A stretch of 64,000 bases of DNA from Chara braunii (Eukaryota > Plantae > Charophyceae): positions 3,447,532 through 3,511,531 of the forward strand of contig BFEA01000022.1 of the NCBI GenBank assembly GCA_003427395.1, written 5' to 3'. The notes beneath the pieces are model-generated. The model ran no database searches. It was not told the origin of the DNA and was given only the letters and a program-made list of their open reading frames with translations. Position numbers and translations under genes: made by a program. Of this stretch, positions 1-64,000 are shown piece after piece (within the stretch, counting starts at the first letter, position 1; every line of letters starts with the position of its first letter).

Positions 1-19
1 AGAAGCAACAACTTTTTTT

Positions 20-1670
20 TTGTGGCGTAAATGGGATATCAGGTTTAAGACTCTTGTTGAAGATGCATTTGTGAATAATAGTGATTACACATTAGAGCCA
101 GACGCAATGGTAGACGATGATGAGATCGTGATCACAAACGCTAAATCTGCAAAATTTTGGAAACGCGCACAACAGGTAATTAGAAACGAAAAAGGTTTAG
201 AGCAAAATGGTCAAAATCGTTACATTGTGCCGTTTACGTTGTACTCCGACAAAACATATGTAGATGGTCACATGAAAACGACATCATACCCTTTGATGTT
301 ATCACTCGCCGATAGACCGGATCGTGCAAAACTGCTAGCTTACTTCCCGATCTTACATCCGCTTCCTCACATTCATGGATGAACAAGTAAGGCGTCCGCG
401 TTCATTCGTCGCAAAAGGAGTCTTTTCCATGAAAGTCCCGCTATCATTCTCAAGGAAGCAAAAAAAATATCTCACGAAGGAATGCAAATGCATACCTCAA
501 GGTATGAAAATATTACGGTTCATCCAGTGTTGTTAAATTACATACAAGATCATCGTGAAAGGTGTCTTTTGACACTTGTAAAGAACGGACGCTGCCCAAC
601 GTGTATTGTGCCCACTGACAAACTTCATGAGCACATGGATTATAGTACTTTAGCGAGAACAGAGAATGTGGACCGCAGTATTTTGCACGACATTCATCAT
701 GAATCTGATGAATCAACACATCATGAAGCGTTAGGTTTCGCCAATGAATGCGGAATGCACTATAATATTCCTTTCAATGGCCTTTGGGGGTTTTATCAAG
801 GTTCTTCCAACAACGATTTGATGTTTGATTACCACTATGCGCAACAACCAGATCGAATGCACACCATAGATCATGGGATATTTGAATATATGATCGAAGG
901 TGTAAAAACGTTTTGCAATTCATTCGACCGGGCATCCGCAATGCAAGGTGAGTTAAATGCTCGTCTCAAGCAAATCAGCCTTAGAGTCCGTCGTTCGTTC
1001 CAAAAGTTAATGCTACCTGTCGCCACAGGAGCCGATTTCTTCACTCGCGAAGGGCGATTCGAAGAAAAACAATATTGAGCTGTCATGTCAGTTATATTGT
1101 TTATTGTTCATAATTTTGTGGACAGCGCTTAGGGACGCGACCTTGTCAAATGGTTTGATATGTTTCTAGAGTATTTGAGGAGTATGTTTCAAATGACGAA
1201 ACATACGACACAATCGCTTAACATGTGTGAAATCTTCTAAAAGAATTTATGGATTTCACAAATCTTCGATTCAGCCATTTACAAAAGTCAAATTGGAAGA
1301 TAAAGAAAATGCATGACATGAACAAGTTCAAAGCAACAGTGTTGTGGTCAGAATTGCCAAACACATTTGTTGCAGACATTTGGGAACATAACCACATCCG
1401 TCTTTGCAAAAATCCTTATCATGCTTCAAATCGCCGAAACCCTTTGCGGCAAATGGTGAAACACATTGTACGTGCAACAACACTAGAATAACACGTATCA
1501 AAAGTGAGGGTGAGACGTCGCAGAGAAGACGAAAATTGGTCGTCGGTATTAGAGACGGAGAGGACAGGACGAAATGTGTTATCTTCTACTGATATAGGGC
1601 GATTGCAATTGAGGTGGTTCAGAATAACTGATGAAATCATAAACGAACAAGTTGTATCATTTGACACTGA
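20..1670 (+). pseudogene. Plavaka-type (CMC-related) transposase, broken by stops and frameshifts
   Basis: Motifs IVPFTLYSDKT..YPLMLSL, PVLLNYIQDHRE..CPTCIVP, PDRMHTIDHGIF and WEHNHIRLCKNPYHASN across ORFs 20-382, 482-1078 and 1249-1491; recognised by eye. Confidence 0.72.
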
Positions 1671-3347
1671 AGCATCAAAGTTTTTGTTTCATCTTCTTGA
1701 AAGACAACGATTTCATCTATGTTTAATTCCTCGCTCTCCTCTTTTTGATGTTTTTCCACTTACCTTTTTTGTCTGCTCTTCCTTTGCTGGAATTTGGTTT
1801 CCTCGTTTCACATGTTTATTAGTTGGTGTCCCCTTCCACTTCCTCGAGGTTTTTTCTGTTCTTGATGAATCTCATTTATACTTATACCACGACGCGCTTC
1901 CCCCTTTCGTTGTTTTCCATTTTCGTTCTCGTCTTTGTCTTTGACCTTTTGGAAACGAATTCATTGTCTAGTCTTGTCCAACGTCTTATATCCTCTGTAT
2001 CGCCAGAGACTCGTTTACACACACCTGAAAACACACAAATAAAAAAGTTTCATCATTGAACAACTCAAAGAGAAAGAATATGACACAAATAGTCATATGG
2101 CATTTACGAATCTGTTTACAAAAAACACCTCATCTTCAAAATTCGCACGTTCTACATCATGCCGAAATGAAGGCCTCAAGAAATATGGAACCAGGTGTAC
2201 TGGTTCAATAATCGTATCGATGTCGATGACGCTGCAATGTTGCACACCTCGGATTCTCTCTCGTTGCACCAACTAACATGAAGTACAATTCGTGAAGTTC
2301 ATGACACATTTTGTATCAATGCACAAATGCACATGAATTCGTCATTGTTTCATTATGTCTACAGCATTGCAGGCTAAAAAGCATGGCCACAGATGCTAAC
2401 CACACTTCGCCATTTCCTGCTCTCACACTCACATCTGATCGCACGTCTCGACCATGAAAAACAGATGCCGCCCTTGCTACTTGAACATCACTTCCTCGAA
2501 TATATCCGTCGTAACAGCCGAGAAATTTGAAGATAACATCAACAGTTGAGGAGCAAATGTTATCAGAAGAAAAGGTAAAGCAAATTTATCATCGTCCTAT
2601 GTTGAGTTTATTTGTAGATGCTTGGAAATTATTGTCGCCGACACCGATCCCAAGTGCGTTCAGAGAGTCTATGCGTGAGATTATTGGGAGTGTGCCTGAG
2701 ATGTACGACACGAAGAGTAAAGACTCGACATATTTAGACGCTGTCGCTATGGATGGTGAGAATCAAGAAAGAGACGAGGGGAGAGGGACAAGAATCAAGT
2801 GTGTGCAGAAATCATGACAGGTGTTGCTCCTTTCGACACTACATGTGATGTCAGTAAGGACACAATGACATTTCAGAACGAAGGAGGAGGCAACATCAAT
2901 CACCATCCACAACGTTCAATCGGAAAGGTGAGGAAGTTGTCGAGCAACACCATTGATGAGATATCGGAGAAGGTGAAAGACGAAGTTAATGAGAATATGA
3001 ACGTGATGAGAACGGAGAACGACAAAGCAGTGAAGGCGAAAGTGAAGAAGGTGAACATGTTAAAGTTAAGTGGTGTAAATATCGTAAATGACGAGAAGGC
3101 GGTGCAAGAGGAGACAAGTGGACTCAGTGGAGATATGAACTTGAGATCATTGATAAATGTAATTTCACTCAGTGATGAAAGAGTTTCATTGCCGTCAAGT
3201 TGTGATGGGGACAAAAACTCGCAAATGATTTCACATTTTCATGAGGATGAACATTTCGGAGTTGAGAAGCGGATGCTACCACCTTTGTAGAGCACTGTTG
3301 CTAAGTATTTTCCTTTCAATTGACGTCCCTTCCATACAGAGCCTTTT

Positions 3348-4186
3348 GTGATCAGGATGGATGATGTTGAGTCACAGGGATCGGCAAGGTGGCTGACAAC
3401 AAATATCGTTGACGTTTATAATCAATATGTGTACGAGTCGGTCATGAAAAAAAACAACAATATGTCTCGCGTGGAGGTGACTTCCGTGTTGTGGTATAAC
3501 AAGATATACAACACTCACAAAGATGTTGATGTAAATTGTCCTCCCGGCGTCGAAGTTGTGAAGGACGTGTGTAGAAAGAGAAGGAAGGGAATGACATCGG
3601 TGTGGGATAGGGAAATCGTCATAGTGCCAATTTTGCATGCACATCATTATACAGTTCTCATATTTGTCGACGTTGATGTAGTGTTGAAGAACCCGGATCT
3701 TTCAAGGATGGACTCATGCGCGATGTTCCACATCGAATCAAAGAACAATTTCGGCATGCTAACGTTTGAACCATTATTGGTGCATCTGTTCTACGAACAC
3801 ATGGCAGTCATATTCGCACAAGACATTGGCATTACACCACAGCGTCTCACGTGGGCATGGGAACAATTCCTGGGTCAGGAGAGCATCATAGAAAGTGTCA
3901 GGTGTCAACAACAATGCAATAACAATGATTGCGGCGTCATGATGTGCAGAAATGTTGAGAGTTTGCTCGAGACCATTGCGGAGAGCACGAATATGTTATG
4001 AACGAAGGAGGAGGCAGAAGAAGCGTGCGCATATCTCAAAGACAGAAAACCTCATGAACATTGGATCATTATGATAAGGGCGGTGACATATATTTATATG
4101 AAGTTGCCGACATCGCATACGCTTGAAGAATTTGTAGCAATCTTCAGGAAACATATTACAAGACGACGAAAAACGAGGGCGAACTA
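3348..4186 (+). pseudogene. Ulp1/SENP-like (peptidase C48) SUMO protease carried by the transposon
   Basis: WLTTNIVDVY, IVIVPILHAHHYTVLI (catalytic His region), QQQCNNNDCGVMMC (oxyanion Gln and catalytic Cys); reading appears to continue past the stop at 4001. Confidence 0.8.
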
Positions 4187-4479
4187 AAAACGTGTTGAAG
4201 GAAGGTAGGAGAACATTTGTGCAACAGTTAAAACATAGAGCGTTATCAAAAAATTATGTGTTTTAAAAAATAAAAAAATACCGTAATGTATAAAATAGAG
4301 GGGTATTTTATTAAGTATGAAAAAAAAAAAAATAAAGTAATTGAAAATGACGTTATCAGTTGCAATGTTTGTTTTGTATAATAAATAATTCGAAAAGCAA
4401 AACATATATACTGTTTGACATGTCGAATATTTATTGACTTATGTAATATGTCTGTTTCGATTTTGCCTTTGGCATACAG

Positions 4480-6455
4480 AGCAAAACATTCTGGCTAGAA
4501 ACCGGAGGCAGCAAGGGAAGACCACTAGCATTCAAGATGCTGAGGGGAAAACGTATGGATAAACAAGACGACAACAAGCAAAGGTGTAGAGATCGATCAG
4601 AGGCATCACACCGTGTACGAGGTCATACCTTGCATGACGAGGGGCGACAACATGATATGAACGTTCAAAAATCTCGTCAAGGAGGAGAAACGCACATCGT
4701 CGATGACATGTCTGGAGAAAAACGGGGCAGTAGGTATCGTAAAGACGGTGAGGGAACACGAACTGCGCAAGGTGAATCATGTTACAGAAACATGATTGAC
4801 ATGCATCGAGAAGCTAGTAAGCGTAAATTCGACACGGATACGAAAGATCACACAATGAAAAACAATATTGTACGGGATAGAGAGGAATCCCTATTGCAAA
4901 CCCAAACAAGGAAGATTTTTCACGAAGATATGAGAAGTGGAAATGTCCTGCGTGCTCCTGCGAAACGGGGGATACGCGCATCGGACCGAAGGCACGAACC
5001 AGAGTATCGAGAAATGTCTTGCAGGTCAAAAAGACAAGGCGACGATGAGAGTGATGCAAGCGAAGATGGCGGGTCTCATAAGATTGCCGAGACGGATTGG
5101 CGGGAAAGACTTAAAGAAGACTCATATAACGAAGAACGAAATGGAAGCAGAAGATATCATGGAGATTCATCAGGGGAACGTCATGAAATGAAAAATGAGA
5201 AGGATTACCAATAATGCGAGGATGCGGAAATGGAGGACGAGTACGATGAGAGAAAACAAGAAAGTGGACCTGACTTCGACGAAGATGCAAAAGAAGACGA
5301 TCACTTGTCATCGAGGAGGCAACTTGAAAAGACAAGTGATAGAGTAGAAGAACAACAAATAGGTAAAAATTCATTTTCATTCATTCGAGTTGAAAATGGA
5401 GTGTTAAATAAATGAGTTTTATTATTTTTTTTTTTTTTGATCTTATAGTAATATTCGTATGTAGATGAAAATACGATCGACTAATTTAATTGGGGTTGTG
5501 GTGTGGGTTTTTCATATGTGCAGTCGAGGAGGTACACGTGTTTTCAACACAATGAAGGATTGTGCAAAGTTTGTTGGCAAAGAACTGCAAGATTTAGAAT
5601 CAGATATGAAGATAACAAAACGACTGCTTCGTTGTATGGCGAAGACCTTTTGTTCATTCCGCGCCGGAGACGCTGAAATGTACCATTCTTTAAATATTTT
5701 TGTTGATGTTTTTTTTTGAATTTGTTGGAACACTTCCTATCGAAGCTCGAGGCGCAGTTGATAGGGTATTGAAATGGAAAGGAATCAGGGCAATCTGTGG
5801 TATGGGTTCGAGAAAACTGACAAATATTAGGGGCGAGATTGCTTATGAAATCGTGCGAGGGTTTCAAAATGGTTTAGGACTTCCGTATCCGTGTGCCAGT
5901 TTAATAGACCACTTACAGAAAAAACGCGACGAGATGAGGAACAAAATGAGGGAAGACTCATCTTGGAGAGTCAAAGGTAATGAGCCGTGGGGAGCACAAC
6001 AATTCAAGAACGTCGTCGACGAGGTACTCTACCGGGACTACAAAGAACTGAATAGGAGAGGTTGCACGCTATAACAACTGGTTTTTGCTCATATGGTGCT
6101 TGATTGCCATATGAACAACAAGAGTCGTCCTGCACGCACTGCCCCAGCTATACAAGAGATAAGACGAATCGAGGAGGCCATCATCACAACACACAAGACG
6201 AAAGTCGGGAAAATTACCATTAATGTGATTCCTCTTGATAAACAGAAACAGGTCGTTGAGGCTGCAAGAAAGATTTGGGAAAGACAAGACTTTGTTGGGA
6301 AGAAGGGCAAAACTGAAGTGATGAAAATGAAAGACGATCACAAGTTCCTCAGCTTATTTGACGAGGACGAGCACGTTGATTGCAATGCGCATACAATGAA
6401 TGACGGTGGCAGTAGTGAAGATTCTCGGATACAGAGAGATGTTGTCGATTTGTAG
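4480..6455 (+). pseudogene. Spliced transposon accessory gene of unknown function (charged low-complexity exon plus a globular exon)
   Basis: Consecutive ORFs 4537-5214, 5230-5415, 5465-5719, 5700-6074 and 6093-6455; AT-rich intron-like gaps with CAG| near 4480, |GTAAAA near 5362 and TAG| at 5464. Confidence 0.35.
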
Positions 6456-6857
6456 TCACAAAAAGGAAAGGATCCTCTCTAGAAGGATGATAAACGTGTA
6501 GATGCACGTCGTGAAAGAGATAGACGTATTTAAAGTACTATATAGCAGAATCACGACACATGACAATTTTTTATTTATAATCAGTGTATGTGTATATATG
6601 TGTCACAGACAGACGAAGAGAGAAGCGGACAAAGGGAGCGAGAGGGAGCATCTGTAAAAAGCAGATGGAGGGAATGAAGGTGTAAGCAAGTAACCAAGGG
6701 AGCGCGCGCGTTGCGCGCACGAGAGAGAGAGAGGGACGGAGAGAGAGAAACAAAGGGTTCGTCGAAAAGGTGGTTGCACTCTCTTCGAACTTCAAACGCC
6801 ACAAGGAAGCGAGTGTGACCACTTGTTCGACGTGATTTAAGATGGTGCGTGCGTTCC

Positions 6858-6859
<2 letters not shown>

Positions 6860-6919
<60 letters not shown>

Positions 6920-7226
6920 TGTATGTGTGTGTGCGTGTATGTGTGTGTGTGTGTGTGAGAGAGAGAGAGTGAGAGAGAGAGAGAGTATGATCATCTATTC
7001 CACCGCGATTTAGGATTGACACATGCGTCCTCATAGGTGTGTGTATGTATGTGTGTATGTGTGTGTGTGTGTGTGTGTGTATGTAAATGTGTGTGTATCT
7101 GTGTGTATCTGTGTGAGAGAGACAGAGAGAGAGAGAGAACGATCCCTTGTTCCACCACGATTTACGATCGCCACATGCGTCCTCATGTGTGTGTGTGTGA
7201 GTGTGTGTGCGTGTGCATGTGTTTCG
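6860..7226. repeat. Compound (GT)n/(GA)n microsatellite with an internally duplicated spacer
   Basis: Directly visible; the spacer ..TTCCACC..GATTTA..CACATGCGTCCTCAT occurs twice. Confidence 0.95.
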
Positions 7227-7228
7227 TT

Positions 7229-7663
7229 TCAAGACGCATCATCAGACAAACCTTCCAACCACTTCTTAAATGTGCGACAATTCGTATACTTTAGTTGACT
7301 GCCATTAAAACGAGTGTGACAAATGACAAATAATAAAGCATCTATATCTTCATCAGATAAGCTGACGCCCCCTCTCGCAGAGCACAACACAGCTGTCAGT
7401 TGATGCTCTGAAGAAAACTCGTCACCAGGGTCATCTTCCTCAACATCCATGATTGCATTATCTTCAATATCGTTGTCACATTCATGTTCGCAATCATTTA
7501 TTTCGTTGTTTTCAACTTCATTTTCCGAAACGCGAAGACCCATTTCTCGTTCGTGGACCTCGTTTTCATTTTGCACAGTTTCGCCCACACACCCCCTCGA
7601 CCTGTGAGACTCCATTGTCCTTCTGCATCTAAACCTCCATCCACAATCGAAACATGACTTCAT
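7229..7663 (-). pseudogene. Probable N-terminus of a second transposase copy (C2HC zinc finger plus acidic tract), truncated at the microsatellite
   Basis: CFDCGWRFRCRRTMESHRSRGC followed by an acidic tract and LSDEDIDALLFVICH; points inward from the 8210 end. Confidence 0.45.
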
Positions 7664-8210
7664 ATCGTGTCCACTCGACCTCCAATGTAATGCACGGTAA
7701 TGGGAAATATATAACGATAATAATCTCTGTTATGAGTGTTGTCTGTGAAACATACAATCAATCAGGTCGTATAAAATTAGTGCTCTCCGTGAATATGAAG
7801 AAAAATGAGTCGAATTTGTACTTTTATTTATTTTACCCGCATTTATTTCAATGACAATTCTCATTGTTACTAACAAAAAAATGAAAAATATTTTAATTTC
7901 AAATAACATAAATATTAAGACAACACGTTCATAAAAATATTACTTATTATGGACTATACACAGAGTTCACCCAACAACATTATAAGAGTAAAAAATATGT
8001 CATAAACACTTCACTCAGGATACAAATATACGTCACTTATTATGGACTACAACGACAGTTCACCAAACGTCATCACAATAGTCAAATGATAAAAAATAAA
8101 CACTTCACTCTGAAAGAAAGCATTGTTCGATGACATCACCTAAAACTATACAAAAAAAAACATATTCGAAATACAATTTTCAGGCTTCCTTTTTCAAAGT
8201 CCAACCATTG

Positions 8211-8866
8211 TCAAGAGGTGCAGAAGTTGTTATCGGGATACGACGTGGTAGCCAATTATACCACGGCAGCACATCCCCAAGCAAATGCTCCAGTTGAGAA
8301 GAGGCATAACACCATCACGAATCTTCTGGCTAAGTGGACTGAAAGTAGGCCTAATCAGTGGCCAAGGTACTTGAGGACGATATTTTTTGTCGAGAACATT
8401 ATGGTGAAGAAAACCACTAAGTACGCGTCAGCCACGCTATGATACGGAAGGCATGCTACTTTCCCTATTGAGAGTTTCCTGAAAACTTGGAGGCGTCAGG
8501 ACCTGGAGACCAACCTATCCTTTGATGAACTGCTTGACATTTGGGCGCGGCAGGTGGGTGCGATGGAGGAAAGAATACAAGGGGCATCCAATCAGGTGGA
8601 GAAGAGCCGCATGGATGACAAGGCTCGTTGGGAGCAGTTGGCCCGCGTACGAAAGGCACCATTGAAAGTCGGAGATGTCGTACTGCTATATGACTCGTCC
8701 TTGGAGAAGCAGTGGTCTCGACAAAAGGTGGTTAAGACCCTACCGGATTGTGCGGTGCGGGGATTTCGGCGCCTATGAAATTGAGGAGTTTGATGGAACA
8801 GGGTGGAAGGATTGGGTGTCAGGAACGAGGCTAAAGAAGTTTGTGGCAAGAGAGGAGGTGAGATAA
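8211..8866 (+). pseudogene. Ty3/Gypsy integrase, C-terminal half with GPY/F-type module
   Basis: YTTAAHPQANAPVEKRHNTI (catalytic E), QWPRYL, LKVGDVVLL, KRWLRPYRI..GAYEIEEFDG..RLKKF. Confidence 0.85.
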
Positions 8867-9062
8867 GCGATCTAACCCCTTTATAGTAAAACCTTATGAA
8901 TGCAGAAAAGATGTGTAGTTAGGTCCTAGAAAGGCGTGGAAAGGTGAAATGTATGAACAGGATGTGTGCTTACCTTTTGATCTGAGTGGACCCTGCCTGC
9001 CGGTTTGCTTATCCTTGTGGTGTGCCTATTGTCTCCTTCGCCTGTTGTGCAGGTCTGACTTT

Positions 9063-11659
9063 ATGAAGACAACCATGCCGAGAGGAGGGAGGGGGACACG
9101 GCCACCACGGAGGCCATTGGGAGCATCAGGGGATTACGAGCGGCATGAGTCTCACCAGAGGGAGCACACACCCGTGTATGACGACGGGGATATAGAGCTC
9201 TTCCTGGACGATTTCCGAGGATATGCGGAGCACATGGGGTGGACAGTGGCACAAAGGATAGAGAGGTTAAGGGGAGTTGGCAGGTTTGAGGAGCCCATCG
9301 TACAGATTCGCATAAAGGCGAGAACTTGGCCAGAGGTGGAGTTGAGGATGCAGGAGCTGAGGCCCTCACCCATGGGACAAGACGGCGTGCCGATCCGCCT
9401 AGAGATCGGAAATGTGGAGGAGTTCATCCCTGTTTTTGAGCAATGCTCGAGCATAATATATTGAGGGATGAGTGGGCGCGGACACTACCTCTATGGACCA
9501 GGAAGGCAGAGAGACCTTTGGCCCGTAAGATCAGGGATATGGCTCGAGATTGGGAGAGTTGCAGGGCACACCTGAAGGAGGCCTTTCGATGACCAGAGCC
9601 ACCTCAGCCTAGGGTTGAGAGGCGACAGAGGAGCAAGAGGCAGAGGGGCCCTGTGGCCAGAGAGGTCATCCCATCTCGAGGAGGACGGAAGGCACTTGCC
9701 AGGCAGGAGGAGGAGTTAGTACCAGAGACAGAGGAGCAGAGAGCATATCCTGAGTGCGAACTTAGCCCGGTGGTTTTTCATCGTTTTACTGGAGGGGGAT
9801 TGAGAGGATCCCCTCAGCGCACGCGGGGGGAGATGCGGCATCCGGGGCACCATTGCAGGAGCCGGAGGCGCACCTGGACATATCACGATGGAGGGTGCCT
9901 CAGACTTACGAGAGGCGTGATGAGACGGTTGGAGGTGTACCACGAGAGGAGGTCCCTGAACTAGGGCGAGAGGTGGAACGGGGTGCTCAGGGAGGGAGAG
10001 TGATGGAGGAAGTGATAGAGGTTGGAGAGGATACTCCACCTCGGACGCCAGCTCCAGAAACCGGACCTGAGATAATGCCAGATGTCGCTCAAGAGGCAAG
10101 GGAGGAGCTTCAGCAGGGAGAGATTTCACCACCTCCCCCATATACGACTCTTTCGCTAGGGGTGAGGATAGAGATGGAGCGAGAGAGGACTGGCTGGAGG
10201 AGAGAGGTTCTTTCTACGATCGATACGTATCTGCTCGCACATGCCCAGGAGCACCCTGACATTGAGAGGCCTATGGAGCCGCCACGGGAGCCTCACCAGG
10301 CAGAGAGAGAGGCGTGGGCCGAGATTCCAGAGAAAGACGACCATTGCACCAGAGGGAGAGCAACGGCAAGAGAGACAGCGGAGGAAAGACGGGCCAGGGT
10401 AGGGAAGCGCGTGGAGGAAATTTGGGAGGAGGGGCAGAGGCTAGAGGCGGCAGGGGCACTCCCAGATCAGCCACCTGACGCGCCCCCTAAACCCTGTGGA
10501 GTCAAGGAGATGTGGGATGAGTTTTGGGGCCTGTATGGCGAGAGATTGGCAGCTCCAGAGAGAGCAGGATTCGAGACGACAAGGTCAGCGGGAGGGTACC
10601 TAGACCGTAAGATCCGTTTTCTGGCCAAGACTTTTTTCAATAAGTATCTAATATTGGAAGATGAGCCGGTAAGAAAACAAAGGAAGTAAGTCATGAGGTA
10701 AGATTGGAGGCAGTTGAGGCAGAGGTTCGAGAGCTCAGGGCATTGACAGCCAGCCAGGCTGCCACCATCCAGGAGATGAGACGACGACTTCAGGATATGG
10801 CAGCTAGGGGGGACCGGGAGGCGCAACTAGAGTGGTGGACTGGACCGAGAGTCGTCGCTATGGTATCCAGGATGAAGCGGCGTAGGGTCTATCTGGACAG
10901 CCGTCTATGGCAGGACCCTCTCAGGAGCCATCTATTGGGAAGGCCATCCTGGAGCCGGAGGAAGCAAAGGCAAAGAGGGAGGCACAAAAGGAGGCCTTTG
11001 AGTTTAGGGCCCCTACTGAGTTTGCCGCCCAGTCTATGACTTCTTTTGGGTCTGCGACGGAGTCCTGGACACCACGAGCCGGAGACAGACCACGGACAGC
11101 TATCAATGAGCCTGCACTTGGATCTGATGAGGGTTCCATGGATGTGCTCCTTGAGGCAGTCAACACTTTGCAGGAGGAGGCGAGTCTGTTTATGCCTAAG
11201 CAGAGGGTGGAGGAGCCTCATGAGGGCGAGACGATGGTTGCGATGGAGGGTGTCTGCAAGGGTAGACCCCGGAGGTTAGACACTCCTGAGTACAGGCCCG
11301 AGGGAACTGGGATGCGGACGGAGCCGATTACTCAGGGATTGGAAGTGAGACTGGAGGAGCCTATGGACATGCCCCAGAGCTATGAGATGACCAGAGAGGC
11401 CAGCGAGACACCTTCGTCACCGGGGTCTCAGAGAAAGAAGAAGAGGTCCAGAAAGTCGTATGACGCGACCTGTTTTTTCTGCAAGAAGGAGGAGCATCAG
11501 GCCCTGCAGTATCCGAAGTTCCTCAAAGATAAGGCAGCAGGAAAGGTCACAGAGGAAGGTGGAAGGATGTACGATAGGCAGGGTCGAGTGGTAGAGCGAA
11601 ATGTTGACGGGGGTAGAGATCAGTTGTACAGGCAGAACCAGGAGGAGATGAGTGAGTAA
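9063..11659 (+). pseudogene. Gag-like ORF downstream of integrase (capsid-like N-terminus, coiled coil, degenerate CCHC knuckle)
   Basis: PVYDDGDIELFLDDFRGYAEHMGW; knuckle CFFCKKEEHQALQY; pieces 8949-9464, 9653-9964, 9853-10689, 10704-11039 and 10907-11659. Confidence 0.65.
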
Positions 11660-13307
11660 GGACTGGTTCGCCTATGTATGGTTAGCCACTATGACATGGC
11701 GAGATTGAGTGGAGTGTGCATTCTGGGTCAGATATTAGTTTTATCTTAATTTTTGTTTTTGTCTTGTTAGAAGCTCGGGTACCTACGCTGTTAGTTGTAC
11801 ATACAGGGGAATACAGCGTATGGTTGTCATTGAGGTTCTTCTTAGTAACATGAGGGTCAAGATTCAATAAGATCCCATGTGTATGTTGAGGTTACTCTTT
11901 CTTTGACTCATTGAGAGGAGGATTCAGTTCCTCTTTCATGACGTTTTTGATAGTACAGTCAGTCATGTATCATATTTATGAGGGTTTTGTTTGTTCCGAG
12001 TGAGTCGCGGATCTGGACTCTGACTTGTGTGTTTGGTTGAGATATTTCATCCCTGAGCGTGCTTTGAGTTGAGATCTATCAGAGATTATTTCATTGTATA
12101 TGACGATCACAATCACTCTCACATGTGTGGTTTTATCCTGATGTATAATGACTTTGTGTGAAAGATGTATGAGAAACATCTCGTGCGCCGTGTATTTCGT
12201 GAATGTGAATGATTGTGAATTGTCTACTCTTCGGTATACTCATGCGATCTACCCACGGGCGGGTGATAGGATCGGGTATAAGGAGAGGGAGTGCAGTCTG
12301 TTTTTGTGAAAAGTACGAGAATCATCAAGGATTTATGAGTCCTTGAGACTTGAATGCTTACCATGTCGAATGTTTATTATTAAGTTGCGATGAGGTTTTA
12401 GTTGTTTTATTGTTGAGACACCTTCGAGTGAGAAGGCAGTCTTTTGTTTATCTGGAAACTCATCTTCAGAGAAGGAAGATGTTTTATGGCAGGGTCGTGT
12501 GAGAGTTCATCCTAGAAAAAGAAGGGATGACTGAGAAACCTATTGAGTGAGACCTCCTTCATATGAAAGGTGGCTAATAGATTTAATGGCATGGAAGACT
12601 GATTTTGAATGATAAAGACTGACGAGAAGGACCATGTTTTTGTTTGGCCATTGGTGAAATTTTGGAGGTCGCAAGAATGATTTATCTGGAAGATGTCATT
12701 GAGATGTAACTTTATTGCTCTGAATCCTCTGATCAAGTAGGGAGGTCACGGCCTTACGAATATGGCGGTGATTCTGTTTTGTAAAAGTGGAGAGACTGTC
12801 GTGCTCTCTATGTTGTTCCACAGAGGGTTGGTAAATGCCTTTTATGTGTGACAGACCTTTGCGTAGTCCCGCAGTAGGCCTATATTGTTGCAACATACCG
12901 TCCAACCGCTTGTGCTAATCTTAGGGCATTTATGAAAATACCAAGCTAACGGTAAAGTTTAGCATCACTAGGGCGCAACCCCTAGTGTTGGCTGCTGATC
13001 GGCGTAACCTGAATAACGGGCCTGCGTATTGCTGAAGGAGTAAAGACTTAAAAGGTGTGACCACCTAGGAGGGTTTTACTCATGTGGAACAACGTGGGAT
13101 ACAAGTCGAGTCAACGGAGTGGTTTTTTGAGTCCTGATTGAATGCTTATCATGAGAAAGCCTATCGTGGCGCAACCTGTGGGGACACTACCGCTAAAATA
13201 ACAACGCGGTGGGCCGTAGATCTTGCATGATCACTCAGACTATGGTCGGTCAAGATGGAGACCTGACCTACGTGTACTAGACTGCAGGAAGAGTCTAAGA
13301 TAAGATT

Positions 13308-13338
<31 letters not shown>

Positions 13339-13746
13339 GTTTGATTGAGAGAATTATTGGAGGGAGGCAATAATGCCTTCGAAGGTCTCGGTTAGGGTCC
13401 ATGTCCCTAGTTATGACCCTACTAGCAAGGTAGAGACTAGAGACACTTAACGAGAAGTCGGCGTTTATCTAGGACAAAGGGGAAGAGGCCAGTAAGAAGG
13501 CCGTTGGAACTTATGTTGTAGTACAGTGTCAGTATCCCGACGAACTAATGTCAGGACAATGGAGACCCAGGTTAAAATCTTGGCAACATACAGTTGTGTC
13601 GACATGATTTGATGGAGGTCTCGAACCAGGGTATGTCGGCTAATCGGATTGGTTTCTTTATCGTTAACATTTTTTATTATGGATGGACTTATAGCTTTTT
13701 TATTCTGCGAAGCGACAGGGACGTTACTTACTATGGTCCGGTAAGC

Positions 13747-14300
13747 TGCCGGTGCAAATACCCTTACAAGGGTATTCGCCCTAGTTTTTGCAAGCGACAG
13801 AAAATAAGTTTGGTTTAAAGGTTAAATATAACGCGCGAGGGCGAGGCGGTGTCTATGGTTTACGTTAGGCTGGATGGTTGACTAAAGCAAAGAGTGTGTG
13901 GGCGCGCAGGCTTGAGGCGCGCGTGATTTTATTTGTTGATGATTGAAGAACTGGCGTGACCGCCGACCATATTTTTATTTCTGATTAAACTAGGATTGAA
14001 AAGATTTATGTCTCGTTGATTGATGTGTTTGCCTGTGACATATGCGTACGTGCGGAGGACGATATCGACAACAACATAAATTTTCAAAACATCTCGGTAG
14101 GTCTACGCGTCGCGCAGTATCCGTTTATTTAAGTGTCTGTCAGAACTCGACCCATCCTTGGGCCTATCACTATTGGTTACAGAATCGGAGTTCCACCCGA
14201 GAGATTCAGGGATCGAAGCCAGCGGACAGCGACCCGTGCATTAGAGCAGCGATAAGGAACCGATGGGTTGAGGGTCCGACGAGGGCATCCCACATGGGTT
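13747..14300 (+). repeat. LTR-like dispersed repeat, paralogous to 50955-51500
   Basis: Colinear similarity starting abruptly at TG(C/T)CGGTGC(A/G)AATACCCTTACAAGGGTAT. Confidence 0.85.
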
Positions 14301-15627
14301 GCTGCGCGTAGGTTAGCTCGGAGGGGCCAAGGAAATTTAGTAGTCCCCTTTACCTTTCCTCGCCGTACGTTTTTCCCTGTTGGTTTTTTCTGGTTATTAT
14401 TTTATTATTATTTTTACTACTATTATTTTTTTGTGGGACGAGGTGTCGGAGCAAATACCCTGACAAGGGTATTTTCCAGGGTTTTTCAACGCCAGACGCT
14501 GTCCGACTTTTTCGCTTAATTGAAGGACTTGATGAGACTGATGTTTGTCAAAAGTCTATTCAGACCAGACCTACGACTAAGAATCTGAAATATTCTTGCC
14601 TAACCTTGAACGTCTGCGACCCACCGAAAAGACGGCGAGGGTCAGCGGTATGGCCAGTCACGTGTCATGTTCAGCACGGTCGCAGGGATGTGTGACCATT
14701 GGCATACTAAATCTGAATTTATTGTACTGAAAACGATGAGCCTATGGTGTTAAATAAGAATCGTCGTCCAAGGGTTGGAATCACGACGATGGTCGAAGGA
14801 CCCAAAAACCTGCTTACTAAGAGTTGGAGGCCGTTGCGGTAGGTGCAGACGGCCAACAAAAGGGGTTGGGCAAGGCAGGTTGGGCCTGCTGATTATAGGC
14901 TGGGCCTACTTGGAGCTGCACCTCTACATATAGAAGAGGTACAGATCTAACTCCCGTAATAGGAGCTAGCCCAGTAGGTTACGACGCTAGACTTTCGCCC
15001 AGCAGATATTGGGATCGAGCCCGAACGCACGGCCCAACTGGGCTAGCTTTTTTTTGGAGCTGCCCGTTGGGGTTGGAGGCGCGGTCGATTTCGACCGCGA
15101 GATCTCGAGATCTCACGGTCGAAAACGACCACGCAGATACTGCATGGCCGCTGCGCAAGGATGACACGCATAAATCGAGAGATGGCCGAAATTGTTTTTT
15201 TTCGATTCCTTAGGGAATCGAACTCCGGCTTGTACATCAACAGGAGGGGGAAGGAGGAATGCCAGCAAGGCTGGCATAGGCTGCAACGGTCGTTGGCTTA
15301 TGCCAAATGCATTTCTAAAAAAAAATACTAAAATTATCTACAGTGCCAGATGGCGCTTCCAGAAGAAAAGGGACTTAGTGTCCCAAAGGAAGAAACAGGC
15401 GCCCATTGAAAACGGGTAGCCGATTTTAGGTAGGTTAGTTTTTGTTTTTTCTGATTTTTTTTCTATTTCTAGATTTTTTTTTAGCTTCTTTTAGAATCTA
15501 GCCGAGCGCCCGTTCGTTTTTAAAACGGGCAGCAGGGCAAGGGAGCGCCTGAACCCGGTGCTTATAGCGCCTGGGTACAGGCGCACGAGAAAGGGAAAAA
15601 TGGGGGGGGGAAGGAATGATTGTGCCA

Positions 15628-15681
15628 GACTGTTTCGTCGGGATTGCACCGACTCGTCAGGGGGTTGCAACCCCGACAGTC
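15628..15681 (-). ncRNA. Type III hammerhead ribozyme, intact
   Basis: Minus strand reads GACUGUC / GGGG UUGCAA CCCC / CUGACGA / GUCGG UGCAAUC CCGAC / GAAACAGUC: all core nucleotides present, three perfect stems, GUC triplet. Confidence 0.93.
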
Positions 15682-15752
15682 AGTCACTCCGCCTGAACAT
15701 GGCGCTGAAGGCGCACATGAAGAGAGAGAGGGGAGGCAACGGGACTGCGACA

Positions 15753-15805
15753 GAATGTTTCGTCGGAATTGCACCGACTCATCAGTAGGTTGAACCTTGA
15801 CAATC
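15753..15805 (-). ncRNA. Type III hammerhead ribozyme, core intact with two stem mismatches
   Basis: Minus strand reads GAUUGUC / AAGG UUCAA CCUA / CUGAUGA / GUCGG UGCAAUU CCGAC / GAAACAUUC. Confidence 0.88.
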
Positions 15806-15856
15806 AGCCTCTGCGCCTGAACCCGGCGCCGATAGCGTCTAGGTTCAGGCACAGAG

Positions 15857-15861
<5 letters not shown>

Positions 15862-15927
<66 letters not shown>

Positions 15928-15960
15928 GAAGGGTACCTACCTACCTACCTACCTACTTAC
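15862..15960. repeat. (GA)n followed by (ACCT)n microsatellite
   Basis: Directly visible. Confidence 0.95.
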
Positions 15961-17769
15961 CTGGTTGGCCCCTCGTCGAAGACTCCAACAACAGGATGAG
16001 CAAAATCGAATGAATCTTGCACTAGAACATGGAAATATACACCCCCACATGTTGTCTTTCCTCCCCCCTCAGTCGAATTCAGGGTCTGAGCCCGTTCATT
16101 CGACGAAACAGGCAGCAGACTGAACTTCAGGTAAGTTTTTTTTTTTTTTTTTTTAGTTTTTTTTTTCCCTTCCCCATTTTGTGGCCATTAGACAGCAGAA
16201 TATGGGGGAAAACGGGAAAAGGGGCAGAAACGAGGCAACTGCCTCGTGAAAAACTATAAAAAAAAATAATAAATAAATATATATATATATATAGATATAT
16301 ATATATTGTCACAGAACTATTCACTAAGACCACAAGCACGTGAAGTAGAAGGAGAAATAAGATGAGCAAAGAAAGGAAAATGAAAGGATAGACAGACAAA
16401 GAGACAGACAAACCAGAATGACACAGAACAATGTCCTCTTATTCTTCGTTTCACTGTATCCTGAAGAAAGGATAAAATAAAAAACAAAAGCACATTGAAA
16501 TCATTCAGTTTCTCACTCTTCTTAACGCCTCATCCACCGTGCCTCTAACGTACGCGGCTCGCCACGTTGATGAAGTTGAGCGCGAGCTGCCCTCATCCCC
16601 GTATGCCATAACAGCCCACTTGCACGCTATGGGAAAGAGGCAGAGTGAAGAAAGAGGTGTTAAACACAAGGAAGAGAGGAGCATATATATAGTCTTTTCG
16701 ACTGTATGGGAGCAAGAAAGACTCCCACCTCAGTTTTGAGACGAGTGACTGGGGTCGCGAGATCTCAGATCTCGTGGCTCACAACGCACGTGTGGGGGAG
16801 ATGGAGAGAAAAGGGGAGAGAGAGGGAAACGAGGTGGTTGGGAGAAGGAGGACCTACTCCTCCCAACTTGACAACTGTCCTCCCCGTTTTCAGGGGAGGG
16901 CAGCAGAGGGAAGGAGTAGGTTGTTAACAGATAACTGCATGCTCCTGGCTCAAATCACGGCCAGGAGCATTGCAATTGAGGAGGTTGGGGTTTTTATTTT
17001 TATTTTTTTATTATTATTTTTTTTATTTTTATTTTTTTTGTGAGGAGACTTGTCCTCACGTGGTGCTAGCTCTGGCAGAAGTTGCCAGAGGTAACTATCA
17101 GGCTCCCGTTTTTTAAGGGAGCCTGGAAATTGAAGGGTCACTAAGGAAAAGGCTAGGTACAACCTTTTCCCCGATGTATCTGCCCTAGGAAAAGAGCCTA
17201 GATACATCAAACTGTAAGGGGTAGTATCTCTCCAACCCCTTACCAGAAAAATAAAAGAAAAACAGATTTACAAATGGCAGGAGCCCAGCTATCTCGTGAG
17301 ATTCCGAGATAGCTGGGAAAAAGAAAAAGAAAAAGAAAAAGAAAAAAGGGCAATTAAAGAAACTTCCCCACACTAAGGTTGTGGTTGTGGTGCGGTCACA
17401 GTCAACCCTGGATCCTGACCAGATCAAGGGCTCACAGTGAGCCCGCGATTTTTGCCTGGGGGCTGGAGTGACGTCCAACCCTCCTCAGCCACTATAAAAC
17501 AGACAGCTGCCCCACGAGCACACTTGAGTGCTGCTGGGGAGCTGAGGTGCTGCCTAGAGACTTCGAGGAGGAAGCTGGAGACCTTCAGAGGAGCGCGAGG
17601 AGAGGAGTTGGGCAGCCATAGCCAAGGCAGGGAGCACTCTGCTCTCCCCGCTTCTGGCTGGTGCTGGTCCCACGGGACGGACCCAGGGACGTGGCAAGGC
17701 TACGGCAGTGCGGCAAAGTGGAATTTGGGCCTGGAGCCCAAATTTTACTAATTTTGGCCTGCCATTTTT

Positions 17770-18170
17770 CCAGTGCTGCCAAAATTTTACATCGTCAGGG
17801 CGGCGGCGACGCGAGTTTTACGGCGGTAGTACGAAAGTGCTGCCAAAATTATGCGGCGGCGACGCGGGTTTTACGGCGGTGGTACGGAGGTGCTGCCGAA
17901 TTTCTGCGGCAGCGGCACTAAGTTTTCCGAAGGTGGTACGGAGGTGCTGCCGAATTTCTGCGGCGGCGGCACTAAGTTTTACGGCGGTGGTACGAAAGTG
18001 CTGCCGAATTTCTGCGGCAGCGGCACTAAGTTTTATGGCGGTAGTGCGGAAGCACTGCCGAATTTCTGCGGCGGCGGCACTAAGTTTTACGACGGTGGTG
18101 TGGAAGCGCTGTCGAATTTCTGTGGCGGCGACACTAAGTTTTACAGCAGTAGTGCGGAAGCGCTGAATTT
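17770..18170. repeat. 54-bp tandem minisatellite, about 7 copies
   Basis: Unit GTGCTGCCGAATTTCTGCGGCGGCGGCACTAAGTTTTACGGCGGTGGTACGGAG; shows as 18-aa periodicity in several ORF frames. Confidence 0.95.
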
Positions 18171-19724
18171 TTTTTTTACGATGGCACAAGATTTACGGGG
18201 GTGACGGCAGTATTTTGCGTTGAGCAGCAACTGGGCATTGACGCAAGGAAGGCGCCGCTAGAGTGGTATAATTTGGGGGTGGCGTGAACTTGGGGGCGCA
18301 ATAACGCGGTGACGGCAGAAGCGATTGGCAGTGACACTTACTGAAAAGTAAGTGAGGGGGTGTTGTGGCAGGTGGTCGCAACAAGAGAGTGATGTCAATC
18401 ACTTTGGTGACGACTGGGGACGACCACCGTCACGTCAACAGGAACGTAATTCGATACGGTCTTCTTGAGTGTGCCGTTCAACTTCACTCAAGGCCAGTGG
18501 TCAGTGGTCAGCCAGTAGACGACTCAGACTCCCTTCACACCTGTGTGCACCCACACATTGCTTGACCCTTTTGCTTTGAATGTTCAGGAGAAAAGGTTGA
18601 GTGGGATTGTGGGCGTCATGCATGAGTGAAAAGGTGGGTCTGATGAGAGTAGTGGGATTTTGCTCGTCTTCTTTTGATTGTGTTGTCTGTGTGTTGTACA
18701 TGTAGGTAGAAGGGTGCTTGCAAAGGAGATTGATCATGCCTATTTGAGGAAAGGAAAAATGATTATCTTTTTTTTTTTTTTACTTGTCACCTGCATGAAC
18801 GTCAAGAAGGTTTCCTTGTTTTGAAAATGTTAATTATGCAGTGTCAGTATTGTAAAAACGAATTCGATTGAAAGAAAGTAGATAAGGTCAAATCGGACTT
18901 GGTTCTTTTCCCAAAGATTGACCCATTCTATCCCGAACGACCTTATCTACCTATACCTGTCCAAATGTTACTCTTTTTATCACCTCTATCTCTTTTTCGT
19001 CTAAGGTACCCTGAACTTACGGAAAAAAAAAAGGGGAACAGTTAAAACCTGCTTGCGGTGAACACATGCTCATCTTTCAAGGAAGCATCTGGGGCGGGGG
19101 TTCATTGCTTTAGGAGCCGACCCTATTATCGACCCTGAGTGGACCGTTCTACGGGGGGGTACTTTGCCGATTCGGTGGAGACGGCTCGACTTTTGAGATC
19201 CGAGTCTTGTGCTCGGGCGAGGAGGAGGAGTACTCCATACCACTTCCTAGAGGGAGAGGCATGCAACACTTCAAGCAATGCCCCTGATCAAGAATCATCT
19301 ATAAAACAACCGTCATCCAAGAAGATTGAGAACGTATGAAGACGAGTGTGTGCGTGTTCAATCTTAGGTCGGCGGTAGGTCGGAATGAATAACTTTGGCA
19401 ACGCATCTCATCAGGTAAAAACTAAGGCAACCGATTACCTTATCGGCTGCCTCAATGTTATTGTTTGTAGCCAACTTCTTGTTGGCGGTTGTATGGCTGT
19501 TTTGTGATAGTCGACCCGAGGCGGTCGGATTGTTTTTTATCTTGTGTTGTTAAATGTATCAAATGATGATTTGGATTCTCCCAGTTATTAATCTGGATTG
19601 GATGTATATTCTTATCAGTTGTGGTCAACTCTTTTTTGTGTAATTATGTATAGTTGTTATAAATTTTGTTTGACGATGTGTCTAAGGGACTAGGATAAAT
19701 AATTTGGTTTCACGCTTGGTTGAG

Positions 19725-20195
19725 ACCGTCCTAGTTGACCGACGTTCGCTTTGTACTTAGGAGATCAGCGCCCTAAGGAACGGACGACGTCCGGGTTCAA
19801 TAGGTGTTTTAATCGCGCGTACCTATACTACAGCGAGCGAGCAAACGCCCTCGGCCAACTCACCTTTACAATTGCATGTAAATGCTTTCACACTTGGGTC
19901 GGTAGCTCGGTAGGGATACACCCCTAAGGGTGGTGACAGCCCCTTAGGGAAGGCAAGCTTATGCCCCGCGGGAACCTGTCCTTTCGTAGGGGACCGCGGG
20001 ATATACAGCTGGCGCACCCGACTAGAGCGGCGAAGGGACGACGTGACCGCGACCGTCTCGGTGGTCCGCGGGATTAATTACGTGTCCTCCCCAAGTTGTC
20101 TCTAAGGTTTCTATTTAAACTCCTGCGTGACATGGCCGGGGAGGGCTTCCGCCTCTTTCGAAAGAAAAGACGGGGGCCGATGCGCTCGACAGCGG
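19725..20195. other. Conserved structured non-coding module, copy 1 (others at 26035-26480 and 62775-63200)
   Basis: Shared ordered motifs CGTCCTAG, GCGTACC, TAGCTCGG..GG.ATAC, CTGG.GCAC.CG, AACTCCTG.GTGAC..GGCCGGG, CCGATGC.CT; hairpins retained. Confidence 0.7.
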
Positions 20196-20872
20196 CACAG
20201 GTTTCAGGGGCCGTCCGAACATGTGCATGATCAGGGTACAAGCAGGAATTCCCCTACTCGTGTCATGAAAAGCCAGGCCGAAGAGGTCAACGTGCGTAAG
20301 AAGGTGGGGTTCGTGGTTGTGGCTTCCCCCCCACTGCTTCGCACTTGGAGAGTGTCAAAAGCCTAGGAGAACATTCCGAGCGGACCTGAGGGACTGCAGC
20401 CTAAGAGTAGCAGGAAATGCCACGAGCGCACGACCCACCACCCGTCGTTTCCTGCGAGAGATTTGGGTGTAAGTATGTTGCAGGGACCCAAAAGTGAGGA
20501 TGTTAAACTGAGCGGGACGAGGTCAAGGCGCAGTGGCGAGGCCGAGGGGTACGTGCGGCTGGTCATATGGGAAACCCACATTCAGGCTTTAAAATTCTCA
20601 TTTGGAATTTTGGCCGCTATCACCGAGATTTGTACTGGGCCCGCCTATCTGGGTCACGTGCTGCATGGCTTTGCAGCGGGTCTGCGCCCTACTGATCGTC
20701 GCGGCATAAAGAATCACCCCGACAGCCGATCATAGGTCGTGCGCCTCAGTGCCATACGTCTTTGAGGTTGATAGTTCAGCGCATGGGTTGTTACACACTC
20801 CCTAAGGGAGATTGACTTTAGTAACCAATGTTTCACTGCTTGTATCAGACGACATCTCTTCGCAGCTCTGGA

Positions 20873-22850
20873 TTAGTGCAAGTGGCGACTTGCGGAGAAA
20901 CGAGAGAGACTGATGAATCCTGGTTGAGAGTCGCGTCGGGTACACGCTGCATGGAGCAAGAGATAGCGGGGCGACGAATCAGGCACGATCGAAGAAAACA
21001 TATATCGCCCGATCCTTACCAGAATTGAGCGAGGGAGGAAGCGTTTTGGGGGTGTCAACCCCAAACGAGTCGGATAGAGAGCTTTGTTTGGTGGTCGGGT
21101 CAGAAGGATAGGAGATAAAGGAGAACGTGCGTGCGAAGGAGAGGTCGGAAGTTGGTTATGGCAGGGATAAAAGAAGGGGGACTTCACTCGATCCTGCACA
21201 GAATCGAGCGAACCAAAAAGTAGACTTGGGGTCTGTGGGTTCGGCGAGTCAATTGGTAATGATAGATTCGGACTAGGCACGATAATTCTAGCGGAGGAGG
21301 TTGGACAGGCTGTGCGGTGGTGACACGGGAGAAGAAGATAGTTGTTACTCATCTTTAATGAGATTGAGAGTAAAGAGGTGTAGGTGAGAGGCTTAGGAGG
21401 TAGGCGAACCCAATGGTGAAGACGGATTGAGAAATTGGTGGGTAGATCCGATAGTAAGGCAAGTTGTTACGTAAAAGTGGAGTGGACCTACTCGTATTTT
21501 ATGGACGGATTCGTTCGATTCTGCACAGCCTGTCGGAGGAAGTATTGTGGGGTCGGCCGCGGGGTTAGAGACCTACCTGCTGGCCAGTGTGCTGATCAGC
21601 CTATCGATGACAGTAGGCCCTCTCTGCCTCTCTGCACACACGGTAGGATAGTGGCGGACACATCCGCGTATATGCGGAAGATTCATTTACATATTAACGA
21701 TTGGATAATCACGACATGCAGTGTAGGGCCGACAGGTGCCTCTTGGAACGTGGTGTTGCTCTCTTCATAGTGGTTGGGATCATACTCCTCTAGATGGCAG
21801 TGCCCGTCATCGTGATCACCTCGGGCATGCAAGCCGGCCTCGAGGTGTTACCAACCACAGCGAGGCAAGATGCGCCCTCAATTTTGCACACCTGCGGAGA
21901 TGTGGCTTGGGTAAATGAGTTTGGTCGAACAACTGGGCAAGTGAAGAAGGAGACTTAGGGGTCCGATACTTATCTGCTAAAGGCAACGACCCGGTGGCTG
22001 AGGAGGGGACGTACCGTCGGCCAACATTCGGTTGGGGGAGGGGGACTAGAGTAAGAAAGCAGGGTGCGAGGTTGCGATCTTACCTGCCAGGGGGTGTAAA
22101 GCCCGACCATCAAGCAGGCCTTCAGCAGGCTAGCGCAGAGGCTGCAGTTCTGTCTGCTAGCCGATATGTTGTTTATCCTGTCAGCCTGTGCAGCGGCAGG
22201 GCAATCACGAAGGTGCAGACTTACCTGCGGACCAGTGCGCGTCCCACTCTGCAAACTAAAGTTGCGAGAAGGTATACTTGTTTGTTGGGAAGGGCAACGA
22301 GAGTCAAACGGCAACGGTTGCGGACTCACCTTTGGTGGATATCGCTGCTCCCTACTGAACAATACCATAGCAGGTCGACGGCGGGGTAAACACTAGGTTG
22401 TTGAACGGGGCATGGCTCATCCTACCAAGCCGAATAGTAGGTAGTGAGCCGCAAGGCTGCAGACTTGCGGAAGGGCTGAGATTATGAGTTGATTGAAGGG
22501 GTGTCTCTACTACAGTATGAGGGGTCGTCCAGGAATCAGCAGTTAGCAGTTTGATTTCTGTTTGACCAAGTTGATGCTGCATCCTTGGCCATCATTGCGG
22601 GGCCCTAAGGCGAATGAAGGAAACAAGGCCCTCTTCTAAGAGTTGAGTCAGTCCCTCTCCTGTATCTCGAGAGTCTGAAACCCCTCCTCCTGCCCTTCTT
22701 ACTCTAAGTCTAGTTTAGTTCTGAGAGGAAGGCGGCAGGTGGGATTGCAACCCGTAGGACTGCAGCAAGACTCTGTGGGGAGTTAGCCCACCGATTGTGG
22801 GAGCTCTGCCGGAACTTAGGAGGAGTTCTGGAGGCAGGGAACTGAGAGGT
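20873..22850 (-). pseudogene. Long decayed minus-strand ORF of unknown identity
   Basis: ORF 20873-21352 extends upstream in frame through isolated TAG/TAA codons; further pieces 21970-22368 and 22352-22582; the 22600-22850 block is paralogous to 27284-27535 with similar translation (KLDLE*E..EGF.TLEI). Confidence 0.4.
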
Positions 22851-23114
22851 AAAAGTTTCATCTCCTTCTATCAACCCAATATAACCCCTATCTGTATCTC
22901 TTGCTATGTTTGATTGAGTATACTGCTTGTACCCTTACTTTGACTTTGAGTTTGACTTTCAGGACTTAAATCAGCCTTAAATAAAGGAATGTATGGGTAA
23001 TGTAAGTTTCGGTTTTGTTGTTTGACTGAAAGCAGATTGTGGGATTGCATCTGGGGGAAAGATGGGAGGAAGGTAATTTTGCTTGAGTTTGACTGGATCA
23101 ATTAAAGGTCGGGC

Positions 23115-23830
23115 AAGTCTCCATAAGTTTGGGGAGGCCCAGTGCTATGTTTATTTTTGAATCACCTCGAGGACTAGACATGTTCCATAAGTTTGGGTGG
23201 TCTGGTTGCTTTGACTTGTAAGGGTTATTTGTGATTGATTTTTTATGAACCATGCACTGTCCCTTAAGTTTGAGTGTCATGGTTGGCTTGTTTATTGTGG
23301 GTTTTCTCAGTTTCTTTTGGTTCTGGGCGAGGGGGTCTGAGCATGTTCCATAAGTTTGGGTGGCTCAGCCCCTTCCTATTTTATTTAAGAGAACGAATCA
23401 GGCAGAGGACCAGACATGTTCCATAAGTTTGGGTGGTTTTTGTTCAATGTCACGCACATGCTGGAACCAAAATGTTATAATTTGGCTATATTTTATTACT
23501 ATCCTACTTATGAACAGGCTAGGCAGACAGGGTTCTATAAGTTTGGGTGGTCTGACTATAGCTTGTCACAAACTGAAGAGACTATGAATTAAGATTTTAA
23601 TTGTGGTACGAATGGGCAGATTGAACCTTGGGCTAAAGATGATCGGTTCAGTTATATACTACCTCAAAAGACTAAATGCAGACAATTATATATAATTGGG
23701 TTATCCTAAACAGTTTACGACTACTAGGGCGGCCTAGTCATATGCCCAAAGAAAAGAAAAGTTGTTGTGCCCTTTGTTTGTGTATATTCAATGGTTAAGT
23801 CATGCATTTTCCATAAGTTTGGGTGGTCTA
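23115..23830. repeat. Repeat-spacer array A: 7 copies of about 25-bp CATGTTCCATAAGTTTGGGTGGTCT with mostly unrelated spacers
   Basis: Cores near 23121, 23185, 23262, 23348, 23421, 23535 and 23811. Confidence 0.85.
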
Positions 23831-24154
23831 GCTTTATGTGTTATGTAAGTTGGGTATAAAGGGATAAAATTATCGAAAGACTATGAACTATTCCTTGAAA
23901 AGTTTGACTTTGGGCTGGTGAGAGTACTTACTTTTGTGGTTTGTCTTTGCATGTGACTGAGTGAAATTACTACTTTGTTTGAGTTTCAGTTGACACGTAG
24001 TTGTTTTAGATGCTCGCCACGTGCTACAGCCAAAGGAGTTAGTTTCAATTCCTGCATTTTGTGGGCTAAGTTTATTTTACTTAGGTCAATTTTTGCATTT
24101 TCTGGGATTATTTATTATACTTGGTCTTGAATAAATCTTGGTAATCCACTTTCT

Positions 24155-24750
24155 CTATGGGAAGCGCTGCCGAAATTTCTACAAAACCAAGGAGTTGGTC
24201 AGATTTTGTTTTTTTTAAGTTCAAATTGTCTGACTTTTATATATGGCTTAGTAAAAATTTGGAAAGTCTCATATTCTAAAGGGAGTGCTGCCAATTTTTT
24301 TGCTTATTTAGGGAGTTAGACAAAATTGGACCTTGAGAAGTCAAAGTCATTTTAGATTATGAACTTAGCTTTGTATAAACCTTGGATTAACATTTTTCTA
24401 AAGGGAATGTTGCCAAAATTTTTACAAATCTAAGGAGTTAGTTAAATTTTGTCTTAGTTAAACTCAGGATTTGCTCTGGGTTCATATCTGACTTAATAAA
24501 AATCAGGAAAGTCTTCTTTTCTACAGGGAATGCTGCCCAAATTTTTACTAATTCAGGGAGTTCGACAAAATTTGACTTTCCAGAATGAGAGATTGTTTTT
24601 TGTTTTCATATTTGAGTTAATATAAATTATGAGCAGGCACTTTCCTACCGGAAGCGCTGCCGAAATTTTCTTAGTTTAAAGGAGATAGATTATATTTTGA
24701 CAGGTGACAATTCTGGCAATCCACCCTAAATAGGAGAAATGCTGCCATAA
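24155..24750. repeat. Diverged tandem repeat, period about 122 bp, 5 copies
   Basis: GGGAx(C/T)GCTGCCxAAxTTT..AGGGAGTT motif near 24160, 24281, 24402, 24526 and 24650. Confidence 0.85.
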
Positions 24751-24789
24751 GTCTACCTTGCATTGGTGTTACTTAGAGGTAGACCTAGG

Positions 24790-26480
24790 TCTAACTTGTA
24801 GGAGGACCTTGGGTGAGAATGTGTCATGGAGTTTTATTCTCCATACACTTATGCATTTAGCTTGGGTATTGGCATATCCTGTGTTATACGTCCTCTTGAT
24901 CGTTTGATTCAGGATCTGGACTAGATTCAGCTTGATCCCACGAGGATCATTTTTTGTTATCACTGATAACATGTCGGTTGTCGATTCGTCGGTCTACGAC
25001 TCAATTCTAATTCATCCTCAATACCCAACCTAAAAGGTTATAGCCCTGGTGGTTTCTATTGTTTTATTAAGGTTTTCACCCGGATTTTTATTGAATGACC
25101 ATTTAACAAAGGTACTGAGTATTTAATTATGGAAGGTTGGACAAAGGTTGGGGTTTGCATGGCTAAAGCAAGGGGTATGAGTATAGAGAATGGTTGAAGT
25201 TGAATCCGTGTAGTGTATAGACTTTTGGTTGACTCTTTGATGTGATTGCAGGTATGTTCTGTGGTTCGGACTCTGGATTTGACTACCTGCGATTACATAC
25301 ATATATATGGTTGTGAAGAGTCTCACTGTGATTGTGAGAAGTGATCGTCACATACTTTTTTCCCACTATCCATATATATTCACATACCTATGTTTGGGTG
25401 TTCACGTGGCCTGAGGGGTCCATGCTTAAGGGTTTAAGCGGGGTCGAGATTGAGAAAAGAAGGAAAACCCTCTTTATTGTTGTATGCTTCTTAAAGAGAT
25501 TTCTTAGTCGCATGTTAGTCTTGCGCCTGGATTCGAGGTCCTTGTCTAGGACATCCCAGGTCCTAGACTCTGCATGGAAGGGATCACCCCTCCGTGCAGA
25601 GCCTACTTGACTTGCCTACCAAGACACTCAACATAAAGGTCAGGGGTGCCGCGGAGGCCGCACGGTTGTTTCTTCAGCCGTGCAATATCGTGAAGGGGTA
25701 GACCTTCATGATATTTCGAGTTTGACACTTGAGTGTCATAAGCAGTACTCGAACCCACGAGGAACCGCTTGATTATGGACACTACATAGTATTTCATCAT
25801 CGCGATTGCTTGCATATTCATACATTGCTAGTCGATATGGGAAGGCCCTGCGTCCGCGCGGTTTTATACTAAGTCTCGCGCACGTTGCATATCCGATTTC
25901 CGCATCGAAAGTTATGGGATGACTATTGAAGAGACTAGGATTGTGTGCGTTGTTTTGTTTGTGTCGTTGTGTGTGTGTGTGTGTGTGTGTGTGTTTTAAT
26001 TTTTATATTTTTAAGTGGTGTACGCGTGGTGCGTGGGATGCGTCCTAGACGACGGGTTGCGCTTGGTACCTCAGCCCCCCAAGGCGCCGGTTCGCATGCG
26101 GGTCCGATAGAGGCGTAAAACCGTGCGTACCCCCTATGCTACAACGAACGAGAAACACCCTCGGTTGGTTCACCTCTGCGATTGCAGCCGATTAACTTTC
26201 GTATTATGGACTGGTAGCTCGGAGGGGATACGCCCACTGAAGGGAGGTAACAACTCTCTTAAGGTGGAGGTAAGTCTTGACTCGCGTAGTTCAAACGGAT
26301 TACTGGGGCAAAATTCCAGCCCTATCCTGTCGTAGGGGCTCGAGAGAAGTATGGCTGGTGCACTCGGCCGGAGCGGCTTGCGGAGGCTCCATATGCATTG
26401 CGACGAGGAGCATACCAACTCCTGTGTGACGCGGCCGGGAGGGTCCCGCCCCGTTTTGTGCAGTGCTGGACCGATGCACT
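24790..26480 (+). repeat. Large repeat-family segment paralogous to 60376-60950 plus 62101-63200
   Basis: Colinear similarity, e.g. GACTAGATTCA.CTTGATCC, GTGAGAAGTGATCGTCACATA, TAAGTCTCGCGC, GTGGGATGCGTCCTAG. Confidence 0.88.
26035..26480. other. Conserved structured non-coding module, copy 2
   Basis: Same ordered motifs as 19725-20195. Confidence 0.7.
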
Positions 26481-27782
26481 TGACACTGTCTTTTTAGTTA
26501 TTGTTTCCGTTAGCCAGGGGACTACCAGGTGGGCCGTTGCCTCCCTACGGGTTGATGTCGTGGACTTCGGATCCGTACCCGTGTTGTACCGGTACTGATG
26601 AGCCAACAATCTGTTGTTGTTGAGGTGTTGCTCTAGGTGGTTTTGATCGTTATGCTCGTCTTCCATGTGATGATATTAAATTGAATTATTTAAGCATGTG
26701 TACCTGGCCATATCCTCGAGGCACGTTCGTTGTAGTCTGCAAACCCGGCGGGGAGCTCGGAGGCAGGGGGCATGTCTTCGTGGATTTTAGCAGTAGACTC
26801 ATTCTCGTTCTGCACAATTGATAAGTGTTGAATTGTCAGGTTTCCTGCTGCTTCTGTCTGACAAAAGTTACCGTTGTGTCTCCTTTTGCTATATTTTCGG
26901 AGCTATACCCGCGCCTTTCTATGTGTCATGGCTCTTGCAGTGCTTATGTTGTGCGTTGCTGTGTATACTGAGCTGGCAGTGTGCTTCCTGTTGTGCCTTG
27001 TGGCCGTGTGCGATTGCTGTGTTAGGCTAAGTTTGCAGATTTTCAGCGTTTCCACTTGCATCTCGAATAGAGCAAGGGGCCGTGCTCTATTTGAATGTAA
27101 CCTCTCTAGACTTCATAACTGCGTTTTGGTTAGAGGGTGGACTACGGCAATTAAGTAGAGGGTGGAGCTTCTGCAGGAGGGTCATTGCCACCAAGAGAAG
27201 AGCCGCTTGGGTACTGTTGCGGGATTTTTGGCTGAAGTTTGACTTCAGCTGGCAGACTTGTTACACGTTTTGACCACCATTTTAGGGCCCTCAGGGGCAT
27301 CGAGGAATCAAGTCCCTCTCCTGCGAGTTGAGTATGTACCCCTCCTATATCTCGAGCGTCTCAAACCCCTCCTTCTGTCTTTCTTATTCCAAGTCTAGTT
27401 TGTGAATCTGAGAGGAATGTGGCAGGCGAGATTGCAACCCGTAATCCGCAGGAAGACCTTGTGGGAGGTCAGCCCATTGATTGAGGAAGCTCTGTCGGAG
27501 CCAAGGCGGGGTTCTGGAGGCAGGGAACACTCAGGTATACGATCGATTTACGTTTCTGATCCCATCCCCTAAACTGTACTACCTTCTATCTATGTGTCTG
27601 AGAGTATGACTGAGAAAACTATTAACTTTATGTGTTTTATTTTTATGACTTGATCTGAAAGGTTATATCGACATGTATATATGATAATTCTGATTCTTTG
27701 TGTGAATTCAAATAGAAATGAAAGGGAGGAGGCGGGAGGAAGGTGTTTTGCTTGTGTTTGACCGGGTCAACCAAAGACCGAG

Positions 27783-28435
27783 TCACTCTAAGTTGAGTGG
27801 TTCAGTGCTATGTTTCATTTTTGTCTGCTGGGCTGAATACATGGCCTTTGAAGGATTGAGCCTATCCTAAGTTGGACGGTCCAATTTTGGTGTGTGTTTT
27901 TTTCTCAGGGAGACAAAGGCATGAGGCTATGCGTACCCCTAAGTTGGGGCGGCCTAGCCGTAAGCTGTGAATTTAACGGTGTAACCAAATTTTAAAAATT
28001 AATATATATATATTGTATGCATATGACAAACTTACATCCTAAGTTGGGAGGTTCATTCAATAAGTCAGTTATGACAAAAAGATAATGAAAAACAAATAAA
28101 GAATATAATGTGAAGGTAACCCGGACAGACTGAACGTACCCCTAAGTTGGGGTGGTTTAGTCCTATGCCCGTAATAACATAAAAGGCGGCGAGTTAGTAT
28201 AAAATTTCCTTATCTCTAAACACAACTGAGGCAGGGTTGGATGTCTCCCTAAGTCGGGTAGGTCTGTTTATCTACCTAAGAAGAAAGAAAGTTGTAAAGT
28301 TTGTGCAAAGTATTTATGATTGTTTGAAATGTTGTTACGGAGGCTAAGCGTACCCCTAAGTTGGGACGACTTAGTAATACGTCGTTGTAACTTGTTAGGG
28401 AGATCAGGCGTACCCCTAAGTTGGGGGGCCTAGGC
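27783..28435. repeat. Repeat-spacer array B: 8 copies of GCGTACCCCTAAGTTGGGGyGGyCTA with unrelated spacers
   Basis: Cores near 27788, 27866, 27938, 28038, 28141, 28248, 28355 and 28415; follows a block (27284-27810) paralogous to 22600-23150. Confidence 0.85.
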
Positions 28436-30279
28436 GCAGGCTCAAGGCAGACCGCCCACACGCAACACTGGCATATAGGAAGAACAGGTGAGTGGGTAGG
28501 GATCTTGGCGTTTGCGCGCAATGCTGGCACACTGCTGCGCTAATGCACGTGCTGGAGCGGATGCAGCGCTAGGAAGCCAGGCTGGCGCTAAGCGGTAGGG
28601 CGCAGCCTGGGCGCAGGGCACTGGCAGCCATAGCCGGGCTGCAGAGGGCGCTGGAGGAGGTGAGGGCGAAGGTGGTTCTTCGGAAGGTGAAGGGCGCTGT
28701 GTGGGGATAACAAGGTAGAGTGAGGAAGGAGAGAGAGACGTACCTGGTGGAGAGGAGGTCGGCATTGGTGTTGACGTCATCACTCGCTGGTCGTCAAGTT
28801 GTCTGGTTGCGTCCATGTTGTAGTTGTAGGGATAGGTTGTAGAGTAGATAGGGCACCTGGCGCCATTCAAGAGAGAGAGCTACTTCGGGTTATGTTGTTG
28901 GTGTTGCCCGATTGGGCTCGGACATTGACTCACGACTTTTGCTGTATCGTTCTCAAATGGATGGTATCTTGGTTCCGATGTGCTATCTGCTCTTGCTTTG
29001 ACTACTTGGACTTTAGTGTGATTTTGCAATTTGGTTTACTGTGCTTCGTCCACATTCATGTTCCTTGCAGTAGTAGCATAGGTTGTAGCTGGTACAGTGC
29101 TGAAAGGTCAAGTCTGTGACCTTCTGGAACTTCCGTAAGTGGCCTTTCGTGAAGTCTTAAAGGCAGTCCGCGTCTGAGTCAGCGGAGGGCAGTCCTAGCG
29201 CAGTCAGCAAAGGGCAGTCCTAGTCCTACCTAGCGTAGTCAGCGGTACCCAGTCCCGGTCGCACTTTGTCTAGTCAGCAAGTACCACGTCGGACTGTGTG
29301 CACCCTGGGCCCAGGGTCAAGTGGCAGACCTACGACCATCCGAAGTATAAGTAAAGAGGCAGGGTCAACTCATTCATTCATTCTGCCTGTCAGCCGTGCG
29401 GAAGCGCTGTCGGAGCGTCTTGTGTACGGAGGTCAGCAGGTGCCCGAGGAAGGAGAGGGCTAAGAGGAGGAAGACGCGGCCATAGCCACTTGGTAGTGAT
29501 ATGAAGTAGACAGCAGCCATAGCTGCCAGTTAGCATAGTTGGTGTGTTTGTGTATGTGTGATGTGTGTGTATGTGTGATGTGTGTGCGCGCGGGACATCC
29601 AGAGAGATCCAGAGTTGCGTGTCTGCGAATAAGTTGCTGGGGATGCAATTGATCGGGGGAGAATTTTTGTTGGCGCACGTGTGCCATAGCCGATCGAGAC
29701 AAGTTGGAACCTGAACTGTGTTCTTGGCTACGTTATCACTGAGCTTTGTGTGGGCGCAAGTCGCCAGTTTGATCGTCATCTGTTTGTACGCATGCTGAGT
29801 GTCGGGGAAGACAAGTCTGATTGCATAAAAAATGATGAGAGAAGAAAATAGAATAGTAAAAAAAAAAAGCAATTTAGCCCAGGTACTAGAGAATGATTTC
29901 TGTTAGCAACTGTTTACAGTGCAATGGGGGGGGCAGCTAGGCTTTCACAATGGCAGCATCCCTTTAACCGGGAGACGCTCTTGTGTACCCAGTCGCGCAA
30001 AGGTGTGCGGCTGAGGGATCACCTTCCCTCGTTGCAGTGCTACCAGGCTCCTGCTGCTGTGCTGGCACTCTTTAATGCTGCAGCCGCATCAAATCATGAC
30101 AGTCTCGACTCTTCTTTGTGCCGTCTGATATATTCTACCCCTCTGTCACTCCTTTGGCTGTTTCTGGTTACATGCAGAGATTGCTGCCACTGGCTACCCA
30201 ATTGTATGCTTCCACCTCCGTCTTATAAGGAGTAGACATTCCAAACGAGAACCACCAACTAGACAACCAGAAAGTACTT

Positions 30280-31125
30280 TGACAAAGCAGGAAGAAAGAC
30301 ATACAACTAAGCAGGGGGGCAGCATAGCAGCTGAGGAGCGTAGACAAGGGGGTAGTCCCCACATTCGGCACAGACCAAAGCAATCCATCACCTACTCCCG
30401 CCACAAGTTGAACCCTGCAGACTGTTGGCTCCCACCACCTGCTGAGCCAGGAAGACACTCTGATGAACGTCTGTCATCAGCCGCACAGACATACCGGACA
30501 GGGAGCCCCCCAACCCCCTCATAGCACAGTAGAAATTCCAAAGAAGGAACCACTTACAAGCTCAGACTTGGAAAAAGCAGGAAGAAATCCGAAGAAAGAC
30601 ATACAAGCAAGTGGGTGGGCAGCACAGCAGCAGAGGATTGCAGCCAAGGCAGTCCACACCTTCGACATGGGCCAAAGCAATCATTATCTACTCCCACCAC
30701 AAGTCGAACCCCGCAGACTGTTGGTTCCGACCACCCGCTGATCCAGGAAGACACTCTGATGAACGTCCATCATCAACCCCACACACATGCCAAAAAGAGC
30801 ATGTATGTCTTTAAGTACTTCTGTGGGCCCTTTTAGCCTATGGGTCGGTGCAACTCCGATGAAACAACATCTCATCATCAGGTTTTATGTTTTCTGCAGT
30901 TTTGTCTTTCATACTTGCGCTTTCCTTGCCTGATGCTTGTTTTCTTTTCCTTGCCTTGTGTGCTTTTGTCTTGTCTGACCTCTTGGCACCCCTGTGCCGT
31001 GCAGCCTATGTGTTGCCTCCATGCTTTTGCCTTGCAGTTTTTTTTACCCGCCTGCTTCTTTTCTGCTGCTTGTTCTCTTTTCACTGCCTGTTTGTTGCTA
31101 GAAATACTGTGTTTGCTTGTGTGTT
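30280..31125. mobile_element. Hammerhead-associated repeat related to 46030-47500; left arm inverted and tandemly duplicated (about 300 bp)
   Basis: 30290-30480 resembles 30590-30780 and the reverse complement of about 46126-46215; 30900-31120 resembles 46800-47450 (CAGCCTATGTGTTGCCTC). Confidence 0.6.
30838..30868 (+). ncRNA. Decayed hammerhead remnant (stem II plus GAAAC only)
   Basis: GTCGGTGCAACTCCGATGAAACAA matches the family; the CUGANGA box is corrupted (CTATGG). Confidence 0.6.
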
Positions 31126-32289
31126 AAAAGAGGAATGACCACCATAAGCCTAAGCTCCTGCTGAGAAGCACGGTACCAAAGCAGGAGTGAACTTACGGTC
31201 GGGGTTTAGGGTTTTGCCAACATGGACTTGAGAAAGGAGCAACAGACACACTGCTTGAAGCCTCAAGGGCGTAGCCAACTAGACTAGAGACTGGAGAGAC
31301 GGCCACACTTACTCTAGAGCCTCAAGGACAGCCGACAGCTCGATTAGCTGAGAGGAGTACGGGGCACACATGAAGCACAAGGAGGGTCAACTTAGCCAAA
31401 GGTTCGATGTCCTATGGTGCATGGTCAAGATATAAAGTGAAACTGGCTGATGCTGCCAGGATAACCCCAGGTGGAGTTGTGAGGTCCCCGACCTCAATTT
31501 TCGATATGTTAATAAAAATGTCAATTTTTTGTTGAAAACAAAGAAGGAATGTTGGCCCAGCTTCCCTCGCCTTCACTTGAACAAGGAAACGAAGGGGACG
31601 CCGCTTAGCGCTAATGACGCAGCAGGATTGCGTTGCGGTAGCGCGAAGCGCCACCGAGAAACCGTGGGAGACAACTGTCCTGCGAACGTGGCCAGGAATC
31701 AGGTAGAAGGGTGGAGGAAAGTTGGGAGGGGGATCGCGCGACAAATCACGTGGGGTAACACGGGCACGTGTGGAGAGGAGGGTGGGTATGGCTGAACAGG
31801 AGGAGAGATGGGCGGCAGGAGGTAACCAGGAAGAGCCTCGCTGGCAGTAGGGGGCGAAGATCGGTAAGCGAAGGACCCGGCCATGACTACTAGGCAGGAC
31901 AGCAGGGAGCGAAAAAGCAGGAACAAAGGCGGAGTGCCGTACTTACCGTGAGGCCCGCGAAGAGGAAGGACGACCGAGAGCAGCGGGCTGGTATCACAAA
32001 CCGCGGAAGACGGCGGGGAGATAGTGGCGGTTCGCATCGTGTGGGCGGGATCGCTGGCCTTCTCTGGGGGCCCCAGGGCTTGCACCCCGGTGGGGAAGGA
32101 CTGGTGATTCTGCGGCCATAGCCCCGCAAGGTTTCACTTCTCGCCTGCAAGTAAAAACACAGGTAAGGCTCCAATCTAATCCTCCAGATTTTACTTATCT
32201 GGAAGAGCCAAGGGGTTTACATTACTTCGGATCCGAAAGGGAGAGGGAAGCGGGGAACGAATCGTTTCAAACGGACAAGCAAGGTGGTT

Positions 32290-32915
32290 AGGGGTACATA
32301 GCAAAGTACTCTGAAAGGTGTAAGTCCAAAGGGCGAGGTAACGAGAAGCGGGAAGCACAGGGGACCGAAAGAAGGGAGAATAGGGAGGAGGGGTGGAGAG
32401 GAAGTGCAGCACAGGTGAAAGGTTGATGGGGAGTGGAGGGGGAGAATCCCTTTCGTCAATTCTACAACTGCACTCTCAACGAGGACAGTCAAAGAACCAG
32501 GGAGGAGGACGGGCATGAAGCAGGGGGCGGTGAGTGAGAGATGGGAAATCAGCGTTAGTTGAGGGGTTGAAGGGAAGGAAAGCGGAGAGAGAGGGAAAGA
32601 GGGGGGAATTAGGGGAACATAGCAAAAGCATACCGGAAGGTGCAAGTGAAAAATCGAGGTGACGGGAAGCGGTAAGCACAGGGGAGGGAACGAGAGAGGG
32701 AAGAATAGGGAGGAGGGGCGGAGAGGGAGGGGTCGAAGCAAGGGGGAGTGGTGTGTAAGGGGGAGAATCCCTCTCGTTAAGGACAGTAAAAGAACCAGGG
32801 GGGAAGACGTACGGGTATGAGCCAGGGGGCGGTGAGGGAGTGAAAGGAAGCCAGCGCGAGTGGAGGGGTTGAAGGGAAGGAAAGAAGAGAGGGAAGGGAA
32901 ACTGGGGAGAATACC
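32290..32915 (+). repeat. Purine-rich tandem duplication of about 320 bp upstream of LINE ORF1
   Basis: GGGG.ACATAGCAAA at about 32291 and 32612; both units contain GGGGAGAATCCCT, AGGACAGT.AAAGAACCAGGG and GAGGGGTTGAAGGGAAGGAAAG. Confidence 0.8.
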
Positions 32916-33510
32916 TCTCTCTTCTCGACCACTGCAACAGCTCTGTCACTAGGGACAGACGTCGGAGAGGGGGAGAAGGGATTCTGCGCTAAATACACCA
33001 AATAACAAAAGGGTGTTAAACCCCTGTGATAGGTGCGACTGAGTCTCCCTCCTGGCCTCAAAAAGTCACTCCAAAAGGTGTGACCAACTTTCTATCTACA
33101 CCAGGGACAAGAGTGGAGTCTCATAAGGTGCACAATAGAGGCGAGACTAATCTCTTCTTACCTTCGCGACACACCTCTTGCGCCCGGCACAACAGTTGCC
33201 ACAGTTGTCACAATCCATACTGTTCGGAGGGTTGATGGGCCCCGGGTTTCGGGGTTGAGCAGTAAGAAGTCCGCAACAGGCGAATAGGAGAGTGGAGTCT
33301 ATGTTGTTCTATCAGGGGGCAGCAAGACATCACACCCAAGGAAGACTGGGGGGGACTGAGCCTTCGTACAGGAGGAAGGGCAGCAGGGAAGATGCCCAAA
33401 GCGGAGGGGAGGGAGGCGATCGGGGGGAGGGAACAGCTGAAGGAAGGGATCTGGGAAGTCAGGCCGGGTCCTCGAATTGATCAGCAAACAATAGGACATG
33501 GGCGGAAAGG

Positions 33511-36220
33511 GTGGGGAGGCCATATTCTGGGGACGAGATCTACATCAAGCGAAAGAAGGAGGGAGGAGGGAAGGAGGGAGAGGAAAGGGGGGCAGAAGAG
33601 GTGTGGAAGATCCCCCTGGGAAGCTTAACAACAGCAGGGGCCTTTTTCTTGACAAGCCTCCTCTCCCCCTCAGAGAATATAGTGCTGCACCAAGGCGGTA
33701 GATCAACACTAATCAAGTCACTCAGGGACGAACTGTATACCCGATACGCGAGTAACTGGGCGTTTCACGATGATGCAGCATTTAAATCCACAAACAATAA
33801 GGTGAGTTGGATCAGGGAGCGATTAGCGGCTTTTAAAGGGAATCCGGAGGGAGAGTATGAGTACTTTTTAATACAGCCGGTTTCCTCGAAGGTTATCACA
33901 GTAATATGCATGTTTGACGCTGACAAAAAGACAATGGATGGGTGGAGGGCGCTCCACTGCGAGGGGTCGGAAGTGCGGATCTACCCATGGTCTCCTCCGA
34001 AACAGCAGAGGCCGGAGGAGCGAAGGGAGCAACTAATGAAAGAATTCTACTGGGTTGAATTCCGCCATGCTCCTATCGAGATACAAGCTGCCCTTGTTCA
34101 TAACTTAGCAGAAAAGGATGATGTGGTGGACCCCTCCCATCACACGTGGCAAGGCGAGATGACTACCTTATGTTAGCTATCCGGCTTGCAGAAGGGCAGC
34201 TCTTCACGATAGATGATATTATACCGATGTACATTGGAGGGAGGGTCTATCGCATCCACACAGCCCATAAGCTCCGACCCTGGTGCTTTAAATGTCAAAC
34301 GTATGGACACCTCTACACTGATACTGCGTGTGCACATCACCCTCGCGTACAGTGAAGCCTACGGGACGACTGAAAAAAGATCCTTTTATGGAAACAAGAT
34401 GGAGAACGGTGGACGCAGGGCACGAAGGTTGGGTCTATGTGGATGCTCCAGAGGGGGGAGGGGGGGGGGTATTGGGGTGGACATGGGAAGGGCAGGGGGA
34501 ACCCCAGGAGGAGACCAGGCCACCGGCGAGCGGGGTCCCCCCAAAAACCTTGGAATCGTACCTGGTAAACCCAGTTCACCCCTCACCCCTCAGCCCCTCA
34601 GAAGGCACCAACAGATGCCTGGGAAGTATGTAAAGGGGAGAAAGTGGGAAGGAAGAGTCTTGAGGGCCGTGCAGATGGAAGGCTTGGGTTAGAAGGGAGG
34701 AACAGCTTTAGTCCGCTGTTGGAGAAGGCTGGCCAGCTGGAGCTGATAGGGGGGCAAGGGGAGGAGGGCGGGGAGGAAACAGAAAGGATGGAACAGCTAG
34801 TGCAGCAACAGCCCTCGCATCGGCAGCAACAGCTAGAGCAACCCCAACAGCAGCAACCAGCGCAAGCGCACCTGTTGCTGCAAAAAACAGAGCAACCCGG
34901 GCCCAAACAACAGCCGGTACAGCAGCAACTGTTGCAGCAACCAGCACAACACTACGGACTGCCACTACAGCAAATGCAACAAGACCATGAGGCACAGCAG
35001 GGGCAGGAGACACAGCAAATACAGCAAGCCGGGGGGGAGGTGCAAGCCCACCCTGCGCAACAGGAACTGCCATCACAGCAACAAGAGGCAACGACCCCGC
35101 AGAGACAACACGGGCGGCTGGAGCAGGGGGAGAACATGCAAGTCCCGCAAGGGACCCAGCATGATTCACAGTTAGCACAAGCCCAGCAGGGAGGGCAAGG
35201 ACGGGAATTGCAGCTGGTATACGGGCGGGTGAACTTTTTCTCAGACGCATTCAGCGCCCAACCTATGGACATAGACCCAGCGCTCTCCCCCCCGGAAGTA
35301 GAAATGGAAGACTGTCAGGATAGCTCCCCCATGCACCACCCAAGGAGATGGACCTGGACCAAAAAGCTCAAGTGATTACAGAATGGATAATTAAACATCT
35401 GAGGACAGAATTCCCGATTGGGGGGGAAGAATATTGGGATGCATCTTACGTAGAGCTGGTTAGCCTGCTGAACAATAGTGAGACACTTAGATGCACGCTA
35501 ACAACGGGTCCGTCAACCCACTTATCATTGGCTGAGGTCTTCCAGCATATCCTGGCTATAGCCAGGGGGAGATTTCACCCCCCGGACCCCCCCGGCTTGA
35601 ACGGGCCAGATCAGGGGCAGGGACAAAGTTCCCCTCTCTCTCAGGAAGTGCAGCTGGAAGAAGGGAGAGAGGGAGCTATAAGGGGGGAGGAAATGCCCTC
35701 CCGTTGAGTGAAGCTGCGACAAACTATAGAACGAGGCTTGTTCGAGATGCCTCTAGTAAAAAAGGAAGGTGTGCCGGTAATCCCAATGAGGAAGTCAGAA
35801 GGGAAGTGGGAGATTGGACTCACGGCGGTGGGAGAGCACGGAGGGGTCACAATGCAGGGCTGGGACTTCCCCATGCACGTCAAGGACAGACGGGATTGGA
35901 TTAGGCTCTTCACGAATGACACAAAACAAATGGGGGAGTTCATCCCCAAACATTATGCACGGGGAGCCAAAGCAGGAGTAAGATTCGAGAATTGGGAGCA
36001 CCAGATGGCGCACACTGACCTCTACCTACTGTTTGAACCTAATAAATCAGCTAACCTGCACTGGTTTAGCCATAATAAGCTATTGGACTTGCAGTGTACA
36101 AAAATTAAGGCTAGTAGCTGTTGGTCAGAGGATGACGCGAGTAGATGCCTGTGCAGGGTAGTGCAGAGGAAGATCTTAATGCTGGACAGATGGGATGTCA
36201 AGCAATGGCATGCACTATGA
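33511..36220 (+). pseudogene. LINE ORF1 region (RRM-like part, CCHC knuckle, Gln-rich linker, extra C-terminal domain), frameshifted
   Basis: VRIYPWSP, YWVEFRHAPIE and WCFKCQTYGHLYTDTAC; Q-rich ORF 34644-35375; further ORFs 35348-35707 and 35708-36220. Confidence 0.7.
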
Positions 36221-36258
36221 GGAGCCGGAAAGGACCAAAATAGTGGAATAGAAATGGA

Positions 36259-39110
36259 ATGGATAATATTGAAACATTATACTGCAGAAGCCCCGTGCGG
36301 CGACAATGCGTGAAGACAATAGACTTAGATCTACGCTCGATTAACGTCAATGGCTTGGCCACGATTAACCCGGACCAGCATCAAGCCATTTGGGACCAGC
36401 TTCGGGGAGTGGGAGGAAGAAGCTGGCCGGATGTTATATGTGTATAGGAGACCCACTTGATGGACAAACCGGAACATAATAGAGCACACAAGATGGTCTG
36501 GCCCCACCTGGCTCTTAGAGCCCATGCCTCGAGGCCAGGATCTGCAGGGGTTGCAATCTGGATCCCCCCAGAATCCCGATTCCAGATGATTCATTGGGCA
36601 GCAAACGAGGTGGAGGGGCGATGGGTATCGGCATTGGGAACCCTAGAGTTGGACCTTATCTGTATTGTGTGTGTATATTCTCCCAACATGGTAGGGGAAC
36701 GAAGGGCCTTCTTGGAAGACCGACAGCACGCGTTCCAAACAGCATCCCGCTGATCATTGCTGAGGACTTTAATGCAGCTCCGAATAGATGGCGAGACATG
36801 TGGAACCCTCAAGGGGTCCCCCTGATCACTGCTGAGGACTTTAATGCAGCTCCGAATAGATGGCGAGACATGTGGAACCCTCAAGGGGTCCCCTCGGCTA
36901 TGGCGGAAGAGGATGAGAGGATGATAGAGAACATGTGTGAAACCCTCTCGATCTTTGATACCTTCCGCCGCCTTCATCTTGAGGACAAGACCTTTACATG
37001 TATAAAAGACAGTGATCCGGCAAGGCTATCCAAGTCAAGGATCGATCTGATTTTTATTTCTAACGACCTAGAAGGGGTCTTGCGATGATGGGTCATTCTG
37101 CCACGCAGTCCGCACCCGGGCTTAGACCATAAAACGTGCGGCCTGATACTGACACTAAGGAAAAAGTCAGACCAAGGACCCGGATTCTATAAACTTAACA
37201 CATCCTTACTGAAAGACTATCAATTCAAGATATGATCTGAGATGAATGGCATTTCTGGCACCAACAAAAACCCCGTTTTGACTCCCTTTCAACCTGTTTC
37301 AATAATGGTCTACTCTTTCTAGCACGGAAGTGTAAAGAATGGTCAAAGAAAAAGGCAGCCTTACGACAACAACAAGAAATGTCTACCCACCAGGGACTAC
37401 TAGATCTCGAGCAACAAATAGATTCACAACATTGCACAACTTCTATTCAAGCAGTAAAAGACCAACTCCTTCGATTCGCTCAACATAGATGGCAGGGTAT
37501 TAGGATAAGGGGGAAGCTAGCTAAATTTACTCAAGAAGCTACGATGGACACACACTTCTTTAGTATGGCAACAGCTCGGCCACGACGAACAGTGATAGAG
37601 GCTCTCTACGAGCTAAATAGAGGAGAGGAGGCCATAGTTTCGGACACTGCACACTGTACACTAATAGTGAGGAGTTTTTTGAAACAACTTTATACCTCCC
37701 AAATCCCAGCACAACGAGGAGAAGCGTGGACCAGGGACTTGGAAGACTTCCTTGCCCCCATAGACAGATATATGTCCCGGCAACAATGGGCAAAATTGGA
37801 AAGACCCCTTACGAAGGAGGAAGTGTGGACAACACTCATGCAGATGAAGGAAGAGAAGACACCAGGTATTGATGGTTTTCCTAAGGAATTTTGGGAAGAA
37901 ATGTGGGGAGACTTGAGCTCGGACCTGTGGGAGTATTATCAGAAAGTATGGGAAGAAGGGGAAATGGGGGAAGTGGTCAGGACCGGAGTGTTGTCAATAT
38001 TGTATAAGAAATGGGACAGAATGAATATACGGAACTACAGGCCTCTCACGCTTCTCACTGTCGTGTACAAGATGCTCTCTAAAGCACTTGCAAATCGGAT
38101 GGCCGGAGTTCTGGAAGATGTGATCCACCCCGCCCAGACAGACTTCATGGCCAGTAGGAATATACATGAAAATATCCTGCTAGTGAATGAAATTGTTAGC
38201 CTGTCTCAGAGGAATCGAACAAATGTGGCCATCATATTCATAGACTTTGAAAAGGTGTATGACCACGTAGATTGGGACTTCTTAGACAAGTGCCTAGAGA
38301 AAATGAACTTTGGACCACACTTTAGACGGTGGGTCATAATCCTACACAAAAATGCTTCCACCTGCGTGCAGATCAACGGGTCGGTGGCCCCGGCATTCGA
38401 GCTCCAGCGCTCGGTTAGGCAAGGGGACCCCATTGCCCCCTTCCTCTTCTTAGTAATAATGGAGGCACTATATGCCAACCTGCGAAGTAACAGGGATCTC
38501 AGGCGGATCAGGATCACAGATATCCCAGAGGAGGTTGTGCCAATATGCTCTCTCTTTGCCGATGACCTCACAATTATGGTAGAAGCTAGCATAAGGAACA
38601 TGCCGGAGATACAAGCCCTGATGACCCGCTTTTGTAGACTGTCTGATATGGCTGTCAACTGGGGACAAAAGACAGTAGGCTGGTGGTTACACCATCAAGG
38701 GGGAAGACCCCCCGAAAATCCACGTATCACATGGTTGCCCTTGGATGGCCCCCTTAGGGTTTTGGGGGCGTTGGTGACAGCAAAAGGGAGGCCCCCCACT
38801 AATGATGAATGTTTAGTGACCCCAGCGCAGGCAAAACTGACAAGTTGGAACAACAAACACTGTTCACTGATCGGGCGAGCCCTAGTTATGAACAATGTGA
38901 TATTAGCCACCCTATGGTATAAGGCAATTCTTTGGCCAATCACCAATGGGGGGTTAAAAGCGCTTAAACGACAACTGGCGGCCTTGTTATGGAGAGGGGA
39001 TAGTGCTTCCCCCCATGCTATTAGTCGGGTCGCATGGGAGTCGGTGGTGCAACCCAAGGTTGGGGGGGGGCTAGGGATTATTGACCCCGCTACGCAAAAT
39101 CAGGCTTTGA

Positions 39111-39173
<63 letters not shown>

Positions 39174-41214
39174 ACTGCCCGTTTGGGAGATAGGGGCGTT
39201 GGTATAAGCAGACGCCTCTATCTCCCCCGGGGAGGCTCCATCTAGTAGTGGGGAGCAACACCTGCTGGAAAACGGGTCCAACGTCCCTTAACAAAAACAT
39301 TGATTGCCTTCTGAAGACCTCGTCATCATTCTACCAGCATTGATTGCCCTGCGAACAGGGGATTAACTGCGCGAGAATATGAGTAACCAGAGAGGGGGGA
39401 AGAAGGAGCCTCTTCGGCCCTGCTGCTGGGCGCCCGAGATGCATGACGACCTAGCTCCCATCCCCCTGCAGATACATCCAATTGATCTTCTGCAGCTCTT
39501 ATGCAGCTTAATGACTACGAAAATTATGCCCCCCCACTCACTCTGGCCCTAAACCACAGAAGAGTCTGCGATGGATCCAACACATTATTTTTTCTATATG
39601 CTCGTCATGGGTACCCCTTGCCCTAAGGCAGATTGCGGCCCTGGCTCTGGAGGCACCTTCGGAGATCGACCCTGTAGTTTGGTTGGAGGACAGATACTGG
39701 AAGATACCAAGGAAGTATAGGAACGGAGATCCGGCGGATGAGCACTGGTTATACCTTTTGAGAACATGGAGGAGACTCCCACTGCCGGACCGACGGGAGC
39801 CAGAAAGGTGGGAGGAGGTGTTTAGACAACCGCTTTTTGGTAACCGACGGATCACGAACTCCATGGGCCAAGTAAGGAACAACTCTGACCCTTTCTGACG
39901 AGGATGGGTGAAACATGGGGCCAGGAGAGTAGGTGACCTCTGGGATGCCTCTTCTAAAGAATGGAAAAGCGTGGATAGAATAAGGGGTTGGCTTAGGTAC
40001 TGCCACCAAACACAACCAGCGTTGGAAGAATTGATTGAGAGTTTCCCTCTTCAATGGTACTATATCCTGCGAAAAGGCCCGAGCATACAGGAAGGGGACT
40101 GGGTGGGTCTGCCTGGCCAAGGGGAACAAGTGGGAAGGATGCAAACTATTGAGAGAGAGGCATCTCTGATAAAGCTCTTCTCTGTGGAAAAGGATGGAAA
40201 GTTACAAGGGAGCCGGCAGCCGTTAGTATGGAAAGGGAAGGGGGAGGTCTATCGTATCAGAGTGTTGGAAGATGGTCAGGGATGGAGAGCTTTCAGGCCG
40301 ATGACCCCAATTGAGGACCTCCCCCTCGACCCCGATGAATGACAATGGTCCACAAACGGCAGGCCCAACCCACGACGACGGGGCAGGGGGAGCGAAGGAA
40401 AGCCGATAGCATTACTTACTATGAAAACCAAATCAGCGTATCAAATGATGAGACCAAAACGCAGCCTGAGGGATGTAGTGGAGGAGAGGTGGCACCGACG
40501 TCTCAATGTGGATACGGCCCTGCTTAAGCCAATAAAATGGTTTAGGGATTTTAGGATGAGGCCAGCGAAAATTTCCGCCCTCCAATGGCAGATCTCACAC
40601 CGATGTTTGCCAACTAACGACTGGCTAATCGACCACACAAGCCTGGAACAGCAGGGCCGGGCATTACCATGGTGCCAGAGTTGCCTTCAGAGTTTTCCGA
40701 GCCAGAAAAACCCTGAGACAGTGGAACATATTTTCCTTCAATGCCCTGCCGCGATGTTACTGTGGCGAGGACGGGACAAAATCTGGCGACACATGATCCC
40801 GAACTCAGCATGGCCATGGGAGTGGAGGACCATCCTACTGGGGCATTGTCCGCAGGGGTATACAAGTAGTTTTGAGGGGCCCTCTATTAAAAAAAAAAAA
40901 AAAAAAAAAAAAAGAAGAAGAAGAAGAAGCTGGGAAGGCGCTCTATCCTATGGGTTATTTGGTGGAGAAGATGCGTCCTAGCAATGGAGGGGGCTCGGGT
41001 GGAAGAGGGGGAGGTTAAGGAACAGTTGCGGACATTGGTACAGTCCGAGATATTAGCACAGCGGCATGCCGCAAAGAAACTGTTGGACCAAGCACACTCC
41101 AGGAGCGACATGGATAAGATTATCTCTCGTTATGGGGAAAACTGGTTGGGAGGAAGGAGGGGGGGTTGGGTGGCAGAATTGAAATGGATGGGGGACGCAC
41201 CGAGGTCACAGTAG
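36259..41214 (+). pseudogene. LINE ORF2: apurinic endonuclease, reverse transcriptase and C-terminal zinc finger; disrupted
   Basis: SINVNGL, DVICV*ETH, CVYSPN, EDFN and SRIDLIF; KTPGIDG, RNYRPLTLL, IDFEKVYDHVDW, VRQGDPIAPFLF and LFADDL; CQSC..ETVEHIFLQC. Confidence 0.93.
39115..39561 (-). mobile_element. 5'-truncated LINE (or LINE-tailed SINE) copy inserted antisense into ORF2
   Basis: Poly(T) to 39165; the reverse complement of 39225-39290 matches the host LINE 3' UTR at 41835-41890; candidate TSD GAGCCT/GAGTCT; ORF2 reads QALSL|RWIQH across the insert. Confidence 0.85.
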
Positions 41215-42254
41215 GAGCAACAACAAGACCAGCGCCAGGAGGAGGAGGTTGAAAGAGATTATAGGCTGTGTTTCCGAGATTGGCTAATCATCGATCCCAG
41301 GGAGCCGTTGCGTCCGGCCCAGGATTTTGCAGATCTGTTCCCCCCACACCCTCTAGCCCTAATGGAGGTCCCACATGATGAGATATGAGTGAGATTCTAG
41401 AGGAATGGCGGTCTGTTTCTACACTATTAGGATGAGTGGACTGCGTCTGGACTCGGGACCAAAAGGTCAGACCTAGGAAGATAGAGACAGTCGGATGGGA
41501 CGCTGGACCCGGTTTCCAGCAAAGGTGTTGTTACCAATTTCAATGGGACGCTGGACAGCAGGTGTGGGTAGGAAGAGTTGGGAATTTCAGTTCTCATTTT
41601 CAGACCCTTTTCGGACCCTTTTCAGTTTTCAGATAATTTTTCCGACATTTTTCAGACATTCTCAAGGATAGTGTGACAGGCTGGGGAACACACGGGGACC
41701 ACTGTTGCCCCCCAGTGGCCCTGCTGGGCCCCAGCCCAAGGCTTTGATTTGGAAAGTACAGGATAGTTAGCGATGGGACGCTGGACCCGGTTTCCAGCAA
41801 GTTATCTCATGATTTCTCATGGTTTTTCCGAAGTAAGGGACGCTGGACCCGGTTTCCAGCAGGTGCTGCTCCCCACTAATAGATGGAGCCTGTCTAGGGG
41901 TGCTAGCAGTGGCTGCCTACACCAGCACCTCTAGCATCACCCAGGGCGTGTTAAAAAAAAAAAAAAAAAAAAAGTCATCAATGTCATCAGCTCGTTCGTC
42001 CATGGCTGGTATGACAAAAAAACAGGGATTGATGAGGATAAGAGGTCCGCCATCTCCCCCTCCCTTCCCCCTTCTAACCTCGTCGTCTGGTTGAGGATAG
42101 GAGTGGGATAATCGTTGTTGATGGGATGTTGATTGGTGTTGCCCGGCCCGCAATACCAATCAACAATGGAGTGCTGAGGGGGGCTGGCTAGGATCCACAT
42201 TGCGGGTGGTCAATCCTTCCCTAGCGTGGGGAAGTAATCAATGCCCCCTAACGA

Positions 42255-44557
42255 GTGTTGGAGACGCTCCGCCGCGCCACGTACAAGGCCAACCGCGACA
42301 AGTGTGAATTTGTCCGGCAAGAGCTGGAATGCTTGGGCCATTTTGTCACACCGAAGGGCATCAGTCCGCTATTGGACAAGATTCAGGCCATCCAAGAGTG
42401 GCCGGAGCCTCGGAACGTCACGGATGTCCGCTCGTTCCTCGGTCTTGTCGGCTATTATCAGCGCTTCATCAAAGGCTACTAAAAGATCGCGGCCCACTTG
42501 AACAAGCTTCAATGCGAGGATCGACCGTTTGACTTCGGAGAGGAGGCGCGTTCTTCGCTCTCAAAGCCACGCTATTGTCTGCGGAGGTCTTGCAGATATA
42601 CGACCCGCTCTTGCTCACGCGCGTCACTACGGATGCGTCAGGCTATGGCATTGGTGCAGTCCTCGAGCAACATGATGGTGTGGACTAGCACCCGGTCGAG
42701 TACTTCAGCAAGAAAGTGCCCATCGTGCATTCCATTGATGATGCACGCAAGAAGGAGCTCCTCGCCTTCGTCCACGCGCTCAAGCGGTGGCGGCACTTCC
42801 TCCTTGGTCGAAGCCAATTTCGCTGGGTAACGGACAACAGTCCGTTGGTCTTTTACAAGACCCAAGACACCGTCAACAGCACCATCGCTCGATGGATGGC
42901 TTTCATCGACCAGTTCGACTTCTTTCCCGGTCACATCCCCGGGAAGTCGAACCGTTTTGCGGATGCTCTTTCACGGCGTCCGGATCATTGTACCGCGGTC
43001 TACTCAACCTTCGAGATCGACAATGACCTGCGGAACAGTTTCATCCGCGGCTACCAAGCCAACCCCGAGTTTCGCGACAAGTACGCGAATTGCTCCTCTC
43101 CTAATCCGACTCCTTCTCACTACCGGATCCAAGAGGGGTACTTGCTTGTCCACACGCGGGGGAAGGACCTTCTTTGCGTACCGAGTGACCCTCACTTGCG
43201 TACACGGCTTCTTGGTGAGTTCCACGATGCTCCCGCCACCGGACACTTTGGAGTCAATCGCACGATTGACCGACTTCGCCAACGATTTTGGTGGCCCGGC
43301 CTTCTCGGCGACGTCACGCGCTATTGCGAGTCATGCGAGGTTTGCCGACGTTGCAAATCCCGCAACCATCGTCCGTACGGCGAGTTACGACCATTGCCAG
43401 TCCCGTTGAGGCGAAGGGAAGCGATTGCCATGGACATTACTGGCCCGTTCCCCAAGCACAAGACCGGAGTGGATGAGATTCTCACGGTGGTCGACCGACT
43501 CAACAAGTTCGCCATGTTTTTGCCTTGTCGCTATCATGCCAAGGCACCGAAGTTGGCCGAGGTTCTTTACACCGGTTGGATTCGAACCAAGGGTTACCCC
43601 AAGGAGATTGTCTGCGACCGCGACACTCGGTTCATGCCCGATTGTTGGCTGGCGCTCATCAAGCGATGGGGCTCATCTCTCAAGCCCAGTTCAGCTCGCC
43701 ACCCTCAGACCAATGGCTAGACGGAGAGGGCGCATCAGACCGCACAGGTTCTTCTTCGCACTCTCATCCTCCCCGACTAGAAAGACTGGGTTGAGCGACT
43801 GCCGGACGTCGAGTTGGCCTACAACTCTTCCATCCACCCGGCTATTGGGATATCACCCTTCGAGTTCGAGCATGGCTCGCCGGTCACGTCACCGTTGGAC
43901 ACTATTGACGACCATCTTCTTTTCCTGCGTCGGATGCAAGAGCTTCTCGTCAAGGCACGCGACCAGATGGCTAAGTCGCAACAACGCATGAGCCAGCAGG
44001 CCAATCGCCAGCGTCTTCCTTGTCCATTCCGCGTCGGTGACCTCGTCTGGGTTTCCGCAGCGAAATTCAGCCTTGAACAAGACATCTCTCGCAAGCTCCT
44101 TCCGAAATGGATGGGGCCTTGGCCGATCGTAGCGCCCGCTGGGGACGCACCCTAAGGACCTTCCTTCACGATTCAGCTGCCCGGCCACTTGCCCGTCTAC
44201 CCAGTCTTTCATTGCTCCAAATTGGCTCTCTACACGCCAGCGGAACATGATGATTTTCCCGGAAGACGTTCGCAAGACCCACCCTCCATGGATGGTTTTC
44301 CGGAGGTCGGCGACATCATCTCCCAGTGGCGCTACGGCAACAGGCCAACCGAGTATTTAGTGCATTTTGTCTACTGCACACACCGAGCTGACCGTTGGTT
44401 GACCCGTGCGGAACTTCAAGCAACAACTCCAGACGTTCTCGCACGCTACGAACGCAAGATGCAAGGCAAGCCGGTTTCTTCGGTTGCACGCCACGCCCGC
44501 GTCCAGGTTCTACCTTCAGATCGTCGGCTTCGCCCTTGCCCCGGCTTGACTTCATGA
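42255..44557 (+). pseudogene. pol: RT C-terminus, RNase H, integrase and chromodomain
   Basis: KCEFVRQELECLGH, VRSFLGLVGYY, TDASGYGIGAVL, HDAPATGHFG..CEVC, AMDITGPFP, CDRDTRF, HPQTNG, KWMGPW and EYLVHF..DRW. Confidence 0.93.
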
Positions 44558-44568
44558 GGAGGGGGGGG
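44556..44568 (+). promoter_or_regulatory. Polypurine tract
   Basis: GAGGAGGGGGGGG immediately before the TG of the LTR. Confidence 0.9.
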
Positions 44569-46027
44569 TGTTGCATGCTGCGCCTGCACACGCGGGCCAT
44601 TTTCCAGGCCCTGCGTCCTTCAGGCCGAAAGCCTGAAATCCAGGGCTTACAGGCCCCGTGGCTGTTTCAGGCCNNNNNNNNNNNNNNNNNNNNNNNNNNN
44701 NNNNNNNNNNNNNNNNNNNNNNNNNNNNNNNNNNNNNNNNNNNNNNNNNNNNNNNNNNNNNNNNNNNNNNNNNNNNNNNNNNNNNNNNNNNNNCGTGGCT
44801 GTTTCAGGCCGAAAGCCTGAAATCCAGGGCTTACAAGCCCCGTGTCTGTTTCGGCCCGAAAGCCTGAAATCCAGGGCTTACAGGCCCCATGGCATTTCAG
44901 CCTGACAGCCTGAAAACAAGGGCCTATAGGCCCTCAGGCTTTAGGCAGAAGCTACCTGGGAACTTTCTGGAAGCTTCCCCAGGCTTCATCCAGAAGCTAC
45001 CTGGAAACTTCCCGGAAGCTTCCTCAGGGTCTAGCACATTTGGGCATTGGCAAGAGCAGCCTCCTGGACGAGCCAGCACTATATAAGACTGGCCCGCCCT
45101 ACAGGCAGAAGGCAGTTGTAGTCTTCAGGATTCAGGAGCAGCACTCTGGAGGGAGCGCTGCAGAGTAGTAGTGGCGTTAGCTTGTAGCCTTCAGCGCTGG
45201 GCGCAGTAGGTAGCTGTAGTCTCCAACGTTGGGCGCCATAGCTAGATAGTACTAGAGAGAGAGAGAGATTGGGCGGAGGCCAGAGGCACTTACCTGCAGC
45301 GCCGTTGCTCCAGCTTCGTCTTCGAGGTACCTGCAGCACAGCGCCAATACCACAGGTCAGTGAGAGAGAGTTCTTCTTCTTCCTCTTCTCAGTCCACCAT
45401 CTCCTTCTCCCCCTCTCAACATCTGACTTTACTGCATCTGCAGACTACGAGAGAAGAGAGACAGAGCTTGGTGACATCGGATCCAGACTCGACTTTTGGG
45501 ACTTCAGACATGGCAACGAGGGATTATTTGGGATTGGTGACAAAGACTTGGTGTTGACGACATTCCCATCTCTCTCCCTCCTTTCGTCTGATTCCTGCCT
45601 CTTCGTCTGTGTATGTCTGGACTTGGCGCTTTCTTCCTGTGTACAGCGCCAGGCTCCTTCACACCTGGTGATGGATATGATGTATGTTTGGTCTGAGTTC
45701 AAACATTGATTGGGCTAGTTATTAGCATTCTAGCATTCTGCTTCGCTACTTTGTACTACGTGAGTGAGGTCAGTCCCGGTCAGGTCAGTCTTTGTATTTA
45801 AGTCTTCCCTGCGCTATTCAGCACCATTATGTATGTATGAGAATGCACATTGCTTGTCGAGATTCTATTCGCTCCGCATTGTCCATTCAGTCCTTTTTAT
45901 CACATTGCAGATTCTCGGTTATTGCGTACATTGCATATCTGTTCATGTAACATTTTTGTGTGCCGAGCTGAGCACCCCTAAGCAGTGCCAAATAGTCGGT
46001 CATTCCTCGTTTGGGCTGCCTGCAACA
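44569..46027 (+). repeat. 3' LTR containing a 47-bp tandem array (collapsed into an N gap) and a TATA box near 45080
   Basis: 7-bp terminal inverted repeat; unit CAGGCCGAAAGCCTGAAATCCAGGGCTTACAGGCCCCGTGGCTGTTT on both sides of the gap; CTATATAAG. Confidence 0.88.
44674..44793. other. Assembly gap (120 N)
   Basis: Run of N. Confidence 1.
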
Positions 46028-46029
46028 CT

Positions 46030-47500
46030 CCTAGGGGGGCCGCTCGGTTCGGTATGGCTGTCCGTCCTACGAGTGACGACAGATTTCGTCGGAGCGACTC
46101 CATGGCTCAGTGGGTGATGTGAGCGGGTGATGTGCCGGTTTGGTTTGTGTTGGATGTATGGGCTGCCTCTTCTGCAGTCTGCCGCTGCCTTGCTGCCCGT
46201 TCCGCTTGCTTTGCAGGTCATTCTTGGCAAGCTGCTGTGTTTGCTGTGTGTTGAGGCCGTGTGGTTGGTGTTCCCTTGCGCTTCGCTGCTTCACTGCCTT
46301 GCTGCCTATCTGCAGGCTGTGCTGTGCCTTATGTGTCCTTTGCGTGCTTGCCTTGTAGTTTGGTGGCCTTGCTGGTGTTGCCTCATGCTTTGCTGCTCCA
46401 CTTGCCCTGTTGTTCCTTGCAGTTGCTCCGGCAGTGTTGCCTGGTGCTTCACTGAGTGGGGTTGCTTGCTGCCATGTGTGTGCCTGCCTTGTTGGTGCTT
46501 GTTCGTGTTGCCCTGTGCTTCACTGCGCGGTTGCCGCGCTGCGCGGTTGCTTGCCATGTCATTCCTTGCAGTAGTCTTCGGCGTTGAGTAGCCATATTGC
46601 ATCTGCAGCGTTGCCTGGTGCTTCACTGGGTTGCTGCCCGCTGCTGTGTTCCGTTTGGGGACAGTCTTCCTTCAACAAGGGTCAAAGGGTGCATGACCCA
46701 AACCATCAATACGGGGATTCCGCAGATTGTCGAGGGTTCAGCCTCCTGATGAGTCGGTGCAACTCTGACAAAACAATCTTCCATCCGTTCCGTCTAGCCT
46801 ATTTCATTCATTGTCTTTACCTGCCTTGTGTGCTTGTATGTTGTCTGTCCTCCTGCCTCCCCCAGCGCCCTCCAGCCTATGTCGTGTGTTCTCTTTCCCC
46901 CCCGCCTGCCTTCCCCAATGCCACCCAGCCTATGTGCTGTGAGGTCATTTCTTACCTGCTGCTTGTTGTCTTTTCCTTGTCTTGTATGTTGGTGTGTTGA
47001 CTGCTTGACTCTTGTTTTAGGTTTGTGAGTCTGTTTTGAAGTGACCACTCTAGCCTACCATCGAGTCAAAACAGTGCTGCATCCCTATAGACTAAGACTG
47101 TTGGTGTGTCGTCTGAATGCCCGCCCCCCCCAATGCCATCCAGCCTATGTTACTTGTTGTCTTTTCCCTGCCATGTGTGCTTGTATGTTGCCTGCCCTCC
47201 TGCCTCCCCCAATGCACTCCAGCCCATGTTGCTTGTTGTATTTCCCTGCCTTGTGTGCTTGTAGGTTGTCTGCCCTCCAGCCTGTGCCACTTGTTGTCCT
47301 TTCCCTGCCCTGTGTGCTTGTATGTTGTCTGCCCGCCCAACTTCCCTAATGCCCTCCAGCCTATGTGTTGCCTCACTGCTTTCCTTTCTTGCCTTTTGTC
47401 TGGTCATTTCTTACCTGCAGGCTGCTGCTTGTTGTTTTTTCCTCCCTTGTGTGGCGGTGTGTTGACTGTATCCAATAGAGTAAGTAGGTGCACGATGAGG
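46030..47500. mobile_element. Hammerhead-associated non-coding repeat with TG/CT-rich degenerate tandem arms
   Basis: Hammerhead at 46724 and a remnant at 46077; recurrent units CCAGCCTATGT and CCTTGTGTGCTTGTATGTTG; related to 30280-31125. Confidence 0.6.
46724..46779 (+). ncRNA. Type III hammerhead ribozyme, probably inactivated (GAAA to AAAA)
   Basis: AGAUUGUC / GAGG GUUCAG CCUC / CUGAUGA / GUCGG UGCAACU CUGAC / AAAACAAUCU. Confidence 0.87.
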
Positions 47501-50329
47501 ATTAGCTGTTAGGCCTGGCTCCCCGATATGGCACATTTTTTAACACTGCACTTCTTCCAGCAGAAATGGATGAAGTAACTTGAACACACACACACTCGCA
47601 CACAGAAGCACATAACACAAAATACCACCCTCTTATGTCATTTACGGGCCATGGTGCAAACCCTAAGCCATTAATTACCTAGCTGTCATCAGGGTTACAA
47701 GCTTGATCAAAGGTCATCGCTACTGCAAGGCTTGCCTTTCCATTTTCTTGTCTGACTGTCTGTCTTTCTGTCTGCCTGCCTGCCTGCCTCTCCAATTATT
47801 CACGCGTCCATGGAAGTCCACCTCCCTACCTTACTCTGCTATCCTTACCAATTACGTCAAGACTACAGTAAGTGCGAGGATTTAGATCCTCGGCAGTGTC
47901 TGCAAGATGTCGTGCCAGCCCTAAGTGAAGGCGGGCCTGAAAATATGTGCCAATGCTTGTTTATAGGCCTATGAGACCAGGTTGAGGGCCCCAAGCAGAG
48001 CCTGTTGGAACCCCTATGTGGGTATGGATCTTCGATTAGGCCTACGAGTTTGCTTCTCTACATGCTCCTGGAGGGCCCTTTCAGAGAGCATGAGCCCGCC
48101 CAAGTGAAGGCGGGCCCCTGAATTTCAATATGGCCTGAGTTCGTCAATTTTGGCTAAGTTTGGTGGGCGCCAGACAGTTGCCATGCGCCAGTTAGTTACA
48201 TCCTCCACACTCGTGAGAATCAGAAATAATTCTTGAGCCTTCTAGGCTCTTCCAGCAGCACAGGCGTCACGTTTACTCCTGGGTGGTTAGGCAGGCTCAA
48301 CCAATTCGGTCCCAGGCCACTGTCTAAATGGGCCTGGGCGCAGACACTTTGGCCCGATTGGAAGCTACTGGAAATAGACGAGGCCCAGCCTGGGAGCAGA
48401 CTGGGCGAGCACTTTCCATAAAGGAAAGAGCTCGCCACTGCTGGAGGCATTCGGACACTAGGCAGTGCATGCGGCAGTGCTGCTTGAGCATGCGCTCGCG
48501 GGCTGTGCGCTGGGCACTAGCGCTAGTTGCCAGGCAGTGTGCGCGGGCGCTGGAAGAAGGCAGGGCGCTGCCCATAGCCATCCCTACATAGCCAGGGCTT
48601 GGCTTGGACAATCAGTGGAGGTGGTGGTGGTCTTCGTGCATAAGGGAGAAGGCAAGGGAGGAAGACAAGGATAGGGAGAGAGTGAAAGAGATGAGGATGG
48701 TGATGTGAGGGCGCATACCTGGTATTGGCGATGGTCTGCATTGGTCGACATCTTCAAGTACTTCGGTGGCTGCTGACGTCAACAGTTGCATTGTCAATTC
48801 GTAGGCAGGAAGTAGCTGTGTAGGGAGTAGCCTGAGCGCCGAGCGCCAAGTAGGGAGAGAGGGCCTGGATACGTATGTTGGTGGGGACGAGAGTAAAGCT
48901 CTCATTGACATTTGGTTTCAGTGTTTCGATTCTCCATTGGTGTAATATTGGTGCAATGCTGCTTATCTGGACACTGTGGGACTTTCTTGCTTTCAATGGG
49001 ATTGTGCTATCTGGAGTATGTCATCTCGCTTTCTCTCGTTTTCCTTGCAATTTGGTATCGGAGCAGGTTCGAACCACTCCGCTGGTTCCTTTGCAATAGC
49101 TGTTTGGTCCTTCGTTGGGAAATGGTGGGGCAGTGATAATGCCTGTGCGTTGGAGTATAGGCGGCCTTGAGTTGAGAGGGTGCGCCTGGAAGGCTATGTG
49201 GTGACATAGGGGTGCACGCTGGATGATGAGAGCTTGCTGACGTGGCAATTTAAGCCGAGGTGGAACTGCATTGCATTGTGGGTTGTGCCGAGGCATCGAC
49301 CGGTCATCATAAATGCTTGTCAGGTTACTGGCGAGAAATCTGTGGTTGGGGGCAGCACTATGAGGTACGTTGCTCCTTACCTTATCTACCCTCTTCGTTG
49401 CTTCTTACCGTGAGGAAGTGAGTCTTGTCTTGAGAGTCCTCTCGATGTGAGGTGTCATGAGCGCTCAACCTTGAGGGTCGACATTCTTCCTGGGCAGCAA
49501 GCTGGTGGGAGACGGGCGAAGCCTCTGAAGGGCCCTGGACGAAGCACTCGGGTCACGGTCACCATGCCAACCCGCTCGGACTAGTACACGCATGCTTTGC
49601 TGCAAGTCCTTGGTCCTGCTTCCTGCGCAGTAGAGGTCATGTTGGGCATGCCAGCCCTACAAGAGACGCTCACCAGACCGTCTATAAATATTTCTGGCGG
49701 GAGGCTCGTTGCATGCGAGGATAAAGAAGATGTAGGGCTGGCAGGCTTAGTGTAGACCTGGGGCACAGGGGTGGGCCGGATTGCACACCTTTAGACACGC
49801 CATCTGAACCAAAGCCACAGGACGTCGACACAAAGTGACTACTCAAGAGGGATACAAGGGGAGGGAAGATTCCAGTAATTGCTCGAATGTTCAATATTGT
49901 AATATTTTCATTCAGCATGCATTCCAACACACAGTTTTATTTTTATTTTTGATTAGTTAGTTGTGACGGACTGCTAACAACTAACAGACTGTTGCAGATA
50001 GAGTAGTTGTTTATTCTTGCTGCAAGCATTTGTTTCAGACTAGTCAAAAGTAGGAATAAAATTCTTTGCAGGGGTATGAAACTATCTGCTGTTACCGCTT
50101 GACTGCTTCCTGATAAATCTGGACCGTATATTTAAATCTTATTTATTAAGCGGTTGGGTGCCACGCTGCGATAGGTCCCAACGAGGACACTAGTTCAGAT
50201 TGCATGCCACGTGCAGCCCTGGGGTGAAGATGACATTGAGGCTGAGACACATAGACTAGGACGAGGGGAGGATTGCTAGAGGACAAGCACTTTGTCGGCC
50301 GACCACTTGTTTGGTGTTAAAGACCAGGC

Positions 50330-50930
50330 CAGGAAAGGAGACAGCGGAGAACAGCTGAGGAGAGTTGGGTCTCGCAGAAGGTAAAGGTGGCAGCAGCCAA
50401 CGCAGTGATGGCACTAGCAGTTGTAGCAGCAGCACACGTTAGAGCCAAGGTCGAGGCAGCAAAGGCTACTGTTTCTGCAATGTCCCATGTTTCTTCCCAG
50501 ACCTCTTCGATAGGTGTTAGTCGGGGCATATCAGGTCCTTGCACTAGTCTGTCTGATGGTGTGCAGGACCGCCAACAACAACCCTTGTCAATGGAGGACG
50601 TTGAGCTCAGAGAAACGCATGCCCTTCCTACAGAGTTACAACGCCAAATACAGGACGTAGAGGATAGACGGAATAGAGCTAGAAGAAGAAAGCCTAGACT
50701 AGAGGCGAGGGAGGTGGAACTAAACAGATTAAGAAGCTTTGGATGTGGAAGCTCCTAATAAGCGGACACTTCGGTCCAGTCAGTGTGGCAGAAGTACAGG
50801 CCGTGTTTTAGGAAATGCTAGCCACATTGATAGCCGGTCAGAATTAGATTCTGGCTGCGCAGAGAGGCCCCAAGCCTACTGTGAGGCCTGCACAACCCGT
50901 TGTAGTTCCCCTAGTGGTGCCTAGTGCGTC
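50330..50930 (+). pseudogene. Possible N-terminal gag fragment (Ala-rich and coiled-coil)
   Basis: ORF 50387-50758 with an Ala-rich helix and ELQRQIQDVEDRRNRARRR; compositional evidence only. Confidence 0.3.
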
Positions 50931-50954
50931 CATGTCATTGCTGCCTATGAGCGG

Positions 50955-51716
50955 TGTCGGTGCGAATACCCTTACAAGGGTATCCACCCTGGTTTTCGCA
51001 AGCGACAAAAGATAGGTTTGGTTTAAAGTTTAGGTGTTCTGCGCGAGGCGCGGCTGTGTCTGAGGTTTACGTTGACTGGCTGACTAGATTAAAGAGTGTG
51101 TGGGCGCGCGGATTTGAGGCACGAGTGATCTTTTACTTTTTTTTATGATTGTGAAAGTCGGCGTGGTTGCCGGCGGATTTTTCTTCTGATTAAGCTAGGA
51201 TTAAAAAGGATTCCGTCTCTTGATTGGTGCGCTTGCCGGTGACCTATGCGTACGTGTGGAGAACGACATCGACAACGACGTGAGTTTGGGGACGTTTCGA
51301 TAGATCTAAGTGTTGTGCAGTACCCCTTTACTTTAGATATCAGACAATACTAGACTCAGATTTGGGGCCTACCATTATTAGTTACAGCATCGAACTTTCT
51401 TCGGAGGGATTCAAAGATCGAGATCGAGCGGCGAAGGCGCGGGAGCGTGGGAGCGGCGCTGATGAATCGAGGGGTTGAGGGCAAGGAAGGGCTATCCCCC
51501 TTGGTTTTGTCGTCGTCGGCGACGAAACGGTACTAACGGCCTCTTTTTCCTCGTTCGTCATATGCTAATGATTAAAATCTTCTAAAAGTTTTATTATGTA
51601 TTGTCGTTGTTTATTATTTTTTATGTTTCGGCGTGCTTTGAATCAAAGGCGTGACGCCGGATTTCGAGGCCGTCATCGGGATTGATGGGTCGGCTCAGGT
51701 GGCGTGAGCTCTGACA
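50955..51716 (+). repeat. LTR-like repeat, paralogous to 13747-14300
   Basis: Starts TGTCGGTGC, candidate end GCTCTGACA (imperfect inverted ends); no TSD seen. Confidence 0.65.
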
Positions 51717-52322
51717 TTGAGTCAACATACCGAGGGCGTTGAGGCGGTCGGGGATCTGGAGCGCGCGTCTCTTTTGGCTGGCGGCAAGATCCCGGCACAG
51801 GGCACAGGGCTCCACACGACGCCGACGTGGCGACGACCACGACACAGGGCTCCACACCCGTGCTGACGGACTAGGGCCACCAGCCCAAGGGGGATCTGCA
51901 CACCCTCCTCACCTCCCTCCTTGCGCCCATTCAGGCGCAACGCACGACCCTCGCGCCCTTACAGGCGCAGGGGGCGACTCTTGATGCTGGCGTGCGGCAA
52001 CTCCAGGACGCTGGCCGTCCTTCCTCTCCTCACCCTCTCTCTTCTCCTGGCTCNCAGTCCGGTTCCCCCGTCCTCCAACAGGGTGGCCACGCCGGAGCTT
52101 CCTCCTCTGCCAAGGCCGACCCGACCATCTTGGTGACCGTCCACGCCCCTAGCTCGACGGCCGCCACGAGTCAGGCCCTCCCCCAGTCTACGGGCGCACC
52201 CGCCTAGATTCCGGCCACTACGGCCATGGGACCACAACCCGCTACCATGGTCTCAGCTTTTCCGGGTACCCCACTTCTCCCTCCCCTTCGCACGACCGCA
52301 GCGCCAGCTGGCTCTCCCCCTT

Positions 52323-53843
52323 GTGGGATGTCTCGCACCACTCGTGCGTCTCCTCCTGCCACACCTCGCTCGACCTACGTCAAGGTCTCGAGGACGAGAT
52401 TGCCCTGCTCTGGGCCAACCTCGCCCTCTCACGCCTTCAACCACCCCCACCCTCCAGGTGGCCGCGCCTTCCGGCGCACCCACTTCTTCCTCTACTCTTC
52501 CTTCCATGCAGGCTTGCTTCCCTCGCCGTGCACCCTACCCATCCCCATCCTACCTCCTCGCTATCCCCTCGGTTGCTGCGACCTCTTCCACCACAGCTCC
52601 TGTGCAGCCTGCCGCCGTTCCCCCCGCCGCTCCACCATGCGGTCCGGGCGTACAATCAGTTGCGCCCCCTCCTCCAAGACCTGCGCCGACTTATTCAGCC
52701 GTAGCACAGGCCTTCGCTCCCCGTTCTCCTCGCCGCCAAAATGGTGGCGCACCACTCGTCCGCTTGACGGACATTGCCTTGTATGACGGTACATGCATAC
52801 GCGTGTCTCGGTGGCTCCAGTCTGCCACCCGCACGCTCCAGCTCATGGGCGCCCCACCCGACACGTGGGTGGCTCACCTCTCCACGTGCCTGCGTGGCGG
52901 TCCTTCCGACGCCTGGGAGGATTTCTACACTTACTCCCTTCGTGAAGGTCGGACTCCGACCTTCATGGATTTCCAGGCGGTCCTCGAGGATCGCTTCGGA
53001 GCCCGATATGACGTGACTGACGCCTTCGAGCGTGTCGTCACTACACGCTGGTCCGGCTCTGGTGGCGCTGCCGGCCTGGATCGCCACATCCAGGTCTTTC
53101 AGGACGCCCGCCTCATTTGTGATATGGCGTTCCTCCCCGAGGCTGCCCTTATCGATCGTTTCTTGGCCAGCCTCCCGCTCGAGTACCGCTCCGAGTTATG
53201 GCGGTACAAGTTCACGTCGGCCCCGCAGGCTTACGAGGCCGCCAGGGACCATCAACGGATGCGGGCCCGTCTTCACCCCGCCTCCTCCTCCCAGCCCCAC
53301 TGTACTGGTTACGCCTCCTCCTCTCACGACACTTCCCAGCGCCGTTCCCCTTTCCGCGGTCGCCCCCGCCGTTCCACGCAGCAGGGCCGCCACTTCTCGC
53401 GCCGCTTCAGCGCGCTCGAGTATGGTGAGCAGGACGCTGGTGCCCCGCTGTCGCCAAAGGGTGACCATAGCGACGACCTCGACCTCGACGAGGCCGTCCA
53501 CCACCACCTGGAGGACTGTACTCTTCCTATGGCCGAGCGCCTCCAACTCATCCTCTCCGCCCTCTCCCGGGCACGCAGCTGCCCCGGTCATGTTGGCCCG
53601 TTGCCCCCTGCGGTCCCTCAGCAGGACCTCCCTCAGGGCTTCATCCCTCCTTGCGGTGTCCTTTCCGCTGAGGAGCGCGCGGTTATTTTGGGCCGGCGTG
53701 GGTGTTTGCGCTGCCGTCAAGATGGTCACACCTCCTCGCGGTGCCCTTACACCACCGCCCTTGACCGCCACTACGCCGACCTTTCCCGCCAGCGGCGTGC
53801 TCAGTCCCCCCCCGGCGCCTCGCATCCCCGTGGCGCCTCCTAG
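52323..53843 (+). CDS. Gag (capsid plus CCHC nucleocapsid), open frame; true start uncertain
   Basis: YDGTCIRVSRWL, LRGGPSDAW, FQAVLEDRF, LIDRFLASLP and CLRCRQDGHTSSRC. Confidence 0.85.
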   Translation: MGCLAPLVRLLLPHLARPTSRSRGRDCPALGQPRPLTPSTTPTLQVAAPSGAPTSSSTLPSMQACFPRRAPYPSPSYLLAIPSVAATSSTTAPVQPAAVPPAAPPCGPGVQSVAPPPPRPAPTYSAVAQAFAPRSPRRQNGGAPLVRLTDIALYDGTCIRVSRWLQSATRTLQLMGAPPDTWVAHLSTCLRGGPSDAWEDFYTYSLREGRTPTFMDFQAVLEDRFGARYDVTDAFERVVTTRWSGSGGAAGLDRHIQVFQDARLICDMAFLPEAALIDRFLASLPLEYRSELWRYKFTSAPQAYEAARDHQRMRARLHPASSSQPHCTGYASSSHDTSQRRSPFRGRPRRSTQQGRHFSRRFSALEYGEQDAGAPLSPKGDHSDDLDLDEAVHHHLEDCTLPMAERLQLILSALSRARSCPGHVGPLPPAVPQQDLPQGFIPPCGVLSAEERAVILGRRGCLRCRQDGHTSSRCPYTTALDRHYADLSRQRRAQSPPGASHPRGAS

Positions 53844-56758
53844 CCACGGTGCAGTGTGCACCTGCGCCCTCCTCAGTAGCCGACTTCCAGACATCCCCGT
53901 CGCGGTTTGCCCCTCTCGCTACTGGAGTTGAGGTCTCGCAGGACCCGACAGAGTGTACTCAGCCCTCTGTCGCAATACCATCTGCGCCTCCGCAGACCAC
54001 CGTCTCCTCTCCTTCCCCGCCGCGACTGTCGACGCGTCGAGCCATTCGCTCAGCCCGTTGCAGCGAGCAGCTCGCTACTCGCGAGGACGTTGTGTCCTCT
54101 CTTCTGGACTTGAGCATGCTCCAGGCTCGTCAGGAGCGACTCACCCTCCATGTCGCTGCACTGCGTCGCCTTCTCGCCATCCTCTCTAACCCTGATCGCA
54201 CCCTCCCGATCATCCCAGTACGACTCGGGACCTCCACGAGGGTGTACTTACCATTGTGGGATTCCGGTTCTCAGGGCAACTTCATTCACCCATGTGGTGA
54301 AAGAAGCCCGCTTACCCACGACAGGGTCTCTGACTCCCATCTCCGTCACCCTAGGGGATGACAAGACCCAGCGCTTCTTCGATTAGACGGTCACCGACCT
54401 CCCCTTCTTCCTCACTCTCGAGCCGACTGATCGTCCCCCGGCGTCTCGTCGCCACCACTCCTCTCAACATTTCGATGTGATGGAGACGGGGTACGACTTC
54501 ATTCTCGGCACTCCGTGGTCTCGTCGGTTCCGCAGCACCGAGGCCGATTGGGCAACCAACACTCTCGTTCTCAAAACGAAGTGTGGACAGACGTATCGCG
54601 CACCTTTCATAGGTACCACTGCGACACCACGCCTCGATCCTCCTCCCCCGGAGCCTTCCGTGCCCTCACCATCTCCTTTTATCACTGTCACCTCGCCTCG
54701 GCAGTTCGCCCACTTCATCCGACAGGACGACGTCACCTTTTTTATGGTGAACGTGACGGATCTCTTACACTATGTTCCACAGTCCCGATGCCGAGCTCAT
54801 CCCTCTGGAGCCAGATCCTCCTTCTATCTTCATGGCTCCCATCTCTACTTCCGTCCCTCCGCCGTCCGTCGAGTCCACCCCACCGTCGCGCGCTGACGCT
54901 GACGCTGAGGAACTCGCACGATATACGGCTGACCTGGAGTCCGCAGTTCGTGACCTCATTCGAGAGTGTACCACAACGTTTTCCCATCGTCGTTCTCGTA
55001 CGCCGGCATCCCACCGATGCGCGACGTCGAGCACTCCATCCAGCTTGTGCCTGACTATCGTGTTGACCACCAGGCACCCTACAGACTCTCGATCCCCGAG
55101 GCCACCGAACTCAAGCGTCAGCTTGAGGAACTCCTGAGACTGGGTTTCATTAAACCCAGCAACTCCCCATGGGGTGCACCCGTCCTCTATGCTCGCAAAG
55201 CAGATTAAACTCTTCGTCTCTGCATCGACTACCGCGGTCTCAACCGCTACACGGTTAAGAACAATTACGCCATGCCTCGTTATGATGAGCTGTTCGACCG
55301 CCTAGCAGGCAACCGCTTCTTTACGAAGATTGATCTTTGTAGCGGTTACCATAAGATCCGCGTCGCTGCAGCCGACCAGCCGAAGATCGCGTTCCGATCG
55401 CGCTTCGGCCACGACGAGTTTACGGTGATGTCATTCGACCTCACCAACGCACCCGCTACCTTCTAGAGGGCGATGAACGACATCTTCAGGGACATCCTGG
55501 AGCAGTACGTTCTCGTCTACCTCGACGATATCTTGATCTACAGTCGTACCCTTGAGGAGCACCTCAGACACCTCCGCGACGTCCTTGACCGCTTGCGCAG
55601 ACATGACTTCTATGCCAAGCTGAGCAAGTGCCGCTTTCCCCAGTACAAAGTGGATTTCTTAGGACAATACGTGTCTGACCAGGGTCTCCGCATGGACGAT
55701 GCGAAGATCACTGCTATTGCGAAGTGCCCCGCTCCCACATCCGCCAAACAGCTTCGCAGCTTCCTAGGCCTGACCAGCTATTATAGTAATTTCACCCAGG
55801 GATACGCTAGGTATTCTTACGTCCTTACCTCCACCCTCCTCCGGAAGAACCCACCCTGGGCTTGGACACCCCTCCACGAAGACGCCTTTCGCGCCCTCAA
55901 GAAGGCGGTGACATGCGCACCGGTTCTTCACCTACCCGATTTTGACCGCCCTTTTATCCTTACCACCGATGCGTCAGACTTTGCTGTAGGAGCAGTGCTT
56001 TCTCAGATCTTCCCTTCCTCTCCTGATTCCTCTCATCCTCGTATCCCTCGCTTCCCACTGCCTACCCCTACCACTGCTTTCCGATTGACGCCTACTTGTC
56101 CAGCTACTGACGAGCCTTCTATTGACTATTCTCCTACCATCGCCAAGGACGGCACTGTCGAGTTTCGCTCAGGTGATTGTCCGATAGCCTTCTACTCCTG
56201 TCAGCTCTTACCCGGGAAGATAAACTACACCGCTGATGAACGTGAGGTTCTCGCAGTAGTTTATGCCGCTCGGCACTAGCGTCACTACCTGCACGGGGCA
56301 CCATTCACGATGCGCACGGACAACTCTGTTGTCCAGGCTTTTCTGACAAAGCCGAAACTCATTCCTCGACAGGCTCGCTGGTGGCGCGACCTATCTGAGT
56401 TTAGTTTCACCACTGAGCACACAAAGGGTGAGACTAATCGGGTCGCAGATGTCCTATCTCGGCGCCCTGACCACGACCAGGAGCAGATCCAGCTCTCTTC
56501 TATCTCGGTCACCACTGTTCACCACTCGGTGATCGACGAGTTTCGCACTCAGTACCGTCACTGCCCTGACTATCGCGACATCCACACGACCCTTCGGAGT
56601 GGCAAGACCGTCCCGAACTACTCTCTCGGGGACAACGGTCTTGTGTACTAGCACGGTTCACAGAGCACCAGAGAGCCCCGTATTTGCGTATTCCTTATTC
56701 TTTTGTTTATAGTCTATTGATTATAAGTCTAAAATAATTAATAGAAATAATAGATATA

Positions 56759-56817
56759 CATAGTCAATTCAACATGATCAATATGCAATGCATATTGATC
56801 ATGTTGAATTGACTATG
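56759..56817 (-). terminator. Perfect 28-bp inverted repeat at the psbM 3' end (plastid 3' stem-loop)
   Basis: CATAGTCAATTCAACATGATCAATATGC-AAT-GCATATTGATCATGTTGAATTGACTATG. Confidence 0.85.
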
Positions 56818-56920
56818 AATCACTTTGACTAGCTGTTTTTACATAAAGTATTAATAAAAAGGCTGTTGGGATAATAATAAAAAGTGTCGTTGCAATAAAA
56901 GCAAGAATATTAACTTCCAT
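56813..56920 (-). pseudogene. psbM: Photosystem II protein M, complete 35-aa frame (NUPT copy; too short for the ORF track)
   Basis: [35 protein letters not shown]. Confidence 0.95.
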
Positions 56921-57306
56921 AATTTTTTCAATATAAACAGAAAATAAATCTAAAATAGACAAGAATGTAGATTTATTTTTTGTTTATATGTATATTCTTT
57001 CATTCTCTATTACATTAATTATTACATAATCTCTCTAATGTATATGTATATGAACTCTAAAATGTATATGTATATGAATTTCATTATTTATGATGTTATT
57101 GATTCTTCTTTTTACATTCAGTACAATCATTTATAATAAAATTCCCTCTGGCCGTCATTATTGGCATGTTGCCGATTAGTATTATTGATTTCATATTGAT
57201 ATCATAAATACATTTTGTTTTTTCAAATGAAGGAGTAACTTAGAATTTAATTAAATATTCTACTGTAAATGTTAATACATTCTTACATTTTTTTTTTATA
57301 TTAGTT

Positions 57307-57491
57307 AGTATCAGCTGTAAATCCACCTGTAAGATAATCATGCATAACAATAGGCATACCTAATTCTCTTGCACATTGTACTCTCTTAAACATTTCTTCA
57401 CAAGTTCTTGCAGTAGCATTTAAATAGTGACCTTTAATTTCTCCAGTTTCTGCTTGAGATTTATAAATTGTTTCTGCTACAAATAGGAATC
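57307..57491 (-). pseudogene. rbcL: Rubisco large subunit internal fragment (about residues 217-278)
   Basis: [61 protein letters not shown]. Confidence 0.97.
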
Positions 57492-60057
57492 CTTCCACAA
57501 GACGTTGGCTCGTATGAGCCGCCTGTACGTCTGGCCAAAGCACAAGGACTTTGTGAACGACTATGTCGCAGAGTGTCCCACCCGTCAGGAGGTGAACAAT
57601 GCGAACCACTTGCCTTATGGTTTGCTCTAGCCTCTTCCTATCCCTGAGGGTAGTTGGCAGTCCATCTCGATGGACGTTATCAGTCCTCTTCGTCCTCCGA
57701 CCCCCCGCGGTCATGATGCTATCCTGGTCGTCGTCGACCGCTTCACGAAGCGTGCACGNTTTGTTCCGTGCCGCTATGCCATCAGTGCACGTGAGGTCGC
57801 CGACATCGTGTTTGGCGAGTCGTGCGTGACCACGGCTTACCTCTGAGNATCATATCTGACCGTGACCCGCGCTTTACCAGCTGATTCTGGCGACGGCTTC
57901 ACGAGGTTTACGGCACCCAGCTTCGCTTCTCCTCGTCTTACCATCCTCAAACTGATGGTCATACTGAGATCACGAACAGGACTCTCGGAGATATTCTCCG
58001 AAAGATTATTCGTGACGACCAGCAGTGGGATCTCCATCTTGCCCACGCGGAGATAGCCTACAACCACGCCGTCTCGCCAACCACGGGGATGTCGTCTTAC
58101 TATTGCGACCTCGGCTATCACCCTCGTGTTCCCGCAGACTTCCTCAGACAGTCACAGATGCACCCCAACACGAGTTGTCTCGCGGTGGATGATCAGGTTG
58201 CACACATGACGTCGATCATGAAGACCGCACATGAGCACATAGCTGCTTCCCAGACTCGCATGGCAACACGTGCGAACCGATCGAGGATGGATCATCCATT
58301 CAAAGTCGGTGATGATGTGCTTATCGACTCCCGCCACTTACAGCTTGAAGCATACACGCTTCGCAAGTTTCGGTGTCGCTTTTTAGGCCCATGCCGCATC
58401 CTCCAGGCCATCGGTTCTGATACGGCATCTAGCCCGGTCAGCTTTCGTGTGAAGCTGTCCGACTACCTACGCCAGGCTCGTGTGCACGATGTCTACCACG
58501 TCTCGTTACTGCGTCCTTACCGCAGACCGTCTGAGCGTTTCGCTGGACGACCATACGAGCGCCCTCCACCCATCATGGTGGACGACCACGAGGAGTTCCT
58601 TGTTTCAGACATCATTGGTCGCCGAGTCACCGACGACAACCCTCCCCACGTCGAGTATCTCGTACGTTGGAAGAGTTACCCTGATGAGGAGGCTACCTGG
58701 GAGCCCCTCGAGCACTTGCAACACACTCGCATCTTGGTGCGTGCCTATGACCGTGCTCGTCGTGCTTGGTTCACTGCTCCTCCTCCTTGTCCCCCGACTG
58801 AGGAGACCGCTGAAATCGAGCCTGCTCCATCTGAGGCAGACCTTCAGCAGCAGCCGGATGCTTCTGAGCGTCCACAGCGCACTCGTCGTCGTCCTGTTCG
58901 ATACGACAATTGACTCTGACTTACCTTGCCACGTCTTTGACTTCTCAGTACTCCATCCACTCCAGTTTTGCTACTTCAACTCGTCGACGTTGCGGCTCTT
59001 CCTCGACGGCATTCCGGACTTCTCATTGTAGACGTCATCGGCAGCTTCATGGACTTCGTCACGATCAGCTCTGCCTACTTCAGACGTCATCACTCTCTTA
59101 CCACTTTACCCTGTACAGTACCATGGTTGTGTCGCATGATGGTCTCCCTTTAGCCGGTTTCCTTTGAGTTGGGCTCTCCCTTGGTATACGCATAGGCATC
59201 GGGACCGTAGCGTTGCCCTGGCTTCCCATCTTACGGATCTAGCTCTGACTTCCCCAACTTAGGAGTCATTTGCATGATTCCCTTACTCATCACCTTTCTA
59301 CCCTCTGTCGGCCCTCACGCCCTAGTTAGGCACCCCCGCATGCTTCATCTAGGTGCGCCCAGTATACCAGGCTCCCTTGTTCCCTTGCATGGTCGACCCT
59401 CCATAGCGGTCACCCTTTATCCGAGCATTACCCGCCCTGATGGTCTATCTGTTAGGGTCATTGGTTCTGTTCGCTCCCAGTTCCCTGCCCTCATTGAGCC
59501 TGATGACATGTGTCTCTCTGTCACTATGTGTGGATGCCCTTAGGAGTTTTCGACCCCTAGGCTGCATTCGCCACCCTCAAAGATCATCCCACCCTTTGGT
59601 TTGCGACACACTTCTCATGTGACATATGGTTCACTTGTTGTTGTTTGTTGCTATCGGACTGAGGCTACTGCCTCTGACATTTCTAGGATTTAGTTGTTCT
59701 GCTTTTGTTGTTCTTAGGACTTATACACTAGTTAGTTGTTCCCAGACTGATGCTACTGTCTCCAACATTCTAGGATCTAGTTGTTACTACTTTCTGCTTT
59801 CCTATGACATGTATGCTAGTTAGTTGCTTCTGCTTTCCTAAGACATGTATGCTAGTTAGTTCCTTCTGCTTTCACTTAGGCTGTTAGCAGTGACATTGCT
59901 GTTTTGTGACATTTTATATCCTAGGTTGCATCGCATGGACTCAACATGGAGCTTGCTCCGCATCCTAGACTACTCGTGTTTTCTTTTCTTTGGTAGAGTT
60001 CCGTTTCTTGGAGGAAGCGTGCTCGTATCTAGGCGATCCATCACAGGCCGAGGATCG

Positions 60058-60366
60058 TGTAGCGGACCTCTGGTTGGCCTGTGAGTCCAGCCCCTTGGCC
60101 TGTTCTCACAGGCCTATGTTTTATTCGGGGCAGTCCAGTCCAGGCCGATACCTCTGTCGGTACCAGCCATTCCAGTCCAGTCTCGTCAGTCCGCTGGGGT
60201 ATACCCCAACAGTTGTCTGTTTTCGAGATCATTCTACACTGGCACGATTTGGAGTACGTGCGTTGGAGTCCTGCGTGGGAGCTGCGTTGTGCCATCTCGC
60301 TCCTCCCTCATCCTCCATCTCCATCATCATCCCAGGCGGAGCACCACACACGGTGGGTCCGCTACA
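60058..60366 (+). repeat. Probable 3' LTR (309 bp)
   Basis: 11-bp perfect terminal inverted repeat TGTAGCGGACC...GGTCCGCTACA; host repeat resumes right after; PPT unclear. Confidence 0.7.
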
Positions 60367-60968
60367 GCTTAAGACTTAGTTTGCAGGAGTACCTTGAGTG
60401 AAAATGTGATATGAAGATTATTCTTCATGAACTCATAGATTTAGCTTGGGAATTGGTCTGTCTTGTGTTACAGGTCCTCTTGATAATTTGATTCAAGATT
60501 TTGACTAGATTCAACTTGATCCTACGAAGGATCATCTTCTGTTATCACTTATAACAGGTTGGTTGTCGATTCGTCAGTTTACGATTAAACTCCAATCCAC
60601 TTCGCCACTCAACCTAAAGGTTGTAGTCTTGTGATTTGAAATGTTTTGTTGTGTTTTCGCCCGGACTTTATTTAAATGGGCATTTAAGAAAAGTACTGAG
60701 TATTTTATTTTGAGAGTTGCACAAAGAGTAAGGTTTGTATGACTAAAAGCAAGGGGTGTGAGTGCAGAGAGTGGTTGAAGTTGACCCCGTGTAGTGCATG
60801 GAGTTTTGGTTGAATCTTTGATGTGATTGCAGGTAAGTTTGGTGATTCAGACTTTGGATTTGACTGCCTGCACTCACATACATATATATATGGTTGAGAG
60901 GAGTCCGACTATGATTGTGAGAAGTGATCGTCACATATTTATAACCCTTTATATATATATATATATAT

Positions 60969-61363
60969 CCGTAGGCAGAGAGAGAGAAGAGGACAACAAA
61001 CGAGGGGTTGTGACAAACTGTTTCGTCGGAGTTTCACCGACTCATCAGGAGGCTGAACCCTCAACAGTCTACAAAATCCCCTCACTGATTACACTGTAAA
61101 TGATAATCTACCTCAACCAAAATCAAAGTAGACTATCACTCACCCACACCATATGGAAAACTCTACGGACTGTCGGGTCATACCCCATCACAAGCCAGCA
61201 AAACATCCACGAAACAAAGAAAGGTCTGTCACAGCCAAAAAATACACTCCAGACACGCCACTGACACTAGAGGCACAACATGGCCGTCTAGTAACGGCCC
61301 CGACCACTGCCGCTCGACCTGACCGGAAAAAAACCGTAGCAGGAAGCTAGGGAAGTTGTAGCA
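60969..61363 (-). mobile_element. Hammerhead-bearing insertion within a (TA)n tract
   Basis: Flanked by TA runs; absent from the paralogous site near 25370. Confidence 0.7.
61015..61070 (-). ncRNA. Type III hammerhead ribozyme with GUU triplet
   Basis: Minus strand reads AGACUGUU / GAGG GUUCAG CCUC / CUGAUGA / GUCGG UGAAACU CCGAC / GAAACAGUUU. Confidence 0.9.
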
Positions 61364-61406
61364 TATATATCGTCACAAACAGATATATATATCTATATAT
61401 ATATAT

Positions 61407-62100
61407 GGGGTCACCAGCCCGTACGTACGGAGGTCCCCAGGTAGACCTCCGTACGTACGGGCGTTCGGGATCCCGCCGAAAATTATTTCGGGGCGTAAAA
61501 ATAATTATTTTTTTCTAAATTTGTTTTTGTGAGTTCTCTATGACGTGAGGTACATGCCTGTAAATTTTCAAGTCATTTGGCCAAGCCAAATAAGAATTAA
61601 AAATCGCCAAAGATGGCAGTGTCAAAACGTGCTCGCCCACGTATATTTTCACTTTTTACTTTTTGTTTTCACTTTAGGTCGGAGTCTAAACAATTTTATT
61701 ATTTCTTGAAACTTTTTAAATGAGTTTTGTATTATGTGAAGTACACATCTGTAAATTTTCAGGACATTTAGATATGCCAAAAAAAAATGAAAAATCGCCG
61801 AAGACGGTGGTATCGAAAACATGCTCGTGCACTCACTAAATTTAATTCTCTTTTTATTTTTATTTATTTTTATTATTAGTATTTGTTTTTCGTATTTTAT
61901 TTTTATTTCAAATTTGGTAAGGAATTCGGATGTAATGCNCAGGCAAATCTTGTTTAATTTANNTTTCTCCATAACATATCNTTTTTTCAGATTTTTNTAA
62001 TAATTTTTTTTTTTTTTTTTTTTTTTTTTTTGCGCGTTCGGCCGTTCGACATCCCCAAGGGGTCCCATACATTCGGGTGTTCGGGTTTGGGCAGTTCTAT
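61407..62100. mobile_element. Non-coding AT-rich element between (TA)n runs, with a terminal 19-bp hairpin and an internal duplication of about 190 bp
   Basis: GCCCGTACGTACGGAGGTC-8nt-GACCTCCGTACGTACGGGC at 61417-61462; 61530-61640 resembles 61720-61832. Confidence 0.65.
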
Positions 62101-62774
62101 TTATATATATATATATGTCTTGAGTATTTCGTGCGGCCTACTGTGACTGCGCGTAAGGGTTAAACGGATTATGCGTTTGAGGGAAGAGGGAAATCCTCTT
62201 TTACCTCTTTGCTCCTTAGAAGTTTCTATGGTTGGACGTTGTAGTCTGTGGCAGTTATCAAAGTCAAACCCCTTGATTTCTCTTCAGGCCCTAGATGATA
62301 GAGCTGGTCTCCAGGACAATAAGGGACGATTGGCACCACAGGTATGAACCTGTGTACCACCCACTCTCCGTAGGGTGAAAAAGAGGGTGTGGTTTTCAAC
62401 CGCACATGGCGGTTATCCAATGTCGAGGGATTAATCCTTCAAGGCGCATGTCAGCCGACACTTGAGTATCGAATGCGGCCCTCGAGATTAACGAGTTCCG
62501 TATGAGTATGGGTACTACGTAGTATGCCATCATTGCGACTGCTTGTGTATGCTTGCATTGTGAATCGATATGAGTTAGCCCTGCGTCTGCGCGGTTTTAA
62601 ATTAAGTCTCGCGCGAGACGCTATCCGATTTCCACATCAGAGAGTTATGAGATGGCTACTAAGGGACTAAGAGTGTTGTCGTGGTGTTTGTTCTATGTCG
62701 TTGTATATGTAAGTGTATGTATGAGTGTGTTTTTATTTTTATGTTCTTTAGAGTGGTGTACGCGTGGCGTGTGG

Positions 62775-63200
62775 GATGCGTCCTAGTCGAGCGGCGACGA
62801 GTCGCGCTTAGGACCTTAGCCCCCAAAATGTCGGTTCGCGTGCGGGTTCAATAGAGGCGTATTACCGCGCGTACCCCCTACGCTACAGCGAACAAGAAAC
62901 ACCATCGGCTGGTCCACCTCTGCGATTGCAACTGATTAGTTTTCGTACTGTGGACTGATAGCTCGGCGGGAATACGCTCACCGAAGGGTGGTGACCACTC
63001 CCGTAAGGTGGAGGTAAGTCGTACCTCGCGTAGGCCCTATCCTGTCGTAGAGGTTCGCGAGAGGTATGACTGGCGCACTCGGCCGGAGCAGCTTGCGGAA
63101 ACTCCATTATGCATTCGCGACAAGAAATCAGACCAACTCCTGCGTGACGCGGCCGGGAGGGTCCCGCGCTGCCTTGTGCGGTGTCGGACCGATGCGCTCG
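62775..63200. other. Conserved structured non-coding module, copy 3
   Basis: Same ordered motifs as 19725-20195 and 26035-26480. Confidence 0.7.
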
Positions 63201-64000
63201 AAAGGTGACGCCGTTGCCGGGGATAACGGTTCCCTACCGTTGTCCCTGGTGGAACGACATCCGGGTATGAGAATGTGAGAAATAGGCAAAATTAGAAGTT
63301 TTCTTTGGAATTTGATGGTTAAGCGATTGATGGTATCGGATGGAGAGCGAGTGAGGGTCGACTTTATGAGTTGGTTTTGGTTAGTGCAGTAGGGATAGCA
63401 CGAGAGTGATAAGCGTTTTGGTTATGTGCCCATGTACTTTGATTAGTAAGATGGTAGTTGGAGTTGATACCCCTTCTGACCACGATAGTTGACGGGTTTG
63501 GACGGTGCTGGTGTGGTCAAGGTAAGATAAGGTGATGTCGGGCTCAAGACGTCCATTGAGGGAGTTGACCCTATAAGGTACCTACTTTGATCGAAAGGGT
63601 TATCTGAGTGGTCATGAGAGAAGCTTGGTGTTTTTGCATTAGAGTGAGGGCAAAGATGTGTAAGGGAGCCTATTATGTTAGAAGTCGTCGAGAGACTTTA
63701 AGGAGGGTTAGGCTAAGGACGCTGAAAGTTTTTTTAGGAGTATAGACTGAGATCCTGGAGTCTGGGTTCTAAGCGGTTGTTCATCTTATATAGCCATGGA
63801 AGTGTGAGGTCTGCCTCGCGTGATATGTTTCAATTAGGCATACAGGGTGATAGGCAGATGCGATGAACAACAAGTCATGATCATAATGGAAAGGGCTACG
63901 GGAAGTAGTGGATTTGCATGACGTCTTTCTATATAAAGGAGATATTTGATCCTAGGAGGTAGTTGTAGTAACAGTGAAGGGGCTAACGCTTAGACTATTT

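Follow-up and report, generated by a model that had tools for sequence, protein, structure and literature searches.

Two type III hammerhead ribozyme motifs, spaced 124 nt apart on the minus strand, are arranged head to tail in the Chara braunii DNA that we analysed, a stretch of 64 000 nt referred to here as the window. We consider it probable that a compact, non-coding type III hammerhead retroelement is present here as a head-to-tail array that is old and has diverged, and that this element belongs to a superfamily of C. braunii hammerhead retroposons. The array would be made up of two complete units and a terminal hairpin of 41 nt, and the superfamily would comprise retroposons associated with microsatellites. 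In its present state, the locus is most likely a relic.

Hammerhead_3 (RF00008) was the best, and the only, ribozyme family to match the array. The downstream motif, HH2 (15627–15682, minus strand), scored 47.3 bits, with an E value of 2.5e-9 for a stretch of 561 nt and 2.9e-7 for the whole window; the upstream motif, HH1 (15752–15806, minus strand), scored 39.9 bits (3.1e-7 for the 561 nt stretch and 3.6e-5 for the whole window). The whole-window E values exclude chance for both matches. The earlier note on this DNA had placed a minus-strand hammerhead in two units and proposed a search with Rfam Hammerhead_3, and both ribozymes were indeed matched at full length (model positions 1–54), just below the gathering score of 48.5 bits. 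A default Rfam gathering scan therefore lists neither of them, and they are seen under an E-value threshold. A covariance model built from five hammerhead copies (R1) gave 84.4 bits for HH2 and 76.1 bits for HH1, and a 29 nt pattern of the core and stem II had four matches in the window, compared with none in 100 shuffles.

The cores of HH1 and HH2 are intact, with the sequence CUGA(C/U)GA ... GAAA and a GUC site. Stems I and II are closed by loops and stem III is open, which identifies the fold as type III. Cleavage is predicted at 15799|15798 for HH1 and at 15675|15674 for HH2, in agreement with the positions after GUC, and the 124 nt product, proposed previously. The spacing is exactly 124 nt and, given the type III fold and the head-to-tail order, double cleavage would release an RNA of that length (15675–15798, minus strand). 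It had also been claimed that stems I and III differ between the copies yet still pair. This holds for HH2, in which the core and stems are canonical, and fails for HH1, where stem I is mismatched (A.A) at its base (1.1–2.1) and stem III contains U.U mismatches. The description of the locus as type III, tandem and non-LTR was borne out: the topology is that of RF00008, no LTR-like repeats were found at the array, no tRNA-Met primer binding site (PBS) was matched within ~24 kb of it, and there is neither an ORF of note nor gene context around it. A tRNA-like or SINE origin of the array was rejected, as ARAGORN found nothing.

Read along the minus strand from 15923 to 15545, the array consists of (CT)31, a hairpin, HH1, a linker with a CT tract, a second hairpin, HH2, a linker with a pyrimidine tract, and a third hairpin. 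A pure (AG)31/(CT)31 microsatellite (15862–15923; TRF, 31 copies, 100% match) bounds the array at its 5′ end as read on the ribozyme strand. This repeat either served as a target or grew out of the CT tract of a partial unit. The 3′ side of the array carries only a pyrimidine-rich stretch of 18 nt. All remaining parts are given on the minus strand. GC hairpin 1 (15813–15853, ~41 nt), which lies 5′ of HH1, and GC hairpin 3 (15545–15585, 41 nt), the terminal ‘tail’ of the array, are inverted repeats that share 83% identity and fold at −26.1 kcal/mol (z −4.7) and −26.2 kcal/mol (z −4.8), respectively. GC hairpin 2 (15689–15716) is a shortened form of the other two, and its fold of −9.9 kcal/mol is no better than that of shuffles. 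The pyrimidine tract of unit A (15720–15737) is CT-rich, and that of unit B (15587–15614) contains C9, T5 and CT-rich sequence.

Direct reading of the sequence placed the starts of GCCTGAAC-type units at 15545/15547, 15689/15691 and 15813/15814, each with a GC hairpin followed by a purine tract on the plus strand. This matches the three head-to-tail units that had been reported at about 15547, 15691 and 15814. The units measure 124 and ~144 nt, with indels, and a ribozyme is present in only two of the three (nhmmer, unit profile). The array extends over ~2.5 units, with a start and an end that are arbitrary relative to the unit. A search below 15545 with the unit profile (nhmmer) yielded neither a third ribozyme nor decayed units, only the third hairpin.

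Units A and B are ~80% identical over their best-aligned 91 nt. The differences between them are unevenly distributed, with 2 of 29 positions (7%) differing in the core and stem II and 36 of 96 (~38%) elsewhere (Fisher p 0.001). To judge from this comparison, the units are old or of different descent, and the simplest reading is that they come from lineages that split while ribozyme function was still selected. Alternatively, the conservation of the core and stem II could reflect present or past selection in place at the locus.

Folding was predicted from nearest-neighbour energies, which ignore tertiary contacts and co-transcriptional folding. For HH1, the hammerhead fold (−12.4 kcal/mol) is close to the best fold (−13.0 kcal/mol) and makes up ~5% of the equilibrium ensemble; HH1 is predicted to be marginally stable, with weakened stems I and III. 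The hammerhead fold of HH2 has an energy of −23.5 kcal/mol, and the best fold, at −31.5 kcal/mol, is an alternative hairpin that is ~8 kcal/mol more stable, leaving the hammerhead at ~1e-6 of the equilibrium ensemble. In this hairpin, the cleavage site and the 5′ half of stem I pair with loop 2 and the 3′ half of stem II, a pairing made possible by the UGCA that both loop 1 and loop 2 contain, which renders them complementary to each other (loop–loop duplex, −5.7 kcal/mol). The same complementarity could provide a tertiary kissing contact that aids the active fold or, equally, a toehold for the misfold. The predicted misfold argues against efficient cleavage by HH2. Viroid hammerheads also have more stable alternative folds, yet cut transiently during transcription. 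Given this precedent, HH2 may still be active. For comparison, a related hammerhead at 61 kb in the window has a hammerhead fold of −17.9 kcal/mol and a best fold of −19.2 kcal/mol that is essentially the hammerhead, which accounts for 65% of its ensemble.

The predicted 124 nt product keeps stems I and II together with a long stem, and folds at −36.7 kcal/mol with a z of only −1.3, so it is not unusually structured. The transcript of the whole array is unusually structured (z −5.9), mostly due to its hairpins.

To place the array among related sequences, we used ten pieces of the C. braunii assembly GCA_003427395.1 (L021–L030), chosen via C. braunii proteins, and one Chara-like contig, BFBZ01014625.1 (L004), from a pattern scan of metagenomes; with L004 included, this sample holds 414 kb without N. 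The genome of C. braunii is roughly 1.7 Gb, and at that size the ~480 kb of Chara DNA sampled in total corresponds to ~0.03% of it. Pattern scans of metagenomes and viruses returned mostly type III hammerheads that are unrelated, though with the same core and stem II, and L004 was the only Chara-like sequence among them. In C. braunii itself, relatives are abundant. Covariance model R1 detected 17 copies at E < 1e-5 in 400 kb (the window, L004 and L021–L026), and the nhmmer unit profile gave ~21 hammerhead-family matches in 414 kb, a density of ~1 per 20 kb.

Beyond the array, the window contains a solitary hammerhead at 61015–61070 (minus strand; RF00008, 45.8 bits). It has a GUU site, its minimum free energy structure is the hammerhead fold, and it is a copy of the (TA)n family, with the element ending at (TA)n. 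A second solitary hammerhead, at 46724–46779 (plus strand; 39.1 bits), is 84% identical to HH1 and catalytically dead, with GAAA changed to AAAA. A hammerhead remnant lies at 30822–30866. We considered whether the hammerheads at 30.8 and 46.7 kb could mark the two LTRs of a gypsy element, and rejected this in view of the lack of long LTR-like repeats and of colinearity with L021. Among the coding sequences of the window are a Ty3/gypsy ORF, with 84–94% identity to dozens of C. braunii proteins, and a LINE-type reverse transcriptase (RT) ORF with its best matches in C. braunii.

The hammerhead families end on the 3′ side at (TA)n or (CA)n; the dominant one, the (TA)n family, has a constant 3′ end that adjoins (TA)n. 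The 5′ ends of this family could be resolved in 12 copies. Seven of these begin within −1 to +11 relative to the site of cleavage, directly after a microsatellite, and five reach far upstream. This hot spot at the cut site fits target-primed reverse transcription of ribozyme-cut RNA, and the clustering supports cutting by the ribozyme in vivo before reverse transcription. Stacks of at least two copies in one microsatellite were found at L021:23787-24080, L024:43263-43600, L024:18426-18670 and L028:13419-13790. The core and stem II are conserved in sequence across all of the mobile families. No RT of Penelope-like elements (PLEs) was found beside a related ribozyme in the sampled Chara DNA.

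Rather than being a stand-alone system of a new kind, the array is a diverged, compact relative of these abundant C. braunii hammerhead retroelements, with a similarity of 76–85% that is confined to the ribozyme and linker and begins only at stem III; accordingly placed, the nhmmer family matches begin at position 49 of the unit profile or later. In blastn comparisons, 15721–15796 showed 76–80% identity to 60977–61059 of the window and to many copies in L021 and L024. In unit A, the linker and CT tract show similarity to the (TA)n family (tail alignment z 3.8) and are homologous to its internal CT tract; in unit B, the linker resembles a copy of the (CA)n-inserting family at L022:31147-31206 (tail alignment z 4.2).

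Neither the rest of the window nor the ~480 kb of Chara DNA sampled, itself a very small fraction of the genome, contained a second copy of the GC hairpin module. Its similarity to the 3′-terminal domain of the (TA)n family was not significant, as the score was equalled by 124, 930 and 406 of 1000 shuffles in the three comparisons. A unit colinear from end to end with the 3′ cleavage fragment of the (TA)n family was considered and dropped for this reason. Because the hairpin has no detectable relative, membership of the array in the superfamily rests on the ribozyme and linker. On this sequence evidence, the array is a compact variant in which a hairpin of 27–41 nt stands in place of the ~280 nt 5′ body of the common elements. 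Further copies of the 124 nt unit may well exist, given how small a share of the genome was sampled.

PLEs of the Chlamys type that carry hammerheads presumably copy the superfamily elements in trans. In the mechanism that we propose, each hammerhead in a read-through RNA of the minus strand would fold and cut after GUC, giving pieces with 5′-OH and 2′,3′-cyclic phosphate ends. In live families, target-primed reverse transcription would then use the cut RNA as its template, with pyrimidine or dinucleotide repeats as the targets. Chlamys insertions show a bias towards microsatellites ((CA)n and (C)n), and PLE insertions include partial tandems with a tail of 30–40 bp (PMC8557442). The layout of the array, with two units and a terminal hairpin of 41 nt beside (CT)31, fits this pattern of PLE insertion. 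Our view that the locus is a fossil is based on the structural weakness of HH1, the tendency of HH2 towards a stable misfold and the ~20–38% divergence of the units. Unequal units of 124 and 144 nt with indels, the shortened hairpin 2 and the lack of further units likewise point to a relic.

Two routes to the tandem fit the layout: a Penelope-like insertion, as above, or the stacking of independent insertions. The second route is a possible, if doubtful, account. Pieces of ~107 nt, each containing a hairpin, hammerhead and linker, would have been inserted one after another into a single pyrimidine microsatellite ((CT)n or (C)n), with the CT-rich tracts between them as decayed remnants of the target; the 124 nt spacing would be incidental and would not represent a replicating monomer. 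Hammerhead copies stacked in one microsatellite are common in the Chara sample, and a preference for (CA)n and (C)n is documented for Chlamys elements (PMC8557442). At the locus itself, all three pieces begin with the motif GTGC(G)CC, the linkers of units A and B resemble two different families, and the tracts are unequal (17 nt and CT-rich, 28 nt with C9, and 62 nt of pure (CT)n). In addition, another, unrelated repeat adjoins the other side of the (CT)n/(AG)n run here, and the same arrangement occurs at L021:85643-85785, which suggests that the run was a target. However, the third piece retains the 5′ hairpin without the 3′ ribozyme, an outcome that target-primed reverse transcription, which truncates at the 5′ end, would not yield. 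Unit A has a CT tract that aligns with one internal to the (TA)n family, which is also unfavourable to this route, and the sampled Chara DNA yielded no solitary copy with (CT)n at its flanks.

It is very unlikely that the locus is an active, miniature retrozyme, in which transcription of the minus strand is followed by cutting at both hammerheads, and the 124 nt RNA closes by ligation to a viroid-like circle and is reverse transcribed by rolling circle into new tandems. In favour of this reading, the two type III hammerheads are complete and directly in tandem, and the ~2.5 units, with their arbitrary start and end, would suit rolling-circle copying; conservation of the core and stem II also greatly exceeds that of the rest, and relatives in the genome have apparently been copied from ribozyme-cut RNA. 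Against this, units that are only ~80% alike and unequal in length are a poor fit to rolling-circle copying unless the array is very old. Only two ribozymes are present, with no other copy in the ~480 kb sampled, the stems of HH1 are weak, the alternative hairpin dominates in HH2, and the 124 nt product is not unusually structured (z −1.3). An active 124 nt circle is unlikely on these grounds.

The weakest proposal is that the pair of ribozymes has been domesticated to process a host transcript in cis (for example, an intronic or read-through RNA) and that selection at the locus, unconnected with mobility, maintains it. This proposal can draw on the conservation of the core and stem II against diverged surroundings, but is highly improbable: no gene or ORF context surrounds the array, repeats and microsatellites form a mosaic around it, and the core and stem II are conserved in all of the mobile families, a pattern that needs no local selection if the units descend from different active masters.

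As found, the locus widens the already diverse range of hammerhead retroposon architectures in C. braunii by one that is unusually compact. It is a long shot that it represents a live family of 124 nt ‘mini-retrozymes’, in which tandem type III hammerheads of a streptophyte alga would release and circularize an RNA smaller than any other known self-cleaving circular RNA, with the loop–loop complementarity of HH2 acting as a switch between cleavage and ligation. If true, such a family would bridge the animal non-LTR retrozymes, which are tandem and linked to PLEs, and the plant retrozymes and viroids, which are type III. An active 124 nt unit would be the shortest known ribozyme-bounded mobile RNA and a tandem, non-LTR, type III system in the green lineage, with a bearing on the origin of plant retrozymes and hammerhead viroids.

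The ribozymes of viroids and viroid-like satellite RNAs often occur in both polarities. The hammerhead viroids (Avsunviroidae) and the viroid-like satellite RNAs are RNA replicons of 220–450 nt (PMC8781251). The array resembles the hammerhead viroids in having a type III sequence that is also predicted, in the case of HH2, to adopt a more stable inactive fold. It differs from them in being a DNA locus with a much shorter unit and with ribozymes on one strand only.

In the plant LTR retrozymes, hammerheads lie within LTRs of ~350 bp that flank 600–1000 bp, together with a tRNA-Met PBS and a polypurine tract (PPT), and the elements are mobilized by Gypsy (Cervera et al. 2016, PMC4918200). Common ground with the array includes the type III hammerhead, the streptophyte host and the non-autonomous, non-coding character. 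Unlike the plant elements, the array has no LTR and no PBS, and its ribozyme strand carries a pyrimidine tract rather than a purine tract.

The hammerheads in the non-LTR retrozymes of metazoans are of type I, and in many cases stem III is weak and works as a dimer (PMC7229834; PMC7761336; preprint 10.64898/2026.07.22.740005). The elements form repeats of ~150–300 bp (PMC7761336) in many copies, their circRNAs have been demonstrated, and a link to Penelope-like elements has been proposed (Cervera & de la Pena 2020, PMC7229834; Li et al. 2026). The array likewise consists of non-coding head-to-tail repeats with hammerheads and without LTR, PBS or PPT, and its double cleavage is predicted to give unit-length RNA. 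The contrasts are that the array is type III, is known from DNA alone and comprises two ribozymes at one diverged locus in an algal host. Its unit of 124 nt, rightly singled out in the earlier note as very small, is shorter than the animal repeats (PMC7761336).

Closer parallels are found within C. braunii itself. Two subclades of the Chlamys PLEs of this species carry canonical hammerheads, and that of Chlamys-2_cBra is a 3′ hammerhead (PMC8557442; Craig et al. 2021). By their published description, they share with the array a hammerhead near the 3′ end, a bias towards microsatellites, and partial tandems that end in a short tail. They are autonomous elements of 3–8 kb that encode an RT with or without a GIY-YIG endonuclease (EN) (PMC8557442), whereas the unit of the array is non-coding and 124–144 nt in length. 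The (TA)n and (CA)n retroposons have a near-identical core and stem II, a homologous linker and CT tract, the type III fold and a microsatellite border in common with the array. These elements have units of ~300–400 nt, their young copies are >90% alike, and they are often truncated at the cleavage site; the array has two complete ribozymes, and its copies are old and have diverged. The array is retrozyme-like in function, being non-coding, tandem and bounded by ribozymes, and is best filed with the C. braunii hammerhead retroposons as a compact, diverged variant.

The (TA)n-inserting family, the abundant non-coding type III hammerhead retroposons of C. braunii whose 3' end lies at (TA)n, includes copies that begin close to their own ribozyme. 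Among the 12 copies with resolved 5' ends, seven start at -1 to +11 of the cleavage site, and in copies starting at this site a microsatellite immediately precedes the element. Loci on which this observation is based include L021:23787-24080, L024:18426-18670, L024:43263-43600, L023:5980-6036 and L028:13419-13790, all in other pieces of the assembly. The clustering of 5' starts at the cleavage site suggests that the ribozyme cut the template RNA ahead of reverse transcription. The cleavage triplet in the family consensus is GUU, not GUC. A further copy, truncated within stem II (L024:33283-33337), is fused to sequence carrying a motif (GGATTCGAACCC) that resembles a tRNA T-arm, and this junction may represent a template-switch chimera.

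The ribozyme module itself seems to move between contexts, as the hammerheads at window 46717-46780 (+) and L021:74693-74755 (-) are 90.6% identical over 64 nt, whilst their flanks are unrelated to each other. Ty3/gypsy pol ORFs lie on the same strand, 1.4-3 kb upstream of both hammerheads. Given that neither LTR-like repeats nor colinearity were found for this pair, the gypsy link may be a coincidence in TE-dense DNA. A decayed remnant of the same sub-type as the window 46724-46779 hammerhead was identified at window 30822-30866 (+), where stem II and GAAAC are retained and CUGAUGA is gone. Two weak model matches (window 30415-30464 and 30711-30760) are part of a ~296-nt repeat, which has only a stem III-like motif in common with the hammerhead. 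Elsewhere in the window, we observed a 530-bp dispersed repeat (13747-14274 vs 50955-51481, 74% identity), as well as a local tandem repeat at 17800-18165 whose period is ~54/106 bp.

Small retroposons associated with microsatellites form a mosaic in the 2 kb surrounding the tandem hammerhead array. A repeat family unrelated to the array (window 15878-16041 (+) and L021:85643-85785) adjoins a microsatellite of (AG)n/(CT)n, which lies at the same end of each copy; the family looks like another microsatellite-targeting element, for (CT)n. A non-coding element with a (TA)n end and lacking a hammerhead is present at window 16290-16700 (-) and L024:32998-33131 (85% identity). Approximately 350 bp from the array, a U6 snRNA-like sequence closed by a T run (window 15099-15196 (+)) matched RF00026 at 38.2 bits, below the gathering score of 44; the resemblance lies in the 3' half, and the ACAGAGA region is not conserved. 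Because this 3' half recurs at 84-90% identity in L023:11265-11322, L024:13881-13930 and L025:42551-42602, the sequence may be either a dispersed repeat derived from U6 or a variant gene present in multiple copies.

The pattern of hammerhead core and stem II is matched exactly in many metagenome contigs that are unrelated and whose lengths recur, at ~1.78 kb (L001, L006, L008, L010-L012, L014 and L017) and ~2.47 kb (L002/L015), and in viral-type contigs (L009/L016); the type III hammerhead in two viral-type contigs scored 53.6 bits, above the Rfam threshold. Judged from these matches, the stem II sequence is not Chara-specific, and is widespread among type III hammerheads.

Follow-up and report, generated by a model that had tools for sequence, protein, structure and literature searches.

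Hammerhead ribozymes are known in two forms of retrozyme: those of plants are of type III and lie in LTR retrozymes, and those of animals are of type I, in units that lack LTRs and are tied to Penelope-like elements (PMC4918200, PMC7229834). We asked where the hammerhead motifs in the genome of Chara braunii, a streptophyte alga near the root of the land plants, stand with respect to these two forms, and what moves the units that carry them. The locus studied is a stretch of 64,000 nucleotides (contig BFEA01000022.1, hereafter the window), in which an original prediction had placed six dispersed copies of one non-coding family, mobilised in trans, perhaps by Penelope-like elements or by LINEs. 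Copies were also collected from six other C. braunii loci, so that the complete sample spans 377 kb (317 kb without N). Taken together, the results make it probable that these type III hammerheads sit in the 3′ part of short, non-coding, abundant retroposons of Chara whose reverse transcriptase is supplied in trans, most likely by a Penelope-like element.

The window contains four type III hammerheads and one relic

Four of the motifs, called A, B, E and F, are real type III hammerheads. Copy A (15627-15682, minus strand) matches the Rfam model RF00008 (Hammerhead_3) with 47.3 bits (E 2.9e-7), copy F (61015-61070, minus strand) with 45.8 bits, copy B (15752-15806, minus strand) with 39.9 bits and copy E (46724-46779, plus strand) with 39.1 bits. 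All four narrowly miss the gathering threshold of 48.5 bits, at E values of 3e-7 to 6e-5. R1, a covariance model that we made in this analysis, gives them 90.8 (A), 83.1 (B), 88 (E) and 93.4 bits (F), and a 29-nt pattern of core plus stem II is matched four times in the window against 0.00 times expected from 100 shuffles. In the cmscan alignments helices I and II are closed by loops and helix III is open, which is the type III architecture; all copies fit the type III model, and a search for the type I hammerhead gave no match at E values up to 10. The conserved core (CUGANGA, GAA, A15.1-U16.1 and H17) is present in A, B and F and incomplete in E and in a fifth copy, C. Stem II with loop 2 is not specific to the family: unrelated metagenomic replicons and phage-like contigs carry the identical 29 nt.

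The two remaining copies of the prediction fared differently. Copy C (30793-30877, plus strand) is a genuine decayed relic: it scores 23.7 bits with R1 (E 5e-4), aligns locally to the family with p<0.001 and retains stem II and GAAAC, the CUGAUGA box and stem I being gone. Copies C and E have related 3′ flanks, with downstream repeats in common. The sixth copy, claimed at 46077 (D, 46060-46135, minus strand), was not confirmed as a hammerhead, since it has no catalytic core and no R1 match at E values up to 10. Its fold is ordinary (z +0.46), and its local similarity to the family is marginal, with p=0.003 for copy F and no significance for copy E. Two repeats, at 30411-30479 and 30707-30764, are homologous to it and may be very old relics. 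An assembly gap (44674-44793), with a Ty3 fragment on one side and a 47-nt tandem repeat on the other, is at least 1.3 kb from every hammerhead copy and interrupts none.

Covariation of the stems had been part of the original prediction. Base pairs changed on both sides do exist, but they are too few to carry weight: the four window copies have two such pairs, which 57 of 500 shuffles equal, and seven distinct full copies from the 377 kb have three, one per stem, with a score that 9 of 500 shuffles reach. Across these seven copies 92.7% of the cells are paired, compared with 36-51% in slid controls. An intact core was found in only five of ten full-length ribozymes, and another eight copies are without stems I and III.

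The copies fall into at least three subfamilies with a common ribozyme module

The sample holds 17 copies in 377 kb, about one per 20 kb. They do not form the single family that had been proposed: there are at least three subfamilies, which have in common only the ribozyme and some 20 flanking bases, and their bodies upstream of the ribozyme are mutually unrelated. As expected from the prediction, the copies are associated with microsatellites, one of which lies within 150 nt of 14 of the 17 copies, compared with 7.8% of random positions.

The first and best defined subfamily, represented by copy F, is a unit of about 400 nt that targets (TA)n. The second, to which copies A and B belong, is the "CUGGCACA-tail" type, which occurs at (CA)n or (CT)n and is named after the start of the copy A tail. 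Copies A and B form a head-to-tail array (15545-15861, minus strand) of about 2.3 units of 124-125 nt, adjoining (CT)31 at 15862-15923 on its 5′ side. Each comprises a 45-nt hairpin, the hammerhead and a tail rich in C and U, except for the third, which is hairpin only, and the units are 80% identical over 91 nt. In copy A (C17, N7=C) cleavage is predicted between 15675 and 15674, and the minimum-energy fold is an alternative hairpin of -27.5 kcal/mol, not the ribozyme fold. In copy B stem I is weak, with an A·A at its base, and stem III contains a U·U; the fold z-score is -0.31, and cleavage is predicted between 15799 and 15798. From cleavage site to cleavage site the monomer measures 124 nt, and it folds in an ordinary way (z -1.5), equally in sense and antisense. 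Besides this array, pairs of truncated copies occur in tandem, and most copies of the sample are single.

The third subfamily, copies E and C, is embedded in pyrimidine-rich tandem repeats, which in the case of copy E have lengths of 59-137 nt and reach to about 47470. G12 is replaced by A at 46770, and copy E is therefore presumably inactive. Copy F has U17 and a predicted cleavage site between 61063 and 61062, and the minimum-energy fold of its 60-nt motif is the ribozyme fold (z -2.2). The motif recurs in the sample, identically at L024:43451-43521 and with one unread base as the only difference at L024:2133-2203.

The (TA)n unit is a short, abundant insertion

Copy F lies in a non-coding insertion of 392 nt (60969-61360, minus strand), made of a body of about 290 nt, the hammerhead and a CU-rich tail that ends early at 60969. 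This filled site has an empty paralogous counterpart in the window, at 25379/25724. The 3′ junction is (TA)9 at 60951-60968, and matching (TA)n stands on the 5′ side at 61383-61406. Directly 5′ of the body we found a displaced tail piece (61361-61382, minus strand), composed of the last 13 nt of the family 3′ tail and (TA)4 GC, which on comparison with the full tails of 11 copies from loci L020, L023 and L024 gives a junction of permuted or tandem type. The element has no ORF, as predicted, and no Pfam match. It is abundant: 21,786 DNA contig pieces were placed on the 1-kb stretch around F, the summed contig depth on the element is 0.14-1.7 million (mostly 0.5-1.7 million) against 1e4-1e5 in the flanks, and it drops to near zero at both (TA)n junctions.

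Could such units be LTR retrozymes of the plant type, or solo LTRs, moved by Ty3/gypsy elements? Plant retrozymes share with the Chara units the type III ribozyme with stable stems and loops, and both are non-autonomous and non-coding with highly structured RNA (Cervera et al. 2016, PMC4918200). Ty3 elements are moreover everywhere in the sample, and one copy (L020:74687-74756) lies 300 nt past a Ty3 3′ LTR. This copy, however, is not part of the LTR, from which a (TC)n tract separates it, and the 5′ LTR lacks a ribozyme. Whereas the plant ribozyme is located in two LTRs of about 350 bp, in elements with a PBS of the tRNA-Met type, a PPT and 4-bp target duplications (PMC4918200), none of these was seen in the Chara units. 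Self-comparison found no long direct repeats flanking any copy, in line with the absence of LTRs noted originally, and neither PBS nor PPT was evident on reading the 392-nt unit. The whole F insertion amounts to only these 392 nt, and the insertions are in microsatellites, not at 4-bp duplications. We consider an LTR origin very improbable.

The insertion anatomy resembles that of Penelope-like elements

The starts of 12 F-type copies were located relative to the cleavage site. Three lie upstream (-305, -115 and -70), one (L023:5976-6049) is at +1, exactly at the cleavage site, and the others are downstream at +8, +9, +11 (four copies), +30 and +57. The recurrent +11 start was possibly inherited from one truncated master instead of arising anew each time. 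Some truncated copies stand in tandem (L020:23783/23941 and L024:43228/43451), and others are inverted, head-to-head at L020:8981/9075 and tail-to-tail at L024:18415/18643. All 11 full tails of the sample are joined to a hammerhead and none to a coding body. At the 3′ end the copies have either (TA)n or a T-run with (CA)n after it, and no poly(A) was found. The original view of abundant retroposed units without coding capacity is borne out.

The schistosome Sm-alpha element is a SINE-like, non-coding dispersed retroposon of an animal host, with an active type I hammerhead and a head of the Pol III type. The Chara units are likewise dispersed, SINE-like and non-coding with a hammerhead, of type III instead, and one might suppose that they depend, in the manner of SINEs, on the abundant L1-like LINEs. 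The window indeed contains a LINE with APE, RT and zf-RVT domains (36.5-41 kb), and LINEs occur commonly across the sampled loci. The units nevertheless lack a poly(A) or A-rich 3′ end, contain T-runs and have no tRNA-like head; no Rfam match to a SINE-type head (tRNA, 5S or 7SL) was found inside them, and ARAGORN found no tRNA in the window. Neither partial copies, inverted or in tandem, nor a tail piece out of place are features of target-primed insertion by LINEs, and in Penelope-like elements 5′ truncation is frequent, as are partly tandem and inverted copies and insertion into microsatellites (PMC8557442); the Chara copies show all of these hallmarks, together with the tail piece. Because there is no poly(A), because 5′-truncated copies occur in tandem and inverted and because a tail piece is displaced, the anatomy fits Penelope-like elements better than LINEs, and mobilisation by LINEs appears improbable. 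Of the two mobilisers originally put forward, the Penelope-like one is thus the better fit, as a putative partner.

The original prediction had called for a search for copies linked to an RT or GIY-YIG ORF. Neither a GIY-YIG ORF nor an RT of the Penelope-like kind is near any of the 17 copies in the 377 kb, and the same sample contains no autonomous element with the same tail. The only Pfam domains in the larger window ORFs and in about half of those of the other loci are those of LINE, Ty3, Plavaka/Ulp1 and hAT. ORFs of the window are 84-94% identical to Ty3 proteins of C. braunii and 60-64% identical to its LINE proteins.

C. braunii does possess Penelope-like elements with hammerheads, Chlamys-2_cBra with a canonical one at its 3′ end and the PLE-X families (Craig et al. 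2021, PMC8557442). The question therefore arises whether our copies are only heavily 5′-truncated 3′ ends (pseudo-LTR parts) of these described elements. Our copies and the described elements agree in host genome, in the position of the hammerhead close to the 3′ end and in being 5′-truncated, partly tandem or inverted and inserted in microsatellites (PMC8557442). The described elements are coding and several kb long, and by description the ORF-less Chara units of 125-400 nt are set apart from them. Further evidence argues against simple truncation. None of the 17 copies in the 377 kb adjoins a Penelope-like ORF; over the F body the DNA depth stays level instead of declining steadily toward the 5′ end; the junction of copy F, with tail end, (TA)4 and body start in succession, implies a unit of about 400 nt; the subfamilies do not share a body; and Penelope-like hammerheads are described as minimal type I (PMC7229834), those of the Chara units being full type III. 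On balance, we regard truncated ends as rather unlikely.

The (TA)n unit encodes a G·U-rich hairpin and is transcribed

In the F unit an upstream arm (61118-61236, minus strand) pairs with 61006-61117, a segment made up of the hammerhead and its flanks. Of the 95 pairs of the hairpin 26 are G·U, and the folding energy is -153.8 kcal/mol for the sense strand and -91.3 for the antisense strand, compared with -118.8±6.2 for shuffles (z -5.6). With the ribozyme structure enforced, the region reaches -132.1 kcal/mol. The family majority letters give -183.1 in sense and -102.2 in antisense. Mismatches between the arms are wobble-compatible in 18 cases and of the A·C type in one, and this bias points to a constraint on the sense RNA. 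However, strand-specific mutation could yield the G·U excess instead of selection.

Oligo-dT RNA reads cover the F unit at a depth of hundreds to thousands, with first mates 4-8:1 toward one strand, which corresponds to sense RNA if the library is, as we assume, of the usual dUTP type. There is no pile-up of RNA read ends at the cleavage site 61063|61062. Back-joined RNA reads at the F unit were absent from the two oligo-dT runs, libraries of a kind that catches circles poorly, and back joints occur in DNA contigs only. The 3′ part of the unit is in 5-20-fold excess in RNA, which is largely explained by expressed 5′-truncated genomic copies, the reads continuing into (TA)n or (TG)n flanks.

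These features led us to consider that the unit of about 400 nt might be a genome-encoded, viroid-like quasi-rod RNA, in which pairing of the sense strand alone is maintained by selection on the RNA, the hammerhead is off within the rod and multimeric or circular templates are copied into DNA. Templates of this kind would account for the permutation of copy F and for copies in tandem. As in hammerhead viroids and viroid-like satellite RNAs, a type III hammerhead is buried in a long, G·U-tolerant, quasi-rod fold that competes with catalysis. The viroids, however, are free circular replicons, whereas the Chara unit is genomic DNA in thousands of copies with no sign of circles or of RNA-to-RNA replication. 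We hold the viroid-like interpretation to be unlikely.

Discussion

We return to Chara retroposons served in trans by a Penelope-like enzyme as the interpretation that we favour. According to this scenario, the elements would be transcribed, chiefly from the sense strand, and their RNA would be reverse-copied into microsatellite DNA by an RT supplied in trans, with Chlamys or PLE-X as the most likely donor. Recognition at the 3′ end would then rest on the common module of hammerhead and tail. We propose that the long hairpin of the (TA)n unit keeps the ribozyme inactive, so that it folds only once the hairpin opens or when the upstream arm is absent; self-cleavage would then set the 5′ end of short copies.

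The Chara units recall the metazoan non-LTR retrozymes, which are transcribed, abundant units of 150-450 nt without coding capacity, lack LTR, PBS and PPT, are partly arranged head-to-tail and have likewise been proposed to depend on Penelope-like elements (Cervera and de la Peña 2020, PMC7229834; Li et al. 2026, bioRxiv 10.64898/2026.07.22.740005). The metazoan ribozymes, however, are of type I, form mainly long tandem arrays and give rise to demonstrated circular RNAs, whereas the Chara units are of type III, mostly dispersed, 5′-truncated and inserted in microsatellites. We saw no circular RNA from them, in contrast also to plant LTR retrozymes, with their circles of 600-1000 nt.

The Chara units thus join the ribozyme type of plants and viroids, and a viroid-like buried fold, to a Penelope-like mode of insertion as seen in animals. 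It has been suggested that retrozymes, and perhaps hammerhead viroids, originated from Penelope-like elements (PMC5680766), and our results would bear on this idea, provided that partner and RNA forms could be established. Should the viroid-like interpretation be true, the link so far missing among Penelope-like hammerheads, plant retrozymes and hammerhead viroids would be found in a streptophyte alga. For Chara braunii itself, the units constitute a large unannotated class of repeats and account for many of the microsatellite-linked repeats of its genome.

Hammerhead ribozymes of the window

At the curated Rfam gathering thresholds the window contained no match at all; its hammerheads surface only under E-value reporting, the gathering score of RF00008 being 48.5. 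Reported in this way, four type III hammerheads matched RF00008 with E-values of 3e-7 to 6e-5, namely copy A at 15627-15682(-) with 47.3 bits, copy F at 61015-61070(-) with 45.8 bits, copy B at 15752-15806(-) with 39.9 bits and copy E at 46724-46779(+) with 39.1 bits. A 29-nt pattern of core and stem II matched the same four sites, with 0 expected from 100 shuffles. The covariance model that had been proposed as a check was built from copies A, B, E and F, which it scores at 83-93 bits. Run without filters, it also recovered a decayed copy, C, at 30793-30877(+) (23.7 bits), confirming the relic announced near 30838(+); in copy C the CUGAUGA box is gone, while stem II and GAAAC persist. The original prediction counted six hammerheads, and these five stand. 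The sixth, copy D at 46077(-), lacks a catalytic core, shows marginal local similarity and has no match to our unfiltered model; its homologues are two 300-nt repeats, at 30.4 and 30.7 kb, which may be ancient relics. The catalytic core, as read from the sequence, is complete in copies A and F, with a U at the cleavage position of F. Copy B has a complete core with one mismatch each in stem I and stem III, and copy E, in which G12 is replaced by A, should be catalytically dead. An assembly gap (44674-44793) separates a Ty3 fragment from a tandem repeat; it is at least 1.3 kb from every copy and has no bearing on these results.

In copy A, loop 1 (UUGCA) is complementary to loop 2 (UGCAA), and in copies of the F type UUCA in loop 1 is complementary to UGAA in loop 2, which may point to base pairing between the two loops, co-varying from one subfamily to the next; the whole motif of copy A favours an alternative 12-bp hairpin of -27.5 kcal/mol. 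About 350 nt from the tandem hammerheads A and B, on the opposite strand, a U6 snRNA-like sequence at 15099-15196(+) scores 38.2 bits (gathering 44). Conservation is good over its 3' two thirds, whereas the 5' stem-loop has diverged, and the sequence is followed by a T-run; it may represent either a variant gene or a pseudogene. A 137-nt eukaryotic LSU rRNA-like stretch at 20742-20878(-), below gathering at 32.6 bits (E 5e-4), is probably an rRNA-derived fragment in a repeat.

A generic module in several subfamilies

The stems had been said to covary, and double changes are indeed present, although slight: two among the four window copies, a result equalled in 57 of 500 shuffles. Seven distinct full copies drawn from 377 kb of Chara braunii DNA give three double changes, one per stem, with pairing at 92.7% versus 36-51% in slid controls, and their covariation score was reached by 9 of 500 shuffles. 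The shared stem II does not serve as a family mark. The same stem II and loop 2 occur at 19 loci in metagenome and viral contigs whose relatedness to the Chara copies is confined to 29-35 nt of the ribozyme; these loci were therefore rejected as family copies, and they show the stem II/loop 2 sequence to be generic.

Two groups among these contigs deserve mention in their own right. Eight JGI metagenome contigs (L001, L005, L007, L009, L010, L011, L013 and L016) form a circularly permuted family of ~1.78 kb, 80-99% alike, whose terminal redundancy of ~120 nt implies a unit of ~1.66 kb. Their type III hammerhead has the stem II/loop 2 of the Chara copies, no ORF exceeds ~155 aa, and the contigs resemble circular replicons with a ribozyme, comparable in size to delta-like agents. 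The second group comprises four contigs of 19-21 kb filed as viral (L008, at 8190-8244; L015, at 3440-3494; and the IMG/VR contigs L017 and L019), in which a type III hammerhead scores 53.6 bits, above Rfam gathering, with the stem II and loop 2 of copy F.

Copy number was estimated with six further stretches of assembly GCA_003427395.1 (L020-L025, 313 kb), which were reached via Chara proteins from homology searches and not picked for ribozymes. Together with the window (377 kb), they hold 16 copies at E≤1e-3 plus relic C, a density near one per 19 kb once N is excluded. The predicted association with microsatellites is upheld: 14 of the 17 copies have one (at least five dinucleotide units) within 150 nt, versus 7.8% of random positions. 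The notion of a single dispersed family is not, since the copies are unrelated apart from the ribozyme, the ~20 nt that precede it and the first part of the tail. The "family" is thus a set of subfamilies with a common generic type III module. The first, typified by copy F, sits in (TA)n. The second has a tail beginning CUGGCACA and includes copy A, the copy at L021:31117, which terminates in a T-run and (CA)35, and many RNA reads. Copies A and B make up a head-to-tail array of 2.3 units, each 124-125 nt long, adjoining (CT)31; the 124-nt unit between them was considered as a mini-circle and discarded, its fold being unremarkable and equal in sense and antisense. The third subfamily, that of copies E and C, lies within pyrimidine-rich tandem repeats of 59-137 nt.

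An E-like ribozyme at L020:74687 has a different body, which starts at a (TC)n tract just outside the LTR of a Ty3 element; this position led us to reject an LTR retrozyme there. The element itself, a Ty3/gypsy at L020:74600-83300(-), has two LTRs 92% alike, and its 3' LTR is directly followed by (TC)24, then by a 290-nt body that holds the dead E-like hammerhead, and then by part of a second Ty3. The locus is a nested insertion at a microsatellite.

Insertion anatomy of the F-type unit

The boundaries of the F-type unit come from a comparison of filled and empty sites. The segments 60381-60962 and 62457-62599 match 24796-25379 and 25724-25866, respectively, and relative to this 25-kb counterpart the 61-kb locus has ~1.15 kb extra within a (TA)n tract, made up of the 392-nt hammerhead unit (60969-61360(-)) and a second, unrelated repeat. 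That repeat is stacked in the same tract at 61407-62117(-). Rich in A, it includes a run of A29 and an internal duplication of 180 nt, and its GC-rich ends are hairpin-forming; 13 nt of F-type tail lie in opposite orientation beside (TA)n at ~62089-62116. Summed DNA contig depth is 0.14-1.7 million on unit F (0.5-1.7 million over most of it), 1e4-1e5 on its flanks and almost nil at both (TA)n junctions.

Eleven further F-type copies supply the full 3' tail, which terminates directly in (TA)n and never in a poly(A) end; copy F is missing its last ~27 nt. Directly 5' of the body of copy F, at 61361-61382, stand the final 13 nt of the tail followed by (TA)4 GC. This is a permuted junction as from tandem or circular templates, or equivalently a Penelope-like "tail". 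Counted from the predicted cleavage site (61063|61062 in copy F), the 12 copies start at -305, -115, -70, +1, +8, +9, +11 (four copies), +30 and +57, the copy at L023:5976 beginning with the first base past the predicted cut. The whole ribozyme is kept in three F-type copies, with an identical intact sequence and U17. Truncated copies occur in tandem pairs (L020:23783/23941 and L024:43228/43451) and in inverted pairs, head-to-head at L020:8981/9075 and tail-to-tail at L024:18415/18643.

A possible mobilising partner

Chlamys-group Penelope-like elements have been described in Chara braunii (Craig et al. 2021, PMC8557442); one type, Chlamys-2_cBra, ends 3' in a canonical hammerhead, and hammerheads are borne as well by the PLE-X families, which lack the endonuclease. 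The hallmarks given there are frequent 5' truncation, partial tandems that yield pseudo-LTRs, a neighbouring 5'-truncated copy in inverted orientation, a short terminal "tail" on one side and microsatellite insertion. Compared by description, the tandem and inverted truncated F-type pairs reproduce these hallmarks; short non-coding hammerhead units are undescribed in that work (PMC8557442). Animal non-LTR retrozymes, argued to stem from Penelope-like pseudo-LTRs (2026 preprint, 10.64898/2026.07.22.740005), differ in carrying type I ribozymes (PMC7229834), whereas the Chara copies are type III.

Mobilisation in trans had been ascribed to either Penelope-like elements or LINEs. The insertion anatomy favours the former, but a link of copies to an RT/GIY-YIG ORF was not found: Pfam detected no Penelope-like RT or GIY-YIG domain in 69 ORFs or segments, comprising the larger ORFs of the window and about half of the larger ones of L020-L025. 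The domains found were those of LINEs (APE, RT, zf-RVT), Ty3, Plavaka/Ulp1 and hAT. A Penelope-like partner is favoured but unproven. The reading as a non-autonomous retroelement holds, every full F-type tail in the sample being joined to part of a ribozyme, and none to a coding body. A tRNA-derived SINE head was rejected, as ARAGORN found no tRNA in the window.

An L1-like LINE at 36500-41000(+), with APE, RT (604-aa ORF) and zf-RVT, is disrupted by frameshifts and carries a T52 run (39114-39165) in its 3' part. At 2-4000(+) a DNA transposon has left the C-terminal part of a Plavaka (KDZ-type) transposase (383-1075) and an Ulp1 (C48) protease domain (3348-4001). The LINE RT ORF is 60-64% identical to two other Chara braunii proteins and the Ty3 integrase ORF 84-94% identical to many; every other protein is far more distant.

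Expression and a buried ribozyme

In two oligo-dT RNA runs of the same species, unit F is covered at depths of hundreds to thousands. First mates lean 4-8:1 toward the + strand, which, provided the library follows the common dUTP scheme, indicates sense RNA. In RNA, the last ~80 nt of the unit exceed the body 5-20-fold in depth, against only ~1.5-fold in DNA. Much of this step comes from reads continuing into (TA)n/(TG)n at 61034-61062; the 3' excess is mostly due to expressed truncated copies. Neither a pile-up of read ends marking cleavage nor back-joined reads marking circular RNA were seen on unit F in the two runs. The back joints that did appear were confined to DNA contigs and reflect tandem copies.

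As RNA, unit F folds at -153.8 kcal/mol versus -118.8±6.2 for shuffles, and its antisense at only -91.3 kcal/mol. In the predicted structure, 61118-61236 pairs with 61006-61117, the ribozyme and its flanks, in a long imperfect hairpin in which 26 of 95 pairs are G·U. Aligned as plain DNA, one arm and the reverse-complemented opposite arm show 18 wobble-compatible mismatches and one of the A·C kind. Swapping 15 bases of F for the majority letters of genomic and RNA reads brings the sense strand to -183.1 and the antisense to -102.2 kcal/mol. Because the majority letters lower the sense energy, the hairpin is a property of the family, of which copy F is a slightly decayed member. Enforcing the catalytic fold in unit F costs ~22 kcal/mol; in the copy at L024:2133, whose upstream arm is truncated, the minimum-energy structure is the catalytic fold. 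No comparable long hairpin formed when copies of the E, A/B and L021 types were folded. In this respect the F-type unit is reminiscent of hammerhead viroids and of retrozyme RNAs, whose ribozyme has a stable rod as its competitor. Either RNA-level selection or a strand-specific mutation bias may underlie the arrangement. This hairpin, in which the ribozyme lies buried and which favours the sense strand, is the most interesting detail of the analysis.
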